Shown here: positions 1 to 64,000 of the stretch, piece by piece
Position numbering within the stretch: the first letter of the stretch is position 1
Layout of the letters: each line of letters begins with the position of its first letter
Assembly (NCBI GenBank): GCA_013178275.1
Contig: JABLWZ010000002.1
Coordinates: 162,416-226,415 of the forward strand
DNA: 64,000 bases
Reading direction: 5' to 3'
Source of the DNA: Bacillota bacterium
GTDB taxonomy: Bacteria; Bacillota; Ch66; Ch109
The notes under the pieces: model-generated
Database searches by the model: none
What the model saw: the letters and a program-made list of their open reading frames with translations, nothing else
What the model was told of the DNA's origin: nothing
Translations under genes and position numbers: made by a program

Positions 1-827
1 TATTCCCGGATGACCGTAAGAAGGAATCGATGGATATCATCGGTCGAACAGCATCAGGGGAATACTGGGAGGTAGTAGAGATACCTATCCTCCATATAGG
101 CGGGAATGTGCGAATTGTACTCTGGAATTCGGCAAATATTAGCGATGAATCAGGAAAAATCGTGGCAACTATTGCCCAGGGACAGGACATCACCGAACGT
201 AAGAATGCGGAGGAATCCCTTCGCAAGAGCCAACAACGCGATGAACTCCTTTCCACTGTTGCGAGTCGTCTCTTGTCCAGTGAGGATCCGCGGGCTATCA
301 TTGAAGAACTTTGCCATAAGACTATGGATCATCTGGGGTGCGAAGTCTTCTTTAACTACATGGAGGATAGGGAAAAAGGCTGTCTCCACCTCAATGCCTA
401 CGCCGGGCTCCCTGGGGAAGAAGCTAGAAAGATTGAATGGCTTGACTATGGTAGCGCAGTTTGTGGACGTGTAGCTTTGGATGGCCAGCGTATCATAGTG
501 GAGAACATTCATAAAACTTCCGATCCCAGAATGGAACTGGTCAGGTCTTACGGTCTCATGGCTTATGTATGCTATCCCCTGAAGATGGTAGATAGGGTTA
601 TTGGAACCATCTCCTTTGGGACTCGATCCCGAACAATTTTTACGGATGAAGAATTGCTAGTGATAAGGAGCGTCGCTGATCACATAGCTATCGCCATGAA
701 TCGTCTTTTAACAACTCGACAGTTAAGGGAGAGCGAGGCTAGGTTGGAGGAATTGGTAAGGGAACGAACCCGAGAACTATATGATACAAATCAGAAAAGG
801 GCTGCAGGTATTCTTTCTCCTGGTTGA
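1..827 (+). pseudogene. PAS-GAF sensor (probable histidine kinase), open at the left edge and truncated at ~797 by IS21 sequence
   Basis: The frame is open from the window start. It has a PAS/PAC end (IVATIAQGQDITERK), a GAF domain (CGRVALDG...YVCYPL..IGTISF) and a coiled coil (LEELVRERTREL), then runs into antisense istA with no HisKA domain. Confidence 0.7.
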
Positions 828-1740
828 ATACCTCTTCAATGGTCTGGTCGGTATGCGGGACCAGCCTGGTCTCTCGGTGTTTGGCCAATCCCTGCAGGAT
901 TAACTGGTTTAGTTCTTCCAGGGAGTCTACTTCTGGCAGTGGAACGAGCAACCGGCGTCGATAATACCCTACATCACCTTCAGCCTGGCCTTTTTCGTTG
1001 GCTTTGCCTACATTGCAGAAGTCGGCTTCGAACAGGTAATGGGCTTTGAAGGCAGAGAAGGTTTCCTGCTCGATGCGATTCTTACCCTTTAATACTTTGG
1101 TTACCGCCGTCTTCAGGTTGTCGTAGACGATGGTCCGAGGAACTCCACCTAAGTACTGGAACGCTCTCTGGTGGCCTTCCAAGAAGGCTTCTTGCTTCTC
1201 CGAAGGGAGAGCGGTGAGAAAGGTATTACGGCTGCCACTCAGTTTCAGCAAGAAGAGTGAGACTGTCTGCTGTCTGCCTTGAAGGATTATATCGGCGTAT
1301 CCCCAGTCGCATTGGGCGTGACTGCCAAGTTCGAAATCCAAGGGGATGAATACTTCTTGATTCTCTATCCCCAGTTTTTGCTTTATGGTTCTTACACAGT
1401 GTCTTACGGTAGAGTCGCAACCCCTGAACCCGAACTCTTCGACCAACCGCTCGTAAATTCGGATGGCGGTATGTCGCTGTTTCCTGGGGCGATCGGCATC
1501 CTCCTTCAGCCAGGTGGTGATGGTTTCCAGGAAAGGTCCCATTACCGGTCGGTGTTTGGCCTTGGTGCTGTTGTACTTGGGGATCGTGGGTACTTCTTCC
1601 CGGATCACCTTGCGGACATACTGTCGGGAATGACCAGTCTTTCTCTCGATGCCCTTTATGGAGATGCCTTGGGAGTAGTAAAGTTTTCTGATATACTCTT
1701 TGGTAGCCATCCCAATCATTTCCTTTCCTCCTGTAGCCAT
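739..1740 (-). mobile_element. istA: IS21-family transposase IstA, C-terminally truncated; no istB
   Basis: N-terminal HTH, RKQRHTAIRIYERL, and DDE motifs QCDWG / YDNLKTAV / EKGQAE. Similarity ends near EKEYLQP (~800). Confidence 0.85.
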
Positions 1741-1785
1741 GTTGTTGCATCCATAGCATGTCTTAATGTTAACCCTCCCAATAAA

Positions 1786-2721
1786 CTAACCCCTTATTAG
1801 TTTTAGTTTTTCCTTAATTTGGTTCCGGCTAACCTGGGTATAACGGACGGTGGTTTGAATGGCAGGGGTTCCCTTTTGGGTGATATAACCTAGATAGTAA
1901 GCGATCTCTTCGAGGGCCCAACCAGCCTCCCGTGCCCGGTGGGCGAAATCGTGGCGTAGGTCGTGGAAAGTAATATCCTTGATCAGTTCCCATTCATCCT
2001 TGGTTGCCCTTGCCTTTAGGATTCTAAACCAGTGGTGAATGCCCGCCTCGCTTAGCCGGTCAGCTCGTTGCGAGGTGAAGACATAAGGGCTTTCAGGGTC
2101 ACGGCCGCCATGGTTGATGTAATCGTATAACGGTCGACGGGCCTGGTTCAGCAAATCTATTTCTCGTTTCTTCCCGCCTTTGTAGCCAACGGTAACCCAA
2201 CCGATTTTAGGACCAATATTGGCATGCTCCATTAACAACCAGGATACGTCACTCACCCGGAAGCCCGCCCAATAACCCAGAGCAAAAAGCGCCTCCCCGC
2301 GGATAGTGCCTTCCCGCTCGACCAGACTGCGTAAAACATAACGCTGGTCTTCGGATAACTCTCGGGGAGCCATGAGCGGTTGCGGGGGTATTACGACCCC
2401 TCGGGCTGGATTCCGCTGCAGCAAGCCTTTTTCTCCAATGAGCCAGTATGCAAAACCGCTTACAGCCGATTTAACCCTTAATTGGTGGCTCACGCTGTAA
2501 CCGGAAGTTTCCAGGTGCTCCAGGTACATCTCCAGGGCCGCCTTGGTTAAAAGTTCGGGCTGAAAACGGTCACCGCCTCTTGGCCTTTCAGCAATCCAGG
2601 AAGTGAATTGACGTAAAACTCGTATGTATGCATCCGTCGTTCTTTCGGATTTTCCGGCCAGATACTCTTGGTACTCGGCTAAAAGTGATTGATCCGGGTA
2701 AAGATTTACTACCTTATTCAT
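1786..2721 (-). CDS. Tyrosine recombinase (XerC/D-like, probable transposon resolvase)
   Basis: Core-binding N-domain, GFRVSD, HDLRHDF, LGY..TTVRYT (catalytic Tyr). Confidence 0.85.
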   Translation of the reverse strand: MNKVVNLYPDQSLLAEYQEYLAGKSERTTDAYIRVLRQFTSWIAERPRGGDRFQPELLTKAALEMYLEHLETSGYSVSHQLRVKSAVSGFAYWLIGEKGLLQRNPARGVVIPPQPLMAPRELSEDQRYVLRSLVEREGTIRGEALFALGYWAGFRVSDVSWLLMEHANIGPKIGWVTVGYKGGKKREIDLLNQARRPLYDYINHGGRDPESPYVFTSQRADRLSEAGIHHWFRILKARATKDEWELIKDITFHDLRHDFAHRAREAGWALEEIAYYLGYITQKGTPAIQTTVRYTQVSRNQIKEKLKLIRG

Positions 2722-2735
2722 GGCTCATTCCTCCG

Positions 2736-2872
2736 TATAAAATTTTCTGTTATGAGATATTGGCTCTCATTATACCCATTTTGGATAGTTATTCCTACCA
2801 TACCATAAGAAACAGGTAACAGAAAGTAACTTCTATTACAAGTTTTCTGTTGCTATTACATTTTTACGGTTT
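2736..2872. promoter_or_regulatory. Putative resolution/binding site array upstream of the tyrosine recombinase
   Basis: TTTTCTGTT-like motifs in inverted (TAACAGAAAG ~2817) and direct (CTATTACAAGTTTTCTGTT, CTATTACATTTTTACGGTT) orientation. Confidence 0.4.
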
Positions 2873-2944
2873 TTTACATCACAAAAAAGAATTTGGAGAA
2901 AATAAGCTTTAGTTGCGTTAGTGTTTAATCTGGAGGAAGGACGA

Positions 2945-3850
2945 ATGAAAATCAAAAATGTTGAGGACCCGGACGTCAGCCCCCTGCTCAAGTACACCCT
3001 GATAGTATCGCAAAAGCATGTCAAGTGGATAACCGACACCTTTAACCTGGAGAAGCTTCCCATCCCGGTCGGCTTCACCGACAACGACGTGAACCTGAAC
3101 GCCCCACGGCTGTACTCGGACATATTCTACCCTTTTTACCTGGAGTACCTGGCCAAGTTTGGTATGATCGCCTACAGCCTGTCCCTCCCGCTGATAGCAC
3201 GCTCCGACGTCCGTGAATTCACCTCCAACTCCATCGCCACCTCTACCGAGATTTCCAACCGTGTGGTGGTGCTGATCAACAAGGGACTGTACGTCAGACC
3301 GCCTTACATCTCGCTGCCCAAGAAGGTTGACTTCGTGAACAGGAAAGGCCTTCTGGGAAGCTGGCTCGGAAAACAGCGGCCGCTGCTGGCCTCCGAAATA
3401 CTGAACATCTTCGGCAATCTGCGGAGTAAAGTGGTGATCCATACCCTCTGCCCGGGCCTGGCGCAGGTGGCGGAGCTTAAAGATGTACGCAAGCACATGC
3501 TCAAGGGCAAGGAACTGGCCACAAATCATATCGAGATCCTCAGCTCTTTCTTTCGGGATGAAGACATCCCCGCGTCGTCCAGCTGGGACGCGGGGATAAC
3601 CGACTCGGTAGTGGCCCCGTTCTCCGAGAAGCTGATGATGTTCCACGTAACCATGGTGACTACGGCAGCCATCATCGCCAGCTACGGGGCGAGCATGGCA
3701 GTCACCATGCGTCGCGATCTGGTAGCTGCCTATACCAAGCTGATCGCGGAGACGATGGCCTTCGCCGAGGACGGCATAAACATAATGGTCGATAAGGGCT
3801 GGCTGGAACAGCCACCGCAGAGCGTCGACCACGTAGGGCTGGCCGCGTAA
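2945..3850 (+). CDS. DUF3231-family protein (tandem ferritin-like), apparently missing the family N-terminus
   Basis: Motifs PIPVGFTDNDVNLNAPRLYSD, KGLYVRPPYI, APFSEKLMMFH, GWLEQPP. Paralog of 18150..19217 but lacks its LSSSEIANLW helix. Confidence 0.75.
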   Translation: MKIKNVEDPDVSPLLKYTLIVSQKHVKWITDTFNLEKLPIPVGFTDNDVNLNAPRLYSDIFYPFYLEYLAKFGMIAYSLSLPLIARSDVREFTSNSIATSTEISNRVVVLINKGLYVRPPYISLPKKVDFVNRKGLLGSWLGKQRPLLASEILNIFGNLRSKVVIHTLCPGLAQVAELKDVRKHMLKGKELATNHIEILSSFFRDEDIPASSSWDAGITDSVVAPFSEKLMMFHVTMVTTAAIIASYGASMAVTMRRDLVAAYTKLIAETMAFAEDGINIMVDKGWLEQPPQSVDHVGLAA

Positions 3851-3945
3851 TAAAGCCCATCCCTTTAAATAGTCTGAGGGCAGGCTTAATCGGTTCCCTT
3901 GAGAAAATAACCTACCCTATACTGGATTGGAGGTAGTATGCCCCT

Positions 3946-4755
3946 TTGAGTGATCAAACCCAATTGATAAGAAACCAGCGTCGACCGAAAGGGTGCGTAT
4001 CTGCTGTAACAACTAACTCCCTTCACCTCAGAAACCCCTGGATAACCGCCTGGTGGTCGGCCGCTTTCCCCGGATACGGACATATAATTTTAGGCAGCTA
4101 TCTTAAAGGCTACATTCTTATACTGCTCGAGATAATACTTAATACGGGTAGTAGATTAAACCTGGCGATTATATACTCTTTCACCGGCTATTTCAACCTG
4201 GCCAAAGAAGTGCTTGAACCCAGATGGACGTTTCTTTACATCGGTTTATACATATATGCTATATGGGATAGTTACCGTACCACTGTTGATCTGAATAAGT
4301 TCAACCTTCTGGCTGAACGGGAAAATACGCCTATTATTCCTTTTAAGATGGACTCATTTGAAATAAACTATTTAGATAAACGGACTCACTGGGTGTCTAT
4401 TGTTGCTTCTATGTTTTTGCCGGGAGCCGGGCATTTGTATATTCACCGCCTAACCACCGGTTTCGCTATTATGGCCTTCTGGGTGGTCGCTACCTATCTC
4501 TCGAAAATATATCTTGCGATTATTTATTTACCTATTTCTTTAGCTAAAGCTACCGCCATAACCGACCCCCAGTGGATGCTCTTTCTGCCTTCCATTTTCG
4601 GATTTGCTATCTACGATTCTTACGTCCATACCGTCGAATACAACCGGCTTTTTGATATAGAACAGTCCATGTTTTTAAAGGATAACTACCAGAATCCCAT
4701 CTTTAAGCTAAAAAGAGATGAGGTGTTTAAAAGTGTACGTAGCGGCGACCTTTGA
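3946..4755 (+). CDS. Conserved membrane protein with two PWxxAxWSxxxPGxG repeats
   Basis: Hydrophobic. NPWITAWWSAAFPGYGH and a second repeat SMFLPGAGHLY. Paralog of 17625..18116. Confidence 0.7.
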   Translation: MSDQTQLIRNQRRPKGCVSAVTTNSLHLRNPWITAWWSAAFPGYGHIILGSYLKGYILILLEIILNTGSRLNLAIIYSFTGYFNLAKEVLEPRWTFLYIGLYIYAIWDSYRTTVDLNKFNLLAERENTPIIPFKMDSFEINYLDKRTHWVSIVASMFLPGAGHLYIHRLTTGFAIMAFWVVATYLSKIYLAIIYLPISLAKATAITDPQWMLFLPSIFGFAIYDSYVHTVEYNRLFDIEQSMFLKDNYQNPIFKLKRDEVFKSVRSGDL

Positions 4756-5197
4756 ACATTCAACTTTTTTGGAGCTGGCTATATCAGAGCTGGAGCAGAA
4801 GGGTATTACGAGAGAGAATATATACGCCTTCCCGCTAAAACTGCGGGTTAAAGAAAGGAAACTCTTTGACACCATGAGCCGTGCGGACGGGATCAGCCTG
4901 TTCGACGGGATGGCTGCTTGGGGCACGGTTTTTACTGTATTGGGTACTATTTTCGGCTACATGTGGGCCTGGGGGCCAGTGATTTGGGGGTTGATTGGTA
5001 TGGCCTTCGGAGCTGCTTTTGGATTCTTCCTGGATTTATTTCTCGTCAGGAGTTTACGTAGGGAAAATGATCAAAAACATCTGAAAAATTTAAAAGGTCG
5101 AATATCCGAAGTGGTGCTTATTATAGAATGCGATCAAGACCAGGTGAAAATGGTGGAACATGTCCTTTGGGATAACCTTGCTATAGGGGTTAGCTAG
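4718..5197 (+). CDS. Hypothetical membrane protein
   Basis: 159 aa with two Gly-rich TM segments; overlaps the previous gene. Confidence 0.65.
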   Translation: MRCLKVYVAATFEHSTFLELAISELEQKGITRENIYAFPLKLRVKERKLFDTMSRADGISLFDGMAAWGTVFTVLGTIFGYMWAWGPVIWGLIGMAFGAAFGFFLDLFLVRSLRRENDQKHLKNLKGRISEVVLIIECDQDQVKMVEHVLWDNLAIGVS

Positions 5198-5208
5198 CAG
5201 TAAGGCTC

Positions 5209-5399
5209 GATGAGGGCCAGGGGATGGATCCCAAAATACTTGAAAAATAGGCACCCCATTTATAACCACCAAGGAGAACGGTACCGGCCTGGGCCTAGCG
5301 GTCTGCTACAGTATTGCCGCGCGGCATAACGCTAAAATAGAGGTAGATACCGGTCCTGTCGGTACTACGTTCTATGTAAGGTTCAGGTGTGGACACTAA
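5209..5399 (+). pseudogene. Histidine kinase HATPase_c C-terminal fragment (frameshifted)
   Basis: Manual translation: DEGQGMDPKILEK / GTPFITTKENGTGLGLAVCYSIAARHNAKIEVDTGPVGTTFYVRF, i.e. G1, F and G2 boxes, with a frameshift in an A-run at ~5245. Confidence 0.8.
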
Positions 5400-5575
5400 A
5401 TGTTGCTGTAATAAGGGAAGGGTTTTTGATGTTGTGTCGCTGTTAGACGAAAGACTCAAACAAAAATTGTGGATCGCTACGTAAAGAAGAATTTTCCTTA
5501 GCGTCTATTATTGTCAAAATGTTGGTGGTACACAAGCTAACGTATGAGTAAACAGATTTTTTATCGTTAACAATG

Positions 5576-5612
5576 TTTAGCGTACGAAACCGCGTTTTGT
5601 TAGCGGGGCCCC
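5576..5612 (-). repeat. Tn3-family-like terminal inverted repeat
   Basis: Minus strand GGGGCCCCGCTAACAAAACGCGGTTTCGTACGCTAAA: GGGG start and ACGCTAA end, ~38 bp. Confidence 0.55.
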
Positions 5613-5689
5613 AAGGATAAGTTCTTAGATGAGGGGAGCAGCACAATTTTTTAATCGATGCTCTAGACGAGAATAATAATTCTAATTAG

Positions 5690-6234
5690 TTCCCCCTGAA
5701 AAAGTCCAAAGAGAAAAACATCTAGAACCTTGATAAATCTACATTTCATGCCATAAAAGAAAGGAGTTCCTGCCTCTTTTGTAGAATTTTGTAAGTACCA
5801 CCAAACAAAATATACAAAGGAGGAACTCCTATAATAATCATTCGATACATCGACTCCATTTCCTGCTGGGTGGTGGTTCTGTGTAGTACTTAAAGAACCG
5901 CAGATAACTTTCTGGGACTTGTTCCTGCCAGTTGAGCTTCAGGGGTTGAGAGAGGAACTAGCCAGAGTTGATATTCTGCTGGACACTCCTCAAATACTTG
6001 CTCCCTACGCGGAACGATTCAGCACTACCATGGGCCGTCAAACTGTTCCAGTAGAAACTTACTTGCGATTGATGTACTTGAAGTTCCGTTATCAGTATTC
6101 GTCTATAACCTAAAAAAAGATTAGTCCTCAGGACTTAGAATCGGCAAGAAAAGCGAATATCAGTGGTTTTTGAATTCAAGAATTATTAATTGATTTCTCA
6201 CTTTATTTAAAGAAAGGGACTTTATTAGGGGGAA
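5690..6234 (+). mobile_element. Internally deleted IS (ISNCY/IS5-like) with both TIRs and a transposase N-terminal fragment (5919..6113)
   Basis: TIRs TTCCCCCTGAAAAAGTCC and GGACTTTATTAGGGGGAA (16/18 match). The fragment EELARVDILLD...MGRQTVPVETYLRLMYLKFRY is a transposase N-terminus. Confidence 0.7.
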
Positions 6235-6321
6235 TATCTTTCCTCTTGACAATACAACAATGTCTGAATCATCTGACTTTCGCCCCTGGTTTAAGTATGC
6301 TGGTATTAATCCTAATCGCGT

Positions 6322-6355
6322 AAGAGAGGGTGGGGAAAAAGCCCCCTCTTTTTTT
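6322..6355 (+). terminator. Intrinsic terminator-like hairpin
   Basis: AGAGGG...CCCTCT stem followed by a T-run. Confidence 0.5.
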
Positions 6356-6363
6356 GATTGAAT

Positions 6364-6392
6364 GCATATTTTTTAAGTATTTGTTAATAATA
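6364..6392 (+). promoter_or_regulatory. Putative sigma-G (forespore) promoter of the ger operon
   Basis: GCATA-N17-AATAATA fits the SigG consensus and lies 26 bp before the gerKA start. Confidence 0.5.
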
Positions 6393-6418
6393 CAATTAAT
6401 TGTGAGTAGAGGTAATAT

Positions 6419-8050
6419 ATGTTTAAATTGTTTTTAACGATATTACGACGGATTAAAGGTAGGAAGACCAAGATAAAGGAAGGAGCCCAGTCCCAGTTGG
6501 AAACAACTCTTGAAACGGAAAGGAGGCCCATTTCCTCCAGCCTTGAGAAGAATAAAGCGATTGTAAAAGAAATATTCGACCGCTGCGACGATCTGGTAAT
6601 ACGGGAAATAAGCATCAGCCGGAAAAATCCGGTTAGGGCACTGGTCGTTTATCTTGACCCGATGGTCAACCCCGACCTGCTGCAGCACAACCTGCTGCAC
6701 GCCCTGCTCAACGTGGGCGAGGCGCCCTCCAGTGGAATAACCATAACTTGGCTGAAGGAAAAAGTTATCCCGGCCGGGGACATACAGGAAAAAAAACGGT
6801 GGGTAGAAGTGGGCAATGGTATTGCCAAGGGACTGGTGGGAATTTTTGTTGAGGGTCAGGGCAGCGTTCTTTTAACCAGCATCTTTGAGGATGTCAGCCG
6901 ATCCATTTCCCAGCCCACAGCCGAACCTTTGATTAGAGGACCCGCGGATGCTTTTAACGAGGACCTGCGTACTAACATCGCCCTGCTGCGTAAGCGCCTG
7001 CACACCACCCGCCTAGCAGTGGAAAACCTGGAGATCGGTGAACTATCTAAGACAGCGGCAAGCCTGGTTTATTTAAAGGGCTACGTCACTGACGAACTGA
7101 TCCATGAAGTTAAAGAGCGTATCCAGCGTATAAAAATAGACGGCGCTCACGCTGGCGGTTATCATGAAGAGTTTTTTCAGGATAACCCCTATTCCCTGTT
7201 CAACCCCATCGAGCCGACAGAGCGACCGGATAAGCTTTACGGTCACCTCCTGGAGGGCGCGGTCGGATTGATGTTCGAGAATACGCCTTTTGCCATAATC
7301 TTCCCGGTAACCCTTCCTTCCCAGATCCAGAGTCCCGAAGATTACTACAACCACTACTGGTTTGCCTCATTTATCAGGCTATTCCGATGGGCAGGGTTCT
7401 TTTTCGCTATTTTTCTGCCATCGTTTTACATCGCGATCACTACCTACCACCAGGAACTGGTGCCCACTCCTTTGCTGATATCCATCATCGCCTCCCGCGA
7501 GGGAGTGCCGTTTCCTGGCTTTTTGGAAGCCCTGCTCATGGAACTGGCTTTTGAATTATTAACGGAGGCGGGGGTTCGCCTGCCCAGGGCTTTTGGCCAG
7601 ACTATCAGCATCGTGGGGGGGATAGTGATCGGGCAGGCGGCGGTCAACGCCAGTCTGGTGTCGCCGATACTTGTGATAGTAGTGGCGTTGACGGCTGTTG
7701 CCACCTACACCATCCCCTCGATAACTTTATCGAATACCGTACGCATGCTGCGGTTTCCCTTCATGATTGCAGCCGCCTTCATGGGGTTGTTTGGGGTGGT
7801 TGCCGGCAGCATGGTTTTGATCTTTCATTTATGCTCCCTGCGCTCTTTCGGGGTACCCTACCTCTCACCGCTGGCCCCGTTAAGCATTAGTGATTTGAAA
7901 GACACCTTTATCCGGGCGCCGGCCTGGATGATAATTATGCGGCCAAGGCTGACCGGCTACGTTGAACCTCAACGGCAGCCCCGCAGTCAAAAGCCCCGCC
8001 CGCCTGCCCCCAAGGGCAATCGCAGTTTACGCTGGGGAAGGAAGAAGTAA
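6419..8050 (+). CDS. gerKA: Spore germination receptor subunit A (GerKA/GerAA family)
   Basis: RGPADAFNEDLRTNIALLRKR, TERPD, SREGVPFP, EAGVRLP, SLRSFGVPYLSPLAP. Confidence 0.92.
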   Translation: MFKLFLTILRRIKGRKTKIKEGAQSQLETTLETERRPISSSLEKNKAIVKEIFDRCDDLVIREISISRKNPVRALVVYLDPMVNPDLLQHNLLHALLNVGEAPSSGITITWLKEKVIPAGDIQEKKRWVEVGNGIAKGLVGIFVEGQGSVLLTSIFEDVSRSISQPTAEPLIRGPADAFNEDLRTNIALLRKRLHTTRLAVENLEIGELSKTAASLVYLKGYVTDELIHEVKERIQRIKIDGAHAGGYHEEFFQDNPYSLFNPIEPTERPDKLYGHLLEGAVGLMFENTPFAIIFPVTLPSQIQSPEDYYNHYWFASFIRLFRWAGFFFAIFLPSFYIAITTYHQELVPTPLLISIIASREGVPFPGFLEALLMELAFELLTEAGVRLPRAFGQTISIVGGIVIGQAAVNASLVSPILVIVVALTAVATYTIPSITLSNTVRMLRFPFMIAAAFMGLFGVVAGSMVLIFHLCSLRSFGVPYLSPLAPLSISDLKDTFIRAPAWMIIMRPRLTGYVEPQRQPRSQKPRPPAPKGNRSLRWGRKK

Positions 8051-8053
8051 TAA

Positions 8054-9163
8054 ATGCTTGACAAAGGCCGTATAAGCAGCGTGCAACTGATGCTGGTTTT
8101 GTTCATGGTTGAGATGGCCACCGCTTTTCTCCTTGTGCCGTCTATAGTAGCCCAGGCGGCGGGACCGGACGGCTGGCTATCCATTCTGGGGGTCGCCACT
8201 GCCTACGGTTTAGCCGTGGCCCTGATTTGCGTGGCCCTGGGAAAAAGGTTTCCATTTCAGGTATTTACCGAGTACCTTCCCGAAGTCTTGGGGCGGGTGC
8301 CGGGCAAGCTTTTAGCCGCAGCCTATACAGTTGTTTTTATCCACCTTACCTCGGTGGTGGTGGGCGAAAACTCCCTCTTTATTCATACCGCCTTTCTTCG
8401 GGAAACCCCTCTCCTGATTATCGACCTTATGATGGTAGGTGCCGCTGTTTATGGGGTATATCTTGGGGTCGAGGTGCTTGCCCGGGCGAACGAGGTGGTA
8501 TTTCCAATATTTATACTGTCGATCACCATATTATTAGCCTTGGTGGCCAGAGAGATAGACCTCGACCACCTGCGCCCGGTTCTGGCCAACGGCCTCCTGC
8601 CGGTGTTGAAGGGGGCTATGGTACCCGCCGCCTGGCGGGGGGAAGTATTCTTTCTCCTTCTGCTCTACCCCTACCTCAATCAGAAGAACGAGGCTCTAAA
8701 GTCAGCAGCGGGGACGGTTTTAATATCCGGGGTTTTCGCGGCAGCAGTTACCGCAATAACGATAGGGGTATTCAGTGACCTGGTCGCCTCCCGCCAGATC
8801 TACCCGGTTCTCAACCTGGCCCGCTACATTTCGGTAGCGGGAATCCTGGAGCGCCTGGAACTGTATCTCATCATCATCTGGATGGCCGGGGTGATTATCA
8901 AGCTGGCGGTTTTCTACCACTCCTGCAGCGTTATGGCCGCTTCCACCTTGGGTCTCAAGGATTATCGCGTAACCGTTTTCCCCATCGCCCTGGCCACCAT
9001 TATTATAAGCGGAAGATTATACGAATCGGACTATCTAAAACTGGTGGAGTTTTTATCCAAGTTCTGGCCTTTCTATGGCTATACTGTAGAATTATTGATT
9101 CCCGGCCTTATTCTACTGGTGGCGGTGATAAGAAAAAAGGGAGGGGATCGGGTTGACTTTTAG
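8054..9163 (+). CDS. gerKB: Spore germination receptor subunit B (GerAB/GerKB permease family)
   Basis: ~10 TM segments; ISSVQL, GPDGWLS, GVEVLAR, LERLE motifs; operon position. Confidence 0.9.
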   Translation: MLDKGRISSVQLMLVLFMVEMATAFLLVPSIVAQAAGPDGWLSILGVATAYGLAVALICVALGKRFPFQVFTEYLPEVLGRVPGKLLAAAYTVVFIHLTSVVVGENSLFIHTAFLRETPLLIIDLMMVGAAVYGVYLGVEVLARANEVVFPIFILSITILLALVAREIDLDHLRPVLANGLLPVLKGAMVPAAWRGEVFFLLLLYPYLNQKNEALKSAAGTVLISGVFAAAVTAITIGVFSDLVASRQIYPVLNLARYISVAGILERLELYLIIIWMAGVIIKLAVFYHSCSVMAASTLGLKDYRVTVFPIALATIIISGRLYESDYLKLVEFLSKFWPFYGYTVELLIPGLILLVAVIRKKGGDRVDF

Positions 9164-10451
9164 AAAAAAATTTAAAATTAAAACTATCGTTGGCCTTTTT
9201 CTGCTGGTTCTGATTTCCTTAACCATGACTGGGTGTTGGAACCGGCGGGAAATGAACGATATAACACTCAGTACCGCTATTGGCATAGACCGGGTGGTGG
9301 TGGACGGCCGGCCCTTGTTCCTCTTTTCCGTGCTCGCCGCGAGGCCAGCTGTACCAAGCGGAGGCGCCACGGCCGGGGGCGGCGGCGGTACTACTGGGCC
9401 AAGGGTCGCCGGCGTGGGAACGGTTATCTCTACTGAGGGGGAGACCGTTTACGACGCGATAAGGAACTACTCCATGCGCACCTCCCGGCAGCTTTTATTG
9501 AGCAACACCTTGGTAATAGTCTTCGGGGAGGAACTGGCCAAGGAAGGGATAGGAGAGGTGCTCGACTTCTGCAATCGCCAAAAGGATATCCGTGAGCGTA
9601 CATGGGTAGTGGTCTGCGAAGGTCTGGCCCGCGACGCCCTCCAGTCCCAGCCCGAGGTGGAATCGATAACTTCTGTGGAGTTGGATAAGATGATCCCCCT
9701 AAATCAATCCCGGGCCTCCAAGGTGGCAATAGCCAACCTGTTCCAAGTGACGCGTGACCTATTGACCCCGGGGAAAGAGGCGGCGGTAAGCAATATGAAA
9801 CTGTTCATGCCGCCGGAAACCAGTTCGCCCATCCGCCCGACCGAACCAGCCCAGCCCCCCGGTTCTCCAAGCGGGAAAGGCGGTGGTGCCGAAATTCAGG
9901 CTCAGAACAAGACCTTTGCCCTAAGCGGGGCGGCGGTGTTCCGGGACGACCATTTGATAGGCCGGATGGACGAAGAGGAAACTCAGGGTATGTTATTTAT
10001 CAAAAACCAGGCTGTCGGCGGGATTATACCCATTGCCTTCAACGCCCTGGAGAAAAACGCCTCTTTTCTTTATCGGGACGTGAAAGCAAAGGTTAAGCCG
10101 GTAATTAACGAGGACGGCAGTATAATGTTTGAAATCCGCATCAAGGGCAAAGTAGAACTGCAGGAACAAAAGAACGCGGCAATCGACATAGCCGAGGAAG
10201 ACATAAAACATGCCGAGGAACTGATAAACCAGGAAGTTGAGCGCCGCTGCATCAAGGCGGTGGCCAGGAGCAAGGAGTTAAAGTCGGACGCTTTTGGGTT
10301 CGGAGAAAAGATTTACCGATCAAAACCTAAAGCATGGGAGGAGATTCAGAGCCAGTGGGGAGAAATCTTCCCAACAGTTATAGTAAGCGTAACAGCAGAT
10401 TTTAAAATCGAGCACCTCGGGTTAATAAACAAGCCAATAGTTATTCAATAA
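9153..10451 (+). CDS. gerKC: Ger(x)C family spore germination lipoprotein
   Basis: Lipobox MTGCWNRREM, AIGID, GEELAKEG, SDAFGFG. Confidence 0.9.
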   Translation: MTFRKKFKIKTIVGLFLLVLISLTMTGCWNRREMNDITLSTAIGIDRVVVDGRPLFLFSVLAARPAVPSGGATAGGGGGTTGPRVAGVGTVISTEGETVYDAIRNYSMRTSRQLLLSNTLVIVFGEELAKEGIGEVLDFCNRQKDIRERTWVVVCEGLARDALQSQPEVESITSVELDKMIPLNQSRASKVAIANLFQVTRDLLTPGKEAAVSNMKLFMPPETSSPIRPTEPAQPPGSPSGKGGGAEIQAQNKTFALSGAAVFRDDHLIGRMDEEETQGMLFIKNQAVGGIIPIAFNALEKNASFLYRDVKAKVKPVINEDGSIMFEIRIKGKVELQEQKNAAIDIAEEDIKHAEELINQEVERRCIKAVARSKELKSDAFGFGEKIYRSKPKAWEEIQSQWGEIFPTVIVSVTADFKIEHLGLINKPIVIQ

Positions 10452-10636
10452 ATACCCTTAAACCGTTGCCGTTACCCGAAAAGGATAAATAAACCCGATT
10501 AACTTGTGGGAGAAGACGAGAGGGCTGATTCGACAGATATTTCCGCACCTGCATACCCGGGCAGGAACTAAGGAATAGATCAATTTTATCTGCTGTAATC
10601 CCATGAGAAAAAAGCCATTATTTACCGAAAATTTGG

Positions 10637-10673
10637 CTTGGCGTACAAATTTCTTTTTTGGTACGGTCCCCCC
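10637..10673 (-). repeat. Tn3-family-like terminal inverted repeat
   Basis: Minus strand GGGGGGACCGTACCAAAAAAGAAATTTGTACGCCAAG; closely similar to the copy at 19312..19349. Confidence 0.65.
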
Positions 10674-10906
10674 TATTACAGCAATTCTGGCACGACCACC
10701 AACAATAAATAACTGTATAAAATGGAAATCCGGAAAGTAGCGTAAAAAGAGTCATACGCAATTAAGAGAAATAGCCATTTACTAGTTTTGCATTTCCAAG
10801 GGATCCTATTTTATAATCTTGATTCAGAAAGAAAAAACGTTACTGAAGGACTCTTTAAATGCCCTACAGAGTTTTATCGTTTTCATTTATGGGATGTTAG
10901 AAAGGA

Positions 10907-11293
10907 GTGCTTGAGATGTCAAAAAACAATAAGAACAGGATGGAGAATAATCTTAATTATCAGGGAAAAACAAGTAGCAAAATGAATCTAATAGAACCTG
11001 AAATTCTTTTGTTATTAAAAAATAACCCATCGCATGGTTACGAACTATTTAAAAGGTTATCGGATATGGAAAACGATATAAACGATCCTGGAACACTCTA
11101 CCGCAATTTAAGAAGTATGGAGGAAAAAGGATTAATAAAGTCAGCTTGGTCGACAGAAAAATCAGGTCCAGCTAAAAGAGTATACCAAGTTACAAATATA
11201 GCATCAGAAGAAATAGAGGAATGGAAAGAAGAAATTAAGAGGAGAATTACGCTTCTTGATGATCTACTAAAAAAAGTCGATCAATTGGTTTAA
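10907..11293 (+). CDS. PadR-family transcriptional regulator
   Basis: ILLLLKNNPSHGYEL, PGTLYRNLRSMEEKGLI, GPAKRVYQVT. Confidence 0.85.
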   Translation: MLEMSKNNKNRMENNLNYQGKTSSKMNLIEPEILLLLKNNPSHGYELFKRLSDMENDINDPGTLYRNLRSMEEKGLIKSAWSTEKSGPAKRVYQVTNIASEEIEEWKEEIKRRITLLDDLLKKVDQLV

Positions 11294-11493
11294 TTCAAGA
11301 ATTAGATATATATACATATTGTCCAGGCAGGATTAATATAAAGAGCTTTGGATAGGAGGCCTTTATGCTGGGATAAACATTAAGGCATAAAAACCTCTAC
11401 CATATTATTTTACCTTTGCGGGAACCCTAACTGATACTAATAGAACCCACTATGAAAATTTAATTTAATTTTAGAGGGATTTATCGGACAATA

Positions 11494-11522
11494 TTGACAA
11501 AAGTTGCCTTACCAAATATACT
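11494..11522 (+). promoter_or_regulatory. Sigma-A promoter
   Basis: TTGACA-N17-TATACT. Confidence 0.75.
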
Positions 11523-11526
11523 ATTA

Positions 11527-11553
11527 TCAGCACTCAATAGAGACGAGTGCTAA
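11527..11553 (+). promoter_or_regulatory. CIRCE element (HrcA operator)
   Basis: TCAGCACTC-N9-GAGTGCTAA, one mismatch to TTAGCACTC-N9-GAGTGCTAA, 4 bp downstream of the -10 box. Confidence 0.85.
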
Positions 11554-11868
11554 CACGGAGTGTTTTAATATTCCTTTTTACTTTAATGATATTTATTAAT
11601 AGCGTTATATCGTTATTGATTCTTATCTTTAGAACTAGAAGGGGGTTTTAAAGCGCTTTTTGTATTCTAATCAATTCTTTTGCATTTAATAAAAGTTGAA
11701 CCTCTTGTTTTCCACATAAGGAAGGAATAAGTCTAAGACCCTTGATTAAGGTTATCCTTTAACATTGAAATGTTTTCTTATGCACATAACTCTGAAATTT
11801 AAGATTAATTCTAACATGCGTTAATGGCATAAAACAGTTTTATCTATCGCGAGGAGAGTGAAAGATAG

Positions 11869-12870
11869 TTGATCAAGACCTTTGTGACAAAATTAGCGGG
11901 GAATGACAAACAGTCTTATCGAGAGCTTTTCAAAAGGTATCCGGGAAACCCAATCCTTACATCAAAGGACTGGCCTTATGCTGCAAACACAGTGTTTAAT
12001 CCGGCAGCGACAATGTATGACGGAAAGGTTTTGCTACTAGCCAGGGTTGAGGACAGGCGGGGTTTTTCCCATCTAACCAAAGCTATAAGTGACGATGGTA
12101 TGAGCAATTGGGAAATAGAAGAAAAGCCTACTTTGGAGGCTGATCCTGAGAATTACCCTGAAGAGGCGTGGGGAATTGAGGACCCGAGGATTACGTGGCT
12201 TGAGGAAATTGGGAAGTTTGCCGTTGTATATACTGCATACTCAAAAGGGGGGCCGCTGGTCTCGATGGCTTTGACCAGGGACTTCGAGATCTTTGAAAAG
12301 CTTGGTTCTATCATGCCGCCAGAGGACAAGGATGCCGCTCTGTTCCCCAGAAGGATTTGCGGCAAATGGGTGCTCGTTCACAGGCCAATCCCTGCCCGCC
12401 ATGAGCCAGGGGCGCATATTTGGATATCGCGTTCGGACGACCTTAAATACTGGGGTCAGCATCACATATTAATCAGAGCCAGAAAAGGCGGATGGTGGGA
12501 CGCAAATAAGGTGGGGATTAATACTCCACCGCTGGAAACTTCCGAGGGGTGGCTCGTATTGTACCACGGCGTAAAGCAAACCGCGGCTGGGGCTATTTAT
12601 AGGCTGGGACTCGCGCTCCTGGATCTCGAGAACCCATTTAAGGTACTGCGTAGGAGTGATGAGTGGGTATTTGGTCCGCAAGAGTTTTATGAGAGGAAAG
12701 GGGACGTGGACGATGTCGTGTTCCCCTGTGGATGGGTACACAACAAAAATACTGGGGAGATAAAAATGTATTATGGCGCGGCGGATACCTGTATCGCCTT
12801 GGCGACAGCTAACCTGGATGACCTGCTTGAATACATTAAAAGGTGCCCTAATTACAGGATAAATGAATAA
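11869..12870 (+). CDS. GH130 beta-mannoside phosphorylase/glycosidase
   Basis: RYPGNPIL, VFNPAA, GIEDPRIT, DKDAALFP, YYGAADT. Confidence 0.88.
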   Translation: MIKTFVTKLAGNDKQSYRELFKRYPGNPILTSKDWPYAANTVFNPAATMYDGKVLLLARVEDRRGFSHLTKAISDDGMSNWEIEEKPTLEADPENYPEEAWGIEDPRITWLEEIGKFAVVYTAYSKGGPLVSMALTRDFEIFEKLGSIMPPEDKDAALFPRRICGKWVLVHRPIPARHEPGAHIWISRSDDLKYWGQHHILIRARKGGWWDANKVGINTPPLETSEGWLVLYHGVKQTAAGAIYRLGLALLDLENPFKVLRRSDEWVFGPQEFYERKGDVDDVVFPCGWVHNKNTGEIKMYYGAADTCIALATANLDDLLEYIKRCPNYRINE

Positions 12871-12907
12871 AAAAATATAAAAGGACTCGGTTAGGAGGGA
12901 TCACATT

Positions 12908-13954
12908 ATGAAAGCATTGTTTTTGGCAGGCGGAATAGGAACCAGGTTAAGACCCATTACAGAGGATCTACCAAAACCCATGGTGCCTATAATGGGCAAA
13001 CCACTTCTCGAAAGGAATATTGAAAACCTAAAGAAATACAACATAATAAATGAAATTGTATTGAGCACCTGCTACAAGCCACATAAAATTGAAAACCACT
13101 TTGGAGATGGAAAGAAGTTTGGGGTAAAAATCAGTTACATATCCGAAGATATTCCGTTAGGCACAGGAGGGGCAATAAAAAATGCCGAATGTTTTTTTGA
13201 TGATACTTTTTTGGTGTTTAATGCGGATATAATAAGCGACATTGATATTTTGGATATGATAAGGTTCCATCACGAAAAAAAAGCATTAGCCACTATCGCT
13301 GTGACCCAGGTTGACGACCCTTCTGCTTATGGGGTTATCGAGCATGATAAAAATGGTTATATTACTGCGTTCAAGGAAAAGCCTAAGCCCCATGAAACCA
13401 AATCAAATCTTATTAACGCCGGTGTCTACATCTTTGAGCGGGAGCTGCTTAATGAAATTTCTTCAAGCAAAGTAGTATCCATTGAACGGGAGACATACCC
13501 CCAGCTTCTTGAAAAAGGTTTAAAAATGGCTACGTATCACAAGTGTTCTTATTGGCTTGATCTCGGTACACCAGATAAATACATAAAAGTGCATAAGGAT
13601 ATATTAAAAGGTAAATTGGAAATTGACGGTCTTAACTTTAACGAGAGTATTCAATTCATCAGTAAAACGGCCAAAATACATGAAACCGCAAGGCTCTATG
13701 GGCCTGTTTATATAGGCGAAAATGTGGAAATCGGCGCTTTCTCTATCATTGGCCCGAGTACCGTTTTGTGCGATGACTCCTATGTGGGAACTGGAGCTAA
13801 GGTTGTGGGTAGCGTGGTTTGGGATCGAGTAAGTGTGGGAAGCGGGGCTTTGGTTGCAGACTCCGTATTGATGTCAAATTGCACGGTTGATAGAAACAGC
13901 GAAGAGTACAATGCCGTATTAACTGAAAACTTCAGCCATCCCATTGCGGTGTAA
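12908..13954 (+). CDS. Mannose-1-phosphate guanylyltransferase-like NDP-sugar synthase
   Basis: LAGGIGTRLRPIT..PKPMVP, PLGTGGAI, FKEKP, WLDLGTP, C-terminal hexapeptide beta-helix. Confidence 0.88.
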   Translation: MKALFLAGGIGTRLRPITEDLPKPMVPIMGKPLLERNIENLKKYNIINEIVLSTCYKPHKIENHFGDGKKFGVKISYISEDIPLGTGGAIKNAECFFDDTFLVFNADIISDIDILDMIRFHHEKKALATIAVTQVDDPSAYGVIEHDKNGYITAFKEKPKPHETKSNLINAGVYIFERELLNEISSSKVVSIERETYPQLLEKGLKMATYHKCSYWLDLGTPDKYIKVHKDILKGKLEIDGLNFNESIQFISKTAKIHETARLYGPVYIGENVEIGAFSIIGPSTVLCDDSYVGTGAKVVGSVVWDRVSVGSGALVADSVLMSNCTVDRNSEEYNAVLTENFSHPIAV

Positions 13955-13976
13955 AAAATAGAGGGGGTTTTCCAAT

Positions 13977-15152
13977 ATGGTTCCGAACCGGATGAGAAAC
14001 ATTGCTTTTTTAAGCACCTACCCTCCCCGGGAATGCGGTATCGCCACCTTTACCCAGGACCTTGTAATGGAGCTTGGCAGGGTTAGTCTTCTGAATAAAC
14101 CCAAGGTTGTGGCGGTGAGCAACAATGATTATAACTATGATGACAATGTCATAATAGGACTTTGGCAGCATGATCGGGAAGATTATTTCAAGACTGCTCT
14201 TGATATTAATAAAACCAATATTGAGCTCCTGGTGATGGAGCATGAGTATGGCATATTTGGCGGGGAAGCAGGCGAATTTGTCTTAGACTTCGTCGAAAAC
14301 CTTCGGATACCTTTGATCACAACGCTGCATACCGTTCTTTCCAGCCCCTCTGCAAAACAAGAACAGGTATTGAGGACACTCGGAGAAAAGAGCGCGAAGG
14401 TTGTCACTATGGCCCAAAATACAAAGCCGCTCCTGGAAGCGGTTTATGGAATCGAGCCTTCAAAAATAGAAGTAATACACCACGGCGTGCCGTACAGAAA
14501 CCCTGAGTCGCGGGATAGGCTGAAGGAAAAACAAGGGCTTAATGGGCGTAGCGTAATCAGTACTTTTGGACTGTTGAGTCCTGGAAAGGGATTGGAGTAC
14601 GCTATTGAGGCCATCGCCCAGATAGCAAAAGAACACAAAGATATTGTTTACCTTATACTCGGGCAGACACACCCCTGTGTAAAAAAAGAAGCTGGAGAAG
14701 AGTACCGGAAAAAACTCATGGAAATGGTTGAAAAGCTCGGGATTAATGAACATGTAAGATTTGTTGATAAATACCTTTCCAAAGACGAAATTATCCGCTA
14801 TCTGCAAATGTCTGATATTTATATGACGCCGTATCTCAATAAGGATCAGGCGGTAAGCGGTACCCTCGCCTATGCCATCGGATACGGCAGGATTGTCATA
14901 TCTACACCATACAGCTATGCGAGGGAAATGCTTGCCGATGGTAGAGGACTATTGGCTGAGTTCTGTGATGCTAATTCCCTCGCCAAAAACATCAAATATA
15001 TACTGGAAAACCCGGAAGCCAAAAAAGAAATGGAAAGAAGGACTTTAAGTGCTGGCAGGACTATGATGTGGAGACATGTTGCCAAACAGTATACGAAGCT
15101 TTTTATTGGCACAATGGAAGAGTTGAGAATTTCCGGAAGTATGGTTGTATGA
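13977..15152 (+). CDS. GT4 glycosyltransferase
   Basis: STYPPRECGIATFT, HEYGIFGG, TFGLLSPGKGLE, SGTLAYA. Confidence 0.88.
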   Translation: MVPNRMRNIAFLSTYPPRECGIATFTQDLVMELGRVSLLNKPKVVAVSNNDYNYDDNVIIGLWQHDREDYFKTALDINKTNIELLVMEHEYGIFGGEAGEFVLDFVENLRIPLITTLHTVLSSPSAKQEQVLRTLGEKSAKVVTMAQNTKPLLEAVYGIEPSKIEVIHHGVPYRNPESRDRLKEKQGLNGRSVISTFGLLSPGKGLEYAIEAIAQIAKEHKDIVYLILGQTHPCVKKEAGEEYRKKLMEMVEKLGINEHVRFVDKYLSKDEIIRYLQMSDIYMTPYLNKDQAVSGTLAYAIGYGRIVISTPYSYAREMLADGRGLLAEFCDANSLAKNIKYILENPEAKKEMERRTLSAGRTMMWRHVAKQYTKLFIGTMEELRISGSMVV

Positions 15153-16153
15153 TGAAAGACGATCATATTTTCAGGCTTACCGATGATACTGGGATGCTCC
15201 AGCACTCAAAATATGGAGTGCCTGATCTTGCCCATGGATATACCACTGACGACAATGCCAGGGCATTGATCATGGCAACAATGCTCTATGAAAAGTATAG
15301 AAAGAAAAAATATCTTGATCTTATATTCAGGTACTCTTCTTTTATACTAAATGCCCAGATTAAGACAGGCAAGTTTAGGAACTTTATGAGCTATGACAGA
15401 AAATGGCTTGAAGAGGAAGGCTCGGAGGATTGTTTTGGCAGGTGCCTTTGGGCAATCGGGTATGCTTTGTCCAATAAGTATATTCCACAAGGGGTAAGGT
15501 ATACCCTACTCCGTGTTTTAAAAAAAGCCCTGCCCAATGTGGTTTCTTTAAACTGGCCCAGAGCCAAGGCTTATTCGATTATAGGCCTTGCATCCCTTAA
15601 CTCTGAAGACACACAAAATTTAGTATTTGACACGGCGTCATCTCTTTGCCGTCTGTATGATGAACAAAAGGACGAAAAGTGGAAATGGTTTGAAAAAAGT
15701 GTAACGTATAGCAACAGTGTTTTCCCCTGGGCACTTTTTGCAGCTCAGAAGATTTTTAATGAAAAAAGGTTTCTTGAGGTAGCCGAAGAAAGCCTGGATT
15801 TTCTTGAAAGTATAACTTTTAAGGACGGTTTTTTTAAACCGGTGGGCTGCAACGGATGGCTTGTAAAAGGCGGGACACCAGCGGAGTTTGATGAACAACC
15901 CATTGAGGCATGTGAAACTGCTCTGACATATCTAGAAGCCTATTCAGTTACCAGGAGGAAGAAATATAAAGCGAAAGCAAAAAAATGCCACGCTTGGTAT
16001 GAAGGGGCAAATTCTAAAGGCATAAAACTCGTTGACGGTGAAACCGGCGGCTGCTTTGACGGTTTGACTGGTAGAGGAGTAAACCAGAATCTTGGGGCTG
16101 AAAGCCTTGTATCTTATTGGATATCTTATCTGGCGCTTTCTGATTTAGATTGA
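15149..16153 (+). CDS. Six-hairpin glycosidase-like protein (domain often fused to GT4)
   Basis: LTDDTGMLQH, GYTTDDNARAL, GSEDCFGR, FDEQPIEA, NQNLGAES; ATGA overlap with the GT4 stop. Confidence 0.7.
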   Translation: MMKDDHIFRLTDDTGMLQHSKYGVPDLAHGYTTDDNARALIMATMLYEKYRKKKYLDLIFRYSSFILNAQIKTGKFRNFMSYDRKWLEEEGSEDCFGRCLWAIGYALSNKYIPQGVRYTLLRVLKKALPNVVSLNWPRAKAYSIIGLASLNSEDTQNLVFDTASSLCRLYDEQKDEKWKWFEKSVTYSNSVFPWALFAAQKIFNEKRFLEVAEESLDFLESITFKDGFFKPVGCNGWLVKGGTPAEFDEQPIEACETALTYLEAYSVTRRKKYKAKAKKCHAWYEGANSKGIKLVDGETGGCFDGLTGRGVNQNLGAESLVSYWISYLALSDLD

Positions 16154-16170
16154 TAAAAGGAGAGACCAAA

Positions 16171-17535
16171 ATGAGTGCTGTTCATGAACAGATTTTCAGA
16201 CAATACGATATACGGGGTATATTCGGAAAGGAATTGACTTTAAGAGATGCAGAGCTTATCGGGAGAGCTTTTGGAACCTATATTAAAAGACGGGGCGAAA
16301 ATAATGCCATTGTCGGCAGGGATACCAGAAGATCGTCCCCCGACCTGTTTAACAGCCTGGTAAAGGGATTTCTTTCTACCGGGATAAATGTGAAAGATAT
16401 CGGGGTGGTAGTATCGCCGATATTCTATTATTCAACAATCCTTTATGGTATAAAGTCAGGGATAATTGTCACCGCTAGCCATAATCCGGCAAACTATAAC
16501 GGCTTTAAGATCCAGTTTGACGGAAGGACGCTATACGGTGAAGAGCTTCAGATTATAAAGAAATTGATTCAAGCCGACGATTTTGAGAACGGTCAGGGAA
16601 AACTGACCTGCCAGTCTCCGGTTAAAGATTATATTGGAATGGTAAAAGAAAAGATAAATCTCACAGGCCGTAAACTGAAGGTTGTGGTTGACTGTGGCAA
16701 CGGCACAGCGGGACTGTTTGCGCCGACTCTATTAAAAGAACTAGGCTGCGAGGTGATCCCCCTCTATTGCGACTCAAACCCTGATTTTCCAAACCATTTT
16801 CCTGATCCAGTAAAGACAGAAAATCTAAAAGATCTTATTAGGACCGTAAAAGAAAGCAGAGCAGACTTGGGTGTAGGCTTTGACGGCGACGGAGACCGAC
16901 TAGGGGTTGTGGATAATCAAGGCAATATTATCTGGGGAGATATGCTTATGATTCTTTTCTGGAGGGAAATTATGCCTAAATATCCAGGTGCTACGGCAAT
17001 TGTTGAGGTGAAGTGTTCAGAAACGCTGGTGGAAGAGATAAAAAGGCTGGGCGGAAAGCCCATGTTCTACAAAACCGGGCATTCTCTCATTAAAGCAAAA
17101 ATGAAAGAGTTAGGTACCGTGTTTACTGGTGAGATGTCGGGGCATATGTTTTTTGCCGATGAATACTTCGGGTTTGATGACGCCTTGTATGCATGTGCAA
17201 GGCTTTTGCGCATAATATCAAAAAGTGGCAAGGCATTAAGCGAACTATTTTCAGACGTGCCCAAAACCTTTGTGACCCCTGAAATCAGGATTGAGTGTCC
17301 CGAGGAAGAGAAGCATTATTACGTGGGAAAAGCCAAAAAGTATTTTGAAGCAAAAGGTAAAAAAATCATTGATATTGATGGGGTAAGAGTTCAGTTTGAT
17401 GACGGTTGGGGATTGGTGAGAGCATCTAATACAGGCCCCGAACTCATTGTCCGTTGTGAGGCGAAAACTTTTAATCAACTAGAACAGATAAAGGAGGAAA
17501 TATCAAAATCTATCCGACCGTTTAAAATAGCCTAA
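16171..17535 (+). CDS. Phosphomannomutase/phosphoglucomutase
   Basis: FRQYDIRG, TASHNP, FDGDGDR, GEMSGH, VRASNT. Confidence 0.92.
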   Translation: MSAVHEQIFRQYDIRGIFGKELTLRDAELIGRAFGTYIKRRGENNAIVGRDTRRSSPDLFNSLVKGFLSTGINVKDIGVVVSPIFYYSTILYGIKSGIIVTASHNPANYNGFKIQFDGRTLYGEELQIIKKLIQADDFENGQGKLTCQSPVKDYIGMVKEKINLTGRKLKVVVDCGNGTAGLFAPTLLKELGCEVIPLYCDSNPDFPNHFPDPVKTENLKDLIRTVKESRADLGVGFDGDGDRLGVVDNQGNIIWGDMLMILFWREIMPKYPGATAIVEVKCSETLVEEIKRLGGKPMFYKTGHSLIKAKMKELGTVFTGEMSGHMFFADEYFGFDDALYACARLLRIISKSGKALSELFSDVPKTFVTPEIRIECPEEEKHYYVGKAKKYFEAKGKKIIDIDGVRVQFDDGWGLVRASNTGPELIVRCEAKTFNQLEQIKEEISKSIRPFKIA

Positions 17536-17624
17536 AACTGTCTAATTTATGGTGTCCTTATGTAATTCCGAGATTAAGAATTTTCATTGTGTAACACTAA
17601 GGGTGAATTCGTACAGATCGGTGG

Positions 17625-18116
17625 TTGAGTGAGATAAGCAAGCATCGCAGTCCCTGTATGGCCCTTTTGTGGTCGCTGGCTATTCCAGGCTTCGGGCAAC
17701 TCTATAATCAGGACTATCTGGTCGGTCTGGTCTTGGTAATGCTGGAGTTCGTCATCAACGTCAAGGCAGACCTTAATCTCGCTATATACTACTCGTTTCG
17801 CGGGCAGTTCCTGGAAGTAGATCAGGTAGCCAGAATCCAGTGGCTGCTGTTTTATCCCTGCGTTTACGGTTTTTCAATGTGGCATGCGTACAACAGGGGA
17901 GCTGAAATAAATCGGTGGTTAGGACCAGAAGAGGCGGGTGTAGGAATCCCTTCGAAGACCCATCTAAACGGATGTCTCTTAGGTTTTGCAATAGGCGGAA
18001 CCTTGGGGGTAATTTATAGTTTCTATATAGGGCCGGTACTCTGTGGGCTCATAGGTGGGATTATCGGGGCAACGGTAGGGTCGATATTTGAATATCTCGT
18101 AAGGTTGAGGAAATAA
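17625..18116 (+). CDS. Conserved membrane protein (SPxxALLWSLAIPGFGQLYN)
   Basis: Paralog of 3946..4755; hydrophobic. Confidence 0.7.
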   Translation: MSEISKHRSPCMALLWSLAIPGFGQLYNQDYLVGLVLVMLEFVINVKADLNLAIYYSFRGQFLEVDQVARIQWLLFYPCVYGFSMWHAYNRGAEINRWLGPEEAGVGIPSKTHLNGCLLGFAIGGTLGVIYSFYIGPVLCGLIGGIIGATVGSIFEYLVRLRK

Positions 18117-18149
18117 TAAATAGAAAAATGTGATGGAGGTAATTAATTC

Positions 18150-19217
18150 GTGGAGCAGCAAACGTTTACTGAGGAGAACCTCTCAAAAACTCCACCTTTA
18201 CCAGTAACCCATGAAACACGGCTTTCGTCCTCTGAGATAGCCAATCTCTGGAGGACCTGCATGCTTTATAGCATGACCGCCTGCGTGATGCAGTATTTCC
18301 AGCAGCATGTACAGGACCGGGACATAAAATCTTTAGTACAAGAAAGCTTATCAATAGCTGAAACAGGGGTAAATATCGCCGCCGACTTCTTGAAGAAAGA
18401 CAAGCGTGCAGTTCCAAGGGGTTTTGGTGACCAGGATGTTGACTTGGAAGCACCTGCACTATTCTCGGATGTGTTTTACCTGTATTACATTAGCAATCAG
18501 GTTAAAGTAGGCCTAAATGTCAGTAGTATGGCCTGCACCATGGCGTCCCGCCCCGACATCCGAGATTTCTACATCCAGTGCATAGAGTCGACATTAAGGT
18601 TTTGGGGAAGGATATCGGATACCTTGTTGAGTAAAGGCCTAATGATAAGGCCGCCCTATGTAGCGACAGTAGAGAAAGTGGACTTCGTGAAAAAGCAGAG
18701 CTTTCTGGGGGGCCTGTTCGGTCAGGAACGGTCTCTTTTGGCCATCGAGATTGAGCAGTTGTATTTCGGCACAATCACCAACGAGATAGGCAGGACGCTG
18801 TTGACCGGTTTCCGCCAGACAGCAAGGTCTTCAGAGGTGCGCAGCTATATGGAACGGGGTTTAAAATTGGCATCAAAATACATTAAATTATTCGGAGACA
18901 AACTCCGGGAGGGCGATATAAGTTCACCGATGCACTGGGATGCTTACGGGAACGTGACCGAATCGACCGTGCCGTCTTTCTCGGATAAACTGATGATGTT
19001 CCACACTGTTTTATTGAACGCCTTTGGTATAGCCAACTACGGGGTTTCCCTGTCATCAAGCATGAGAAGCGACGTGGTCACCACTTATGCTGCTATAATT
19101 CCGGAAGTTGCAAGTTACACCGAGGACGGGATTAATATAATGATTGACAACGGCTGGTTCGAGGAACCGCCCCGTGTATTAGACCGTGATAAGCTGTCTA
19201 ATGTAAACATACACTAG
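18150..19217 (+). CDS. DUF3231-family protein
   Basis: LSSSEIANLW, PRGFGDQDVDLEAPALFSD, FSDKLMMFH, GWFEEPP. Confidence 0.8.
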   Translation: MEQQTFTEENLSKTPPLPVTHETRLSSSEIANLWRTCMLYSMTACVMQYFQQHVQDRDIKSLVQESLSIAETGVNIAADFLKKDKRAVPRGFGDQDVDLEAPALFSDVFYLYYISNQVKVGLNVSSMACTMASRPDIRDFYIQCIESTLRFWGRISDTLLSKGLMIRPPYVATVEKVDFVKKQSFLGGLFGQERSLLAIEIEQLYFGTITNEIGRTLLTGFRQTARSSEVRSYMERGLKLASKYIKLFGDKLREGDISSPMHWDAYGNVTESTVPSFSDKLMMFHTVLLNAFGIANYGVSLSSSMRSDVVTTYAAIIPEVASYTEDGINIMIDNGWFEEPPRVLDRDKLSNVNIH

Positions 19218-19311
19218 GAGAGCGGGCAAATGTTCTCCAGAGAATGTTTTTCTCTATAAGGATAAAATCATACTTACTTTACGTCTGGTATAGGTTCTTA
19301 CAAGCTGAGGC

Positions 19312-19349
19312 GTTATCGTACAGAATTTGGCTTTTGGTACAGTCTCCCC
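19312..19349 (-). repeat. Tn3-family-like 38-bp terminal inverted repeat
   Basis: Minus strand GGGGAGACTGTACCAAAAGCCAAATTCTGTACGATAAC. Confidence 0.65.
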
Positions 19350-19440
19350 GGGTACGACTTTTTCCGTGAGATTTAATCCAAGCAATAACGATGATCGAAA
19401 GTTGTACGGTTAAAATAATTTTTAAAAAGAATCCCGTTTA

Positions 19441-21458
19441 TGCGTATTCCGATGAATTCGACCGCTTATTACGATTCATTTCGACCGGTCGTTATGATTT
19501 AAAAACGACCAGTTATCGGAGCGAAGCGACGCTGGTATTTTCGGTATAGCACACTGGTCGATTTGATTCAAGGTTTAATATAAGTTTTACGCATTGTAGG
19601 TCCATTAATGGCAATTTTGTGAGCATTGTGAACTAGCCGGTCAAGAATTGCATCCGCCAGAGTCGGATCGGTTAAGGCAGCGTGCCAGTGGTCAATGGGA
19701 AGCTGGCTGGCAATCACGGTTGAACGGGCCTGGCTGCGGTCATCTATCACCTCCAGAAGATCTCTTCCCTGGACGTCGGTGAATGGGGCAAGGCCCCAAT
19801 CGTCCAGGATCAGGAGATCGATTTTAGCTATCTTGCCAAGGAGACGGTGGTAGGAACCATCTCCTCTGGCAATCGCCAACTCGGTGAGCAGCCGAGGGGT
19901 TCGGTAGTAACGGGTACTGAGTCCCCCATCTGGGCAGTACCTGGACCGATGGTCTCTGACCAGCTTACAAGTCGGGACGGAGTCCATTCCAGGTACTTCT
20001 GGTGCTGGGAAGGTCGGTGCTGAAGATTGGTCATATACTCCCCCCGGCGGTAACCTCGCAGGTGAACGCTTACCCGACGACCCTTGAACAGTATCTCTAC
20101 CATGCTGGCGGTTAACCTGATGTCGACGCTTTTATGTATCAACTGGTATGGGACGCTGTAGTAGTTATGGTCGATTTCTACGTGATAATCGATATTGACC
20201 TTAGCCTTCTTCCATTGGGCGAACTCGTAACGCTGCGACGGCAGCGGTTTGAGAGCCGGCTTATCCAGGGTTTCGTAGAGTTCTTTGCGACTGCCCTCCA
20301 GCTTCTGAAAGGGACGCTGGTTAAGTTCAACAAGGATTTCTTTGATAGCCTGGTTCAGTTCTCCCAAGGAGAAGAAGATGCGGTTCCTTAACGGGGCCAG
20401 AATCCAGTTCTCTACGGTCTGAACCGCCTTTTCTACCTTGGGTTTATCTTTAGGTTTGCGAGGTCGGGCGGGAATAACGACTGCTCCAAAATGGGCAGCC
20501 ATCTCCTGGTAAGTAGGGTTGATATCGGGTTCGTAGCGGCAGGGATGGGTTACGCCGGTCTTGGTGTTATCGGGAACGATGATCTGGGTAACTCCGCCGA
20601 AGAACTCGAAAGCCCGACAGTGAGAAGAGATCCAGGAGAACATGTCCTGGTTGATGGTCGCTTCGGCGTAGGTGTAGTTACTGGCTCCCAACACGGCGAC
20701 GAAGATGCTTGCCATGCTGATTTCGCCAGTCCTGGGGTCGACTATCGGCACGGTCTGCCCTGCGTAATCGACGAACATTTTCTCTCCCGCTTGGTGTACC
20801 TGGCGGAGTGATGCGTTGAGTGTCTTGGTCCACTGGCGGTAAAGCTCACAAAACCGGCTGTACTGGTAGCCGTCGGGATTCTGCTCCTTATACTCCAGCC
20901 ACAGGAGCTGTAAAGTAACCCCTTTACGCCGAAGTTCCCGATAAACCCAGTCGAAGTCAATGTCCGTTTTATTGTGGCGGGGGGCATCGTTGCCAGGAAA
21001 CAAAAGGGCATCCAATGAGGCATCATCCAGGCTTTCAGGTAGGGGCCAGGTAAGTCCAGCGTCTTGGCTCTGGCGAGATAATCGCTTACTGTACTGTGGG
21101 ATAGGTTGCAGCTCCGGGCGATCTGTCTCAGCCCTAAGCCAGCTTCCCATTTAAGCCGTAGGATTTCTTTGGTTTTACGCATAGACAATCTCCTCCTGGC
21201 CATAGGTATCCTTCATCTCCTCGAATGCTTTTTCTCGGTGATTACGTCACGAGGAGGAGAAAACCCTTTGGCAATTTGATTGTCCAGCGTCACGGTTTTA
21301 TTAAACCCGATTACTACCAGTTCCTACCAGCCGACCATAAGTGGTCGGAATGGATTGGAATGACTGGTCGATTTGCTTCGTAATCGGTGGTCGATTTCAA
21401 TCGTAACAGGTGGTCGGAATGAATCGAAACGGGTGGTCGATTTGGTTCGGAATATGCA
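19441..21458 (-). mobile_element. IS21-family element, defective (istA frameshift, deletion joining istA to the 3' part of istB), with 7-bp target duplication CCGTTTA
   Basis: Ends TGCGTATTCCGA.../...TCGGAATATGCA, with ~23-bp subterminal repeats. CCGTTTA occurs at 19434-19440 and 21459-21465. istA has VDYAG, PDNTK and KVEKAV; istB has LLILDDWG and [10 protein letters not shown] but no Walker A. Confidence 0.9.
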
Positions 21459-21684
21459 CCGTTTAAGACAGATAGCCATACGGATGATGATTAATTACAG
21501 ACTAAAAAAAGTGCTTACTAGGTTTAAATGACCTGGTTTTTTATTTGTGGCAGGAGGAAATATTTATAACTTAATAACAGAGATGCTTAAACAAATATCT
21601 CGCATTAATCAGAAGGGATTTTTAGATTGGTGTCGAAATATCCTTTAACAGTCTCTTTTTAATTAAGTTATTAAAACCCCAATT

Positions 21685-21773
21685 TCGACAAAGGCAAACC
21701 TGTTGAAAAGCAGGGACGCAAAGCTATCGGGTCTATGGCATAATAAAGAGCTATTGACGGCCGGGCCGCCGAA
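21685..21773 (+). ncRNA. c-di-GMP-I (GEMM) riboswitch
   Basis: AAAGGCAAACCTGTTGAAAAGCAGGGACGCAAAGCTATCGGGTCTA...GACGGCCGGGCCGCC matches the GEMM-I consensus and sits in the leader of a signalling operon. Confidence 0.85.
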
Positions 21774-21871
21774 AAAGGAGTTTTTCCTATTCAGCTATCC
21801 TTTTTCGGGATAGCTATTATAGTCTGTAAGGTTTTAAAAATGCTGAGGAGTAAAAAGGAGGGAAGCGATAG

Positions 21872-24800
21872 ATGACATTGTACAGGAAGATGATATGGAT
21901 AATCGGTATTGCATTTGCTTGTGCGATTTTAGTCATGTATCTAGTTTCCCGTACCATTATGCTTAATGGTTTTGATGTAATGGAAAGAGAAGGCGCGTAC
22001 AAAGACATTAATAGAGCCTTAAGTACATTAGATTATAACCTTGCTGACTTAAACAGAACAGTAGGAGACTGGGCTGCCTGGGACGATACCTATTCTTTTA
22101 TTGAAATGAGGGATTATGAATATATTAAAGGGAATTTGCCTGATCAAACCTTTGTTGAACTGAAGATTGACCTTATTGTTTATATAAACCAGGCTAATGA
22201 AATAGTTTATATCAGAGGTTACGATTATCGAAATGCTAAAGATGCCCCTGTATCACAAGGTTTTAATAAACATATCACTGCTGGAAGCCCGCTGATAAAA
22301 CATGACAGTGACGGAAATGGTGTAACCGGCATTATCGAGCTTCCCGAAGGGCCTATGCTTGTGGCTTCAAGGCCAATCTTGAACAGCGAAAGGCAGGGGC
22401 TGGCAAGAGGGACCTTAATCATGGGCCGCTATCTTGATGCACATGTGGTTGAAGATATAGCGAAAACAACAAATCTATCATTTCAAATAAACAGTTTACA
22501 AGATTTGGGGCAGTTGAAAGATGAACTTATTACGGCCGATGATTTGAAACTAATTAAGCCTGTAGATAAGAATTATTTAGTTGGTTATTCGCTGTTAAAG
22601 GATATTTATGGTAAACCGATTTTAGCCCTCAGGGCCACTTTTCCTAGGGAAATTTATCAACAAGGTTTATTCATGATCAAGTATCAAGTCATATTGCTAA
22701 CAACTATTGGGTTTATTTTTGGTCTTTTAATGTTATTGCTTATTGTCAAGATAGTTTTATCAAGGCTGGCTGATTTAAGCTCGGAAGTAGAGACTATAGG
22801 CCGTAAAGGCGATTTTTCCGCCAGGGTGTTGGTAAAGGGAGAGGATGAATTATCGACCCTTGCCGATTCCGTCAATGGAATGCTTGAAGCTCTAGATGTT
22901 TCAAAAGAAGAGATCCGTAGAAGCGAAGAAAAATATCGGCGCATCGTCGAAGCCGCGAATGAGGGGATATGGATTCTCGATGCCGATAACATAACGGTTT
23001 TTGTAAATCAGAAGATGGCCGAAATGCTTGGTTATACGGTTGATGAGATGATGAGGGCAAGCCTATATGATTTTATGTTTAGTGAGGATATTCCGGCGGC
23101 TAAAACTAGACTTGAGCAGCGACGGCAGGGTAAAAACGGGCAGTATGACATCAAGTATCGCCGTAAAAACGGAACAGTTCTATGGGTGATAGTCTCAACT
23201 AATTACATTTTAGATCAAACAGGAAAGTTCGCGGGCTCAATCGGGATGATTACGGATATAACTGAACGAAAGCTGTCAGAAGAGATATTAAAGAGATACG
23301 AACTTTTATATCAAAGGACACGCGACATTATACTTTTTGTACGTCGGGATGGAAAAATTGTCGAGGCTAACCAGTCAGCTGTCAACGCTTACGGCTACAG
23401 CCGGGAAGAACTGCTTAAGCTTAATATCACCGACCTACGCCCCATGGACGCTCCAGCCGTGGTTGAGGGGCAAATGGCTAGGGCAGAAAGCGAAGGAATC
23501 CTGTTTGAAACGTATCATCGGCGTAAAGACGGAAGCACCTTCCCTGTGGAAGTCAGTTCACAAGGTACAACCTTTAGTAATGAAAGGGTTTTACTTAGTA
23601 TAATCCGTGATATCACCACGCGAAAGACGGCTGAGGAGGCGTTGAGAGAATCACAGCAACGACTGGCAGATATAATTAATTTTTTGCCCGATGCGGTATT
23701 TGTTATTGATCTGGAAGGAAAAGTTATTTCCTGGAACAAAGCTGCGGAAGAAATGACCGGTGTAAAGTCAGAAGAGATTATAGGTAAAGGCAACTACGAA
23801 TACGCGCTACCTCTTTACGGAAAAAGACTTCCGGTTCTTATAGATTTAGTGTTTAAAACCGATCAAGAGCTCGAGCGTGACTTCCCCCATGTTGAAAAAA
23901 AGGGAAAAACGCTGTTCGGCGAAAGCTTCTGCCCGGCGATAGGAGAATCGGGAGCCTATCTAAGGGCGACAGCTGCGCCTTTATTTGATTCCAGTGGCAG
24001 AGTCGTCGGGGCAATAGAGTCGCTAAGGGATGTAACAGAAAAAAGGAAGACAGAAGAAGAATTGATACGCATCAAAAAAGCGATAGAGAGTTCAAGCAAC
24101 GCGATATGGATGACCGATAGCCTTGGTGAAAAGATAATATATTATAACGAATCGTTCTCCAGGCTTTTTAAATACACCGGTGAAGAGATAAACGAACGGG
24201 GGGGGATGGTGACCCTGTATGGCGATCCCGATTTGGCCAAAACTGTTTATACTTCTTTGATAGGGGGTAATTCCTGGTCTAACGAAATAAAGCTGTTAAG
24301 CGGCGATGGAGTGTGTTTCCCGGTGTCTTTCTATGCAGATATGGTTCAAGATGAAGCCGGCAACACAATAGCTCTGGTCGGGATTGCCTCGGACATCACA
24401 GTTCAAAAACAGACGGAGTCAGCGTTGATCGAGTCTAGGCAGCGTATGGCAGATATCATAGATTTCTTACCTGATGCCACGATGGTTATCGACAATGAAG
24501 GCAAGGTAATCGCTTGGAACCGAGCGATGGAGGAGATGACCGGGGTAAATCAGGGTGACATGTTGGGTAAAGGGGATTACGAATACTCTATACCGTTTCA
24601 TGGAGAAAGAGTGCCGATATTAATCGATCTGGTTTTAAAATCGGATGAATCGATCGAAAAGAATTATAAGTTTATCCAAAGAGATAGAGGGGTCCTTATC
24701 GCGGAAACCCCATTAAACATTAAAGGTAAAGAAGCTGTCATATGGGGCAAGGCGAATATCTTGTACGATACTAAAGGTAATATAGTGGGGGCAATTGAAT

Positions 24801-26026
24801 CGATACGTGATGTAACGGAACGCAAACGAGCGGAAGCAGCTCTGGCGGAGGAGAAAGAAAGGCTGGCCGTTACCCTGCGCAGCATCGGGGATGGGGTAAT
24901 AACGGCTGATATAGAAGGCAAGATAATGACCATTAACAAGGTTGCAGAGGAGATCACCGGCTGGACCCAGGGAGAAGTGGAAGGAAAACCGTTAGACGAG
25001 GTGTATCAAATAACCGAAAGTAAAATAAGCTCCAAGAAAATTGAACAAACAGATGTTACTAATAAAATACTGCTTACCAAAGGAGGCAACAGTAAAATTA
25101 TTACCGACAGTGCCTCGATTATTAGAGATGAGATCGGTAATTCTATCGGGTACGTCTTGGTTTTTAAAGATATAACGGAGCATAAGAGGCTGGAGGCCCA
25201 GATCGCTTTGTCTCAGAAGATGGAAGCCATTGGGCAGTTGGCAGCGGGTATAGCCCACGAGATAAACACGCCGCTGCAGTATGTTGGCGACAATACAAGG
25301 TTTTTGGAAGGAGCCTTCAAGGATATCTGCACTCTCATAGAGATGTATCACAGATTAACCCAGGATGTGGAAGATAAGCAGCTAAACGATGAACTGATGA
25401 TAATCCAAGAAAAAGAAAAACAAACGGACATAGAATACCTTCTGGGTGAAATCCCGGAAGCGATCAACCAGTCTATGGATGGGTTGAAACGTGTGAGCCA
25501 GATTGTACTCGCCATGAAGGATTTTTCTCATCCCGGCAAGGAAAAATCCTACTCTGATCTGAACCGGGCGATTGAAGGGACGATTACCATATCCAGAAAC
25601 GAATGGAAGTATGTAGCCGAGCTGGTCACTGATTTAGATCCCCAGCTTAATAGGGTGTACTGCGTGATAGACGAAATCAACCAGGTGTTGTTAAACATGA
25701 TAATCAATTCAGCCCACGCAATTATGGAATCCTTGGAGAAAAAAATAATCAACAAAGGAAGAATAGCGGTTTCAACTAGAACGATAGGAAACAATGTGGA
25801 AATCAAAATAAAAGACAATGGGATAGGTATCCCAGAGGAAATAACAAACAAGATTTACGATCCCTTTTTTACCACCAAGGAGGTAGGGAAAGGCACCGGC
25901 CAGGGATTGGCCCTGGCTCATGATATCATCGTTAATAAGCATAACGGTTATATACAAGTAGAATCAACCGTAGGGCAGGGAACCTGTTTTACTATATACC
26001 TGCCTATATCCGAAACGGAGGCATAG
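21872..26026 (+). CDS. Membrane sensor histidine kinase CHASE4-HAMP-multiPAS-HisKA-HATPase
   Basis: DWAAWDDTY (CHASE4), GEDELSTL (HAMP), about six PAS repeats, AGIAHEINTPLQ, FFTTKEVGKGTGQGL. Confidence 0.9.
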   Translation: MTLYRKMIWIIGIAFACAILVMYLVSRTIMLNGFDVMEREGAYKDINRALSTLDYNLADLNRTVGDWAAWDDTYSFIEMRDYEYIKGNLPDQTFVELKIDLIVYINQANEIVYIRGYDYRNAKDAPVSQGFNKHITAGSPLIKHDSDGNGVTGIIELPEGPMLVASRPILNSERQGLARGTLIMGRYLDAHVVEDIAKTTNLSFQINSLQDLGQLKDELITADDLKLIKPVDKNYLVGYSLLKDIYGKPILALRATFPREIYQQGLFMIKYQVILLTTIGFIFGLLMLLLIVKIVLSRLADLSSEVETIGRKGDFSARVLVKGEDELSTLADSVNGMLEALDVSKEEIRRSEEKYRRIVEAANEGIWILDADNITVFVNQKMAEMLGYTVDEMMRASLYDFMFSEDIPAAKTRLEQRRQGKNGQYDIKYRRKNGTVLWVIVSTNYILDQTGKFAGSIGMITDITERKLSEEILKRYELLYQRTRDIILFVRRDGKIVEANQSAVNAYGYSREELLKLNITDLRPMDAPAVVEGQMARAESEGILFETYHRRKDGSTFPVEVSSQGTTFSNERVLLSIIRDITTRKTAEEALRESQQRLADIINFLPDAVFVIDLEGKVISWNKAAEEMTGVKSEEIIGKGNYEYALPLYGKRLPVLIDLVFKTDQELERDFPHVEKKGKTLFGESFCPAIGESGAYLRATAAPLFDSSGRVVGAIESLRDVTEKRKTEEELIRIKKAIESSSNAIWMTDSLGEKIIYYNESFSRLFKYTGEEINERGGMVTLYGDPDLAKTVYTSLIGGNSWSNEIKLLSGDGVCFPVSFYADMVQDEAGNTIALVGIASDITVQKQTESALIESRQRMADIIDFLPDATMVIDNEGKVIAWNRAMEEMTGVNQGDMLGKGDYEYSIPFHGERVPILIDLVLKSDESIEKNYKFIQRDRGVLIAETPLNIKGKEAVIWGKANILYDTKGNIVGAIESIRDVTERKRAEAALAEEKERLAVTLRSIGDGVITADIEGKIMTINKVAEEITGWTQGEVEGKPLDEVYQITESKISSKKIEQTDVTNKILLTKGGNSKIITDSASIIRDEIGNSIGYVLVFKDITEHKRLEAQIALSQKMEAIGQLAAGIAHEINTPLQYVGDNTRFLEGAFKDICTLIEMYHRLTQDVEDKQLNDELMIIQEKEKQTDIEYLLGEIPEAINQSMDGLKRVSQIVLAMKDFSHPGKEKSYSDLNRAIEGTITISRNEWKYVAELVTDLDPQLNRVYCVIDEINQVLLNMIINSAHAIMESLEKKIINKGRIAVSTRTIGNNVEIKIKDNGIGIPEEITNKIYDPFFTTKEVGKGTGQGLALAHDIIVNKHNGYIQVESTVGQGTCFTIYLPISETEA

Positions 26027-26032
26027 ACTGTC

Positions 26033-27259
26033 ATGAAAAAGGTTCTTTTTGTTGATGATGAACCGAATGTAATTCAGGGTTTGAGACGTTTGATGCGCAG
26101 CATGCCGGACGACTGGGACCCTTTATTTGCCGGGGGCGGTGAAGAGGCGTTAAGCATTCTGTCATCAAACCAGGTCGATGTTATTATTACCGATATACGC
26201 ATGCCCGGTATGGATGGAGCGGAATTATTGAATAAAGTCAGGGAGTTTTATCCCAATATAATAAGAATAGCTCTTTCCGGGCATTCTGATCTGCAGGGTA
26301 TTTTGAAATCGGTTAAAGCGGCCCACCAGTACCTAGCAAAACCCTGTGAACCCGAAACGCTGCGCAACACTGTGGAAAGAACACTCCTGCTTCGAGAACT
26401 GGTCGAGAATGAAAAGATAGTAAAGCTGGTGACTGGGGTTGAAAGCTTGCCCAGTTTGCCGGATATCTATATCAAGCTTTTAGAAGAACTACGGGCCCCA
26501 GAGCCTTCTTTAAAACGACTGGGAGAAATAATATCCCACGATATAACGATGACGGCAAAGATTCTACACTTCGTAAACTCCGCATTTTTTGGCATGCCCA
26601 AGAGGATCACGAATCTATCTCAAGCAATAACCCTGCTGGGTATGAATACCATAAAAGCCCTTGTACTCTGCAATCATATTTTTATGACAATTAAACCTCA
26701 AAGCAAAAAGAACTTGTTCATCAGGGAACTATGGGAACACAGCATGATTGTGGCCAGCGTGGCTAAAGAAATAATGGCCGGTGCATTACATGACAGCAAC
26801 CTCGCTGATGAGGCCTTTATAACCGGACTGCTCCACGATATAGGTAAATTATTGTTTCTTAATATACCCGGGCATTTTGATCAAATGAAAGCACTGACTG
26901 AAGAACAGAGGTGTGATCAGACAGAAGCGGAATACAAACTTTTAGGGGTATCGCATGCTGAGGTGGGTGCGTACATTTTGGGTTTATGGGGGTTTTCGGA
27001 TCCGATAATCGAATCCGTGGTATTCCATCACTCCCCGCTGAAGTCAAAGAATAACAGATTTTCTATCCTTACGGCTGTTCATGTGGCCAATGCTTTCGTG
27101 CTAGAGAACAGCGGGTCTTCTGAAACAACTTATAATTTATTCATTGATTATTCCTATTTAGAACAACTGGATGTAAAACAGACGTTACCATTATGGGCCG
27201 GGGTGTATAGAAAATTAAGAGACAGTACTGTACTGGATATTGATATATTTAATGCTTGA
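26033..27259 (+). CDS. Response regulator with HDOD domain
   Basis: REC (FVDDE, ITDIRMPGMDG), LPSLPDIY, VNSAFFG, GLLHDIG. Confidence 0.88.
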   Translation: MKKVLFVDDEPNVIQGLRRLMRSMPDDWDPLFAGGGEEALSILSSNQVDVIITDIRMPGMDGAELLNKVREFYPNIIRIALSGHSDLQGILKSVKAAHQYLAKPCEPETLRNTVERTLLLRELVENEKIVKLVTGVESLPSLPDIYIKLLEELRAPEPSLKRLGEIISHDITMTAKILHFVNSAFFGMPKRITNLSQAITLLGMNTIKALVLCNHIFMTIKPQSKKNLFIRELWEHSMIVASVAKEIMAGALHDSNLADEAFITGLLHDIGKLLFLNIPGHFDQMKALTEEQRCDQTEAEYKLLGVSHAEVGAYILGLWGFSDPIIESVVFHHSPLKSKNNRFSILTAVHVANAFVLENSGSSETTYNLFIDYSYLEQLDVKQTLPLWAGVYRKLRDSTVLDIDIFNA

Positions 27260-27299
27260 TGCAAGAAAAACAAACATTCCTCTACAGGGGGAGAACTCC

Positions 27300-28439
27300 A
27301 TGAAAGACAAGATTCTTATTGTAGACGATGACTATAACATTCTGGCGGCTTATAAAAGAAGTACCCATGGCATATTTGATGTAACAACCGCTAGAGATGG
27401 CGCGGAAGGAATTAAACTGATAAGGGATCAGGGACCTTTTTCTGTTGTGGTGTCTGATTTCCGAATGCCAGAGATGAATGGTATCCAGTTCCTTTCTCAG
27501 GTCCGAGAAATAGCGCCCGACACAACCCGGATCATGCTGACCGGTCAGGCCGATTTAAACGTGGCTATCGATGCGGTTAACGAAGGAAGCATATTTAGAT
27601 TTCTGACCAAACCCTGTGCCACAGATAAGTTTATTGGTGCGATTAATGCTGCTATTAAGCAATACCGTTTGGTGATTGCTGAGCGTGAGCTGCTGGAGAA
27701 GACCCTAAAGGGGAGTGTGAAGCTGCTAATTGACATGCTGGCATTCATAAACCCTAGCCTGTACGGCCGCGCATCGCGCATAAGCTCGCTGGCAAAAAAT
27801 CTCGCGGTTTCGCTGAATTTGGAGAAACCTTGGGAGATTGAATTAATTGCATTGCTTTCTCAAATAGGGTGCCTTACTATACCACAGGAAATTATCAACA
27901 AAAAGTTTAAAGGAAAAACACTGTCTTACGAAGAAAGTAAAATGTATTTATCACATCCTGAGATGGGAAAAAGGTTGATAAAAAACATACCCCGACTGGA
28001 AGAAATAGCAGATGCGATTGAATACCAGTTGAAGAACTTTGATGGCAGTGGAATGTCTAAGGATAATCTTAAAGGAAAAGATATACCTTATCCTTCGCGA
28101 ATCCTCAGAGTAGCCATTGGTTTTTTGGAATTGGAAGAACGAGGTGTTCAAAGCAGTCATGTAATTGAATTTATGCGTTCGGATAAAGGTTGGTATGATC
28201 CAGAAATTTTAACAGCGCTTGAAGTCGAAATTTTAAGCTCACAAAGGGGATATAGAATAACGGCGATAGACTGGCGTTTAATTGAAACCGGGATGATCCT
28301 TGCGGATGACCTTAAAGATAAAAACGGAACCATTATACTTCCTAAAGGAAGTGAAATAACTGATGCCCAAAGGGCTAGTCTATTGAACTACGCGAGATTC
28401 GGAACTATTACTGAACCTATTAAAATAATGGCAAAATAG
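27300..28439 (+). CDS. Response regulator with degenerate HD-GYP-like domain
   Basis: REC intact. LLSQIG replaces HDIG and YQLKNFDGSGM replaces HHExxDGSGYP. Confidence 0.8.
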   Translation: MKDKILIVDDDYNILAAYKRSTHGIFDVTTARDGAEGIKLIRDQGPFSVVVSDFRMPEMNGIQFLSQVREIAPDTTRIMLTGQADLNVAIDAVNEGSIFRFLTKPCATDKFIGAINAAIKQYRLVIAERELLEKTLKGSVKLLIDMLAFINPSLYGRASRISSLAKNLAVSLNLEKPWEIELIALLSQIGCLTIPQEIINKKFKGKTLSYEESKMYLSHPEMGKRLIKNIPRLEEIADAIEYQLKNFDGSGMSKDNLKGKDIPYPSRILRVAIGFLELEERGVQSSHVIEFMRSDKGWYDPEILTALEVEILSSQRGYRITAIDWRLIETGMILADDLKDKNGTIILPKGSEITDAQRASLLNYARFGTITEPIKIMAK

Positions 28440-28467
28440 GCATGAAGATTTAGGGAGTGTTAGGAGC

Positions 28468-29463
28468 TTGCATACAAAAGTACTTCTGGTGGATGACGAT
28501 AAGAACCTGTTATCATCTTTTAAAAGGCAGTTAAGGAAAAAGGTTAACCTGGTTACTTCCGATAGTGGGGAAAAGGGGATTAAAATACTCAAGGAGCAGG
28601 GCCCCTTTGCAGTTGTTATATCTGATTACAGCATGCCGGGGATTGATGGTATAGAATTTTTAACACTTGCACGTTTAATGGCCCCGGACACTGTTCGCAT
28701 AATGTTGACCGGCCAAGCCGATTTTAATGTGGCGGTCGACGCGATTAACAAGGGGTATATATTCAGGTTCCTGGTTAAACCATGCTTACCGGAAGTTTTT
28801 CTAGAAAGCCTAAATGAGGCAATAAACAAAAACAGGCAATACCAGGAACAGGTTGACGAATTAAAAAAAGAATGGAGTTTGGAATTAATACGCAAAACAG
28901 CAGAAGACACGATCAAATTAATCGAGTCCCTGCTGGAAAAGAGAGATCCTTATACGGCGGGTCATCAGAGCAGGGTAGCCGAACTAGCCGTTGCGATTTC
29001 AAGGGAGATCGGTCTCCCTGAAGAAAAGATGGAAGGGCTTAAAATAGCTTCTTTAATCCATGATATCGGAAAGGCTTTTGTACCGGCAGAAATACTTAAC
29101 AAAGCGGGGAAACTATCAGAAATAGAGTTTAGTTTGATTAAGACCCACCCACAGGCAGGGTATGATGTTATAAAAGATATAGATTTCCCTTGGCCGATTG
29201 CTGATATCATACTCCAACATCATGAAAGACTTAATGGTTCGGGATACCCTTACGGAAAGATCGGTAATGACATTATCCTCGAAGCAAGAATCCTGGCAGT
29301 AGCCGACGTGATAGAAGCAATGTCTTTACACCGACCTTACCGACCACCATTAGGCACTGAAAAGGCACTATTAGAGATTACCTTAAACAAGGGGATCCTC
29401 TACGATCCCGATGTGGCAGATGCTTGCTTAAAGGTATTTGAAAAAGGGTTTAGCTTTAGTTAA
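28468..29463 (+). CDS. Response regulator / HD-GYP c-di-GMP phosphodiesterase
   Basis: REC, RDPYTAGHQ, IHDIGK, HHERLNGSGYPYG, HRPYRP. Confidence 0.9.
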   Translation: MHTKVLLVDDDKNLLSSFKRQLRKKVNLVTSDSGEKGIKILKEQGPFAVVISDYSMPGIDGIEFLTLARLMAPDTVRIMLTGQADFNVAVDAINKGYIFRFLVKPCLPEVFLESLNEAINKNRQYQEQVDELKKEWSLELIRKTAEDTIKLIESLLEKRDPYTAGHQSRVAELAVAISREIGLPEEKMEGLKIASLIHDIGKAFVPAEILNKAGKLSEIEFSLIKTHPQAGYDVIKDIDFPWPIADIILQHHERLNGSGYPYGKIGNDIILEARILAVADVIEAMSLHRPYRPPLGTEKALLEITLNKGILYDPDVADACLKVFEKGFSFS

Positions 29464-29612
29464 TCTCGAAGAAAAAGAAGAGAAAAACCAGAAGTTAAAG
29501 GATTATTTCAAACAAACAGGCCCTAAAAGATTTCACTATAAATGAGTGTTTTCTATAGCCGCTTCCAAAGCGGCTTAAATATTTAGGTTGTATGAGTACA
29601 TTCTTTTTGGGA

Positions 29613-29641
29613 TTGACTTTCAGAAATAAAAAGAATATAGT
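29613..29641 (+). promoter_or_regulatory. Sigma-A-like promoter upstream of the ICE transfer remnant
   Basis: TTGACT-N17-TATAGT. Confidence 0.5.
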
Positions 29642-29793
29642 TGTAATTCGCAGTAAAATTGAAAGGAGTCTGACATAAAGATGAGGCAGAAATTGGTTGT
29701 TTCACGGGACACAAGCGCATCGAGCAGCATTATGGGTGACGAAGGACACTCCATTTTTATCCGGCTTAGAATCAGGCAAAGGAGATTTCAGCT

Positions 29794-29991
29794 ATGAAAA
29801 AGGCGTCTCTTAATGACAAGCTGGAAAAGGAGCAAGAAAAACTGCGCAAACTTGGGGAGGAAGCCTTGAAGAACGACATTCCCCTCACCCAGGATGAGGC
29901 ATTTATGGCGCAAAACCGCAAGGTTGATGCTTTGGTAGTCAAGGTAATTAAGGAGAAAGAACGAAACAGGAAAAAACAGCGGGAACGATAA
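29794..29991 (+). CDS. Small charged hypothetical protein
   Basis: RBS AAGGAG; 65-aa helical ORF. Confidence 0.5.
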   Translation: MKKASLNDKLEKEQEKLRKLGEEALKNDIPLTQDEAFMAQNRKVDALVVKVIKEKERNRKKQRER

Positions 29992-30053
29992 GGCAACCGT
30001 TGTGCTGACGCTTCGTGAAAGAGGCACTATTTTTTTGTGGAGGTGATTGAATT

Positions 30054-30419
30054 TTGGAAGTTAAGATCAACCGGGAAATCCGGGACTATACCGAGAGCTT
30101 GTTTTTTGGACTGTCCATACGGCAGTTCATTTTTTCTATCCTGGCCGTCCTCGTGGCCATCGGCATCTACTTCGGCCTGCGCAGCTTCTTCGGCACGGAA
30201 ACCGTAAGCTGGATGTGCATTCTGGGGGCCGCCCCCTTTGCCGCCCTCGGCTTTATCCAATACCACGGCATGACGGCGGAGCAGTTTTTGTGGGCCTACA
30301 TTAAGTCGGAATTTCTCCTGCCCAAGCGCCTAACCTTTCACCCGACCAACATCTATTACGAAGCCCTGAAGCCCGCCCTGGAAAAACGCGAAAAGGAGGC
30401 ATGGAAACACCATGATTAA
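30054..30419 (+). CDS. PrgI-family (VirB3-like) conjugation protein
   Basis: MEVKINREIRDYTESLFFGLSIRQ, two TM segments, directly upstream of VirB4. Confidence 0.85.
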   Translation: MEVKINREIRDYTESLFFGLSIRQFIFSILAVLVAIGIYFGLRSFFGTETVSWMCILGAAPFAALGFIQYHGMTAEQFLWAYIKSEFLLPKRLTFHPTNIYYEALKPALEKREKEAWKHHD

Positions 30420-32748
30420 GACCCTGCAAAAAATCATGAAGCAGGACAAGGAAAGGTTTGTCGTCCCCAAGGGCGTGCAGCAGGCCATCCCCATCCGCGC
30501 CATCTGGCCGGAGGGGATTTTTCAGGTGGGGAACAAGTTTTCCCGGACCTTTCGCTTTGCGGACATCAATTACGCCGTGGCCTCCAAGGAGGATAAGGAA
30601 GCAATGTTTCTGTCCTATTCGGAGCTTTTGAATTCCTTTGACAGCGGCGCTACCACCAAAATCACCATCAACAACCGCCGCCTGAATAAGACGGACTTTG
30701 AAAGCTCCATTTTGATCCCCCTCCGGGAGGACCTCCTAGACGAGTACCGCCGGGAATACAACCGGATGCTGCTGGAGAAGGCCACCGGCGCGAACAGCAT
30801 CGTGCAGGATAAATACGTCACCGTGTCGGTAGCGAAAAAGAACATAGAGGAAGCGCGGAACTACTTTTCCCGCATCGGCACCGACCTCATCACCCACTTT
30901 TCCCACCTGGGTTCCAAATGCGTGGAGCTGGACGCCACTGACCGTCTGAGAATCCTGCACGACTTTTTCCGCTCCGGCGAGGAGACGTTTTTTCGTTTCG
31001 ACCTCTCCGAAACCATGCGCAAGGGGCATGATTTCAAGGACTACATCTGCCCCGACACCCTGGAGTTTGAGCGCGACCATTTCCGCATGGGCGACAGGTT
31101 CGGACGCGTCATCTTCCTGCGGGAATACGCCAGCTTCATCAAGGACAGCATGGTGGCCGAGCTGTGCGACTTAAACCGCAGCATGATGCTGTCTTTGGAC
31201 ATCATCCCCATCCCCACGGACGAGGCCGTGCGGGAGGTGGAGAACCGTCTTTTGGGCGTGGAAACCAATATCACCAACTGGCAGCGGCGGCAGAACCAGA
31301 ACAACAACTTTTCCGCCGTCGTGCCCTACGACATGGAGCAGCAGCGCCGGGAAAGCAAGGAGTTTCTGGATGACCTGACCACCCGCGACCAGCGCATGAT
31401 GTTCGCCGTTTTGACGATGGTTCATGTGGCGGACAGCAAGGAGCAGCTTGACAGCGACACGGAAACCCTGCTGACCACGGCCAGAAAGCACCTGTGCCAG
31501 TTCTCCCCCCTGACCTGGCAGCAGATGGACGGCCTGAACACGGCGCTGCCCTACGGCCTGCGCAAAATCCACGCCATCCGGACCCTGACCACCGAAAGCA
31601 CGGCGGTGTTCATTCCTTTCCGGGCGCAGGAGATTGCCCACAGCGGCGGCATTTACTACGGGCAGAACGTGATCTCTAAAAATATGATTATCGCCAACCG
31701 CAAGCTGCTCTTGAACGGAAACAGCTTCATTTTAGGCGTGTCCGGCTCCGGCAAATCCTTCACGGCCAAGCGGGAAATCGTCAACCAGATGCTGGCAGGT
31801 GACGACGACATCATCCTCATCGACCCGGAGCGCGAGTATTCGTCGCTGGTCAAGGCGCTGGGCGGTGAGATCGTCCATATTTCCGCCACCTCGAAAAACC
31901 ACATCAACGCGATGGATATGAACCGGGATTATGGCGATGGCGCAAACCCGGTCATCCTGAAATCCGAATTCGTCCTGTCCCTGTGCGAGCAGCTCATCGG
32001 CGGCCAGAACCTGGGCGCGAAGCAAAAATCCCTGATCGACCGCTGCACCGCCAATGTCTACCGAAAATACCTGCAAAGCAATTTCAAGGGGAAAACGCCA
32101 ACCTTGCAGGACTTCCACGGGGAGCTTTTAAAGCAGGCGGAGCCGGAGGCCCAGGAAATCGCCTTGGCGATAGAGCTTTTTACCTCCGGCAGCCTGAACA
32201 CCTTTGCCAAGCCCACCAACGTGGACGTGACCAGCCGCCTGATCTGCTACGACATTCTGGATTTGGGCAAGCAGTTGCTCCCCATCGGGATGCTTGTCGT
32301 GTTGGACAGCATCCTGAACCGCATCACCCAGAACCGGGCGAAGGGCAAAAATACCTTTATCATCATTGATGAAATCTACTTGCTCTTTCAGCATGAATAC
32401 AGCGCCAATTTCCTGTTCACCCTCTGGAAGCGCGTCAGGAAGTACGGCGCTTTTTGCACGGGGATCACCCAAAACGTGGACGATCTTTTGCAGAGCCATA
32501 CGGCCCGGACCATGCTGGCCAACAGCGAATTCATTGTCATGCTCAACCAGGCTTCCACGGACCGAATGGAGCTGGCCAAGCTCCTGAACATTTCCGATTT
32601 GCAATTAAGCTATATCACCAACGTGGACGCAGGCAACGGCCTCATCAAGGTGGGCAGTTCCCTGGTGCCCTTCACCGATCAATTCCCGCGCAACACCAAG
32701 CTCTACAACCTGATGACCACCAAGCCGGGCGAACAGGCCCAGGGCTGA
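30412..32748 (+). CDS. VirB4-like conjugative transfer ATPase
   Basis: Walker A GVSGSGKS, LIDPEREY, Walker B IIIDE, RVRKYG...TQN. Confidence 0.92.
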   Translation: MIKTLQKIMKQDKERFVVPKGVQQAIPIRAIWPEGIFQVGNKFSRTFRFADINYAVASKEDKEAMFLSYSELLNSFDSGATTKITINNRRLNKTDFESSILIPLREDLLDEYRREYNRMLLEKATGANSIVQDKYVTVSVAKKNIEEARNYFSRIGTDLITHFSHLGSKCVELDATDRLRILHDFFRSGEETFFRFDLSETMRKGHDFKDYICPDTLEFERDHFRMGDRFGRVIFLREYASFIKDSMVAELCDLNRSMMLSLDIIPIPTDEAVREVENRLLGVETNITNWQRRQNQNNNFSAVVPYDMEQQRRESKEFLDDLTTRDQRMMFAVLTMVHVADSKEQLDSDTETLLTTARKHLCQFSPLTWQQMDGLNTALPYGLRKIHAIRTLTTESTAVFIPFRAQEIAHSGGIYYGQNVISKNMIIANRKLLLNGNSFILGVSGSGKSFTAKREIVNQMLAGDDDIILIDPEREYSSLVKALGGEIVHISATSKNHINAMDMNRDYGDGANPVILKSEFVLSLCEQLIGGQNLGAKQKSLIDRCTANVYRKYLQSNFKGKTPTLQDFHGELLKQAEPEAQEIALAIELFTSGSLNTFAKPTNVDVTSRLICYDILDLGKQLLPIGMLVVLDSILNRITQNRAKGKNTFIIIDEIYLLFQHEYSANFLFTLWKRVRKYGAFCTGITQNVDDLLQSHTARTMLANSEFIVMLNQASTDRMELAKLLNISDLQLSYITNVDAGNGLIKVGSSLVPFTDQFPRNTKLYNLMTTKPGEQAQG

Positions 32749-32766
32749 ATTAAGCTGCTAAGTACC

Positions 32767-32798
32767 AACGGCTGGCCGTAATTTTCCGGCCAGCCGTT
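32767..32798 (+). terminator. Hairpin after virB4
   Basis: AACGGCTGGCCG-N8-CGGCCAGCCGTT, a perfect 12-bp stem. Confidence 0.55.
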
Positions 32799-32825
32799 CA
32801 TTTACTTTGAAGGGAGGAAAACAAA

Positions 32826-33233
32826 ATGGAAACCATCTTGTTTGCAGACAGGGAACACAAGGCTTTTTATAATCAAATGTTGACCAAAACCCGCAATAAC
32901 GACGTCTATCACCGAGCGTTTTTTTACGCAATGGGCATCTGCCCGGAAACGAGGCGCAATATCCATGCCCTCTTTGACTTCAAGGAGGGCGGCATCAGGC
33001 CGGAGGGCCTTGCGGCCCCGTGGCAGACGGGCGGAACCCGCCGTTTGTGCCGTCTGGCCTTCAACCTGTGGAACGGCTGGACGGAGGAAGGAAAAGAAAA
33101 TCGTTCCACACCCTACGAATTGTTTGACTGCGGCTTTGCCCCCTACTTTTTTGAAGCCATCCGGCTGTGTTATCCCGAATATTGCCGGAGTTTGGAACGC
33201 ACCGCGCCCCATATTTTTACAAAGGCGAGGTAG
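32826..33233 (+). CDS. ICE-associated conserved protein (DUF6075-like)
   Basis: F...EHKAFY, DVYHRAFFY.MGI, WQTGGT..LCRLAFNLWNG. Confidence 0.65.
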   Translation: METILFADREHKAFYNQMLTKTRNNDVYHRAFFYAMGICPETRRNIHALFDFKEGGIRPEGLAAPWQTGGTRRLCRLAFNLWNGWTEEGKENRSTPYELFDCGFAPYFFEAIRLCYPEYCRSLERTAPHIFTKAR

Positions 33234-33257
33234 CAGTCAGTAAACCCTGGAAGGAGG

Positions 33258-35264
33258 TTGGGCGCGTTGAAAGACATCAAAACCAAAGCCACTGTCAAGG
33301 ACATTAAGGCGCTGGACAAAAGCCTCGATGTGACCCGCAGGGCAAAAAACGCCTTTATCCGCACCAAGGAGCGGGCCGAGCAGACGCAGCGGCCGGAACA
33401 CGACAGCTATGTGGAGTATGCCGGGGATAAGGTAAAGGAAAGCGTGGAAACGCTCGGCAATGAGGCTGTTCACACGATGGGGCGTCAGGGGAAAAAGGCG
33501 GTTCAAAAAATCAAGGAACGCCGCAATTTCCCTTTGGACAGCCATCATGCCGATGCTGCCGACGGCCATGCGGCGGAGCAGACCTCCCCTTCCGAAACCG
33601 GGCGTCCCCCAACGCGCCGGAGCGCCGCTTCCCCTCAAGGAAAGCAAACTGCCCCGCCCAAGGCCGGGAAAGCACCAAAACAGTACCCTGTGCCCGGGCA
33701 GGTAAAGCAATCGGCCCGGCGAAAAGCTGTCCCATTCAAAACGAAGGAAAGAGGTAAACGAAAATATACCCTTGCCAAGCCCAACGAATTGGCAAAGCGG
33801 CGGTTTGTTCAAGGCCGGGCAAAGGCGCGGTTTTCCCTAAACAGAGAAATTCAGGCGGCGGAAACCAAAACCGCACAGGCCACCCCAAATCCCGTGTTCA
33901 GATCAAGCAAAGAACCGACATGGCATACCGCCCAAACCGGCATCGGCGGCATTGGCCGCACCGTCCGGCAATCCGCCCGGTCCGGTAGGAAAGCGGTAAA
34001 GGAAACTGCCAGGGGCACGATTAAAACGGCGCAAAAATCGGTTAAGACCGCCGGGCAAACCGCAAAGGCCGGTGCAAAAACCTCTCAGACGGCGGCGAAT
34101 ACCGCCGCCAAAACCGCGCAGGCCACCGCAAAAGCGGCACAACGGACGGCGCAGGCGGCAAGGGCAACCGCCAAATTCACTATTCATATGGTGAAGCTGA
34201 CGGTCAAAGCCGCCGCCGCGCTGACCAAGGGACTGATCGCCCTTGTGGGCACAGGCGGGGCCGTCCTTGCCTTGTTTCTGATTATTATCGCCGTGGCTGC
34301 CCTGTTAGCGTCTCCCTTTGGCATTCTCTTTTCCGACGAGAACAAGGATACGGAGGTAACGCCCATTTCCGTGGTGATACAGGAAGTGAACGAGGAATAC
34401 AACCAGCGGATAGAGGAAATCAAGAACGACAACACCTGGGACACGCTGGATGTTCGGTACATCGGCACCGGAGGCAGCCGGGGCAATATCTGGATAGACA
34501 TTCTGTGCGTATTTGCCGTTAAAACCGCCCTGACCGACGACGGCATGGATGTCGTCACCATCGACCAGACCCGTGTGGACCTTATCCGGGAAGTGTTTTG
34601 GGATGTGACGGAAATCAACCACTGGATAGAAACCGTGAAGCATACCGACAGCGACGGGGGAACGTGGTACGAGCGCATTCTGCATATCGTCATTACCCAG
34701 CGCAGCGCATGGGAGCAGGCGGAAATCTATCGCTTTAACGACGACCAGAGGGAAGTGCTGGATGAGCTTCTGAGCGGCGAATACGACCAGTATTTTATAG
34801 CCCTGATCACGGGTTTGAGACACCTGGGGGACGGAACGGAGGTTATTGCAGAGGGCGTTTATATCTGGCCCAGCGCCGCCAGCGACTATGTAACTTCCTT
34901 TTTTGGCACCAGGCTGCACCCCATCCTGGGCGTCTACAAAACCCACAGCGGCATTGACATCGGGGCGGGATACGGAACGGCGATCCTGGCTGCCGCAGAC
35001 GGCGCGGTCACAACCGCAGCTTACGACGCGGGCGGCTACGGGAACTATATCATTATCGACCACGGCAACGGCAACATGACCCTTTACGCCCACATGAGCC
35101 AAATGAGCGCCGGTGTCGGGCAGACGGTGAAGCAGGGCCAGACCATTGGTTTCCTAGGCAGCACGGGCATGTCCACAGGCCCGCATCTGCACTTTGAGGT
35201 TTATGTCGGCGGCACCAGGGTTGATCCCCTGCTGTACTTTTCCAATTATACGGCGGCATGGTAA
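33258..35264 (+). CDS. Conjugation-associated cell-wall hydrolase with C-terminal M23 peptidase
   Basis: Basic Ala/Lys/Thr-rich N-region, TM segment SPFGILFS, and M23 motifs HSGIDI, YAHM, STGPHLHFEV. Confidence 0.85.
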   Translation: MGALKDIKTKATVKDIKALDKSLDVTRRAKNAFIRTKERAEQTQRPEHDSYVEYAGDKVKESVETLGNEAVHTMGRQGKKAVQKIKERRNFPLDSHHADAADGHAAEQTSPSETGRPPTRRSAASPQGKQTAPPKAGKAPKQYPVPGQVKQSARRKAVPFKTKERGKRKYTLAKPNELAKRRFVQGRAKARFSLNREIQAAETKTAQATPNPVFRSSKEPTWHTAQTGIGGIGRTVRQSARSGRKAVKETARGTIKTAQKSVKTAGQTAKAGAKTSQTAANTAAKTAQATAKAAQRTAQAARATAKFTIHMVKLTVKAAAALTKGLIALVGTGGAVLALFLIIIAVAALLASPFGILFSDENKDTEVTPISVVIQEVNEEYNQRIEEIKNDNTWDTLDVRYIGTGGSRGNIWIDILCVFAVKTALTDDGMDVVTIDQTRVDLIREVFWDVTEINHWIETVKHTDSDGGTWYERILHIVITQRSAWEQAEIYRFNDDQREVLDELLSGEYDQYFIALITGLRHLGDGTEVIAEGVYIWPSAASDYVTSFFGTRLHPILGVYKTHSGIDIGAGYGTAILAAADGAVTTAAYDAGGYGNYIIIDHGNGNMTLYAHMSQMSAGVGQTVKQGQTIGFLGSTGMSTGPHLHFEVYVGGTRVDPLLYFSNYTAAW

Positions 35265-35274
35265 GTGTTCGCTG

Positions 35275-35403
35275 ATTAAATATGTTGGTATTTATGCTGG
35301 AGATGGCAAGGTGGAAGCTTCATCCTCCCGTAGGCAGGTGGTTTACCGACCTATTTGACGGGGATAAGCAGATTATCTATGGTAGGCCGCATATAGCTCC
35401 TTA
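35275..35403 (+). pseudogene. NlpC/P60 (C40) hydrolase C-terminal remnant
   Basis: Translates IKYVGIYAGDGKVEASSSRRQVVYR / DLFDGDKQIIYGRP across a frameshift. Confidence 0.6.
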
Positions 35404-35503
35404 AATCTACTCTGGCTTATCGAACCTTAAATCAGTTGTTTAATTTTCATTAAAAAAGAGGTACGTTTCCTCCCTGTACAGCTATTTATCAATGCCGGGT
35501 TAC

Positions 35504-35554
35504 TTGACATTGTTAAAATAATTATGATAGAATTAGGACGTACGTACGACTAAT
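35504..35554 (+). promoter_or_regulatory. Sigma-A promoter with an adjacent imperfect palindrome (probable TetR operator)
   Basis: TTGACA-N18-TAGAAT with a TG extension, followed by TTAGGACGTACGTACGACTAA. Confidence 0.55.
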
Positions 35555-35570
35555 ATTTTGGAGGTGCCAC

Positions 35571-36152
35571 ATGCAACAAAAGACTGATAAAACAAACCCA
35601 TCTGAGAAAATTCTTATAACGGCCTTTGAATGTCTTTCTACAAGAGGTTATGCCAATGTATCCATGCGAAATATTGCCGAGGAAGCCGGAGTCGCGTTAA
35701 GTCAACTGACATACTACTATAAGAATAAAGAAAAATTATTCATTGAAGTTATCAATATGATGACACTCCAATATTTACATGAAATAGAAGGAAATTTAGA
35801 ATCTGTCACGGGTGAGAAAGAAAAGCTCGCGTCCCTCGTGAGGTTCTTTAAGGAACTGATCAGGGATAAACCAAAACTTTTGAAACTTTTTATTGATTTT
35901 ATAGCACAGGCTTTATGGATTCCGTCTTTTAGAGAACAACTGGACAGCTTATTTACTGAGCTGACGGAGGTTGTTGAAAGAAACCTATTGACCTACACGA
36001 AAATCAATAAAAGATATCTTGGATATTCTCCCCAAACGGTAGCTAAATTAGTTCTTGGAGCTTTGCTCGGAACATCTATTCAAATAATACTCGGTTCCGA
36101 CCGGGACAGCGCCTTTGAATCCTTAAATTTGGCAGAGAGCCTATTAAATTAA
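35571..36152 (+). CDS. TetR/AcrR-family regulator
   Basis: GYANVSMRNIAEEAGVALSQLTYYYKNKE HTH. Confidence 0.9.
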   Translation: MQQKTDKTNPSEKILITAFECLSTRGYANVSMRNIAEEAGVALSQLTYYYKNKEKLFIEVINMMTLQYLHEIEGNLESVTGEKEKLASLVRFFKELIRDKPKLLKLFIDFIAQALWIPSFREQLDSLFTELTEVVERNLLTYTKINKRYLGYSPQTVAKLVLGALLGTSIQIILGSDRDSAFESLNLAESLLN

Positions 36153-36167
36153 GAGGGAGTGTATATT

Positions 36168-36506
36168 ATGTCAAACGCATTTGAAAAGACAATTAATTTA
36201 GGATTAGGGCTTTTATTGTATTCACGGGAAAAAGTGGAGGAAGTGGTTGAGGAACTGGTCGGCAGAGGCGAGGTGGCCAAAAAAGACGCCCGGCAGTTTG
36301 CGAGCGAGCTTATGCAAAGAGGCGAAGAACAGAGAGAAGAACTGAAAAAGCTGATTCAGGGTGAGGTCACCAAGGCTCTGGATCATGTAAATGTGGCGAG
36401 AAAAGAAGACCTTGTTACAAAAGATGAAATCAGAGAAATTGTCAGAGAACAAATGCTGCAAGTACTCCGGGAACAAGGATTTTTCAAAAGCGAGGGCACC
36501 AAGTAA
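36168..36506 (+). CDS. Phasin-like / PHA-granule-associated family protein
   Basis: LGLGLLLYSREKVEEVVEELVGRGEV amphipathic helices; sits directly upstream of an ABC1 kinase. Confidence 0.65.
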   Translation: MSNAFEKTINLGLGLLLYSREKVEEVVEELVGRGEVAKKDARQFASELMQRGEEQREELKKLIQGEVTKALDHVNVARKEDLVTKDEIREIVREQMLQVLREQGFFKSEGTK

Positions 36507-36585
36507 AGGGGATAAATGTTCAGAATGCCGGAAAAGTAGCAGGCTCAGGAAAGAGGGCAAATCAATCTAAATATGCTTTTGCTAT

Positions 36586-38343
36586 GTGATGAACGATAGA
36601 AGTGCCTCCTTTCCCCTCTGCTTAAATATTGCGGAATCGCGGGATAGAGTTGATATGATGAATTACAGGCGCATTTGTGCCAGAAGATATAAAGAAATCA
36701 TTGCTGTTTTTACAAAACATGGTTTTGGATTGCTTGTAAAGCGACTTAGGCTTCCTTATTCTTTAAGGTCCAAAAATAGAATTTTAGACGTCGGAACTGC
36801 ACCTGACACGGCCGGAGCTTCAGTAGGAAAAAGGCTGAAGATGGCCTTGGAAGAATTGGGTCCGACGTTTGTTAAACTGGGACAAATTTTAAGCATACGA
36901 CGGGATATTTTACCGGCTGATATTATTGAAGAGCTTAAAAAGCTGCAAGACTCGGTGCAGCCGTTTCCTTTTTCTGGGGTAAAGACGCTCATTGAAACGG
37001 AGTTTAATGACACGCTGGGAAATATCTTTAAAGAATTTGATGAGGTGCCTGTAGCCGCAGCATCCATATCCCAAGTCCATCGCGCCAGACTGATTTCGGG
37101 AAAGCAGGTGGCCGTAAAGGTTCAGAGGCCGGAAATAGAAAGACTCATAGATTTGGACTTAAACATTTTAAAAGATATGGCGCATCTTCTCGACCATCAC
37201 ACAAAATATGGGGAGATTTATGATTTTAGCGGTATGGTGGCGGATTTTGAAAACACGCTTAAAAATGAACTGGATTTTACCAAAGAAGGTGAAAATGCGG
37301 ATACCTTCAGGCTTAATCTCAGCCGGGACGAAGGCGTAACAGTCCCAAAAGTGAAGTGGATATATACGACAAAGCGGGTTCTCACCATGGAGTATTTTGA
37401 AGGCATCAAGATCAGCGATTCAGCAGCCTTGGATCTGGCCGGCATTAACCGGAGAAAGATCGCCGAGAAGCTTGCCGCCTCCATATGCAATCAAATACTC
37501 AGAGATGGTTTTTTTCATGCGGACCCGCATCCGGGCAATATTCAGATCATGCCGGACGGCACCATCATATTTCTTGATTTGGGGATGGTAGGTTGCCTCA
37601 ACGAATCCCGGAAAAGAGCGATTTCAAATTTTTTTGTCGGGGTTGCCTTCAAAGACAGTCGAATGGTGGTCAACTCTATTTTTGCTATGGAGGCCGCAAC
37701 TGCTCGAAGCAATGTGAAGAGCTTTGAAAAAGACGTTGATGCGCTGATCGAAAAGTACCTTACGATGCCTATGAAAGAGATGAAAATTGATAAGCTGCTC
37801 CAGGAAATCTTTCATATTGCGTTTTTGAACCATGTAAAAACACCCCGTGAATTTGCTTTGCTTTCCAAAACTTTGACAACTCTTCAAGGACTGTTGGAAA
37901 AACTGGCCCCGGATCTTAACGCCCTTGTTATTGCGGAACCTATCGCTAAAAAGCTGCGTTATCAGTTACTTTCATTCGAGAAAATGGGAAGCGGAATAAA
38001 AAAGAGCTTATTAGATTACTGGAATCTGTTGAGTGAATTCCCGACCGCAATGCAAAACCTTCTGCATAAAGCGGCAGATGCAGACTTTGCCGTTCAATTT
38101 GAGATGAAAGAGATGGATAAACTTCAAAGGCGATTGGAACGAATTTTCAACAGAATATCCTTCAGCCTGATTTTGCTTGCCGTAAGCATTATCATCGCCG
38201 GAGTCCTGATAAGCTCCGGTCTTAACGCAGATACAAGCAGCGAAATGTATCTTTTTAATATTGCAGTATTAAAAACTGGTTTAGCATCGGCTGCTATTAT
38301 TGTTTTGGGACTGGTGATTTCAATGATCAGGTCAAGGCACTGA
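36586..38343 (+). CDS. AarF/ABC1/UbiB-family atypical kinase
   Basis: EELGPTFVKLGQ, AAASISQVH, VAVKVQRP, FFHADPHPGN, DLGMVG, C-terminal TMs. Start codon uncertain (possibly 36655). Confidence 0.9.
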   Translation: MMNDRSASFPLCLNIAESRDRVDMMNYRRICARRYKEIIAVFTKHGFGLLVKRLRLPYSLRSKNRILDVGTAPDTAGASVGKRLKMALEELGPTFVKLGQILSIRRDILPADIIEELKKLQDSVQPFPFSGVKTLIETEFNDTLGNIFKEFDEVPVAAASISQVHRARLISGKQVAVKVQRPEIERLIDLDLNILKDMAHLLDHHTKYGEIYDFSGMVADFENTLKNELDFTKEGENADTFRLNLSRDEGVTVPKVKWIYTTKRVLTMEYFEGIKISDSAALDLAGINRRKIAEKLAASICNQILRDGFFHADPHPGNIQIMPDGTIIFLDLGMVGCLNESRKRAISNFFVGVAFKDSRMVVNSIFAMEAATARSNVKSFEKDVDALIEKYLTMPMKEMKIDKLLQEIFHIAFLNHVKTPREFALLSKTLTTLQGLLEKLAPDLNALVIAEPIAKKLRYQLLSFEKMGSGIKKSLLDYWNLLSEFPTAMQNLLHKAADADFAVQFEMKEMDKLQRRLERIFNRISFSLILLAVSIIIAGVLISSGLNADTSSEMYLFNIAVLKTGLASAAIIVLGLVISMIRSRH

Positions 38344-38372
38344 AAAATAACACGCAAAAGGAGCAATGACAG

Positions 38373-38894
38373 ATGGTCGGTTGGATCATTTCAAAATTAA
38401 GACTGGAACCGGATTCCTTCGCTGATATGGAATACTTGGACTGTATACGCGAGCTGATTGACCATGAAATGGTCAGGTCTATGAAAAATTATATACAACA
38501 CAGCGACATCGATTGTTTAGAGCATAGCCTTTATGTGTCGTACAGCAGCTATCTTGTTTGCAGGCGGATGGGGCTTGACTATCGTTCGGCGGCCAGAGGA
38601 GGATTGCTACACGATTTTTTTCTGTACGACTGGCATATTGAAAAGCCATATAGAGGGCTACATGGCTTTGCCCATCCCCGCATTGCGCTGCGGAATGCGA
38701 ATCAGTATTTTCATTTGAACGAACTGGAACAGGATATTATCAGTAGGCATATGTGGCCTTTGACCATCACGCCGCCGAAATATAAGGAAGCATACATTGT
38801 GGCCGCGATAGATAAATATTGTGCATTTATGGAAATTTTCAATTTTGGAGAAAGAAAAAATGTGCTTAGGTTGCAAAGCCTATTGTGCTGTTAA
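38373..38894 (+). CDS. HD-domain phosphohydrolase
   Basis: QH..IDCLEHS, GGLLHDFFLYDW, HGFAHP, HMWPLT, DKYCA. Confidence 0.85.
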   Translation: MVGWIISKLRLEPDSFADMEYLDCIRELIDHEMVRSMKNYIQHSDIDCLEHSLYVSYSSYLVCRRMGLDYRSAARGGLLHDFFLYDWHIEKPYRGLHGFAHPRIALRNANQYFHLNELEQDIISRHMWPLTITPPKYKEAYIVAAIDKYCAFMEIFNFGERKNVLRLQSLLCC

Positions 38895-38923
38895 TGCACC
38901 TTTCTGAGAAAGGATCAAAAAGT

Positions 38924-39847
38924 ATGTTAGATTTTATAGCAATCCCGATGGGAGCCATCTTGAAATATATATATGATAACATTGCGTTTCAGAATTATGG
39001 AATCGCAATCATACTTTTTACGGTAGGAATAAAATCACTTATGCTTCCCCTGACCATAAAGCAGGTTCAATCGACCTCAAAAATTGGTCAGCTTCAGCCA
39101 CAGATGCAGGAAATTCAAAAGAAATATAAAGACGACAAGGAAAAGCAGAGTACGGAGCTGATGAAACTCTATCAGGAAAATAAGGTGAATCCGACCGGAG
39201 GCTGCCTTCCCCTGCTGATACAGATACCGATTTTGTTTTCTTTATATTACGTTATTTCCCAGCCTTTGAAATACATGGCTGGGAAATCTCCTGAAATCAT
39301 AGCGCGGCTCTATGAACTGATACCGCAGGGTGCCGAAAAGATTGAGAATATGAAAGATCTGAGCATTATTGCTTATTTTAGTGACCACTCAGAACAGCTT
39401 CAGGCGGTATCTCATTTGCTGAAACCGGAAGATTTACTCAATATGAATTTTTTAGGGATCAATCTTGGAGCAGTGCCCGCCTGGAATCCCGGCAATTATA
39501 TCAACAGCGGTACAAGCATACATAGCTACCTTCTGCTGTCGATTCCGTTGCTGTCGGCCCTCACATCCTATATTTCAGTAAAATATTCCATGAAGGATAC
39601 GCCGAAAGCAAACGTAGATCGGATGCAGGCGTCCATACAAAATAACTTAGCCTTAATTTCACCCATCATGAGTGGAGTGATTGCTTTTACAGTTCCTGCC
39701 GGGTTGGGCCTGTATTGGATCATCGGGAATATTTATCAAATCGTGCAACAGATGTTTATAAACATCTTTGTTTTAAAAAAGCGTAGTGACAGGAAAAAGC
39801 AAACCGAAAACGGCAATAGTGAATTACGTCAGACGGATACACCATAA
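38924..39847 (+). CDS. yidC: YidC/Oxa1-family membrane insertase
   Basis: NYGIAIILFT, LQPQMQEIQKKY, NPTGGCLPLLIQIPIL, PAGLGLYW. Confidence 0.9.
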   Translation: MLDFIAIPMGAILKYIYDNIAFQNYGIAIILFTVGIKSLMLPLTIKQVQSTSKIGQLQPQMQEIQKKYKDDKEKQSTELMKLYQENKVNPTGGCLPLLIQIPILFSLYYVISQPLKYMAGKSPEIIARLYELIPQGAEKIENMKDLSIIAYFSDHSEQLQAVSHLLKPEDLLNMNFLGINLGAVPAWNPGNYINSGTSIHSYLLLSIPLLSALTSYISVKYSMKDTPKANVDRMQASIQNNLALISPIMSGVIAFTVPAGLGLYWIIGNIYQIVQQMFINIFVLKKRSDRKKQTENGNSELRQTDTP

Positions 39848-39887
39848 GATGGATTCTCGGATTACTTTGGGAGGGGGCTCGGCTTAA

Positions 39888-40478
39888 ATGCCTGATTCGA
39901 ATATAACGAAACTGGCCCTTGCCAATTCATTGAAAGGGCTAATGGCAAAGACCGCTTTTAATAAGATTTGCGTCAGCGATATTGTGGATAACTGCGGACT
40001 AACAAGGCAAGCATTTTATTATCATTTCAAAGATAAGTATGATCTTATGAATTGGATTTATTATACAGAGACCGCCTGTTTTATGAATTCCTATAACAAA
40101 GTGGAGCATTGGATGGATGGTCTGACAGATTTGTGTAACTATATGCGGCAAAATAAGACGTTTTATATCAACGCTCTTAACACAACCGGGCAAAATTCTT
40201 TTCAGGAATATCTGCATGATTACATCCGCGATATTTCGATATCTGTAATAGAGAGCATCAAAAACACAGAATTTGAAGAAGAAAAATGGGGATTTATTGT
40301 CGAATTTATTTCCACTGCTTTTGTCGGTCTGATTGTGCGGTGGGCCGACAATGGCATGAAAGATGATCCGGCAGAGTATGTAATGAAAATGCGCAGCTTA
40401 TTTGACGGAAGCATTCTTTGTGAACTGGAAAGCCAAAGCGAAGGGATCGCCACGGAAAATTCGACCAAACCGGAATGA
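39888..40478 (+). CDS. TetR-family regulator (DhaS/TetR_C_8-like)
   Basis: TKLALANSLKGLM, CGLTRQAFYYHFKDKYDLMNWIY. Confidence 0.85.
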   Translation: MPDSNITKLALANSLKGLMAKTAFNKICVSDIVDNCGLTRQAFYYHFKDKYDLMNWIYYTETACFMNSYNKVEHWMDGLTDLCNYMRQNKTFYINALNTTGQNSFQEYLHDYIRDISISVIESIKNTEFEEEKWGFIVEFISTAFVGLIVRWADNGMKDDPAEYVMKMRSLFDGSILCELESQSEGIATENSTKPE

Positions 40479-40583
40479 TTATATGGCAGCCCATTATTTT
40501 TTATTTATCAGTAGTCAGATTTTAGCAATGTGAAAGCTGCGCTGCCTGTAAAGCATTCCCAAACTGAAATTGGAGCAGGTAGT

Positions 40584-41687
40584 ATGAAAAACATTATTGA
40601 TTACGCAATAGAAGAAAGTGATACTTTTAAAAATAGAAAATTCAACGCGGCTGACAGCCTGGTTTTATCCCAATTGGCGTATCTGCGTTTTGATAAGTTC
40701 GTACCCGGTTTATTTGATACCGCGACGCCGGTAAGCATAAAAGAAATAGCAAGCAAGGAAAACCTGGATATGCTGTTTCGTGATACATGGAACAGTAAAA
40801 ACAACCGGCGTCTATTCTTTGCGCTGGCGAACAGTTCAAGGTTTCGTGACTTGAAAATGGTTTTTTATGTCAATAAAATAGACAACAAGACTGAGAAGCA
40901 GTTCTCAGCCATTACGTTTTTGCTGGACGACTGTTCAGCCTATATCGCTTATCGCGGAACCGATTCAACCTTTATTGGATGGAAAGAGGATTTTAACATG
41001 GCATTCATCAGCCCTGTTCCCTCACAGGAAGAAGGAGTCGCCTACCTGAATGCCGTTGCCGACAGAATTTCATGCAAATTAAAAATTGGCGGACACTCAA
41101 AAGGAGGAAATATTGCGGTCTATTCCTCTATAAAATGCCACAGACCCGTTCAAAAAAGGATTACGCATGTCTTTAGTCACGATGGACCCGGATTTAGGGA
41201 TGAAGTTTTTCTATGCCACGACTATTTAATTGTGAAAGATCGAATCCATAAGACTTTGCCGCAGTCATCCATAATCGGAATGCTTTTGCAGCATCAGGAA
41301 CACTATTCTGTAGTAAAAAGCAATCGCCTCTGGTTTATGCAGCACGATCCTTTTTCATGGCTGATTGACGGCAGCGATTTTCAATATATGCAATCCGTGA
41401 AAAAAAGCGCGCTTTATATGAATGGAACGCTAAACCAATGGGTTAACTCCTTTGACGACCAAAAACGAGAACTGTTTGTTAATACTCTTTTTCAGATTAT
41501 CCAAGCAACAAGTGCCACAACATTTTATGATCTGACAGGAGATTGGCCCAAAAAGGCTGTTGCCATGCTCGGCGCGATCAAAGGTATCGATGATGAGACA
41601 AAAGCGTTTATTTTTCAAACCATAAGGGCTCTGTTTGTTTTAGCTGTGAAAAATATACGAGAGATAAGGTCGGAGAATTTACAATAA
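40584..41687 (+). CDS. DUF2974 (Mbeg1-like) alpha/beta hydrolase, putative lipase
   Basis: DSLVLSQLAY, QFSAITF, YRGTD...GWKEDF, nucleophile elbow GHSKGG, DGPGF, QHD. Confidence 0.85.
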   Translation: MKNIIDYAIEESDTFKNRKFNAADSLVLSQLAYLRFDKFVPGLFDTATPVSIKEIASKENLDMLFRDTWNSKNNRRLFFALANSSRFRDLKMVFYVNKIDNKTEKQFSAITFLLDDCSAYIAYRGTDSTFIGWKEDFNMAFISPVPSQEEGVAYLNAVADRISCKLKIGGHSKGGNIAVYSSIKCHRPVQKRITHVFSHDGPGFRDEVFLCHDYLIVKDRIHKTLPQSSIIGMLLQHQEHYSVVKSNRLWFMQHDPFSWLIDGSDFQYMQSVKKSALYMNGTLNQWVNSFDDQKRELFVNTLFQIIQATSATTFYDLTGDWPKKAVAMLGAIKGIDDETKAFIFQTIRALFVLAVKNIREIRSENLQ

Positions 41688-41771
41688 GCTTGAAAACTGT
41701 AAACATGCAGTTCTTAAAGCAAGAGAGCAGTTTTGTGCAGCTATTGCCGGAAAAAATGTATTTTGTTATTA

Positions 41772-42065
41772 TCATAAAGATGCTTTTTTTATCCCTGCCG
41801 TACCAAAACTTTTTGGTAACAGAATCGCCCCCACCGCCCGTAAGAAAGCCCCTATCACCGGTAGCTCAAACAGATAGGCTGCCGCCAGGAACGTTATTTT
41901 TCGCGGCCAAAAAGCTGCCAAAAGAAACCCATCCAGCAAGCTAGTATGATTAGCAACCACGATCACCCGCCCACTACTGGGGATATTTTCCTTCCCGGTT
42001 ACTATAGGCCTCCCGTAGAGCCACAATAGCCCCTTGGAAATCACCTTAACCAAAGTATAGACCAT
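41772..42065 (-). pseudogene. 1-acyl-sn-glycerol-3-phosphate acyltransferase (PlsC-like), truncated
   Basis: GKENIP...VANHTSLLD (HX4D). Similarity stops after LRAVGAI; no FPEGTR block. Confidence 0.75.
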
Positions 42066-42099
42066 CCCGCAGCTTCACAACCTTCTCCTATCGTGTTCT

Positions 42100-45000
42100 C
42101 TAGTCGCTGATCGATACATCCTCTATTTCCGTTCCCGGCTTCACTTTATACCATGCGGCGTACATGGTCGGCAAAACCAGCAGCGTCAACAGGGTAGCGG
42201 CAAAAAGCCCCCCGGCGATAGCCACTGCCATTGGTCCCCATAAAACACTGGTGGTCAATGGAATCATGCCCAGGATAGCCGCGGCCGCGGTTAGCACTAT
42301 AGGACGAAATCTCTGCACCGCCGCATGTATTATGGCATCCCAGGTAGACTCTCCAGCCTTGAGCTGCTGTTCTATCTGGTCAATTAAGATGATAGAATTG
42401 CGGATGATAATTCCCGCCAACGCTAGAATCCCGCAATATACCACAAAACACAGGGGCTGCCGGGTAAGCAGAAGGATGGGAGCCACCCCAATCATCCCTA
42501 AAGGGGCGGTCAGCAGGGTCAGTATCATTTTCGGCATGCTCCTAAGCTGCAGCATCAGTAGGATGACTATCACAATTATCATCAAGGGGACCTGCTTAAC
42601 CAGATTAGCGATGGCCAGATCAGCCATCTCCTTGATCCCCCCGACCTCGATGGTGTATCCGAGCGGCAGTCCCTCACGTATCCCTTTAAGGCTGTCGTAA
42701 ACCCGCTTGGTCGCATCTATGTCTGTGATACCAGATCCCGCCTTCGCCTGAACGGTGATAGACGGTTTTAAATCGCGCCGTCCCAGTAGACCTTCTTCAG
42801 CACCGTAGCTGATCCTGGCCACCTGGTCTAAAGGAACAAACTGGCCGCTTCCGGTCGGAATGTTTAAGTCTTTAATCCCAGTTAGATTGGCCCGGTTCAT
42901 CGCGTCGAGTCGGAACACCATGCTGACCGTCCGGTCTTTTTCTCTATACTCAGATATCGGAGCGCCGGAAAGCTGCGACTGCAGGGTTGAGGCCAAGCTT
43001 TGACTGTTAACTCCCAGCATCCTGGCCTTATCCTGATCAACCTCCAAATGTATTACCTTGCTCTTTTCACTCCAGTCAAGGTTTACGTCATTGAGATAGG
43101 GCTGGGATACCATAACCGACTCGACCTGCTTGGCGATCTCCCGCACCTTGCCTTCATCCTCGCCGGTGACCCGCAGCATCACTGGATAATTGAACATCGG
43201 AGCGGTTTGGAGCATTCTAACCTGCCCAAGAACAGATGGAAACTGTTGAGATAAAGTTTCATTGATTTTATTACAGAGTCGGTCACGGGCATCGACATCC
43301 CTGGATACAATCATGAATTGAGCTATACTGGAATCGGGGACCGAAGGAAAAAAGGTTATCAAAAACCGCGGCGCTCCCTGCCCCACATAATAGCTGTAAT
43401 TTACGATATCAGGATCACCCTCCAGGGTCTGGGCGAATTTATTGGCTTCTGCATCCGCGGCTTGTATAGAAGCTCCTTCCGGCAACTTCATATCAACAAT
43501 GATTTCCGGCCTGGACGGTGGCGGGAAAAAATCATTTTTAAGCAATGTCATCAGCAAAATAGAACCGAGAAAAGCCGCCAGGGTCAGAGCCAGGACCAGT
43601 TTGCGGTGATTTAAACACCAGATGAGGATCTGCTTGAATAAGCGGTAAAACTTTGTATCATATAGATCGAAGGAACGTTCGTGAGTCGCCGGTTTGACCT
43701 TGATCAAATGATATCCCATCAGGGGAGTGGCAGTGCCGGCCACCACCCAGGATATAAGCAAAGCCATGGCTACCACCAGGAACATGCTGCCCAACAGCTC
43801 GCCCACCGATCCTTTGGTAAGCCCCATGGGAATAAAGCCGGCACTGGTAATCAGCGCCCCGGTCAACCGGGGACCCGCCGTGGATGCGAAAGCGAAACTG
43901 GCTGATCTTCCGCGATCCCACCCTTGTTCCAGTTTCACCTTCATCGACTCCACGACAATAATGGCGTCATCGACTAGCAATCCCAGGGCCACGATCAAAG
44001 CTCCCAGCGAAACCTTGTGTAGATCGATACCAGTGGTTTTCATCCCAATTAGAACCCCGGCGATCACCAGGGGAATACATAAAGCCACCACTATCCCGGT
44101 GCGCATTCCCAGGCTCAGGAAGCATACCAGGAGAACGATAGCAATGGCGATAATTAAGGTTATAACGAATTCGTTAATCGCTTCCTTTACCACCGCGGGT
44201 TGATCCGCCACTCGGTTTAACTCCATACCCAGCGGCAGGTCCTGATTGATCTTAGCGATGTTCTCGTTCAGATCTTTTTCCAGGTTTAAAATGTTCCCTC
44301 CTTCTTCCATGGATATGGCCAATCCGACCGCCGGTTGGCCATTAAAATACATTTTCGGTTCCGGGGGGTCGGCGTATCCCCGCTTCACAGTGGCGATATC
44401 ACCCAACCGGAAGGTGCCGCTGCTGGCGTTAACCGGCATATTACGGATGCTGTCAACATCGTCAAACATGCCGGATACGCGTAAATAAACTCTATCAGAA
44501 GAAGTCTCGATCATCCCTGAGGGGGTCATGGCGTTTTGCGCCTGCAGAGAAGCGATGATCGAGTTAGGGTTTATCCCCAGTTTGGAAAGCTTGCTGCTCT
44601 CCATTTCTATGTAGATTTTTTCGGGCTGCACCCCGATAAGTTCCACTTTTTTTACATCATTAACCCCCAACAGAGTTCGGCGTATCCGTTCCGCCTCCGC
44701 TCTCATGTCTTCATATGTAAAACCATCCGAAGTAAGCGCATAGATTGAGCCAAAGACATCCGCATAATCATCGTTAAAATATGGCCCTACCACCCCTGAC
44801 GGCAGTGTATCCTTGATGTCGAGAACTGAGTTGCGGACCTTGAACCAGGTCGGTTGGAGCTGATCCTTGCCGACCTCGACCTTCAAGTTGACATAGATGA
44901 CCGACTGTCCAGGCGTCGAATAACTCTGCAGATAATCGAGCCCGGGCGTGTTCTGGAGCTGCTTTTCTATCTTGTCGGTGACCTGTTCTTCAACCTGCTG

Positions 45001-45177
45001 GGCGCTTGCGCCTGGCCAGGCAGTTGAAACCACCATCTGTCGGATCACATAATCCGGATACTCCATCCTTCCCAGGCTCTGGTAAGAGTAGGCACCCACA
45101 ATAAACGCCAGAATGATAAAAAAATAAATCACCGACTTGTTTTCCAGCGCCCATTCGGTTAAGTTAAAATTCTTCAT
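42100..45177 (-). CDS. RND efflux permease (AcrB/AcrD/AcrF family)
   Basis: 1025 aa; WPGASA..VEEQVT, GLLVDDAI, RFRPIVLT. Confidence 0.92.
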   Translation of the reverse strand: MKNFNLTEWALENKSVIYFFIILAFIVGAYSYQSLGRMEYPDYVIRQMVVSTAWPGASAQQVEEQVTDKIEKQLQNTPGLDYLQSYSTPGQSVIYVNLKVEVGKDQLQPTWFKVRNSVLDIKDTLPSGVVGPYFNDDYADVFGSIYALTSDGFTYEDMRAEAERIRRTLLGVNDVKKVELIGVQPEKIYIEMESSKLSKLGINPNSIIASLQAQNAMTPSGMIETSSDRVYLRVSGMFDDVDSIRNMPVNASSGTFRLGDIATVKRGYADPPEPKMYFNGQPAVGLAISMEEGGNILNLEKDLNENIAKINQDLPLGMELNRVADQPAVVKEAINEFVITLIIAIAIVLLVCFLSLGMRTGIVVALCIPLVIAGVLIGMKTTGIDLHKVSLGALIVALGLLVDDAIIVVESMKVKLEQGWDRGRSASFAFASTAGPRLTGALITSAGFIPMGLTKGSVGELLGSMFLVVAMALLISWVVAGTATPLMGYHLIKVKPATHERSFDLYDTKFYRLFKQILIWCLNHRKLVLALTLAAFLGSILLMTLLKNDFFPPPSRPEIIVDMKLPEGASIQAADAEANKFAQTLEGDPDIVNYSYYVGQGAPRFLITFFPSVPDSSIAQFMIVSRDVDARDRLCNKINETLSQQFPSVLGQVRMLQTAPMFNYPVMLRVTGEDEGKVREIAKQVESVMVSQPYLNDVNLDWSEKSKVIHLEVDQDKARMLGVNSQSLASTLQSQLSGAPISEYREKDRTVSMVFRLDAMNRANLTGIKDLNIPTGSGQFVPLDQVARISYGAEEGLLGRRDLKPSITVQAKAGSGITDIDATKRVYDSLKGIREGLPLGYTIEVGGIKEMADLAIANLVKQVPLMIIVIVILLMLQLRSMPKMILTLLTAPLGMIGVAPILLLTRQPLCFVVYCGILALAGIIIRNSIILIDQIEQQLKAGESTWDAIIHAAVQRFRPIVLTAAAAILGMIPLTTSVLWGPMAVAIAGGLFAATLLTLLVLPTMYAAWYKVKPGTEIEDVSISD

Positions 45178-45236
45178 GACGCTACCTCACAGACAGAGTT
45201 AATTAACAAAAATCGCTGTTATTAATCGAAACTCCC

Positions 45237-46334
45237 TTAATAAGGAGTGTCCCCGAGACGAACCTTTTGCCCCTCCTTCAGTTTATGTACACCCGCAGTA
45301 ACCACAATATCCCCTTCTTTAAGGCCCTCGATCACCTGCACCTGGTTGTCGCCAAACGCACCGACTTTAACCGATCTCAGGTTTGCGACGCCATCATTCA
45401 CTACCCATACCGAAGGCGTGTCTCCCGTCTGGTAAATCGCCGCCAGTGGAAGGAAAACCGCCGCCTTATCCCTTTGATTGACTACCATAACCGAAGCGGT
45501 CATCCCCAGCTTCAACTGGGGTGGGGCGTCTAACAGGCTCACGCGTATCTTATATGTGCGGGTCGTGCTGTCGGCCATCGGCGCCACCTCTCTCAGCTGG
45601 CCATTCAAAACGACATCCGGAAGCGCCCAGAATGTAACTTTTATCTGCCGGGCGTTGCAGATCTCTTCCAGGCGGTTCTCCGGGATATTGATTTCTATCT
45701 CCTTTTCGCCATCCTGCACCAGAGTCACCACCGTCTGACCAGCCCCAACAATCTGCCCGATCTCGGCATTAACGCTCGCCACAACCCCGGCGTTATCTGA
45801 GTATAACCGGCAGTAGTTTAATTTGTTGCTGCTGCCTTCATACTGGGCCTGGGCCTGGCGGAACAAGGCCTCGGAAGTATCAGCGGCGTTTTTTATCCGA
45901 TCGTAATCCGCTTGGCTGACTGCTTTATTTGCATACAGCTGTTCGTAACGGGCCAGGTTTTCTTTCGCTAGACTATATTGCGATTCGGCTGCGGAAACCT
46001 GAGCTTCCAAGCTGTCGACTTCTTTTTGAATGTCTTGCGGGTCTAACTGCATGATGATCTCGCCCGGTTTGACTGCACTGCCGAGGTCGACATAACGACC
46101 GATGACCTTGCCGCCCACCTGAAAAGCCAGATGGTTTTCATGGCGGCCCTTTACCACCCCTGAATAGGAATAGCTTTGCTCCGGCCCAATATTCTTTACA
46201 ACCGTAGAGCGCACCAGCGGTATAGCTTCCGCTTCCTCAATATGGACATAACTTTTTAACATCAGGCCCGCCACCAGAGCGATCGCCAAAATCCCTACCA
46301 CCGTATAACATATCAGTCGGTTTCTTCGGCTCAA
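45237..46334 (-). CDS. RND adaptor (membrane fusion protein)
   Basis: N-terminal TM, LAFQVGGKV, GQIVGAGQ, LKLGMTA, GLKEGDIVV. Confidence 0.9.
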   Translation of the reverse strand: MSRRNRLICYTVVGILAIALVAGLMLKSYVHIEEAEAIPLVRSTVVKNIGPEQSYSYSGVVKGRHENHLAFQVGGKVIGRYVDLGSAVKPGEIIMQLDPQDIQKEVDSLEAQVSAAESQYSLAKENLARYEQLYANKAVSQADYDRIKNAADTSEALFRQAQAQYEGSSNKLNYCRLYSDNAGVVASVNAEIGQIVGAGQTVVTLVQDGEKEIEINIPENRLEEICNARQIKVTFWALPDVVLNGQLREVAPMADSTTRTYKIRVSLLDAPPQLKLGMTASVMVVNQRDKAAVFLPLAAIYQTGDTPSVWVVNDGVANLRSVKVGAFGDNQVQVIEGLKEGDIVVTAGVHKLKEGQKVRLGDTPY

Positions 46335-46372
46335 GGATTATTCACCTCCAAAATTCCCACAACCGCCAAACC

Positions 46373-46401
46373 ATTGGTACCAATCTGGTTACATTGGTAC
46401 C
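46373..46401. promoter_or_regulatory. Putative TetR operator upstream of the efflux operon
   Basis: Palindrome ATTGGTACCAAT plus a second ATTGGTACC; shares its core with 47079..47094. Confidence 0.6.
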
Positions 46402-46429
46402 GCCAAAAAAAACACGTGTTTCACAGTTA

Positions 46430-47035
46430 TCAATAAAGCCAACTGTTACACAGAAAAGGCATCCGGTTAGTCTTTTTATCCGGTTCGACCAGTCCGTTGA
46501 GCAGTATATCGACCATGATTGATGTCGCTTCTTTTGGAATAAGATTATTTTGGCTCATGTATTTATAGTTGGATAGCTGGTCGGATATGCCATTAAATAT
46601 CATCTTGATGACAGCCGGGTCCACAGGTCTAAAATACTTGGCCTCAACCCCTTTACGTATAATCTCTTCGATCAGGTCCCATTCTTCATCGCGAAAACGG
46701 TTGATTTTTTCCCTTTCCTCCGGCAGGTAGCGCATAATATCATCCAGGATGCGTGACATCAACGGGTCGTATCTTTTTAAGGGGTAGATGACTTGAAACT
46801 GCTTAATTTTTTCGGCCATTGAAAGCCCGTCATCTTTTATAACAGCCATTCCCTGCTGGCGTATATCGTTCAAAAATTGGTCAACGATCGCCCCAATCAG
46901 TTCTTCCTTGGAGTCGAAGTATTCATACAGGGTACGCTTGCTGACAGCTAGTTTCTGTGCCAGGTCACTCATGGTAAACTTGATGCCTTGAACAGCCATC
47001 TCTTCAGTTGCCGTCATTAGAATCCGGTTTCGCAA
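46430..47035 (-). CDS. TetR-family regulator of the RND operon
   Basis: GIKFTMSDLAQKLAVSKRTLYEYFDSKEEL. Confidence 0.9.
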   Translation of the reverse strand: MRNRILMTATEEMAVQGIKFTMSDLAQKLAVSKRTLYEYFDSKEELIGAIVDQFLNDIRQQGMAVIKDDGLSMAEKIKQFQVIYPLKRYDPLMSRILDDIMRYLPEEREKINRFRDEEWDLIEEIIRKGVEAKYFRPVDPAVIKMIFNGISDQLSNYKYMSQNNLIPKEATSIMVDILLNGLVEPDKKTNRMPFLCNSWLY

Positions 47036-47060
47036 AACTAATCACCCTCTGTCAGAAGCT

Positions 47061-47094
47061 AATGGTACTTAATTAGTTCCAATGGTACCATTGG
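47061..47094. promoter_or_regulatory. Putative TetR autoregulatory operator
   Basis: Perfect 16-bp palindrome CCAATGGTACCATTGG plus AATGGTAC, close to a minus-strand TTGACA (47105-47110). Confidence 0.65.
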
Positions 47095-47240
47095 CTTCTT
47101 CCCGTGTCAATAGAATTATTTATCCCTTAACCCTCAGTGCACGAGAAAAATAAGAAAGGGAATAAATAAACGAGACCGACATAATAGAATCGAATTAGAT
47201 AAGATATTATAAGATATTGATATAATTATTCCACTAATAA

Positions 47241-48452
47241 ATGATCCTAGAACCTGGAGTGACGATTTTGGATATTCTTAATTTGCCTGGTTTTAAAGTG
47301 CTTAAAACAGAAGAGAATCAGTACGATTATAGGACAACCACCGAGTTAACGGAAAAACCAGGTTGTTGCCCCCATTGCGGCAGCAAACCAAATTTGTATC
47401 TTCACGGAAGCCGTGAACAATTGGTTCGTGACACTAGTATCCACGGTAAAAGAGTGGGGATTCTTTTTTTACGTAAGCGTTATAAATGTCGTGAATGTGG
47501 GTCAACTTTCTATAAATCCGCACCTGCTATCGACAAAAAGCACGTTTCACTACGAGGCTGGTTGAATGTATTCAGCAACAGGCTTTGGGCCAGCCATTCC
47601 TTCATATTGCAGAAGAAATAGGCATTAGTCATACAATTGTACGCAAAATCTTTAATGAATTTGCAGAAAAGAAAGCAAGCGAGACTCGGCTGATTACCCT
47701 ACTAGTTTTGGGAATTGACGAAATTCATGTTTCTAAGAAGCCCAGAGGCATCCTCTGAAATATCGAAGAAAATACTGTCGTAGAAATGTTGCCCAATCGC
47801 AATAAAGAAACAATCCTTGCGGCTTTACGTAAGTTCGATTCCAATAAGGTTGAAATTGTTGCAATAGATATGTGGAAGCCCTACCGGGATGCAATAATGC
47901 AAGTGTTGCCCGGCGCAACTGTAGTTGTAGATAAATTTAATGTTCTCCGCATGCGTCGGATGCAATGGAAAAAATACGGAAAGCCATACGCGATAAAACC
48001 CCAGACAAACAACGACGACAGTTAAAACGAGATAAGTTTATTCTTCTTAAAAACGGCAAAGAACTAACCATTCAAGAGCAGTTATTATGGAAGCCTGGTT
48101 AGGCACATTTCCAGCTTTAGAGAAGGCTTGGAATCTCAAGGAACAGTTATATCAAGTCTATTAGCCAAAAGACATAATTGAAGCAAAAGCAAGGTATCGG
48201 GAATGGAAATCAAAAATCACCCCAGAAGTAGCTCCTTTTAATGATGTAGCTAAAAAACTATTGATAATTGGCAAAGAGAAATATTCAATTACTTCTTACA
48301 GAGAATACACAAACGCTTACAGCGAAAGCATAAATAATCTCATACGATTGATTGAACGTACCGGAAGGGGTTATTCTTTTGAAGTCTTGCGATATAAAGT
48401 TTTGTTCGGAATAAAGCATAAAAAGATCCCTAAATATGATGACAATAAATAG
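47241..48452 (+). pseudogene. ISL3-family transposase pseudogene
   Basis: Zn ribbon CPHCG...KRYKCRECG, then GIDE, AIDMWKPY, VVDKF and TNAYSESINN spread over several frames with stops. Confidence 0.85.
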
Positions 48453-48635
48453 AGTCGAACCATTTTATTTAAAGTTTTTTCTTTTCTCCATTATCATAAG
48501 TGTTAACTTTCTTGTTAGAAACATAATTTAAGGGCGCTTGTACCCTAACAATCTGCGAAAGTGCCGGTTCCAAGCGGATTCCAAGGCATGGGATATTAGA
48601 TTAGATGTTATTTTCAGCGTTTATATAAGGTGTCA

Positions 48636-49652
48636 TCATTTTGATGATTTCGGCAAGGGTGCGGCCGGTTCCGCTCTCTCTTTTTTGTGCCTGTCATATG
48701 ACTGACCCTCAGGCCGGATCGTCCTGTACCCTTCTGGCACGCCAATCTTCCGGCTAATTTCCTCCATATCACGCGACCATTCAAGTGTTACCAGCGGCAG
48801 CCCGGCCCCGCCTCTTATGGAGCATACAAAGTCATGCACCGCATTCCTGCACGAAGCGGAAACGCCCTTTTCGGCAATATATACGCCAAAAATGTTGCCA
48901 TAAGAGATGGCGCGGCGGACATATTCCGTGGAGGTCGCTTCTGAGAAGGTGCTTTCATCATAGTTTGTATGAAAACCATAAAAACAACGGTTGTTTTTAA
49001 GAATATGAAAAGCTTTGAGGCAACTTTCATCAGTAAGGCTTGCATCTGTTGCTTGTACAGAAACCATAGTATTATGCAGTTTACTAAGAGCTTCAGCAGT
49101 TTGATCCGTAATTAAGTCGGGAAATACTTTGAATACAAATAAGCATTCATCAAATCGCTTTGCTATTTCACATAAAGCGATGATGTTGCTTGCTTCATGG
49201 AAGCAGAAGATATAGCTGTAAATACCCATATCCCGCCCTTCCCTTATGAAATGCTCCATCTGATGAAAAAAATCTGAACCGGATTCGTAAACATCAAAAA
49301 TCAGAAGCCATGGAAGAGACCCCCCAAAATAATCCTGTCTTTTTTTCAGCTTATTAGCCCCATATATCAGGCTGCTGTATCCCAGATTCAGACCGACTTT
49401 TTTTATCGTATCGTTGTTAACATCGGAAATTATTCTTTTAACCAGCGAATTATAAGGATTCTTTGGATTGGTAATGACCTTTTTGGCGGCATCAAAAAAA
49501 CATTTCTGATTTTCACTTGTTGAAAAAAGTAGGCCCAAATCAATCAGGTTTCTTATGCTGCGTCTTGTGTTGCTTTTCATATCTTCCATAGCCTTGCTGA
49601 CAGCTATATTGATTGTCTGCCTTATCAGCCTATGCTGCAACTCCAACAGCAA
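48636..49652 (-). CDS. Radical-SAM-fold paralog lacking the CX3CX2C motif (putative pseudoenzyme)
   Basis: Colinear similarity by eye with 49830..51212, with no cysteine triad after PWLLIFD. Confidence 0.65.
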   Translation of the reverse strand: MLLELQHRLIRQTINIAVSKAMEDMKSNTRRSIRNLIDLGLLFSTSENQKCFFDAAKKVITNPKNPYNSLVKRIISDVNNDTIKKVGLNLGYSSLIYGANKLKKRQDYFGGSLPWLLIFDVYESGSDFFHQMEHFIREGRDMGIYSYIFCFHEASNIIALCEIAKRFDECLFVFKVFPDLITDQTAEALSKLHNTMVSVQATDASLTDESCLKAFHILKNNRCFYGFHTNYDESTFSEATSTEYVRRAISYGNIFGVYIAEKGVSASCRNAVHDFVCSIRGGAGLPLVTLEWSRDMEEISRKIGVPEGYRTIRPEGQSYDRHKKERAEPAAPLPKSSK

Positions 49653-49728
49653 ACAACTCCCTTTTAAATAATAAAGTACATTATTTAATATACCCCAAAG
49701 CGGAGATGTGCTCTATTGACAGATATTT

Positions 49729-49755
49729 GCTTGTGTAAAGTTTCTTTACACAAGC
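49729..49755. promoter_or_regulatory. Palindromic operator in the divergent promoter region
   Basis: GCTTGTGTAAAG-TTT-CTTTACACAAGC, perfect 12-bp arms, downstream of TTGACA at ~49716. Confidence 0.65.
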
Positions 49756-49829
49756 TGTTTTTGTCTAATTACTCAAAATATGCTCTATGCTACACTTCAT
49801 CATAGATTAATTTGATTGGGGGCTGTATC

Positions 49830-51212
49830 ATGAACAAAATTATCGGGTCTACAGGGATGAAGCTGGCATATGCCTACTTAAATTCCAATCCTGAAAGGAA
49901 TGTGCCAAAACTCATGGATTGGGTAGATCGTATGGCTATAAACAATACAATGGAAGGTCAGCGCAAGGCGATCCGTAAGATCATCGAAGATAAGGACAAC
50001 AACTGGTATAAGCTGATTCTCAGTATGTGGACAGATGTTGATCCCGGGGTGCGGAAGGCGTTTTTCAATAATTTCGTATTAAATGAAAACTTCATCGGAT
50101 GGCCCATACAGGAGAAAAACCGGGAAAAGTACGGCTGTAACATACCATGGGCAATCCTGATGGACCCCACCTCAGCCTGCAACCTCAAATGCACAGGCTG
50201 CTGGGCGGCGGAGTACGGCAATAAAATGTCTATAAGCTATGAAATACTGGATAGCATCATTCAGCAGGGTAAGGAACTTGGGGTATATTTTTTCCTCTAT
50301 TCCGGCGGAGAGCCGCTTGTACGAAAGGCGGATATTATACGTCTTTGTAAAAAACATAGCGATTGTCAGTTCCTGGCGTTCACGAACGGCACGCTGATTG
50401 ACGAGGCGTTTGCCGACGAAATGCTGCGCGTCAGGAATTTTGTACCGGCCCTCAGCATCGAGGGATTTGAGGACGCCACGGACTCCCGTCGCGGCAAAGG
50501 CACTTATCAGGCGGTCATACACGCTATGGATATCCTCCGGCGGAAAAAACTCATATTCGGCGCTTCTCTCTGCTATACGCGCGATAACACCGAGGTGATC
50601 GGCAGCGAAGAATTTTTCGATTTCCTGATCGACAAAGGGGTGAAATTCGCGTGGTTCTTCACCTATATGCCGGTGGGCGCGGATACGACGCCTGATTTAC
50701 TGGTAACCGCCGAGCAGCGTGAGTTTATGTACCGCCAGATCCGTCACTTCCGCGGAACTAAGCCTCTGTTCACCTTGGATTTCTGGAATGACGGCGAATA
50801 TGCAGGCGGCTGTATCGCTGGCGGGCGCAGGTATCTGCATATCAACGCTAACGGGGATATCGAACCATGCGCGTTCATCCATTATTCGGATTCCAATATT
50901 CATGAAAAAACGCTTCTTAAGGCGCTGCAGTCCCCTCTGTTCACACAGTACCACAGGAACCAGCCCTTTAACGACAACCACCTGCGGCCCTGCCCTCTTC
51001 TGGACAATCCGGGCAGACTGACGGCGATGGTGGAGGCATCCGGTGCGGCCTCGACGGATTTCGTCAAACCGGAGGACGTACACAGCTTGAGCGGTAAGTG
51101 TGTGAATGCCGCTAAAAAATGGGCTGTGACTGCGGAAAGGCTGTGGGGTGAATCACACAACTACGCCGGTTGCGCGCAATGCGGTGATGAGGCTCGAAAG
51201 GCCATTGGTTGA
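49830..51212 (+). CDS. Radical SAM protein with SPASM/Twitch domain
   Basis: DPTSACNLKCTGC (CX3CX2C), SGGEP, FTNG, GCIAGG..INANGDIEPCAF, PCPLLD. Confidence 0.9.
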   Translation: MNKIIGSTGMKLAYAYLNSNPERNVPKLMDWVDRMAINNTMEGQRKAIRKIIEDKDNNWYKLILSMWTDVDPGVRKAFFNNFVLNENFIGWPIQEKNREKYGCNIPWAILMDPTSACNLKCTGCWAAEYGNKMSISYEILDSIIQQGKELGVYFFLYSGGEPLVRKADIIRLCKKHSDCQFLAFTNGTLIDEAFADEMLRVRNFVPALSIEGFEDATDSRRGKGTYQAVIHAMDILRRKKLIFGASLCYTRDNTEVIGSEEFFDFLIDKGVKFAWFFTYMPVGADTTPDLLVTAEQREFMYRQIRHFRGTKPLFTLDFWNDGEYAGGCIAGGRRYLHINANGDIEPCAFIHYSDSNIHEKTLLKALQSPLFTQYHRNQPFNDNHLRPCPLLDNPGRLTAMVEASGAASTDFVKPEDVHSLSGKCVNAAKKWAVTAERLWGESHNYAGCAQCGDEARKAIG

Positions 51213-51299
51213 AAAAAACCGGCGCTTTCCTCCAGCCGGGAGACTCATTCTGGCGTGCGCTTGCCATAAAAGCGGCTGCCGTGGCGCAGGGGGCTTGCT

Positions 51300-52172
51300 A
51301 TGAGCGATTTTATTATTTTCACTGATGCCGCATCGGACCTTCCGACAGAGTTGATTGAAACCCATGGAATTTCTGTTTTACCCATGTATTTTGAAATAGA
51401 TGGTAGAAGCTACCGTCATTATCCTGACGGCAGAGAACTCGGATATTCTAGGTTTTATCAGATACTTCGCTCCGGCATCATGGCTAAAACATCGTTGGTT
51501 AACAGTTTGGAGTACCTGAACTATTTTGAACCTGTATTAAAACGCGGTCTGGATATCCTCTACATATCTCTTTCTTCGGGGTTGAGCGGCACTTATCAAT
51601 CCTCAGTAATAGCCGCGAAGGAATTAATGGAAAGGTATCCTGAGCGAAAAGTATACTGCATTGACTCGCGTTGCGCCAGCGTAGGACAGGGTATGCTTGT
51701 GTACCACGCCGCGCTAAAAAAGTATGAGGGTTTAGATATAGACGAATTGAAGGATTGGGTAGTTCAAAATCGTGATCACCTGTGTCATTGGTTTACGGTG
51801 AATGACTTGAATTACTTAAAACGGGGCGGCAGGTTAAGTACTTCAGCAGCTATCGTCGGCACTATGCTTTCAGTGAAACCAATTCTTCATGTTGATAAAG
51901 ATGGTCATCTCATCCTGAGAGGGAAAGTACGAGGACGCCGTAAGTCTCTAGTAGAGCTTGCCGAACATATGGAAAAATTCTGTGTTAGACCGGAGAAACA
52001 GACGATCTTTATCGGACATGGAGACTGCATTGATGATACAGGTATCCTTGCATCTATAATCAAGCAAAGATTTGCACTAAAGGATGTAGCTATCAGCTAT
52101 GTCGGACCAATTATTGGAGCGCATACCGGACCTGAGGTGATGGTTTTGTGCTTCTTTGGCAGTGAAAAATAG
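51300..52172 (+). CDS. DegV/FakB fatty-acid-binding protein
   Basis: TDAASDL, LSSGLSGTY, IDSRCASVGQG, LKRGGR, IGAHTGP. Confidence 0.92.
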   Translation: MSDFIIFTDAASDLPTELIETHGISVLPMYFEIDGRSYRHYPDGRELGYSRFYQILRSGIMAKTSLVNSLEYLNYFEPVLKRGLDILYISLSSGLSGTYQSSVIAAKELMERYPERKVYCIDSRCASVGQGMLVYHAALKKYEGLDIDELKDWVVQNRDHLCHWFTVNDLNYLKRGGRLSTSAAIVGTMLSVKPILHVDKDGHLILRGKVRGRRKSLVELAEHMEKFCVRPEKQTIFIGHGDCIDDTGILASIIKQRFALKDVAISYVGPIIGAHTGPEVMVLCFFGSEK

Positions 52173-52196
52173 TCTGAATAAAAGAGGATGAATTAA

Positions 52197-52967
52197 TTGC
52201 TTATTTTAGCAAAATACTTTTTATGGTTTATTGTATATAGCTTTGTGGGATGGGCCTATGAATCCGCAATTTGCTCAATAAGTGAACTAAGCCTTGTAAA
52301 TCGTGGGTTTTTGAATGGCCCGTTATGTCCGGTTTATGGTTTTGGAGCTTTAGCCTCCATATTTATTTTGGATATGAGAACAGACAATCTTTTTATTCTG
52401 TTTTTTTCCGGCATGCTTATAGCCTGTACGGTTGAATATATCACCGCGGTTTTGCTTGAAAAGCTGTTTAATGCGAAATGGTGGGATTATTCTAATTACC
52501 GTTTCAATATCCAAGGACGTGTCTGTCTTATAGGGGCCGTAGTTTTTGGTGTTCTCGCGGTGCTGCTTATCAAGTATATTCATCCGTTTGTCGGAGCTTT
52601 GATTGGCCAACTGCCTGTTTTGTGGCAGATTGTTTTATCAATCGTTATTTTTATTTTTCTCATACTGGATTTGTATATAACTGTGCGTCACCTTCTGGTT
52701 CTGAACAGCAGACTGAAAAAGATGCAATTGGCAATAAACCAATTTTTGAAGCAGTATGCACAACAGGCCGGAGAACTTAAAGAGTCTCTTATGAGCAAAT
52801 TTGAAGAAAGTGAATTTTATAACGAGCGCATTAAAGCTTTAATTAGTCTAAGTCGGTTTCAGAATATAAGAATTATTAGGGCATTCCCAAGCTTACGATC
52901 CATCAACTATGATGATGCATGGCAAAAGCTTAAAAGCATTTTGTTAGGCTCTGATAGCAGGAATTAG
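52197..52967 (+). CDS. Membrane protein ('putative ABC transporter permease' family)
   Basis: YSFVGWAYE, NRGFLNGPLCPVYG, WWDYS..FNIQGRVC. Confidence 0.8.
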   Translation: MLILAKYFLWFIVYSFVGWAYESAICSISELSLVNRGFLNGPLCPVYGFGALASIFILDMRTDNLFILFFSGMLIACTVEYITAVLLEKLFNAKWWDYSNYRFNIQGRVCLIGAVVFGVLAVLLIKYIHPFVGALIGQLPVLWQIVLSIVIFIFLILDLYITVRHLLVLNSRLKKMQLAINQFLKQYAQQAGELKESLMSKFEESEFYNERIKALISLSRFQNIRIIRAFPSLRSINYDDAWQKLKSILLGSDSRN

Positions 52968-52989
52968 AAATTTGCGTTTATAGATGTGC

Positions 52990-53150
52990 TTTAGAACCAT
53001 GAAAAATTATATACAACACAGCGATATCGCATTGCTTAGAACGTAATTTTTATGCCTTTCTGTTAAAGCATTACCTCGCATATAGGCAGACGAGGTCTGA
53101 TTGCCTATTCAGAAGTACCTTTTTTCTGTTTCATTTTGTACATAAGACAT
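52990..53150 (+). pseudogene. Decayed copy of the HD-domain gene
   Basis: ATGAAAAATTATATACAACACAGCGA is identical at 52999 and 38481 (26 bp); weaker similarity continues downstream. Confidence 0.55.
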
Positions 53151-53194
53151 TCTTAAACGAACGAGGGGCTATACGCCCAAAGAGGAAACATAAT

Positions 53195-53779
53195 ATGAAC
53201 TTACCAAACAAATTGACAATATTAAGAATGATATTGATACCAGTTTTTATTATTCTTTTAATGAAAGAGTATTATTACGTGTCGGGAATTCTCTTTATTG
53301 CAGCTTCTATTACAGATGCCCTGGATGGATATTTAGCAAGAAAATACAATCTCATTACGGATTTCGGCAAGACAATCGATCCTCTGGCTGATAAGCTTCT
53401 GATTACATCAGCTTTGATTTGTTTAGTGCAACTAGGCAATATTGCGGGATGGCTTGCCATAGTGATTCTGGCGCGAGAATTTATAATTACCAGCTTAAGA
53501 TCTGTTGCGGCTAGAGAAGGCGTAATCATTGTTGCAGAAAGATCGGGAAAAATCAAAACAGTATTGCAAATGTTAGCCTTGTCGGTTATTTTGCTGCGCA
53601 ATTGGCCTTTTTCAATTTTTACCGATTTACCTATCGGAGATTATTTACTTTGGCTTGCTGTAGGCATGACCTTGTATTCGGGAATTGACTATATTATAAA
53701 AAATAAAACATTACTTCTGCCAAAAAGTTCAAGAATGAAAAACAGCCCAATATTCAGCACTATAGCAAAAGAAAGCTGA
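53195..53779 (+). CDS. pgsA: CDP-diacylglycerol--glycerol-3-phosphate 3-phosphatidyltransferase
   Basis: MNLPNKLTILR, TDALDGYLARK..ITDFGK.IDPLADK, GKIKT. Confidence 0.93.
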   Translation: MNLPNKLTILRMILIPVFIILLMKEYYYVSGILFIAASITDALDGYLARKYNLITDFGKTIDPLADKLLITSALICLVQLGNIAGWLAIVILAREFIITSLRSVAAREGVIIVAERSGKIKTVLQMLALSVILLRNWPFSIFTDLPIGDYLLWLAVGMTLYSGIDYIIKNKTLLLPKSSRMKNSPIFSTIAKES

Positions 53780-53961
53780 ATATAGGGCGTTTATTGATAT
53801 ACAACTATTGTATCAAGAAAAGGTAAAAATTTATAGCACGGCCTGCCTGATAACCCATCTAGCCAGAGCAGAGCCTATTTCATCGCCATAAAGATGCTTG
53901 ATGCGGCCATGTTATCTAGGTGACACGGCCGGTATGCGCCGCAAAGCGAGGAGTGATTCTG

Positions 53962-54987
53962 GTGACAAAAACAACGATTGTCGGGGCCGGTAGTTGGGGC
54001 ACGGCTTTATCATATTCATTGGCATCCAACAAAAAAAAAGTAACCCTCTGGGGCAGAGTAGAGGATGGAATCAATGAGGTAGCAGAAAGTAGGCAGAATC
54101 CCCGTTTCCTTCCCGGCGTTATTTTGCCGCAGGAAGTAGAAGTGTCCAACGATCTGGAGAAAGCCCTTGCCGGAGCAAAAAATGTTGTACTGGCTGTGCC
54201 CTCTCATATCGTACGGGAAGTAACGCATAAAATTGCCGGTTTTTTAGAGCCTGGCTGTATCGTTATCAACGTAGCCAAGGGGATTGAAACGGAGACCTTA
54301 CTGCGCTTGTCTCAGGTGATTGAAGAAGAGCTCAGCGGTAAAAACACTCATATTTCTGTCTTATCCGGACCCAGTCATGCCGAAGAAGTCGGACGTGGCG
54401 TCCCCACAGCTGTAGTGGTGGGCGCTAAAACTCGCCAAGTAGCTGAAAAAGTACAAGATCTCTTTATGTCTCCGCTTTTTCGGGTCTATACAAACCCTGA
54501 CCTGGTGGGAATCGAATTGGGTGCAGCTTTGAAAAATATCATCGCCTTGGCTGTTGGAATCACGGAAGGTCTGGGCTATGGTGATAATTCAAAAGCGGCA
54601 CTGATCACTAGGGGTTTGGCGGAAATCGCCCGTTTAGGTGTGGCGGCCGGAGCGAACCCGCTGACCTTTGCAGGACTGACGGGTGTGGGTGACTTAATCG
54701 TAACTTGCACCAGCATGCACAGCCGTAATCATCGTGCTGGTATCCAGATTGGGCAAGGGGTTCCCCTGGATGTAGTCCTGGAGCGGATGGGTATGGTTGT
54801 GGAAGGTGTGAGAGCTACCCAGGCAGCTTATCGCATGAAGGATGTTTATCAGGTCGCGATGCCTATCTGCGAGGAAACATACAATGTCCTCTTTAATAAA
54901 AAAGACACCAAAGAAGCGGTCATGGATCTGATGCTACGTCAACGCACGCATGAGGTCGAAAAAATTGTGATGAATCCACCTTCTTAG
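53962..54987 (+). CDS. gpsA: NAD(P)H-dependent glycerol-3-phosphate dehydrogenase
   Basis: GAGSWGTAL, SGPSHAEEV, KNIIALA, GVGDLIVTCTSMHSRN. Confidence 0.95.
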   Translation: MTKTTIVGAGSWGTALSYSLASNKKKVTLWGRVEDGINEVAESRQNPRFLPGVILPQEVEVSNDLEKALAGAKNVVLAVPSHIVREVTHKIAGFLEPGCIVINVAKGIETETLLRLSQVIEEELSGKNTHISVLSGPSHAEEVGRGVPTAVVVGAKTRQVAEKVQDLFMSPLFRVYTNPDLVGIELGAALKNIIALAVGITEGLGYGDNSKAALITRGLAEIARLGVAAGANPLTFAGLTGVGDLIVTCTSMHSRNHRAGIQIGQGVPLDVVLERMGMVVEGVRATQAAYRMKDVYQVAMPICEETYNVLFNKKDTKEAVMDLMLRQRTHEVEKIVMNPPS

Positions 54988-55150
54988 CCAAGTGGATCAA
55001 GCTTTGACGTGTTTCTCGGATGTGCTGGCGTAAAAACCTCACTGTTGAATTATAAAGTAGCTAATTTATTGGAGGTAAATTCTGTGTCCTTGCAGGACTA
55101 CAATTAGCTTTTATGCAAGATAACTGAATAATTGAGTGTTATGTCGAATG

Positions 55151-55190
55151 GGCGTAGGCTGCAAGGAAAACCTTGCAGCCTACGCCTTTT
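55151..55190 (+). terminator. Intrinsic terminator
   Basis: Perfect 16-bp stem GGCGTAGGCTGCAAGG-AAAA-CCTTGCAGCCTACGCC followed by TTTT. Confidence 0.8.
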
Positions 55191-55295
55191 CATTGTCGTT
55201 TTTTGCTGGATGTAAAGGAAAAGCAATAGCTTTTGTTGTGAGAAGGAAGCCGTAATGTCGGAATAAGACAGCACTAAAAATTTATTTTCCCAAAA

Positions 55296-55338
55296 CCCTG
55301 TATTTTGTCCTTCTCATTTCAATGTATAGGACGAGAGG
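55296..55338 (+). promoter_or_regulatory. Element-specific promoter motif, copy 1
   Basis: CCCTGTATTTT-N11-TTCAATGTATAGG.CGAGAGG, repeated with identical spacing at 56081. Confidence 0.6.
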
Positions 55339-55350
55339 AGATGAAACCAT

Positions 55351-55758
55351 ATGAAAAGGAGTGCTGAAACCTATAAGGCGGTAGAAAAAGCGTTTTGCGC
55401 CTACATAAAAATCGTAATAACCCGTTCGTCACGGGGATATTTCCGCGCCCAATACAAGTATTTCAGCAGGAGCATTTCTTTGGAGGAAGTAGAGGAAATC
55501 AACTTATGCGCCGAAGCGGACATAGACATCACCATTCCTATTTCCAATGGGGACAAGCTGGATGAATATATCGAAAATGAAATCCTTTCTGCTATTATCA
55601 GCACTCTCAATTCAAAGAACAAGCAATTGCTCTACCTGAAATATTACGAGAATAAGACCGACTATCAGCTTTCCCTCATTTTCGGCGTGACGCAGCAGAG
55701 CATTACCGAGCGCAAAAACCGGATTATGAAAAAGCTGAAAAATCGATTTCAGATATGA
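55351..55758 (+). CDS. Sigma-70 region 4-like protein (Tn916 Orf7-like)
   Basis: FCAYIKIVI; LNSKNKQLLYLKYYENKTDYQLSLIFGVTQQSI HTH. Confidence 0.75.
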   Translation: MKRSAETYKAVEKAFCAYIKIVITRSSRGYFRAQYKYFSRSISLEEVEEINLCAEADIDITIPISNGDKLDEYIENEILSAIISTLNSKNKQLLYLKYYENKTDYQLSLIFGVTQQSITERKNRIMKKLKNRFQI

Positions 55759-55835
55759 ACCAGCCATCTTCTATCTAATCCGCGCACCGCCCTTTCCGTG
55801 AAAGCTTACCACTTTTACGGAAAGGAGGAAAGGGC

Positions 55836-56033
55836 ATGCCGGAAATACTGGATTTAATCGAAGCGGCCCAGCATGGTAACGAGCGGGCAATGGAAACTCT
55901 TATTCGACAGTTTGAACCACTGATTATCGACAAATCCTGCCTGTTCGGAAAGCTGGACGAGGATTGCAGGCAGCATTTGACGTTGGAATTCATATTGGCG
56001 GTACACAACTTTGACCTGAAACGATTTGACTAA
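55836..56033 (+). CDS. Small HTH / sigma region-2-like protein (Tn916 Orf8-like)
   Basis: LIEAAQHGNERAMETLIRQFEPLI...EDCRQHL...AVHNF. Confidence 0.75.
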   Translation: MPEILDLIEAAQHGNERAMETLIRQFEPLIIDKSCLFGKLDEDCRQHLTLEFILAVHNFDLKRFD

Positions 56034-56042
56034 TAAACTATA

Positions 56043-56079
56043 AGGCTTGCAGGAAATTTTTTTGCAAGCCTTGTTTTTT
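56043..56079 (+). terminator. Intrinsic terminator
   Basis: AGGCTTGCA...TGCAAGCCT followed by TGTTTTTT. Confidence 0.65.
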
Positions 56080-56080
56080 G

Positions 56081-56123
56081 CCCTGTATTTTTGGGGGCTT
56101 TTTTCAATGTATAGGGCGAGAGG
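56081..56123 (+). promoter_or_regulatory. Element-specific promoter motif, copy 2
   Basis: Same motif and spacing as 55296. Confidence 0.6.
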
Positions 56124-56139
56124 GCAAGACAGCTTTCCC

Positions 56140-56595
56140 CTCACGGTCTTTGACAACTGAATAGGTGTCTTCCGGTACGTTCCCCGTATACCCTGAAAAG
56201 GGAAGCCAGATTGCAGGTACGCCAAGACCACCTGTCCGGCATCAGCCGGATCACAGCCAAGGTATCCATGCCGTCATGGACTAAATAAAGGTAAGGTGCG
56301 AGCGATCAATACCCGTGCAACAATAAATGTCGGCTGCATTTAAGGTGAAACATACGGAGGGATAATGATACTTCCGTCCAGCCACAGTCCGAGCGTGATA
56401 AAACCGTCGCAGGCAATGGGGATGGCCCGTCAGTATGGGGGGAGGTGAAATTCCTATGAGGACGATCAGCCGACGTCCGCCGGATAAGCCCGTAAAACGA
56501 TAGAAGCAAAACAGAAATGCAGGTCAGGGGTGCGCACCTTGGTGCGAGATGTATGCGTATCCAATCATGGCGCGCCCTTGTTGCCTGCATTTTAT
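56140..56595 (+). ncRNA. Putative structured non-coding leader upstream of xis-int
   Basis: No credible ORF. Several hairpins (CCGGC..GCCGG, TCCATG..CATGGA, GGAGGTGAAATTCC) and a long terminal stem ATGCAGG...CCTGCAT followed by TTTT. Confidence 0.4.
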
Positions 56596-56621
56596 TTCCC
56601 GAGCAGAAAGGGGCTGATACC

Positions 56622-56843
56622 TTGCTGAAAAGCAATGAAGCATATAAGCTGGTCTTTCGGGAATACCCGGATGTGGTCAGTGTGGAGCAAATGTGTGAAA
56701 TGCTCGGCGGTATCAGCACAAAAACCGGATATCGCCTTTTGCGACAAAATCAGATCAAGCACTTTAAGATAGGCCGAACGTACAAAATTCCCAAGCTTCA
56801 TATTTTTGAATACCTGGCGGTCGCGCAGGAATCCGATGCGTAA
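56622..56843 (+). CDS. Excisionase-like HTH_17 protein
   Basis: YPDVVSVEQMCEMLGGISTKTGYRLL..IKHFKIGRTYKIPK; RBS AAGGGG. Confidence 0.85.
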   Translation: MLKSNEAYKLVFREYPDVVSVEQMCEMLGGISTKTGYRLLRQNQIKHFKIGRTYKIPKLHIFEYLAVAQESDA

Positions 56844-56946
56844 AACATCGCTCGCACCTTTGCAAGATATTTTGGAGCCTGCTACAATAAACCCGTCAAT
56901 GGTAGGTGAATATGGACTGTTACTGATTTAAAGGAGGCAAGAATTC

Positions 56947-58422
56947 ATGGTAACAGGACACCTGCGAGAAAAAAACGGCTATTTCCAGATGATCCTCACC
57001 TACAAGGATATGAACGGAAAGCGCCAAACCAAGTCCGTCAGCACGGGACTTCCCGTCAAGGGGAATAAAAAGCGCGCCGAAGCGATGCTTTGGAAAACCA
57101 GGCAAGAGTTTAATCCCGACACGGCGATGAGCGACAAAAACATGTTATTTGCCGACTTCCTGAACAAATGGCTGCAGGACGTTATCAACAGAGTGGACGC
57201 CGACACCTACGCCCTTTACGCGTACGACGCCAAAACCTTCATCATCCCTTACTTTAAGAACACCGACGTTACGGTGGCGAAAATAAAGCCGGGGGACATC
57301 GAAGGCTACTATCAGTACGAGAGAACAGAAAATCGCGCATTGAACACCGCCCTGCTCCAATATCATGAGGTCATCAAGGAAGCCTTGGCCTACGCCGTGG
57401 AGCTTGAACTGATCCGGGACAATCCGGCCGACAAGGTAAACCCGATCTCCGGGGAGGTGCGGATACTGTTTACCGACTTCCTGCTGGAATGGCTGGAGAT
57501 GATCAAGCACAATGTGGAAATGACCACCTACGCCTCTTACGCTATGTGCATCAAGAGCCGAGTTATTCCTTATTTTAAGGACTTCAAGCTTACCTTGAAG
57601 GACGTGACGCCGAAGCACATCCAGGACTATTATCAGTACGAGCTGAATGAGAAAGGTTTAAGCGCCTGCACGGTGATCCACCGCCACGCCAACATTCGCA
57701 AGGCGTTGCAGTACGCTTTCAAGGTGGGCCTGATCGCCTTTAACCCCGCCGACCGGATCGAGCGGCCCAAAACCGCAAAATTCGTGGCCAGTATTTACGA
57801 TGCCGGGGAATTGGAAGCCTTGTTCGCCGTCGTGAAAAACAAGCCGATAGAGTTGGCCGTTATCCTGGGCGCGTTTTACGGGTTGCGCCGCAGCGAGATC
57901 GTGGGGCTGAAATGGGACGCGATTGACTTTGGAAAAAAGACGCTGACCATCAAGCACACCGTAACCGAGGTAAGGGTGGACGGAAAAGTCATCATCGTGG
58001 AAAAGGACCGCGCCAAAACCAAGTCCAGCCACCGTACCCTGCCGCTGGTAGAACCCTTTGAAAAGCTTCTCCGGCGGCTGAAGGCGGAGCAGGAGCGCAA
58101 TCAAAAAGTATGCGGAAAAGCCTATTGCCGGGAGTATCTCGGCTACATCTACGTGAATGAGCTGGGAGAACGGATCAAGCCGGGCTATATCACCCAGAAT
58201 TTCGCGCTCACGCTGAAAAACCACGGTTTGAAGAAAATCCGTTTCCACGACCTGCGCCATAGCTGCGCCAGCCTGTTGTACGCCAACGGCGTCAGCCTGA
58301 AAGAGATCCAGGAGTGGTTGGGGCACAGCGATATTTCCACCACCTCCAACATCTACACCCACCTGGATTTCAGTTCCAAGGTCGCTTCGGCCAACGCCAT
58401 CATCGGCGTATATCCCTCCTGA
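56947..58422 (+). CDS. Tyrosine integrase with an arm-binding domain and a duplicated core-binding domain
   Basis: GLRRSEI, FHDLRHS, WLGHS..TTSNIYTH; two tandem LF.DFL..WL...NPAD blocks. Confidence 0.93.
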   Translation: MVTGHLREKNGYFQMILTYKDMNGKRQTKSVSTGLPVKGNKKRAEAMLWKTRQEFNPDTAMSDKNMLFADFLNKWLQDVINRVDADTYALYAYDAKTFIIPYFKNTDVTVAKIKPGDIEGYYQYERTENRALNTALLQYHEVIKEALAYAVELELIRDNPADKVNPISGEVRILFTDFLLEWLEMIKHNVEMTTYASYAMCIKSRVIPYFKDFKLTLKDVTPKHIQDYYQYELNEKGLSACTVIHRHANIRKALQYAFKVGLIAFNPADRIERPKTAKFVASIYDAGELEALFAVVKNKPIELAVILGAFYGLRRSEIVGLKWDAIDFGKKTLTIKHTVTEVRVDGKVIIVEKDRAKTKSSHRTLPLVEPFEKLLRRLKAEQERNQKVCGKAYCREYLGYIYVNELGERIKPGYITQNFALTLKNHGLKKIRFHDLRHSCASLLYANGVSLKEIQEWLGHSDISTTSNIYTHLDFSSKVASANAIIGVYPS

Positions 58423-58749
58423 CATCCCTCCAAATCGGGCGGAATGCCAGGTAAATAGGGAGATGAGGGCACTGCAAATATGCGCTAGAATGGTTCATGC
58501 GACGGTATGCCGGGCGGCAAACAGAAAGGTACCGCAAGAAAAGAAAAAGGCCCTCAAATCCGCTTATACCGCGGCTTTAAGAGCATTGACTTCTGGTGCC
58601 GATGGCCGGAGTCGAACCGGCATGGAGGTTATCCAACGGTTTTTGAGACCGCCGCGTCTGCCAATTCCGCCACATCGGCAAGTTTATTTCAATTTCCCTC
58701 TCCACATAATCCGCCTTTGGAATTTGGAGGGATATGGTGGAGGGATATG
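58410..58749. repeat. Paired putative integrase arm-type sites flanking the tRNA
   Basis: TGGAGGGATATG twice (58725-58736, 58738-58749); inverted ATATCCCTCC and CATCCCTCCA (58410-58432). Confidence 0.6.
58594..58679 (-). tRNA. tRNA-Leu(CAA)
   Basis: GCCGATG...CATCGGC-ACCA acceptor stem, D-arm GGAATTGGCAGAC, anticodon loop CTCAAAA, long variable arm, GGTTCGACTCC. Confidence 0.93.
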
Positions 58750-58843
58750 AAAAACCATAGAGGCTATTCGATTATCAAGAACTCAGCAACTACGCGGGTT
58801 CGGGAGCCGCCGACCGGTCGAAAAGGGCTCTTCACGCACTGGA

Positions 58844-58882
58844 TTTTGAGACCGCCGCGTCTGCCAATTCCGCCACTTCGGC
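58844..58882 (-). pseudogene. 5' half of tRNA-Leu(CAA) (att junction), with no pairing 3' half
   Basis: 38/39 identical to 58641..58679; identity ends exactly after the anticodon loop CTCAAAA. Confidence 0.85.
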
Positions 58883-58900
58883 TGAAAAAACTGCAAAACA

Positions 58901-58929
58901 AGTATATCATCGCCCGGCACCGCTGTCAA
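58901..58929 (-). promoter_or_regulatory. Sigma-A promoter of the tRNA locus
   Basis: Minus strand TTGACA-N17-TATACT, 18 bp upstream of the tRNA 5' half. Confidence 0.75.
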
Positions 58930-59006
58930 CGAGGTGCGCTGGCAGGACGGCGACCCTCTGGCGGTATTTTTATCCTGCGGACAATAGAGCGGATTAACTA
59001 CGCAGT

Positions 59007-59035
59007 AACCGGAAATAAGCCTCCAACATAATATA
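59007..59035 (+). promoter_or_regulatory. Putative sigma-K promoter
   Basis: AACC-N16-CATAATATA fits the SigK pattern mACm-N16-CATAnnnTA. Confidence 0.45.
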
Positions 59036-59079
59036 TTAAAGAATTCCACGTTTCTGTCTGAATGGAGGTTTATATAGTC

Positions 59080-60141
59080 ATGAGGAGACTAAGCACCAAA
59101 GCCGAGCCAACCGAAGCGATGCCATCTAAGAAGATAAGAGCCCTTGGCAAGTCGGAGACGGGTGTGCCCTGGTGGCAGACGACGAAGGACGCCGAGCCCC
59201 TTCAGGACCTGACCGACACCGACGTCACGCCCAGTTCGGAAAGAAGATACGGTAGGCCGGCACCGCCGCCCCCGCCACCTCCCCCGGCGCGTCCAGTCCC
59301 GGTCCCGGTTCCTCCGGCGCCTCCGGCGCCTCCGGCGAGACCAGTACCGCGGCCGATTAAGCCGGTGCCGCAGCCTCCGGTGCTGCCGCCCATGGAAGAG
59401 ATCATACCGCCGCCCAGGTCGAGGCCGGTGGTCCCGCCCGTGAGACGGCCGAGGGCGCCCCGGGAAGAAGAGATCATGCCGCCCCAGCCGGCGCCGGTTC
59501 CCTGCCCCCAGGTTCCTGAGGAGATGTCCCTTCTGCGGGAGTGCCTGATCCGGAAGACCAAGTCGATCGAGTTTTACCTGGAGCTGGCGGAAGACATGAA
59601 GTGCAGCCTGAGTGAATTCTTCCTCTGCAAGGCCAAGGACGAGGTAGTGCACTTCAAGCTGCTGCTGGGGATGCTGGGGCACCTCGACCCCGACCAGGCC
59701 GACGAACTGGAAAGCTCCGACCTGCAGGACTGCATGGTCATGGCGATGGACTTCTGCTGTCACCGTTCTCAGGAGATGTGGGGTGAGGAGCGCGCTCCGG
59801 AGCACCGTGGCTGGGAAGAAATGGACGACTGCGACGACGACGATGACGACGATGATGACGACGATGCTCCCGAAAATCGGCGGATGGCCATGAACCGGCC
59901 GTATCGGCGCTACATGCCCTACTACTTCTATCACAAGCCGTTTGAACCCGTTCCCAGCTATCGGGAAGACCTGGCGCGGGCGGTCAGGATGGAGGCCGAC
60001 ATGATAAGCTTCTACGAGGATGCGGTCTGCCAGGTCGACCACTGCGACATCCGCAACCTCCTGGCCTGCATCATCATGCACGAGAAGAAGGACCTGGCCC
60101 AGTTCAGCCAGCAGCTGATGAAGACCTTTCCCGATTCCTAA
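59080..60141 (+). CDS. Proline-rich protein with ferritin/rubrerythrin-like helical segments (possible spore coat protein)
   Basis: RBS GGAGG; poly-Pro N-region; SIEFYLELAE..KDEVVHF; poly-Asp linker; MEADMISFYE..IIMHEKKD. Confidence 0.65.
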   Translation: MRRLSTKAEPTEAMPSKKIRALGKSETGVPWWQTTKDAEPLQDLTDTDVTPSSERRYGRPAPPPPPPPPARPVPVPVPPAPPAPPARPVPRPIKPVPQPPVLPPMEEIIPPPRSRPVVPPVRRPRAPREEEIMPPQPAPVPCPQVPEEMSLLRECLIRKTKSIEFYLELAEDMKCSLSEFFLCKAKDEVVHFKLLLGMLGHLDPDQADELESSDLQDCMVMAMDFCCHRSQEMWGEERAPEHRGWEEMDDCDDDDDDDDDDDAPENRRMAMNRPYRRYMPYYFYHKPFEPVPSYREDLARAVRMEADMISFYEDAVCQVDHCDIRNLLACIIMHEKKDLAQFSQQLMKTFPDS

Positions 60142-60164
60142 AATCGAATCCCACCCCTATTAAT

Positions 60165-60203
60165 CGCCACCCGGTTAAAGACCGAGGTGGCTTTTGTTTT
60201 TTT
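60165..60203 (+). terminator. Intrinsic terminator
   Basis: GCCACC.CGGT..ACCG.GGTGGC followed by a T-run. Confidence 0.65.
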
Positions 60204-60312
60204 CCTTAATTTATAAATAAAACAAGATAGTAGTATTAATGACCCTGCCTCTCATCTAAGCTATAATGATAGAAGCGGTCATGGCGCACCCCGGCGCCAG
60301 GATGGAGGAACC

Positions 60313-61437
60313 ATGAGAAGCCTGGAATCGTCGCCCCTGAGAAGACTTCTGCTGCTGGCCCTGGTGCTGGCGGCGCTGACAGCGGGTATCTGGTATCACC
60401 TGAGGCCGGGCCCGGTCCTGGAGGCTGATCGGCCGGCCGTGGTGCATGAGCAGCCCGGTCGGGACGTCAGGCTCAACGCGGTGGGCGATATCATGCTGGG
60501 CCGCCACGTGGGCACCCTGATATCCAGGAATGGGGTCGCTTACCCGTTCGGGAAGCTGGCCGGCCCGATGGCGGACGCCGACTTCACCTTCGCCAACCTG
60601 GAAAGCCCGCTGTCACAGAGGGGGACGCCGCTGGAGGGGAAACCGGTGGAAGTGGTCTTCCGCGCCGACCCGGGGGCGATAGACTGCCTGCCCATGGCGG
60701 GGATCGATATCGTGAGCCTGGCCAACAACCATACCGTCGACTACGATTCACCCGCCCTGCTGGACACTATCGAGTTCTTAAAACAGGTCGGGATACGATC
60801 GGTGGGAGCGGGTATAGATATCCAGCAGGCCCGGCAGCCGGTGGTGCTGGAGAAGGACGGCCTGAAACTAGCCTTCCTGGCCTACACCGACCTGGCGGAC
60901 ATCTACTTCAGCGACCGGGACCGCCGGGCCCCCCGCGCGACCGCCAAGCGGCCGGGGGTGGCTCCCCTGGATGAGAAGATGATGCTGGAAGACGTGGCCC
61001 GGGCCCGCACCCTGGCCGATCGGGTGGTGGTCTCCCTGCACTGGGGGACCGAGTACCAGGGTATGCCTTCCAGCGGGCAGCAGGTCCTGGCGCACCGGCT
61101 GGTCGACGCGGGAGCGGACCTGATCATCGGCCATCACCCTCACTGGTTCCAGGGGGTGGAGGTTTACAAGGGCCGGGTTATAGCCTACAGCCTGGGCAAC
61201 TTCGTCATGGACCAGAACTGGTCCAACGAGACGCGTGAGGGGCTGTTTCTTCAGGTGGATTTCATGCGGGACGGTACCCTGAAGGCCAGGGTCAGGCCCG
61301 TGTTTATAAACAATTCACAGCCGCAGTGGGTGGAGGGGGAACACCAGCAGCGACTCCTGAACCGGGTGGTCGCGTTCTCCTCGCGTTTAAACACCCGGGC
61401 GGCAGTGGATAAGGAGTGGGTCGAGTATGGCAGATAA
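60313..61437 (+). CDS. CapA-family metallophosphatase-fold protein
   Basis: VGDIMLGR, ANLESPL, SLANNH..DY, SLHWGTE, IGHHPH, YSLGNF. Confidence 0.9.
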   Translation: MRSLESSPLRRLLLLALVLAALTAGIWYHLRPGPVLEADRPAVVHEQPGRDVRLNAVGDIMLGRHVGTLISRNGVAYPFGKLAGPMADADFTFANLESPLSQRGTPLEGKPVEVVFRADPGAIDCLPMAGIDIVSLANNHTVDYDSPALLDTIEFLKQVGIRSVGAGIDIQQARQPVVLEKDGLKLAFLAYTDLADIYFSDRDRRAPRATAKRPGVAPLDEKMMLEDVARARTLADRVVVSLHWGTEYQGMPSSGQQVLAHRLVDAGADLIIGHHPHWFQGVEVYKGRVIAYSLGNFVMDQNWSNETREGLFLQVDFMRDGTLKARVRPVFINNSQPQWVEGEHQQRLLNRVVAFSSRLNTRAAVDKEWVEYGR

Positions 61438-64000
61438 GTTCATGGTACTGGACGGCAACAGCCTGGTGCACCGGGCCTTTCACGCGATCAACCCCCTGAC
61501 CACCAGCCAGGGGGTGTCGACCAACGCGGTCTACGGCTTCACCAACATGCTGCTGAAGCTGATAGCGGAGGAGCAGCCCGACTACCTGGCGGTGGCCTTC
61601 GACAAGGCGCGGGTCACCTTCCGCCACGAGAAGTACGGCGAGTACAAGGCGCGCCGGGCCGCCACCCCCGAGGACCTGAGGCCGCAGTTCCCGCTGGTGA
61701 AGCGGGTCCTGGCGGCCATGCGGATTCCCGTCTTCGAGGCCGACGGCTACGAGGCCGACGACCTAATCGGTACCCTGGCCAAGCGGGCAGAGGAGGAAGG
61801 GCTTAAGACCACCGTCGTCACCGGCGACCGCGACACCCTGCAGCTGGTCAGCCCCACGGTCCAGGTCAAGCTGACCAAGCGGGGGATCAGCGAGATGGAG
61901 GACTACGATCCCGAAAAGCTCGCCGCCCGTTACGGCGGCCTGAAACCGGAGCAGATGATAGAGCTGAAGGCCCTGGTCGGGGACGCCTCCGACAACATCC
62001 CCGGGGTGCCCTCAGTCGGGGAAAAGACGGGAATCAAGCTGATCCAGGAGTTCCATACCGTGGACGAGCTGCTGCGGCGGGTGGACGAGGTCAAGCCCGA
62101 GCGGATGCGCGGCCTGATCCTGGAGCACCAGGAACGCCTGAAGATGAACAAGTGGCTGGTCACCCTGGTCCTGGATGTCCCGGTCTCCGCCAACTGGGAG
62201 GAGATACGCCTCACCGAACCCGACTACCCCCGGCTGATCGAGGTCTTCCGGGAGCTGGAGTTCCGCAGCCTGATCCAGAAGATGGCGGAGCGGATGAACC
62301 AGGCCGCTCCCGAGGGGACACCCACTCAGACGGAGATCGCGGGGGAGGAGCAGCGCGCCGGCCGGCTGCTGGCGCGGAAGGAAGAGCTGCAGGAATTCCT
62401 GGCCCCGGTAGCCGAATCCGCTGAGGAGTTATCGGTCTTCATCACGGCCAACCCCAAGGAACTGTATCAGCCGGGGCTGGGTATCGGGTTCTGCCGGAAA
62501 GACGGGGAGACCGCCGCTCTCTACCTGACCCCGGGGATGGAGGTCGACCCCTGGCTGAAGAACGTGCTGGAAGGCGGGAAGCCGGCCAAGGTCATATACG
62601 ATGCCAAGGCGGCGCTGCTGCAGCTTAGAGGCTGGGGGGTGGAGCTTGACGGCGTGGCCGGGGATGTCCTGCTCGAAGCCTACCTGGACAACCCAGGTTA
62701 CCCCAAGATGGGGCTCGACGACCTTTCCCACCAGCTCCTGAACCGCCTGATAGTACCCACCGAGGACCGCACTTGGGCGCTCTGCCGCCGGGCCGAGGCG
62801 GTCAGCGAACTGCACCGTTTCCTGGTCCCCCGCCTGAAAGAGGGGGGGCTGGAGGAGCTTTACTACCGGGTGGAGCTCCCCCTGGTGAGGGTCCTGGCGG
62901 AGATGGAGCACCGCGGGGTGGCTCTCGACGCCGAGCAGCTGGAGCAGATATCCCACGAGCTGGGAGAAAAGATAGAGGAACTGGTGATGCGGATACACTT
63001 CATGGCGGGAGAGGAGTTCAACATCAACTCCACCAAACAGCTCGGGCACATCCTGTTCGAAAAGCTGAAGCTCCCAGCGGTCAAGAAGACCAAGACCGGC
63101 TTTTCCACCGATGCCGAGGTCCTGGAGGAGCTGGGCTGGCAGCACGAGATAGTGGCCGAGATACTCGAATACCGGCAGCTGGTGAAGCTGAAGTCCACTT
63201 ACGTAGACGGCATGAGGTCGCTGGTCAGCCCGGCCGACGGCCGGCTGCACACCACCTTCAACCAGGCCGTAACCGCCACCGGGCGGCTGAGCAGCACCGA
63301 GCCGAATCTGCAGAACATCCCCATCCGGCTGGAGGCGGGACGCCGGCTGCGCAAGTTCTTCGTCCCCTCGCAGCCTGGCTGGCTGATAGTGTCGGCTGAC
63401 TACTCGCAGATCGACCTCAGGGCGCTGGCGCACATCTCGGGCGACGAGGAGCTGGTCCGGGCCTTCCACGAGGGGAGGGACATCCACACCCACACCGCCT
63501 CCGAGGTCTACGGGGTCCCCGAGGCGGGGGTCACTTCGGAGATGCGCCGGGCCGCCAAGGCGGTGAACTTCGGGATAGTCTACGGCATCTCCGACTACGG
63601 GCTGAGCCGCAACCTGGGGATAAGCCGCGCCGAAGCCAAGCGCTTTATTGACCGCTACCTGATGACCTATCCGGGGGTTCGCCGCTTCATGGAGGATATC
63701 GTCCGGCAGGCCCGGGACCAGGGATACGTCACCACCTTGTTGAACCGCCGCCGCTACCTGCCCGAGCTGTTCAGCAGCAACCGGACCGTGCGGGGGTTCG
63801 GGGAGAGGGCGGCGCTGAACACCCCCATCCAGGGGACCGCCTCCGACATCATCAAGGTGGCCATGCTGAAGGTCGAGGAGATGATCGAGCGGCAGGGGTT
63901 CAAGGCCCGCATGCTGCTGCAAGTTCACGACGAGCTGATCTTCGAGGCCCCTCCCGAGGAGCTGGCGGGACTGGCGGCAGGAGTGCGGGAGGCCATGGAG
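61427..64000 (+). CDS. polA: DNA polymerase I (runs off the right edge; absent from the ORF track)
   Basis: MADKFMVLDGNSLVHRAFHA, YEADDLIGT, GDASDNIPGV, TGRLSSTEPNLQNIP, ADYSQID, AKAVNFGIVYG, LLQVHDEL. Confidence 0.97.
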   Translation, partial: MADKFMVLDGNSLVHRAFHAINPLTTSQGVSTNAVYGFTNMLLKLIAEEQPDYLAVAFDKARVTFRHEKYGEYKARRAATPEDLRPQFPLVKRVLAAMRIPVFEADGYEADDLIGTLAKRAEEEGLKTTVVTGDRDTLQLVSPTVQVKLTKRGISEMEDYDPEKLAARYGGLKPEQMIELKALVGDASDNIPGVPSVGEKTGIKLIQEFHTVDELLRRVDEVKPERMRGLILEHQERLKMNKWLVTLVLDVPVSANWEEIRLTEPDYPRLIEVFRELEFRSLIQKMAERMNQAAPEGTPTQTEIAGEEQRAGRLLARKEELQEFLAPVAESAEELSVFITANPKELYQPGLGIGFCRKDGETAALYLTPGMEVDPWLKNVLEGGKPAKVIYDAKAALLQLRGWGVELDGVAGDVLLEAYLDNPGYPKMGLDDLSHQLLNRLIVPTEDRTWALCRRAEAVSELHRFLVPRLKEGGLEELYYRVELPLVRVLAEMEHRGVALDAEQLEQISHELGEKIEELVMRIHFMAGEEFNINSTKQLGHILFEKLKLPAVKKTKTGFSTDAEVLEELGWQHEIVAEILEYRQLVKLKSTYVDGMRSLVSPADGRLHTTFNQAVTATGRLSSTEPNLQNIPIRLEAGRRLRKFFVPSQPGWLIVSADYSQIDLRALAHISGDEELVRAFHEGRDIHTHTASEVYGVPEAGVTSEMRRAAKAVNFGIVYGISDYGLSRNLGISRAEAKRFIDRYLMTYPGVRRFMEDIVRQARDQGYVTTLLNRRRYLPELFSSNRTVRGFGERAALNTPIQGTASDIIKVAMLKVEEMIERQGFKARMLLQVHDELIFEAPPEELAGLAAGVREAME

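Follow-up and report, generated by a model that had tools for sequence, protein, structure and literature searches.

The analyzed window, a stretch of DNA of 64 kb, carries on its forward strand an operon of five closely spaced genes, preceded by a promoter, a presumed heat-shock operator and a long leader (Table 1). Pfam and NCBIfam searches and, for X6H, a structure model bore out the gene content that an earlier sequence-only reading had assigned to it, namely GH130, a ManC-like enzyme, a GT4 glycosyltransferase, an (alpha/alpha)6 protein (X6H) and PGM/PMM. The intergenic gaps were, in order, 37 nt, 22 nt, an ATGA overlap, and either an overlap or a 17-nt gap, the real start of PMM being likely the ATG at 16171 rather than 16150; the TTG start of GH130 at 11869 aligned with the ATG of its relatives. 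Transporter, exporter and phosphatase genes were absent from the operon, as were flippase, lipid-carrier and export genes (Pfam, NCBIfam), and no adjoining uptake system was found by tblastn mapping, either here or in 80 orthologous loci. No chaperone gene was detected by Pfam among the window ORFs examined, in agreement with the earlier reading.

Table 1. Positions of the regulatory elements and genes of the operon in the 64-kb window.
Feature	Position	Strand	Details
Sigma-A-type promoter	11494..11522	+	-35 TTGACA at 11494-11499, 17-nt spacer, -10 TATACT at 11517-11522
CIRCE operator, presumed HrcA site	11527..11553	none	TCAGCACTC-AATAGAGAC-GAGTGCTAA; spacer N9; 1 mismatch
Long leader hairpin, terminator-like; putative attenuator or 5' stabiliser	11554..11668	+	T run at 11657-11661
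Window-specific leader stretch (~180 nt)	11670..11852	+	gap in all 9 aligned relatives
GH130, predicted beta-1,2-mannoside phosphorylase	11869..12870	+	PF04041, 6.3e-58; PDB matches
Sugar-1-phosphate nucleotidyltransferase with hexapeptide domain, probably mannose-1-phosphate guanylyltransferase (ManC-like)	12908..13954	+	PF00483, PF00132
GT4 glycosyltransferase (retaining, GT-B)	13977..15152	+	PF00534, PF13439
(alpha/alpha)6 six-hairpin protein (X6H)	15149..16153	+	predicted model; ATG overlaps GT4 stop (ATGA)
Phosphomannomutase/phosphoglucomutase (PGM/PMM)	16150..17535	+	all four PGM_PMM domains (Pfam)

The superfamily domains of the PMM and ManC-like proteins were clear, and their sugar specificity is predicted, both NCBIfam scores lying below the cut-off: the best family for the ManC-like protein was NF052502 (mannose-1-P guanylyltransferase; 1.4e-88, 297 bits against a cut-off of 440 bits), and PMM matched NF046027 (PgmG) with 484 bits against 600 bits. 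In GH130, the proton-donor Asp equivalent to D104 and the phosphate-binding R/H pair (R168/H231 of UhgbMP) were present in 81/81 sequences, as was the combination E/K at the positions Y103/R150. Li 2020 described the residue roles in the GH130 phosphate pair and related Y/R to beta-1,4, E/R to beta-1,3 and E/K to beta-1,2 specificity. The protein is consequently predicted to be a beta-1,2-mannoside phosphorylase, a guess of the sequence-only reading with which this residue rule agrees; its nearest PDB sequences belong to GH130_2 and are, in overall similarity, beta-1,4 enzymes, so that the beta-1,2 call rests on the two-residue rule. The GT4 protein showed weak, MshA-like matches in the PDB. 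Sequences of X6H had no match in Pfam or NCBIfam, and its predicted structure was an (alpha/alpha)6 barrel (pLDDT 92.5) resembling 7tem (Z 36.4), cellobiose 2-epimerase (Z 27.6), GH76 (Z 26.6) and MmpH (Z 24.3), at sequence identities of 9-17% and with the top match, 7tem, itself uncharacterised. Acidic, His and Trp columns were conserved among X6H orthologues. In many non-Bacillota loci GT4 and X6H formed one fused ORF of ~760 aa, and the gene set of GH130, GT4 and (alpha/alpha)6 protein ranged from Thermoplasmatota to Acidobacteriota.

The consensus promoter and the near-perfect CIRCE that had been read directly behind its -10 box proved to be real. The promoter agreed with the consensus at 11/12 positions and was the only such match found by promoter scan between 10400 and 18300. 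Four nucleotides (ATTA) are all that lies between the TATACT box and the operator. The operator was compared with TTAGCACTC-N9-GAGTGCTAA, the 9-bp inverted repeat of the CIRCE consensus, which was matched perfectly at groES, hrcA and htpG of this genome; it was the sole match with at most three mismatches in the window, where 0.01 were expected from shuffles. The leader, previously described as AT-rich and ~315 nt long, measured 315 nt from the end of CIRCE (11553) to the GH130 start, and block 11001-12000 had a GC content of 32.8%.

Downstream of CIRCE, the leader holds a conserved AU-rich hairpin of ~110 nt that ends in a U tract. Folded together with the CIRCE hairpin it reached an MFE of -50 kcal/mol (z -8.25), and compensatory changes affected 10/26 pairs among 12 sequences, with T5-7 following. 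A model of the hairpin (R1) gave + strand matches in 12/47 sources. The hairpin occurs in one copy in the genome, had no match in Rfam and was not among the output of a simple terminator scan. No further copy of the window-specific stretch was found in the genome or in the orthologous loci.

Four CIRCE sites with at most two mismatches were found in the whole genome, including that of the operon, and a reversed-pattern control gave 0 matches. The remaining three sites were perfect and preceded groES-groEL, hrcA-grpE and htpG. A gene for HrcA itself (PF01628, 1.9e-61) adjoins grpE on contig C45 of the same genome. The assembly was binned from a metagenome (contamination 6.39%), and in it hrcA and the operon lie on different contigs of differing GC. 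These results substantiate the host HrcA regulon that the earlier reading had assumed. Its further suggestion, that of a mobile operon plugged into this regulon, held in part. The operon looks horizontally acquired, judging from a GC3 of 0.40-0.53 against 0.61-0.63 in the neighbouring genes and from its presence in 0/5 genomes of the same family. Its nearest kin were found in Pseudobacteroides and Acetivibrio; cultured carriers of orthologous operons are Pseudobacteroides cellulosolvens, Thermoclostridium caenicola and Caproiciproducens galactitolivorans. PMM shared 81% identity with the counterparts in two orthologous loci (L079 and L028). Moreover, the regulatory stretch 11515-11661 had 80.7% nucleotide identity to P. 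cellulosolvens, versus 73-74% for the genes. Since the relatives have homologous promoter, CIRCE and leader-hairpin sequences, the operon appears to have brought its own CIRCE along, instead of being plugged in behind a resident one.

Occurrence of CIRCE in orthologous loci, on which the sequence-only reading had made its proposal depend, was scored with up to three mismatches in the 700 nt that precede the first gene of the operon. The operator was found in 21/39 Bacillota-type loci (21/80 overall) and in 0 of the other 41, and the outcome that would have refuted the proposal, orthologous loci devoid of CIRCE, thus did not occur. The 18 Bacillota-type loci without it included L059 and L093 (2/12 of the clade of the window) and the sister locus L032; neither CtsR, HAIR nor sigma-32-like operators were systematically present upstream in loci without CIRCE. 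Positive loci spanned three gene orders, among them the rearranged operons ManC-GT4-X6H-GH130 (L052, L054) and a divergent layout (L034), and on the GH130 tree they fell in all major Bacillota subclades but Negativicutes and the L050/L055 group. The geometry TTGACA-17-TAnAAT-4nt-CIRCE was common to eight loci (L025-29, L031, L033, L079), and TTGACA and a TAnAAT-type -10 box aligned across 9-10 related loci. In L036, L037, L044 and L047 the distance from CIRCE to the GH130 start was merely 35-48 nt, so that CIRCE is part of the operon's own promoter there. Information content over 22 sites was 1.70 bits in the arms versus 0.38 bits in the spacer. The genomes of five relatives contained 5, 3, 5, 6 and 6 CIRCE sites, one or two per genome at this operon; 12/13 of the non-operon sites examined preceded hrcA, groEL, htpG or hsp20.

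HrcA regulons are usually regarded as a handful of chaperone genes. In the established model, unfolded proteins titrate GroEL, HrcA is released and transcription follows. We consider it likely that the operon belongs to the class I (HrcA/CIRCE) heat-shock regulon although it encodes no chaperone, and that it makes or recycles a beta-1,2-mannoside. As a chaperone-type repressor site lies on a mannoside operon and is kept in relatives, the mannose compound is probably made or recycled as part of the heat-shock response in these bacteria. In unstressed cells, HrcA bound to CIRCE would cover the likely transcription start and shut the sigma-A promoter; under stress, titration of GroEL by unfolded proteins would take HrcA off, allowing a five-gene transcript. 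The 5' end of this transcript would consist of the CIRCE stem and the leader hairpin with its U tract, the latter probably setting the amount of transcription that reaches the genes. PMM and the ManC-like enzyme would then supply mannose-1-phosphate and GDP-mannose in the cytoplasm, where GT4 and the (alpha/alpha)6 protein would make or prime a mannoside, and GH130 could extend it or return it to mannose-1-phosphate via beta-1,2 links. In this way, cells under proteotoxic stress would build up a soluble mannoside or a short beta-1,2-mannan that could be recycled at no expense of ATP. The likely donor of the operon, including promoter, CIRCE and leader, is an Acetivibrio/Pseudobacteroides-like lineage; as donor and host have the operator in common, the host HrcA would be able to act on it. 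Counting against this reading are the Bacillota-type loci without CIRCE (18/39), its absence from the other 41 loci and the lack of a systematic substitute operator where it is missing, the single mismatch, the position of hrcA on another contig of a metagenome bin, and a terminator-like hairpin between promoter and genes that could stop most transcripts. As to the product, the overall similarity of GH130 to beta-1,4 enzymes speaks against the beta-1,2 assignment, and the operon has no transporter, exporter or phosphatase gene to help in naming the compound.

A broader proposal, which we offer tentatively and regard as possible at best, is that an intracellular beta-1,2-mannoside, the bacterial equivalent of mannogen, is produced by many Clostridia as an integral part of the proteotoxic-stress response under HrcA control, serving as a sugar chemical chaperone or as a reserve that can be recycled quickly. 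High temperature would, in addition, melt the AU-rich hairpin of the Acetivibrio-like clade, where heat would then be sensed twice, by HrcA/GroEL and by RNA.

The same genes could instead serve a salvage or envelope route, in which GH130 phosphorolyses beta-1,2-mannosides to mannose-1-phosphate, ManC makes GDP-mannose from it and GT4 builds an envelope or protein glycan, with HrcA control serving to remodel envelope or glycoconjugates during stress and no soluble thermoprotectant being formed. GDP-mannose salvage was proposed for Thermoanaerobacter, where the order GH130-ManC-GT4-hypothetical recurs, by Chiku 2014 (PMC4264767), and the phosphate-binding pair retained by GH130 makes phosphorolysis possible. 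However, the 12-gene Thermoanaerobacter cluster has an uptake system, of the kind that adjoins none of the loci mapped here, and the presence of PMM suggests a de novo route that starts from mannose-6-phosphate. The lack of flippase, lipid-carrier and export genes and the fusion of GT4, elsewhere, to a soluble (alpha/alpha)6 domain also argue against this route, which we judge unlikely.

Another view concerns the leader: the CIRCE promoter might mainly give a ~135-nt leader RNA ending at the hairpin and U tract, with a second signal (protein, metabolite or temperature) needed for read-through, so that heat control by HrcA would be necessary but insufficient, or the operon largely silent in this host. 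The strength of the hairpin, the T5-7 behind it in 12 sequences and its compensatory changes are in keeping with this, as is its persistence in L059 and L093 after loss of CIRCE, which suggests that it works independently of HrcA; furthermore, no second promoter-like site was found by promoter scan on the + strand of 11523-13019. Yet intrinsic terminators are compact and GC-rich, whereas this stem extends over ~108 nt and is rich in AU, and the hairpin is missing in the other CIRCE-bearing clades. Read-through must occur in hairpin-bearing relatives, since their genes have no alternative promoter candidate. On balance we hold this view to be quite unlikely. Highly improbable, in our assessment, is that CIRCE is a non-functional relic here, whether as the remnant of an old promoter or as a site that the host HrcA has ceased to use. 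The mismatch, the foreign origin of the operon and the extra 180 nt of leader in the window alone would fit such a relic; nevertheless, the variant arm TCAGCACTC is shared with L033, CIRCE and promoter are homologous to those of relatives, and the other three CIRCE sites of the host follow the same consensus. In particular, an origin as the remaining promoter of a chaperone gene that was lost is very unlikely, because CIRCE is kept in 21 orthologous loci.

If membership of the operon in the class I regulon is correct, the class I heat-shock response would be tied to sugar metabolism in several Clostridia, the operon being one of 3-6 CIRCE targets, and the widespread gene set of GH130, GT4 and (alpha/alpha)6 protein would gain a physiological lead. 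No link between CIRCE/HrcA and this mannoside operon was found in a literature search.

As in the canonical CIRCE/HrcA class I operons of Bacillota (groESL, hrcA-grpE-dnaK), the inverted repeat of the mannoside operon directly succeeds the -10 element of its sigma-A-type promoter, but carbohydrate enzymes are controlled here instead of chaperones or proteases, and the operator is followed by a long conserved hairpin. The product proposed here can be likened to mannogen, a beta-1,2-mannan linked to heat tolerance in Leishmania. Mannogen is cytoplasmic, is made by GT108 mannosyltransferase/phosphorylases from GDP-mannose or mannose-1-phosphate, and is recycled phosphorolytically. The active sites of GH130 and GT108 are described as alike in two reports (PMC10913872, PMC12814180). 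The two systems differ in enzyme family, in kingdom and in regulation. The cluster of Thermoanaerobacter sp. X-514, as given by Chiku 2014, comprises Teth514_1789/1788 (GH130), 1787 (ManC), 1786 (GT4) and 1785 (hypothetical), and the authors who characterised its enzymes knew of no source of beta-1,2-oligomannan there. It likewise holds GH130, mannose-1-P guanylyltransferase, GT4 and an unnamed protein in order, with beta-1,2 as the linkage predicted for GH130; as described, it has two GH130_6 genes, an ABC transporter and GH5, in contrast to the single GH130 (nearest PDB GH130_2), the PMM and the lack of a transporter in our operon. The intracellular methylmannose polysaccharide system of mycobacteria differs, as described by Maranha 2023 (PMC9883506), by its methyltransferases, its alpha-1,4 links and the lack of GH130. 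It nonetheless pairs a GDP-mannose GT4 (ManT) with an (alpha/alpha)6 endomannosidase (MmpH) acting on a polymannoside, as is proposed here for GT4 and X6H, and MmpH is a structural match to X6H, although not the best one, 7tem and the epimerases (Z 27) scoring higher.

At positions 11494-11553 the window reads TTGACA, 17 nt, TATACT, ATTA and then the operator CIRCE, TCAGCACTC-AATAGAGAC-GAGTGCTAA. The promoter (11494-11522) agreed with the consensus at 11 of 12 positions and was the top match in a promoter scan of 10400-18300, while a search for the CIRCE pattern with up to three mismatches returned one match in the 64-kb window vs. 0.01 expected from shuffles. Both analyses thus bore out the sequence-only reading, which had described a consensus sigma-A-type promoter with CIRCE right after the -10 box. 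Its five-gene content (GH130, ManC-like, GT4, six-hairpin protein X6H and PMM) was likewise recovered with Pfam and NCBIfam, the ManC-like enzyme with a score below the model cut-off, and no chaperone gene was present among the window ORFs scanned, as it had noted. Gaps of 37 and 22 nt separate the first three genes, the X6H ATG overlaps the stop codon of GT4 (ATGA), and PMM starts at most 17 nt after X6H or overlaps it, so that the five genes are arranged as one operon. The PadR gene located upstream (10907-11293) was discarded as a regulator of the operon, since it was absent beside the operon in all 80 orthologous loci and differed in composition.

Coordinates of features in the window
Feature	Position	Remarks
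Tyrosine recombinase (integrase)	1786-2721	
DUF3231 gene	2921-3850	
Leader hairpin	11554-11668	~110 nt, directly 3' of CIRCE, ends in TTTTT
GH130	11869-12870	start TTG 11869; Pfam, NCBIfam
NTP_transferase/hexapeptide enzyme (ManC-like)	12908-13954	best model mannose-1-phosphate guanylyltransferase, score below model cut-off; Pfam, NCBIfam
GT4 glycosyltransferase	13977-15152	Pfam, NCBIfam
X6H	15149-16153	without family; Pfam, NCBIfam
PGM/PMM	16150-17535	four domains; Pfam, NCBIfam
DUF3231 gene	18150-19217	right after the operon
IS21 istA/istB	19568-21150	
1384-aa CHASE4/PAS histidine kinase, then three response-regulator genes	21872-29463	40-45% GC block
PrgI/VirB4-like/M23 conjugation-type genes	30054-35264	
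ISL3 zinc-ribbon fragment	47241-47621	
Tyrosine recombinase (integrase)	56947-58422	

The host genome, a metagenome bin (4.77 Mb, 55 contigs, 6.39% contamination), contained four CIRCE sites at up to two mismatches and none for the reversed control pattern. Three of them were perfect and preceded groES-groEL, hrcA-grpE and htpG, with the operator likewise a few bases past the -10 box, and the fourth was that of the mannoside operon. HrcA itself is encoded at the hrcA-grpE locus. Given the perfect CIRCE at htpG, which encodes Hsp90 (locus L002, G000:C31:22175-25201), the HrcA regulon of the host extends beyond groE and dnaK.

A search of orthologous operons for CIRCE, proposed with the original observation, was run on 80 loci obtained by scanning one genome per species (GH130 59-83% identical to that of the window). 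CIRCE (up to three mismatches) was found in 21 of the 80, all of them among the 39 Bacillota-type loci examined upstream and at most 700 nt 5' of the first cluster gene; it was absent at the same threshold from the other 18 Bacillota-type loci, and also from the remaining 41 loci, which belong mostly to other phyla and include L050 and L055. In the GH130 tree, Negativicutes and the L050/L055 group were the only major Bacillota subclades without a CIRCE-bearing locus. The arrangement TTGACA, 17 nt, TAnAAT, 4 nt, CIRCE was in register with the window in L025-L029, L031, L033 and L079, and in L036, L037, L044 and L047 only 35-48 nt separate CIRCE from the GH130 start, which leaves the promoter of the operon itself as the only one that the operator can be part of there. 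The association also survives gene rearrangement: in L052 and L054 (order ManC-GT4-X6H-GH130) CIRCE lies ahead of ManC, and in L034, where ManC and GH130 are divergent, it occupies the space between them. Across 22 CIRCE sites the arms held 1.70 bits per position vs. 0.38 in the spacer, and such conserved arms with a free spacer mark a repeat under selection for binding a protein. The promoter of the operon is conserved and predicted to be CIRCE-controlled. The alternative that CIRCE was left over from a deleted chaperone gene is very unlikely in view of its presence at orthologous operons.

Four loci (L058:7524, L061:7514, L062:7503 and L029:7274) showed a second, weaker CIRCE (two mismatches) that shares the intergenic region of the main site and lies 250-550 nt 5' of it; this may represent either a tandem operator or part of a divergent promoter, and in L061 the gene upstream of it is on the opposite strand. 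Matches to the CtsR box, HAIR and sigma-32-like promoters were scattered over the window and the 80 loci, none systematically 5' of the cluster, and a CtsR-like site in Sporomusa falls inside an ORF.

Whole-genome counts in relatives (genomes of L079, L031, L025, L058 and L061) gave 5, 3, 5, 6 and 6 CIRCE sites, respectively, at up to two mismatches, with none for the control, and in each of the five genomes one or two were at the mannoside operon. The 15 relatives' sites for which loci were returned were distributed among hrcA (5), groEL (4), the operon (2), htpG (2), hsp20 (1) and a PF06541 membrane protein (1). In Thermoclostridium caenicola the three CIRCE sites are those of hrcA, groESL and the mannoside operon. 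The PF06541 (CmpB-like) gene (L116:726-1379, minus strand) is found in the L025 genome, Acetivibrio straminisolvens, where a perfect CIRCE (L116:1501-1527) lies 122 nt 5' of it, making it another candidate non-chaperone target; the window gene of this family (52197-52967) is without CIRCE.

Regarding origin, GC3 of the operon was 0.40-0.53 vs. 0.61-0.63 in the neighbouring ger genes (genome GC 55.8%), and a GH130 homologue was found in none of five same-family genomes. Two more distant genomes of the phylum had GH130-GT4-X6H without ManC and lacked CIRCE within 1.5 kb of available sequence. Sequences from Pseudobacteroides, Acetivibrio and Thermoclostridium shared a well-supported clade of 12 rows with the window GH130, and nucleotide homology to P. 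cellulosolvens extended from 11515, within the -10 box, to 17537, with 80.7% identity in the part comprising promoter, CIRCE and hairpin vs. 73-74% in the genes. The window is a mosaic of alternating 40-45% and 53-65% GC blocks with recombinase, insertion-sequence and conjugation-type genes (table), on a contig of 48.8% GC, with ends of 58-60%, in a 55.8% GC bin. Low GC3, patchy presence, homology to P. cellulosolvens and the mosaic window together indicate that the operon was probably acquired horizontally, not recently. The earlier idea of a mobile operon plugged into the host HrcA regulon thus stands as to its probable horizontal origin, but by this comparison the operon brought its own operator and did not capture one of the host. 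In the plasmid collection the best GH130 match, on Deinococcus plasmids, was 55% identical, with uninformative neighbours. The window also holds two DUF3231 genes, and the three response regulators that follow the CHASE4/PAS kinase carry HDOD or HD-GYP-type (HD_5) domains.

The solved sequences nearest to GH130 were TM1225, a beta-1,4-mannooligosaccharide phosphorylase, and UhgbMP. In the alignment with UhgbMP, using the residue roles given by Li 2020 (PMC7660257), GH130 retained R59 and D304 as well as the Asp that donates the proton and the Arg and His that bind phosphate, while the Y103/R150 specificity pair was replaced by E/K, which those authors associate with beta-1,2-mannosides. These residues were common to 81/81 sequences (window and 80 loci), and the enzyme thus has the predicted features of a beta-1,2-mannoside phosphorylase. 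A weak GDP-mannose transferase activity is additionally reported for GH130 phosphorylases with beta-1,2 specificity (Ladeveze 2025, PMC12814180).

GT4 gave only weak, MshA-like matches in the PDB. The X6H model folded as an (alpha/alpha)6 barrel (pLDDT 92.5), in agreement with its first description as a six-hairpin protein, and matched best the uncharacterised YPO2471 (Z 36.4). Lower Z values were obtained for AGE-type epimerases (25-28), for GH76 mannanases (~26) and for MmpH, a mycobacterial endomannosidase (24.3). In a protein atlas the X6H clusters were automatically named 'glycosyltransferase' and 12-19% of their members carried PF06662, which is taken as a lead. Outside Bacillota, GT4 and X6H form one fused ORF of ~760 aa beside GH130 (L076:5668-7953, L082:2852-5134, L088:5714-8017, L098:2376-4667, L101:6291-8570 and ~15 more loci; five confirmed by Pfam), in Chloroflexota, Acidobacteriota, Thermodesulfobacteriota, Spirochaetota and Thermoplasmatota archaea. 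This fusion, and the predicted translational coupling of the two genes in the window, indicate that GT4 and X6H act together as a functional pair; a complex prediction scored 0.00, which is evidence neither way. The triad GH130, GT4 and X6H was present in most of the 80 loci and in many phyla, joined by ManC in Bacillota and by PMM in the window, L027, L028, L029 and L079. Genes for transport or export are not part of the unit.

The AT-rich leader, estimated beforehand at about 315 nt, measures 315 nt from CIRCE to the GH130 start codon, in a block (11001-12000) of 32.8% GC. The first 152 nt, comprising the CIRCE stem and the hairpin, had a folding energy of -50 kcal/mol (z -8.25), and 10 of 26 predicted hairpin pairs showed compensatory changes among 12 related sequences. 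With a covariance model the hairpin was detected on the plus strand in 12 of the 47 sources searched (window, L025-L031, L033, L079, L059 and L093), as a single copy in the own genome. L059 and L093 keep promoter and hairpin without CIRCE, and the two elements are therefore separable. An Rfam search of 10400-18500 (E <=1) gave no leader match, only a sub-threshold aspC match inside X6H. We read the hairpin as a putative terminator-like attenuator or 5' stabiliser. Its predicted folding energy was -38 kcal/mol at 37 C and only -6 at 70 C, which was discounted as evidence of an RNA thermometer because any AU-rich stem would lose stability likewise. A cre/CcpA reading of the AAAGCGCTTT box was also rejected, as L093 and L031 alter the box yet stay complementary to the 5' arm. 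Between hairpin and ribosome-binding site lies a stretch found only in the window (11670-11852, about 180-199 nt), with no second copy in the genome or loci and no promoter-like site on the plus strand. Among the sequencing runs listed for 11300-14300 none was of RNA; the single run containing all of it is a DNA run, perhaps of the source sample.

In the proposed mechanism, HrcA would repress the operon until proteotoxic stress; its enzymes would then build a mannoside or a short beta-1,2-mannan in the cytoplasm, later recycled via mannose-1-phosphate. This CIRCE-based reading is weakened by the 18 Bacillota-type loci without the operator and by the metagenome-bin nature of the genome. One of its two main rivals is that the operon serves GDP-mannose salvage or an envelope role. 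The other is that most transcripts end within the leader, with its hairpin, and that read-through needs a second signal.

CIRCE is a textbook operator, and what is new is that a glycan operon uses it in a conserved manner; full-text searches, with curated regulon databases such as RegPrecise and subscription journals outside their scope, found no paper that connects GH130 or GDP-mannose genes with CIRCE or HrcA. The leader hairpin of this operon and the GT4-(alpha/alpha)6 fusion are also new, and GH130 with that fusion constitutes a widespread, uncharacterised three-part gene set. Among known systems, the Thermoanaerobacter cluster of Chiku 2014 (PMC4264767) has the same GH130-ManC-GT4-hypothetical order as the operon described here.

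Follow-up and report, generated by a model that had tools for sequence, protein, structure and literature searches.

A truncated tRNA-Leu-associated conjugative element carrying an Mss-homologue-family enzyme within a conserved candidate module for membrane-lipid remodelling

The window, by which we mean the whole analyzed stretch of 64,000 nucleotides from a Bacillota bacterium, contains a truncated integrative conjugative element (ICE) loaded with genes of lipid metabolism (Table 1). Its extent was traced by comparison with another genome, G002, which holds a fuller ICE sharing the segment 29769-58882. On the left, the remnant begins with transfer genes. On the right, it ends with a sigma factor gene, an excisionase-like gene (xis), a tyrosine integrase gene (int), a complete tRNA-Leu(CAA) borne by the element, and the 5' half of a further tRNA-Leu(CAA) that marks the right junction. 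Homology to G002 stops at 58882; 58841 and 58882 are points at which many metagenome contigs diverge from the window. When the right junction in G002 was compared with the 34 kb upstream, no exact repeat of at least 13 bases that could represent att sites was found.

Upstream of the shared segment, G002 encodes a NikA-like protein, a relaxase, ArdC, a VirD4-type coupling protein, and the TrbC pilin. Neither the G002 relaxase nor the G002 coupling protein had a match at E ≤ 1e-10 in the assembly of the window's own genome (100% complete by markers, 55 contigs). We rejected the possibility of a self-transmissible ICE, since what is left of the ICE machinery is limited to PrgI, VirB4, DUF6075, the M23 peptidase, xis, and int. 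An ICE remnant lacking both relaxase and coupling protein is therefore not transferable as it stands, and the module is fixed in place in its own genome because the ICE transfer genes have been lost. An earlier reading of the same DNA, made from the sequence only, had described a transferable system located between ICE transfer genes and int/xis. The PrgI and VirB4-like genes and int/xis are indeed in place, but the ICE is not intact, being truncated at 29769, and the claim of transferability does not hold for the copy in the window.

Table 1. Features of the ICE remnant and its cargo, with positions in the window.
Feature	Position	Strand	Evidence or remark
Truncated ICE (ICE remnant)	29769-58882		blastn, 89-94% nucleotide identity to G002 ICE
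PrgI	30054-30419	+	Pfam
VirB4-like ATPase	30412-32748	+	Pfam; 97% identical to G002 VirB4
DUF6075	32826-33233	+	Pfam
M23 peptidase	33258-35264	+	Pfam
TetR regulator 1	35571-36152	+	PF00440 1.3e-12
Phasin-related protein	36159-36506	+	NF047773 41.1 bits, cut-off 35
UbiB/ABC1 atypical kinase	36586-38343	+	PF03109 2.5e-79; TIGR01982 475.6 bits
Small HD-domain protein	38373-38894	+	PF01966
Extra YidC insertase	38885-39847	+	PF02096; TIGR03592 181 bits
DhaS-like TetR (TetR_C_8 type), 196 aa	39888-40478	+	TIGR02366 132.1 bits; PF14278 4.1e-28
Mbeg1-like alpha/beta hydrolase, lipase-like	40530-41687	+	PF11187 2e-82; GHSKGG serine motif in translation
Secondary insertion	41703-48765		Comparison with L002; G+C
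PlsC N-terminal fragment	41772-42065	-	PF01553 positions 3-70 of 132
RND permease	42100-45177	-	Pfam/NCBIfam
Membrane-fusion protein	45237-46334	-	Pfam/NCBIfam
TetR 3	46430-47035	-	Pfam/NCBIfam
Frameshifted, decayed ISL3 transposase remnants	47241-48452	+	Within insertion
Cluster-less paralogue of the enzyme (pseudo-radical-SAM), 338 aa	48636-49652	-	Divergent from enzyme gene; BLASTP
Perfect palindrome GCTTGTGTAAAG-ttt-CTTTACACAAGC, candidate operator	49729-49755		Divergent promoter region between enzyme and paralogue
Radical SAM/SPASM-type enzyme, Mss-homologue family, 466 aa	49812-51212	+	PF04055 1.8e-16; PF13186 4e-05
DegV fatty-acid-binding protein	51300-52172	+	Pfam/NCBIfam
PF06541 membrane protein	52197-52967	+	Pfam
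PgsA	53195-53779	+	TIGR00560 167.8 bits, over cut-off
Extra GpsA (glycerol-3-phosphate dehydrogenase)	53920-54987	+	NF000941 470 bits, over cut-off
Small sigma-70 region-4 protein (sigma factor)	55351-55758	+	Right flank
HTH_17 excisionase-like gene (xis)	56517-56843	+	Right flank
Tyrosine integrase	56947-58422	+	Right flank; 97% identical in L002
Complete element-borne tRNA-Leu(CAA)	58594-58679	-	ARAGORN
42-base 5' half of tRNA-Leu(CAA), right-junction mark	58841-58882	-	ARAGORN, sequence reading

Pfam and NCBIfam searches recovered every cargo gene that the sequence-only reading had named, at or near the expected place. The UbiB kinase scored slightly under the TIGR01982 cut-off of 487.55. 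The PgsA of the island is an extra copy, 47% identical to its chromosomal paralogue, and the GpsA of the island shares 55% identity with its own. Comparison with L002, a related locus in another host, identified gpsA as a clean add-on to the cassette: the gene is missing there and the junctions are flush, as in a clean gene-sized indel.

The central cargo gene encodes a radical SAM enzyme that is single-copy in its own genome; the ATG at 49830 is its likely true start. The enzyme is 61% identical (266/438 residues) to OBV_12720 of Oscillibacter valericigenes Sjm18-20, which is entered as a homologue of Mss, the membrane-spanning lipid synthase, in Table S3 of the discoverers of Mss and, according to that table, satisfies their 2026 similarity threshold of E ≤ 1e-30 and > 30% identity (PMC13274423); the 2022 threshold was E ≤ 1e-50 and ≥ 30% identity. 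By sequence, the enzyme is therefore a member of the published Mss-homologue family, by way of a listed homologue and not of a proven enzyme. The kinship with Mss suggested earlier is thus borne out at the level of the family that the discoverers count as homologues. The same table gives two homologues each for G. ferrireducens and A. odorimutans DSM 5092 (PMC13274423), and our counts agree, with matches of 85% and 35% in the former and 61% and 58% in the latter; the O. valericigenes homologues are 59-61% identical. Across 67 aligned sequences, the cysteines C123, C127, and C130 of the CxxxCxxC cluster motif in the radical SAM core were invariant.

Structural comparison brought a different family into consideration. 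The AF2 model of the enzyme (pLDDT 88.4) best matched SPASM enzymes that modify peptides or proteins, namely SkfB (Z 25.4), SuiB (Z 25.0), and anSME (Z 24.4), and the archaeal tail-coupling enzyme GDGT-MAS came at rank 30 (Z 17.6, rmsd 3.9, 257 residues aligned). GDGT-MAS was absent among the matches listed by Foldseek and appeared only on a second-look structural alignment, and phmmer against 7tol and 7tom returned no match at E ≤ 0.01; on the missing phmmer match and the lower Z, we rejected Tes/GDGT-MAS as the closest sequence and fold. Instead of acting on lipids, the enzyme might mature peptides or proteins, in the manner of the RiPP-type or anaerobic sulfatase maturases, with the lipid genes as unrelated cargo. 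The Z scores of 24-25 point in this direction, as do the best NCBIfam scores, obtained for NirJ2, DynA, mycofactocin maturase, and anSME. However, all of these scores are far under cut-off, and no model in the NCBIfam scan attained its own; membership among the anSME or RiPP SPASM maturases was rejected on this basis (TIGR03942 55.5 versus 349.45, DynA 64.8 versus 450, PapB 54.5 versus 340). Moreover, the gaps flanking the enzyme gene (about 160-180 and 88 bases) leave scant space for a precursor gene, sulfatase genes are absent nearby, many lipid genes and regulators are among the recurrent neighbours in 80 related loci, and the family itself is listed as Mss homologues. We thus regard a maturase as a very improbable explanation.

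Divergently from the enzyme gene lies an open reading frame to which the Pfam scan assigned no family and which gave chance-level matches only in a sequence search of the PDB. It had been absent from the gene list of the sequence-only reading. BLASTP aligned its product to the enzyme (2e-11, 21% identity over 274 residues); the aligned part takes in the N-terminal helical domain and is gapped where the enzyme has CxxxCxxC. This difference recurs across loci: the motif was found in none of 28 paralogue partners versus all 77 enzymes. The AF2 model of the paralogue (pLDDT 88.5) had radical SAM folds as its best matches, namely SuiB (Z 14.9), SkfB (Z 14.8), and PqqE (Z 14.4). As judged from these alignments, the protein is an inactive-looking, degenerate copy of the enzyme, previously unremarked, and belongs to a family with 655 representatives. 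A predicted complex of enzyme and paralogue, run without controls, scored 0.00.

Part of the cargo is younger than the rest. The secondary insertion stands out by its G+C content (0.51 versus 0.41-0.43 in the flanks), and at its site L002 has about 2.1 kb with Lgt and an AI-2E transporter instead. The RND pump, membrane-fusion protein, plsC fragment, TetR 3, and dead ISL3 transposase are a later arrival and lie outside the conserved cassette. This corrects the cassette contents proposed earlier with respect to the pump genes and the plsC fragment. The insertion also reached the paralogue gene: the last ~43 residues of the paralogue are swapped for insertion sequence, its native C-terminus is lost, and homology to L002 begins only at 48765. 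The module could therefore be seen as an inactive relic in its own genome, with a dead ICE, a damaged paralogue, and drifting genes, given that the ICE is truncated and that an IS-mediated insertion cost the paralogue its C-terminal residues, leaving behind a plsC stub and a dead transposase. Against this, the enzyme retains every invariant column of the 67-homologue alignment, and the genes for the enzyme, DegV, PF06541, PgsA, and GpsA are all intact open frames. In addition, the RND-bearing form persists nearly unchanged elsewhere, in contigs near-identical to the window's from run X2 of another study. Decay of the whole module appears unlikely to us.

Three TetR genes lie in the cargo, and one of them is a candidate regulator of the enzyme-paralogue pair. 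This DhaS-like TetR narrowly exceeds the TIGR02366 equivalog cut-off (129 bits), its best solved relatives are the PDB entries 4mk6 and 2iu5 (DhaS), and no dihydroxyacetone kinase genes lie near it. The promoter region between the divergent enzyme and paralogue genes contains a perfect palindrome, found once in the window (0 expected, 100 shuffles). Its core, GTGTAAAG..CTTTACAC, recurs at the equivalent site in L002, L003, and L004, and a shortened form of it is present in L006 and L022. The DhaS-like TetR probably binds this palindrome as the predicted regulator. TetR 1 was detected by tblastn in 6 of the 80 loci, and its best NCBIfam match is FadR-type, far under cut-off. For the fatty-acid responsiveness proposed in the sequence-only reading, the basis consists of weak FadR-like scores under the cut-off and the DhaS-like TetR.

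The synteny check confirmed joint conservation of these genes at other loci. The cassette occurs in the same gene order in at least 7 of the 80 loci (L002-L006, L022, L035), whose hosts are different Clostridia; one carrier, Geosporobacter ferrireducens IRF9, is cultured. In a tree that took in only relatives 57-93% identical, the cassette enzymes formed a single clade (support 100) from unrelated hosts, and the enzyme gene was found in none of five same-family genomes. These two observations support transfer of the gene set among distant Clostridia. Over all 80 loci, lipid genes dominate the surroundings of the enzyme, as expected from the earlier reading. The most frequent neighbours were a TetR of the DhaS-like (TetR_C_8) cluster close to the enzyme (37 loci) and the adjoining paralogue (28), followed by DegV, encoded directly 3' of the enzyme (10), PF06541 (8), VTT/DedA (8), ABC1/UbiB (6), PgsA (5), SAM synthetase (4), acyl-ACP thioesterase (3), and PlsY (3). 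In the six loci besides the window's that have an ABC1 gene, it lies directly upstream of the enzyme. Close homologues of the enzyme (62-65% identical), with UbiB directly upstream, are also present in Methanocorpusculum, an archaeon, in which fatty-acid-based lipids are not expected; this hints at a broader or different substrate.

It is conceivable that the enzyme modifies an acyl or isoprenoid chain otherwise, by a cross-link, a hydroxyl precursor, or cyclisation, without coupling tails, and that this other function is common to homologues in non-producing Clostridia. Both the UbiB pairing and the Methanocorpusculum homologues suggest a substrate beyond bacterial fatty acids, and all that the published threshold gives for the cassette clade is an identity to proven Mss of 30% or more. 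Furthermore, a published screen detected no membrane-spanning lipids in O. valericigenes, D. orientis, A. woodii, and D. gibsoniae, despite the homologues listed for these four species. Yet the authors of the Mss studies state that production of spanning lipids varies with growth conditions, and negative lipid screens are weak evidence for that reason. The TetR and the second radical-SAM-like neighbour also agree with the mss locus of T. maritima. On balance, we doubt that the enzyme acts on chains in such another way.

Overall, the locus is best explained as a decayed, tRNA-Leu-targeting ICE that carries a conserved accessory module for membrane-lipid remodelling as cargo, a reading to which we assign a probability of roughly 0.6. 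The core unit would comprise the Mss-homologue-family enzyme, its divergent cluster-less paralogue, and the DhaS-like TetR. Using SAM and a [4Fe-4S] cluster, the enzyme would abstract hydrogen at the far end of acyl chains, and two tails would then be coupled into long dicarboxylic (diabolic-type) chains, with the inactive paralogue assisting structurally or by holding substrate. DegV may act as a fatty-acid-binding carrier or as the TetR's ligand-sensing partner; the lipase-like protein may release acyl chains, the UbiB kinase and its phasin-like partner may handle lipids at the membrane, and YidC may aid the insertion of new membrane proteins. The functions given here to DegV, UbiB, the lipase-like protein, and YidC are inferred from what their families are called and from gene adjacency. 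With PgsA and GpsA present in extra copies, the phosphatidylglycerol supply would be enlarged; phosphatidylglycerol head groups are described on published analogues of spanning lipids.

A bolder version is that the Clostridial Mss-type couplers are a two-protein, ICE-borne unit in which the paralogue holds or presents the second tail, the DhaS-like TetR reads fatty-acid-loaded DegV and switches the unit on, and the UbiB-type lipid-handling ATPase helps. We offer it as speculation with the odds against it. If true, the ability to make spanning lipids could pass between distant anaerobes, even to methanogens, and such a unit would account for the many carriers of an "Mss homologue" that are non-producing in standard culture and for poor product from a single gene. 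Branched tetraether lipids are described as widely used climate proxies whose bacterial producers are still debated. If Mss-type genes and their helpers ride on conjugative elements, finding such a gene in a genome would say little about lineage or lipid output. Co-expression sets with which to address the question of silent carriers are provided by the partners conserved here (paralogue, DhaS-like TetR with its palindrome, DegV, and UbiB).

Several known systems resemble parts of this locus. The archaeal tetraether synthase Tes/GDGT-MAS (PDB 7tol, 7tom), a radical SAM enzyme having an auxiliary cluster domain, couples two lipid tails and has a related fold, but its substrates are isoprenoid ether lipids and its structure is more distant from the enzyme than those of SkfB, SuiB, and anSME. 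For the regulator, the precedent is the control of the Lactococcus dha operon by DhaS-DhaQ, reportedly described by Christen et al. in 2006, in which DhaS is said to be driven by a ligand-bound protein of DegV's fold class. On this basis, a DegV-TetR pair could work likewise; unlike in that system, dha kinase genes are missing here, and the proposed partner would be a fatty-acid binder. As in Firmicute ICEs that have a PrgI/VirB4-type transfer apparatus and a tyrosine integrase aimed at a tRNA gene, transfer genes are followed by cargo and then by sigma factor, excisionase, and integrase; the insertion site here is tRNA-Leu(CAA). The element in the window differs from them in being cut off at the left and devoid of relaxase and coupling protein, in having its own whole tRNA-Leu copy, and in carrying lipid metabolism rather than resistance as cargo.

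The closest comparison is with Mss itself, the bacterial enzyme that links the tails of two fatty acids into membrane-spanning lipids, known from T. ethanolicus (WP_129545148.1) and T. maritima (Tmari_0825) (Sahonero-Canavesi et al. 2022, PMC13159169). Mss and the window's protein are both radical SAM enzymes found in anaerobes, with a length of about 460-480 residues. In T. maritima, the neighbours of Mss (482 aa) are a TetR of 190 aa and another radical-SAM-like gene, of 316 aa (Table S20), similar to the TetR of 196 aa, enzyme of 466 aa, and paralogue of 338 aa here, although the 316-aa neighbour may be another kind of protein than the window's paralogue. In contrast to Mss, the window's enzyme is the cargo of an ICE, together with DegV, PgsA, GpsA, UbiB, YidC, and a lipase, and its neighbouring paralogue has no cluster motif. 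The terms DegV, UbiB, "mobile", and "conjugative" are absent from the main text of the 2022 and 2026 Mss papers. The enzyme family is thus a known one, whereas its genetic setting is new, as are the divergent cluster-less paralogue, the DhaS-like TetR, and the conserved palindrome between the two divergent genes.

Judged by sequence, the radical SAM/SPASM protein of the window (hereafter, the enzyme) adds a further member to a known family, that of the bacterial membrane-spanning lipid synthase (Mss), with a predicted function. An NCBIfam scan gave no model at cut-off, the best being NirJ2 (68 bits vs 500). Close relatives number in the thousands (7998 scored); most of the best 120 show 69-93% identity, with one row at 59%. 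The enzyme’s own genome has no second copy. Two Mss homologues are published for O. valericigenes Sjm18-20, “hypothetical protein OBV_12720” (BAK98470.1) and BAL00855.1 (Table S3, PMC13274423), and one for O. valericigenes DSM 18026 (Table S21 of the 2022 paper, PMC13159169). In the Sjm18-20 genome, the enzyme matches strongly at two places, 1.212 Mb (61%) and 3.452 Mb (59%), and less strongly at a third (37%, E 3e-50); in a protein search, the ORF at 1.212 Mb was 100% identical to OBV_12720. Since this listed protein shares 266 of 438 residues with the enzyme (BLASTP, 61%), the enzyme can be placed in the set published as Mss homologues, a placement made through the discoverers’ lists and not against proven Mss sequences. 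Table S3 also lists two homologues each for G. ferrireducens, where the enzyme finds matches of 85% and 35%, and for A. odorimutans DSM 5092 (61% and 58%). The proposal of a mobile membrane-lipid remodelling cassette, with this gene as a candidate membrane-spanning lipid synthase, is partly supported. In the published screen, spanning lipids were not found in O. valericigenes, D. orientis, A. woodii, and D. gibsoniae (PMC13159169), and the Mss authors caution that their production varies with growth conditions.

Several genomes carry, in addition to the long form, a shorter paralogue class with open frames of 360-385 aa (identity 33-37%, E values from 1e-45 to 1e-58), for example at G001:C1:3111597-3112505 and G005:C1:1480453-1481301, and also in genomes G037 and G043. 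The short-class paralogue of G. ferrireducens appears to be included among the published Mss homologues.

The AF2 model of the enzyme (pLDDT 88.4) shows a radical SAM barrel and an auxiliary-cluster domain as well as an N-terminal domain of five helices (residues 2-107). It matched SkfB (Z 25.4), SuiB (Z 25.0), and anSME (Z 24.4), with GDGT-MAS at rank 30 (Z 17.6). The predicted fold confirms the SPASM/twitch class and by itself does not point to lipids. The invariant cysteines are C123, C127, C130, C179, C334, C353, and C394.

The divergent 338-aa ORF proved to be a paralogue of the enzyme (21% identity over 274 residues, E 2e-11, N-terminal helical domain included), and the alignment has a gap exactly at CxxxCxxC. 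We surveyed 80 enzyme loci, each with 10-kb flanks. A paralogue-type ORF lies head-to-head with the enzyme in at least 28 of them, a lower bound because three loci lack a whole enzyme ORF and several contigs stop short of the upstream gene. The motif occurs in none of the 28 paralogues vs all 77 enzymes. Run against 1.84 billion proteins, a profile of 29 paralogue sequences matched 655 representatives at E ≤ 1e-30 (1148 at E ≤ 1e-10), and the motif was found in one of the best 150 matches. The paralogue model (pLDDT 88.5) shares the helical domain with the enzyme, and its barrel is radical-SAM-like; it matches SuiB (Z 14.9), SkfB (Z 14.8), and PqqE (Z 14.4). Its ESM Atlas relatives are hypothetical proteins of Bacillota, with TM 0.88 to 465-aa radical SAM/SPASM proteins. 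The pairing is widely scattered over the enzyme tree (13 changes of state) and is therefore old within the family.

A perfect 12+12 palindrome (49729-49755) lies between the divergent paralogue and enzyme genes. This sequence occurs once in the window, against a chance expectation of none. Three homologous loci (L002, L003, L004) have its core at the corresponding position, and L006 and L022 have a shortened form, with differing flanks. We propose that the DhaS-like TetR would use it as its operator. In Lactococcus, DhaS depends for activation on a ligand-bound protein that shares its fold class with DegV, so fatty-acid-loaded DegV could, by analogy, be the signal for this regulator. Loci L005 and L062 have no GTGTAAAG palindrome in the paralogue-enzyme gap; unrelated hairpins with 19-20-base arms occupy the same place.

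An ORF list with Pfam and NCBIfam scans of the window recovered every gene named in the sequence-only reading of a mobile membrane-lipid remodelling cassette. PgsA and GpsA are extra copies, with chromosomal paralogues 47% and 55% identical, respectively.

Features of the element and its cassette (window coordinates)
Feature	Coordinates	Strand	Remark
PrgI, VirB4-like ATPase, DUF6075, M23 peptidase	30054-35264
TetR (first)	35571-36152	+	Pfam/NCBIfam
Phasin-related protein	36159-36506	+	Pfam/NCBIfam
UbiB/ABC1 kinase	36586-38343	+	Pfam/NCBIfam
Small HD protein	38373-38894	+	Pfam/NCBIfam
YidC	38885-39847	+	Pfam/NCBIfam
DhaS-like TetR	39888-40478	+	TetR_C_8 domain; TIGR02366 132.1 bits, narrowly above cut-off 129
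Mbeg1-like hydrolase (lipase-like)	40530-41687	+	GHSKGG in translation
PlsC N-terminal stub	41772-42065	-
RND permease, membrane-fusion protein, third TetR	42100-47035	-
ISL3 transposase	47241-48452	+	Frameshifted, five pieces
338-aa ORF (paralogue)	48636-49652	-	No Pfam family
Radical SAM/SPASM gene (enzyme)	49812-51212	+
DegV	51300-52172	+
PF06541 membrane protein	52197-52967	+
PgsA	53195-53779	+
GpsA	53920-54987	+
Small sigma factor, HTH_17 excisionase-like gene, tyrosine integrase	55351-58422
tRNA-Leu(CAA), complete	58594-58679	-
tRNA-Leu(CAA), 5' half	58841-58882

We clustered the ORFs within 6 kb of the enzyme across the 80 loci and scanned cluster representatives against Pfam. Besides the paralogue, recurrent neighbours were TetR_C_8 TetRs (37 loci), response regulators (12), GT4 (11), DegV (10, downstream at a median gap of 92 bases), GT2, Mur ligases, and histidine kinases (10 each), PF06541 and VTT/DedA (8 each), ABC1/UbiB (6, directly upstream of the enzyme), PgsA (5), SAM synthetase (4), and acyl-ACP thioesterase and PlsY (3 each). 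The gene set is conserved together elsewhere: L002-L006, L022, and L035 share a long cassette in the order TetR, phasin, UbiB, HD, YidC, TetR, lipase, variable slot, paralogue/enzyme, DegV, PF06541. In that slot, the loci carry Lgt, an AI-2E transporter, an acyl-ACP thioesterase, or a PgsA-like gene. Long-cassette enzymes form one clade (15 rows, support 100) with diverse host labels, including Thermacetogenium, Geosporobacter, Christensenella, and Pelethousia.

The enzyme had no match at E ≤ 1e-30 in five same-family genomes (78-97% complete), as against matches in 11 of 25 genomes of other families (33-55% identity); because of this distribution, we consider the cassette to have been acquired horizontally. 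A VirB4 homologue lies ~25 kb from the cassette in genome G003 (62% identical), with an integrase 7 kb downstream, and ~47 kb away in G. ferrireducens (42%). No match was found in G010 and G011, and weak ones only (26-27%), on other contigs, in G012 and G013. Three Methanocorpusculum MAG loci (L032, L037, L044) carry enzyme homologues 62-65% identical, with ABC1/UbiB directly upstream, that form one clade nested among Clostridia; the pattern suggests that the gene passed from bacteria into a methanogen, if the loci are not an artefact of binning.

The window stretch 29769-58882 is common to L002, a locus in a fuller sister ICE (genome G002), at 89-94% nucleotide identity. Upstream of the shared part, G002 has a Toprim/DUF3991 protein, a SIR2-HerA pair, a NikA-like protein, a relaxase, DUF3801, ArdC, a VirD4-type coupling protein, and a TrbC pilin. 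In the window, unrelated low-G+C sensor genes take the corresponding place, and the G002 relaxase and coupling protein had no match in the window’s own genome at E ≤ 1e-10. The element is therefore a left-truncated ICE remnant. Transferability had been proposed; as it stands, this copy would not transfer, having kept PrgI, the VirB4-like ATPase, and the integrase without a relaxase or a coupling protein. In G002, the SIR2-like gene followed by a HerA-type ATPase (L097:2436-5272) is a pair typical of anti-phage defence, and the coupling protein comes in two parts, on overlapping ORFs (9922-11244 and 11135-11686).

At the right end, the complete tRNA-Leu is followed, ~160 bases outward, by the 42-base 5' half of a tRNA-Leu(CAA), which differs from the complete gene at a few acceptor-stem and loop positions, the acceptor-stem change being compensated. 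Homology to G002 ends at 58882, and contigs of several metagenome runs diverge from the window at 58841 and 58882. We read this as an element with its own tRNA-Leu copy that would have integrated into a host tRNA-Leu gene.

Within the element, ~2.1 kb with Lgt and the AI-2E transporter in L002 takes the place of window 41703-48765, a block of G+C 0.51 vs 0.41-0.43 in its surroundings. Since a dead transposase forms its end, the block was inserted later, and the final ~43 codons of the 338-aa ORF gave way to it. The gpsA gene is a clean, exactly gene-sized indel, absent in L002 (14102-14107) with flush junctions and no repeat there, the elements being otherwise collinear. Near-identical DNA occurs in sequencing runs of other studies (X2, 0.56 of sampled words; X3, 0.41). 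Across the RND block, contigs from X2 differ from the window at 0-2 positions, and one of these contigs skips the lipase gene. An abundant, more distant variant in run X4 (depth ~136-145) joins 40785 to 51305, lacking the paralogue and enzyme (also the lipase end and the insertion) and keeping DegV, PF06541, and PgsA; a second junction (53771/56720) joins across gpsA to xis. As it is 90-95% alike, it may be another element.

Elsewhere in the window, a low-G+C block (0.41-0.44) at 21872-29463 abuts the truncated ICE and encodes a 1384-aa CHASE4/HAMP/multi-PAS histidine kinase, then three response regulators with HDOD or HD-GYP-type domains. Another (10907-21150, 0.37-0.48) holds PadR, a GH130 phosphorylase, a sugar nucleotidyltransferase, GT4, a phosphomannomutase, and one of two DUF3231 genes, and terminates at a Mu-type transposase (19828-21150, minus strand). 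G+C reaches 0.62-0.65 at the window’s right end (polA).

Among the matches listed in full-text literature searches, none connects Mss with DegV or with conjugative elements. The words “DegV”, “mobile”, and “conjugative” are absent from the main texts of PMC13159169 and PMC13274423, and “UbiB” from that of the latter; the supplements may bear on the point. New here is the setting of this known enzyme family: an ICE-borne cassette, a cluster-less partner, and a DhaS-like TetR together with a palindrome. In T. maritima, mss (482 aa) is adjoined by a TetR of 190 aa and by another gene, of 316 aa, that is annotated as radical SAM (Table S20, PMC13159169), a trio that resembles the TetR, paralogue, and enzyme of the window.

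Follow-up and report, generated by a model that had tools for sequence, protein, structure and literature searches.

The window, the 64,000-nucleotide stretch of Bacillota bacterium DNA analysed here, contains a gene encoding a radical SAM/SPASM enzyme and, head-to-head with it on the opposite strand, a gene encoding a paralog that has lost the cysteine motifs of that enzyme. Lipid genes follow the enzyme gene, a perfect palindrome lies between the two divergent start codons, and a gene for a TetR regulator of the DhaS clade converges on the paralog gene from the far side. The features of the locus are as follows.

39888-40478, + strand: DhaS-clade TetR regulator (TetR_N and TetR_C_8; TIGR02366, 132.1 bits against a cut-off of 129)
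40530-41687, + strand: Mbeg1-like (PF11187) protein; close relatives keep it in synteny with the regulator
41786-48469: region of about 6.7 kb missing from the nearest relatives, comprising the next four genes
42100-45177, - strand: RND pump
45237-46334, - strand: membrane-fusion protein
46430-47035, - strand: TetR of the RND pump and membrane-fusion protein genes
47241-48452, + strand: broken ISL3 transposase
48636-49652, - strand: paralog of the enzyme without its cysteine motifs (pseudo-rSAM; 338 aa), assigned by homology and lost motifs
49599-49617: candidate site A, exact GACA-N11-TGTC, within the first ~18 codons of the paralog
49718-49737: candidate site B, GACA-N12-TGTA, one mismatch to GACA-N12-TGTC
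49729-49755: perfect palindrome, formed by the inner halves of sites B and C
49747-49765: candidate site C, TACA-N11-TGTC, one mismatch
49830-51212, + strand: radical SAM/SPASM enzyme (460 aa from ATG 49830; PF04055, 61.2 bits; PF13186, 24.3 bits)
51300-52172, + strand: DegV-family fatty-acid-binding protein
52197-52967, + strand: CmpB-like membrane protein (PF06541)
53195-53779, + strand: PgsA (CDP-diacylglycerol-glycerol-3-phosphate 3-phosphatidyltransferase)
53920-54987, + strand: GpsA (glycerol-3-phosphate dehydrogenase)

The open reading frame of the enzyme begins at TTG 49812 (49812-51212, 466 aa); the likelier start is ATG 49830, which lies behind a GGGGG and gives the 460 aa found in relatives. 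The enzyme carries CX3CX2C, GGEP and the SPASM cysteines, and its nearest solved relative is an anaerobic sulfatase-maturating enzyme (PDB 4k37). Its N-terminal domain of about 105 aa is common to the paralog, whose reading frame is intact and whose start is placed by gene callers and by the ESM Atlas record at the third codon, 49646.

The 338-aa open reading frame is a conserved, selected paralog of the neighboring enzyme. In a single pairwise BLASTP comparison the two proteins are 21% identical across 274 residues (E 2e-11), and the alignment includes all six segment pairs that the first-pass annotation had matched by eye. Profile-profile comparison of the two families by hhalign yields a probability of 100 and an E value of 4.2e-40 over 331 aligned columns, and the ESM Atlas model of the paralog (pTM 0.84) matches radical SAM/SPASM clusters with a TM score of 0.88 across residues 3-335. 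The N-terminal domain is thus preserved in the paralog, as is the barrel fold, the strands of which are conserved despite the loss of the cofactor motifs. That loss, also reported in the first pass, extends to the whole family: CX3CX2C and GGEP are each present in 120 of 120 relatives of the enzyme and in none of 120 relatives of the paralog. A deletion of about 16 residues takes out the CX3CX2C loop, FHE stands at the GGEP position in the window copy, nothing conserved corresponds to enzyme cysteines C328, C347 and C388 of the SPASM domain, and the last ~90 residues of the enzyme are missing. Among the 99 enzyme columns conserved at 95% or more, the paralog family retains 14. The paralog therefore shows radical SAM superfamily descent and a partial TIM-barrel fold without the CX3CX2C or GGE(P) motifs of the superfamily, and with the Fe-S loop gone together with the SAM motif and the SPASM cysteines, it is incapable of radical SAM chemistry.

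Database comparisons of the paralog returned no Pfam family above threshold, no NCBIfam match at E<=0.01 and, for the family profile against PDB sequences, no chain at E<=1. NCBIfam does hold a comparable entry, the "pseudo-SAM/SPASM protein" TIGR04347, a radical SAM/SPASM-like family that is annotated as such and judged non-canonical; its model gives a weak match to the active enzyme (51.9 bits; the cut-off is 525) and none to the paralog at the threshold given, so the two families are distinct.

Genes encoding DegV, CmpB-like, PgsA and GpsA proteins downstream of the enzyme provide the lipid-gene setting proposed earlier, and Lgt, acyl-ACP thioesterase, patatin and an Mbeg1-like lipase are present in related loci. 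In two relatives (L039 and L010) gpsA has no counterpart. Gene context alone points to the acyl chains of membrane lipids as the substrate of the enzyme. Sahonero-Canavesi et al. 2022 (PMC13159169) describe the bacterial membrane-spanning lipid synthase, Mss, as a radical SAM enzyme of anaerobes that is widespread in Clostridia and acts on fatty-acyl tails, and they count as its homologs proteins that match the enzyme of T. maritima or of T. ethanolicus at E<=1e-50 with 30% identity or more. By that description, the window enzyme resembles Mss in being a radical SAM protein, in its frequency (169 of the 401 genomes sampled from its phylum, at E<=1e-80) and in the lipid genes of paralog-bearing loci. 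It differs in that the lipid context is weak in 20 enzyme loci that have no paralog, where DegV occurs in two and phosphatidylserine decarboxylase in one. Tail-to-tail coupling of the Mss kind is one candidate for the enzyme reaction.

The pairing of enzyme and paralog is not chance. The paralog occurs in 11 of the 401 sampled genomes and is head-to-head with the enzyme in 10 of the 11. The locus in the eleventh genome is cut by a contig end. Sampling of the order of genome G076 gave four paralog-bearing genomes in 51. The same arrangement is found in 43 of 63 judged metagenome loci, comprising 28 of 29 in the close clade and 15 of 34 in the distant clade; since loci and genomes are related, all of these counts overstate independence. 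Literature searches found no description of such an enzyme/pseudoenzyme pairing, in keeping with the first-pass statement that none was known.

One explanation of the pairing is that the paralog is a non-catalytic subunit of the enzyme, acting as scaffold, substrate-presenting partner or inhibitor, perhaps through the shared N-terminal domain, with the TetR protein only setting the level of the two. The head-to-head arrangement in genomes and in close-clade loci favors this explanation, as does the observation that the best-conserved part of the paralog is the part it shares with the otherwise unique N-terminal domain of the enzyme. However, the paralog is absent from 158 of the 169 enzyme-carrying genomes, and the enzyme therefore does not need it. 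Furthermore, in 12 of the 23 distant loci in which adjacent genes were judged on both sides, the paralog lies beside a TetR gene with no adjacent enzyme, and within the same loci the paralog has diverged further from its window counterpart (20-28% identity) than the enzyme has (57-67%). We regard a subunit role as less likely than the co-regulator role proposed below, but as a serious rival to it. The original interpretation of a co-located pair, under purifying selection and in a lipid setting, holds in these three respects; its proposal of a pure subunit role is opposed by the many enzyme-carrying genomes that have no paralog.

A third partner, overlooked in the first pass, is the DhaS-clade TetR regulator. 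This protein, the sole TetR_C_8 protein of the assembly, is encoded convergently with the paralog and is parted from it by the 6.7-kb region; its best solved relatives are PDB 4mk6 and 2iu5. A TIGR02366-like TetR gene is found 0-8.3 kb from the paralog in all 11 paralog-bearing genomes and anywhere in the genome in 23 of the 390 genomes of the same sample that have no paralog. TIGR02366 scores of the paralog-linked regulators at other loci range from 108.8 to 136.6 bits, some of them under the cut-off of 129. Of 80 metagenome loci, 55 could be judged, and 46 of these have the TetR gene, convergent with the paralog in every case (46/46). When paralogs are clustered at 70% identity, the TetR gene accompanies 14 of 17 judged clusters and the enzyme 9 of 17. 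As an association, the paralog is thus linked more tightly to the DhaS-clade TetR than to the enzyme.

In Lactococcus lactis, DhaQ is an inactive paralog of the kinase subunit DhaK that binds the substrate and serves as a protein co-activator of the TetR-family activator DhaS. The DhaS operator of this organism is reportedly a palindrome of the GACA-N12-TGTC type. The window regulator belongs to the same TetR subfamily, a non-catalytic paralog of the regulated enzyme is encoded beside regulator and enzyme, and a GACA-N12-TGTC-type palindrome lies in the promoter region. The differences are that the window pseudoenzyme has a radical SAM fold rather than a Dak1 domain, that regulator and pseudoenzyme are convergent rather than in one operon, that the target is a lipid-gene operon, and that contact between paralog and TetR is something we infer for the window module. 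Any match between the paralog and DhaQ would be a likeness of role only. Additionally, the whole assembly contains no match to a Dak1 gene, and the regulator is therefore of the DhaS clade but not a Dha regulator.

An unrooted tree of 28 TetR8 proteins contains one split with 100/99 support. One side holds all 12 paralog-linked regulators, both dha-linked regulators and one MMPL-linked regulator on a long branch; the other holds seven regulators linked to oleate-hydratase-family (MCRA) genes, three linked to the enzyme without a paralog, two linked to MMPL genes and one other. Where TetR_C_8 regulators adjoin MCRA or MMPL genes, the neighborhood contains no pseudoenzyme, and these regulators may bind fatty acids on their own. 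This tree and the near-obligate convergent TetR pairing bear on a second alternative, that the paralog is a stand-alone carrier or buffer of lipids or fatty acids, comparable to DegV, which is controlled by the TetR protein and touches neither enzyme nor regulator. Lipid-rich neighborhoods, the conservation of barrel strands in a protein without cofactor motifs, and three of the 23 distant loci judged on both sides, in which the paralog has neither partner adjacent, are in its favor. Such a role leaves unexplained both the convergent pairing and the grouping of paralog-linked with dha-linked regulators, apart from those linked to the enzyme only, and we consider it improbable.

Upstream of the paralogs lie one to three sites of the GACA-N11/12-TGTC type, spaced 28-29 nt apart. 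The exact motif has 56 matches in 31.75 kb of sequence upstream of paralogs and 35 in 568 kb elsewhere, an enrichment of about 29-fold, and is present in 23 of 41 loci with the TetR gene and in two of seven without it. In two genomes (G114 and G074) the stretch that separates a TetR8/Dak1-only gene pair from a Dak1+Dak2 kinase gene contains the motif, and in a third (G325) it occurs between a TetR8 gene and dhaKLM, where it reads GGACACAT-N6-ATCTGTCC. In the window, site C begins 29 nt after site B, which is the array spacing of other loci, and the window clade has one mismatch in each inner half-site. The palindrome, with 12-nt arms (49729-49740 and 49744-49755) that are 100% complementary around a 3-nt loop, has no second copy in the 4.77-Mb assembly when up to three mismatches are allowed. 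The perfect arms described at first are borne out, but two TetR-type sites lying side by side account for the palindrome better than one element does, and it appears to be the junction of these adjacent sites.

A further possibility is that the palindrome forms an RNA or DNA hairpin, a 5'-leader attenuator or a terminator, and is not a protein-binding site. It scores as terminator-like on the + strand, with a 12-pair stem followed by TGTTTTTGTC, and the leader folds better than shuffled sequences (z -2.83). Adjacent sites in the window clade have spacers that are complementary to each other, the arms vary between loci yet remain complementary and reach 21 nt in L041, and A- and T-tracts flank them in L008, L041 and L046. 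The palindrome has the stem-loop and T-run of a terminator but not the position at the 3' end of a unit, lying as it does between two divergent gene starts. No sigma-70-like site reached 9 of 12 in a promoter scan of 49500-49950, leaving the palindrome with no promoter-like site scored upstream, and an Rfam search of 49400-50000 gave nothing above threshold (best sRNA match, 19.6 bits against 70). Moreover, in L137 and L141 arrays of the same half-sites have spacers that are not complementary, and the window retains its outer GACA and TGTC halves even though these fall out of pairing register. A hairpin function is accordingly a poor prospect.

The paralog family is large and maintained by selection. 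At E<=1e-3 its profile picks up 1645 cluster representatives, and at E<=1e-30 it still matches 601 clusters built at 50% identity. Members among the 150 matches listed are close to 340 aa long; one of 143 newly fetched members carries CX3CX2C, and 12 columns are invariant across members that are only ~20% identical. For pairs with dS<1, leaving out those with the mosaic window gene, dN/dS is 0.16-0.32 for the paralog and 0.09-0.19 for the enzyme. The window copy appears to be a mosaic in which residues 1-150 derive from one lineage and residues 151-320 from another; among contigs from four runs, none of the pieces listed spans the break at ~49200. It also has a divergent C-terminal tail. Elsewhere, the copy in genome G337 contains three stop codons and 4 of 79 metagenome copies are split. 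The divergent tail, the stop codons and the split copies are what a decaying, functionless duplicate might display, but simple decay is rejected and close to refuted by the dN/dS values, the size and uniform length of the family and its invariant columns.

Taken as an association, the locus is a three-part module in which the enzyme gene with degV-cmpB-pgsA diverges from the paralog gene, a DhaS-clade TetR gene converges on it, and GACA-N11/12-TGTC-type sites lie upstream of the paralog gene. By analogy with DhaQ, we tentatively propose that the paralog is a ligand-sensing co-regulator of the TetR protein that controls the rSAM-degV-cmpB-pgsA operon, and not itself an enzyme. The dead paralog would bind the substrate of the enzyme or a related lipid or fatty-acid ligand, dock on TetR dimers at the tandem sites and switch the divergent promoters, such that the lipid-modifying operon would be made only when substrate is present. 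The link to the regulator, the motif enrichment, the occurrence of the motif at dha promoters and the TetR8 tree split are consistent with a co-regulator. Against it, regulator and paralog are convergent and not co-transcribed as are the DhaS and Dak1-only genes of G114 and G074, the MCRA- and MMPL-linked TetR_C_8 regulators have no nearby pseudoenzyme, and the long-branch MMPL-linked protein falls on the DhaS side of the unrooted tree. Additionally, motif and TetR presence do not coincide cleanly, the complementary spacers are not required by a protein site, and proteins of 700-2000 aa include no paralog-regulator fusion at E<=1e-10, which is weak evidence. The neighborhood alone is also compatible with a TetR protein that merely regulates the paralog gene. 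The broader notion that DhaS-clade TetR regulators as a class use dead paralogs of the enzymes they control as ligand sensors is conceivable but more doubtful. On that notion the pseudo-rSAM family, with 600 or more clusters at 50% identity and no name in Pfam or NCBIfam, would be the second, independently evolved example after DhaQ, and the first case of a radical-SAM fold turned into a lipid-substrate sensor that has no cluster.

If the co-regulator proposal is correct, the single case of DhaQ and DhaS would become a recurring design in which a pseudoenzyme serves as the sensor for a TetR regulator, and a first role would be assigned to a large, unannotated protein family of anaerobic Bacillota. 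The GACA-N11/12-TGTC arrays represent a defined candidate cis-element that is directly testable. Finally, the dead paralog would be expected to bind the target of the enzyme and would in that way offer a route to the substrate of a very common and uncharacterised radical SAM enzyme.

The window carries a radical SAM/SPASM enzyme and, divergent from it, a paralog that lacks the cysteine motifs, and a lipid-gene operon stands across the divergent promoter from this paralog. The locus comprises the following features:

39888-40478, plus strand: DhaS-clade TetR regulator (TetR_N + TetR_C_8), 132.1 bits on TIGR02366, the NCBIfam DhaS model; the only TetR_C_8 protein in the assembly
41786-48469: extra segment of ~6.7 kb with an RND pump, its fusion protein, its TetR and a broken ISL3 transposase
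48636-49652, minus strand: paralog ORF, 338 aa
49599-49617: site A, exact motif, within the paralog's first codons
49718-49737: site B, GACA-N12-TGTA
49747-49765: site C, TACA-N11-TGTC, its start 29 nt past that of site B
49812-51212, plus strand: enzyme ORF, 466 aa as opened

The enzyme most likely starts at the ATG at 49830, which is preceded by a GGGGG run and gives a 460-aa product matching its relatives. It contains Pfam Radical_SAM (61.2 bits) and SPASM (24.3 bits) domains, its closest solved structure is an anaerobic sulfatase-maturating enzyme, and an NCBIfam scan returned no specific model at or above cut-off. Pfam and NCBIfam scans found no family covering the paralog, which is annotated as hypothetical in the sources. 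The first-pass annotation had aligned the two proteins by eye, and every segment pair it quoted falls inside their BLASTP alignment (21% identity over 274 residues, E 2e-11 as a single comparison). Comparison of profiles built from 31 paralog and 29 enzyme relatives matched the families with probability 100 (E 4.2e-40, 331 columns), spanning enzyme residues 1-368 with a ~16-residue gap exactly at the CX3CX2C loop. The nearest named structural neighbours of the paralog's ESM Atlas model (pTM 0.84) are rSAM/SPASM clusters (TM 0.88, residues 3-335); the kinship proposed by eye holds at both the profile and the predicted-structure level.

The loss of CX3CX2C, GGEP and the SPASM cysteines, first noted in the window copy, is borne out across the family. 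Neither CX3CX2C nor GGEP occurs in any of the 120 listed paralog relatives, and both occur in all 120 listed enzyme relatives. Only 14 of the 99 enzyme columns conserved at 95% or more are retained by the paralog family, which lacks the three cluster cysteines, GGEP, the RRG-containing loop and the SPASM cysteines. Estimates of dN/dS (Nei-Gojobori, unsaturated-dS pairs without the window copy) are 0.16-0.32 for the paralog and 0.09-0.19 for the enzyme, a check that the annotation had proposed and that speaks against neutral decay of the paralog. Searched against 1.84 billion cluster representatives, the paralog profile matched 1645 at E<=1e-3, of which 601 reached E<=1e-30, and the best 150 are 202-392 aa long; CX3CX2C was present in one of 143 further proteins retrieved. 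Taken together, these comparisons show an rSAM paralog that is maintained and catalytically dead.

Several individual sequences are worth recording. One paralog-profile match, P0308 (349 aa), retains CX3CX2C and GGEP and may be an intermediate form or a shortened true enzyme. The paralog of genome G337 is broken by two TAG stops and one TAA, and the enzyme of G067 is cut by a TAA into 123-aa and 320-aa pieces; these stops, in MAGs 80% and 75% complete, respectively, could be decay or sequencing errors. Another genome (contig G157:C12) encodes tandem full-length enzyme paralogs of 474 and 470 aa, each with CX3CX2C, so the enzyme family also duplicates without motif loss.

Of 401 genomes sampled from the phylum, 169 carry the enzyme (E<=1e-80) and 11, the window's own included, give paralog-type matches; 15 others match the paralog at E<=1e-8 through their full-length enzymes. 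An enzyme ortholog stands head-to-head with the paralog in 10 of the 11, the eleventh (G337) being at a contig end. Identity to the window proteins at these loci is 57-67% for the enzyme versus 20-28% for the paralog, making the paralog the more diverged partner. A scan of metagenome contigs yielded 80 loci, annotated with HMMs made in this analysis. In the close clade, the enzyme is head-to-head in 28 of 29 judged loci and the regulator downstream in 18 of 23; in the distant clades, the corresponding counts are 15 of 34 and 28 of 32. Both sides could be judged in 23 distant loci: the regulator stands without an adjacent enzyme in 12, both partners are present in 7, the enzyme alone in 1 and neither in 3. 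When paralogs were collapsed at 70% identity into 20 clusters, the enzyme adjoined at least one member in 9 of the 17 clusters judged, against 14 of 17 for the regulator. Where the enzyme is missing, the upstream neighbours differ between loci: DegV together with a VTT protein, a PLD-type enzyme, or unknowns. The first-pass idea that the paralog is a subunit or scaffold stays a plausible rival, though less likely than the regulatory reading given below, and a stand-alone ligand carrier is less probable still.

The paralog is almost always accompanied by a DhaS-clade TetR. When neighbouring genes were scanned with Pfam and NCBIfam, a TetR_N + TetR_C_8 regulator turned up near it in 11 of 12 related loci, with none among the ORFs scanned at the sole exception, L008. 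These paralog-linked regulators score 108.8-136.6 bits on TIGR02366, whose cut-off is 129. Such a regulator (E<=1e-20) occurs in only 34 of the 401 genomes, including all 11 with a paralog, where it lies 0-8.3 kb away, and all 46 regulators seen in the metagenome loci are convergent with the paralog. Of 20 enzyme loci without a paralog, drawn from 19 genomes, 12 have a TetR-family gene directly upstream of and co-directional with the enzyme, so this enzyme family is usually TetR-controlled and can do without the paralog. Three of these 12 TetRs are TetR_C_8 proteins; the rest are longer, and only their N-terminal domain was recognised. Two of the 20 loci have DegV close by.

The palindrome between the two genes was recovered as originally described and is unique within the assembly. 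Relatives have the element at an equal position, with arms that differ yet remain complementary, the longest (21 nt) in L041. Read as half-sites, the intergenic region consists of adjacent (T/G)GACA-N11/12-TGTC(A/C) units, and the palindrome's 12-nt arms are the inner halves of sites B and C. An RNA hairpin was weighed as a side question: the element scores as terminator-like, the leader folds better than shuffles, and protein binding alone does not explain the adjacent-spacer complementarity of several loci; we nevertheless consider this improbable. Exact GACA-N10-13-TGTC was counted 56 times in windows upstream of paralogs (31.75 kb in all) versus 35 times in the remaining 568 kb (~29-fold), and is found upstream of the paralog in 41 of 71 loci. 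Arrays with a spacing of 28-29 nt are frequent, enzyme-less loci included, and 2 of the 20 paralog-less loci have the motif close to where the enzyme gene starts. A separate exact GACA-N11-TGTC lies at 53964-53982, just within the gpsA start.

Fifteen other TetR_C_8 loci served as an independent check, and 6 have the exact motif within ~100 nt of the regulator gene. In G114 and G074, a 335-aa Dak1-only protein is encoded next after the regulator, while a Dak1+Dak2 kinase gene diverges from the regulator gene and GACA-N12-TGTC lies in the region separating these two; in G325 the regulator diverges from dhaK-dhaL-dhaM, and the separating region contains GGACACAT-N6-ATCTGTCC. The L. lactis DhaS operator reportedly has the same form as the GACA-N12-TGTC-type motif. 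An operator-like motif is common to paralog and dha loci. A maximum-likelihood tree of 28 TetR_C_8 proteins contains a split supported at 100/99. One side holds every paralog-linked regulator (12), the two dha-linked ones and a single long-branch MMPL-linked row; the other holds 7 MCRA-adjacent, 3 enzyme-adjacent without paralog, 2 MMPL-linked and 1 other. Genes of the MCRA (oleate hydratase) family adjoin 7 of the 15 other DhaS-like TetR genes (set L153-L155, L157-L159, L162), two with an intervening GACA-N12-TGTC, and MMPL transporter genes adjoin 3 more; these neighbours suggest that one branch of the TetR_C_8 family is tied to fatty acids.

The window copy is itself a mosaic. A contig of G097 (L039) matches both flanks of the pair at 89-95% DNA identity over >14 kb, and within the paralog gene identity drops from 87-95% to 44-68% below ~49200. 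In the protein, residues 1-150 stand closer to P0004 and P0006 (84-88% identity) than to P0002 (69%), whereas residues 151-320 share 91% with P0002 and 52-55% with P0004 and P0006. Because both outer flanks are of G097 type, we read the pump cassette as imported by homologous recombination, with one crossover within the paralog. The mosaic may instead be an assembly join. Contigs from other studies bridge 48204-49135 (run X3) or carry a donor-type gene diverging beyond 49249 (X4), and none of those listed bridges the ~49200 break itself. An X2 contig matches 48470-48841 and differs to the left of 48470, so a form without the ISL3 remnant there exists in another sample. The paralog frame is open under either reading.

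Other features of the contig are recorded here. The paralog is in none of 6 other genomes of the assembly's small GTDB class and the enzyme in none of 5 of its family; G097 belongs to a different family despite the 89-95% identity; and the assembly measures 4.77 Mb with 6.39% contamination, against 2-2.9 Mb for its kin. Mis-binning of the contig, or its recent transfer, is a possible reading. The gpsA gene (53920-54987) looks like an insertion, as L039 and L010 carry no equivalent in the interval from pgsA to the next shared gene. A 97-aa minus-strand ORF (41772-42065) is a PlsC-type acyltransferase fragment (positions 6-68 of a 130-position model), with an equal-size ORF at the matching place in L039. 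A phage-type integrase gene (56947-58422) and a shift to 58-65% G+C (58000-64000), from 38-50% around the pair, may mark an island boundary.

Full-text literature searches found no account of an rSAM enzyme paired with a dead paralog, as the first-pass annotation had also stated, nor of a pseudo-rSAM acting with a TetR. The one 'pseudo-SAM/SPASM' family named in NCBIfam is unrelated, and the paralog gave no match to it. Mss-type acyl-tail coupling, as outlined in PMC13159169, is a candidate for the enzyme's reaction. Two papers state that the palindrome from which DhaS activates the dha operon overlaps the -35. By analogy, the favoured reading, at somewhat less than even likelihood, casts the paralog as the regulator's sensor or co-activator, as DhaQ, an inactive DhaK paralog, is for DhaS. 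An assembly search found no Dak1 gene, so the window regulator is not a Dha regulator. The control proposed here, for a pairing that we found described nowhere, would belong to the DhaS/DhaQ type, which is already known.
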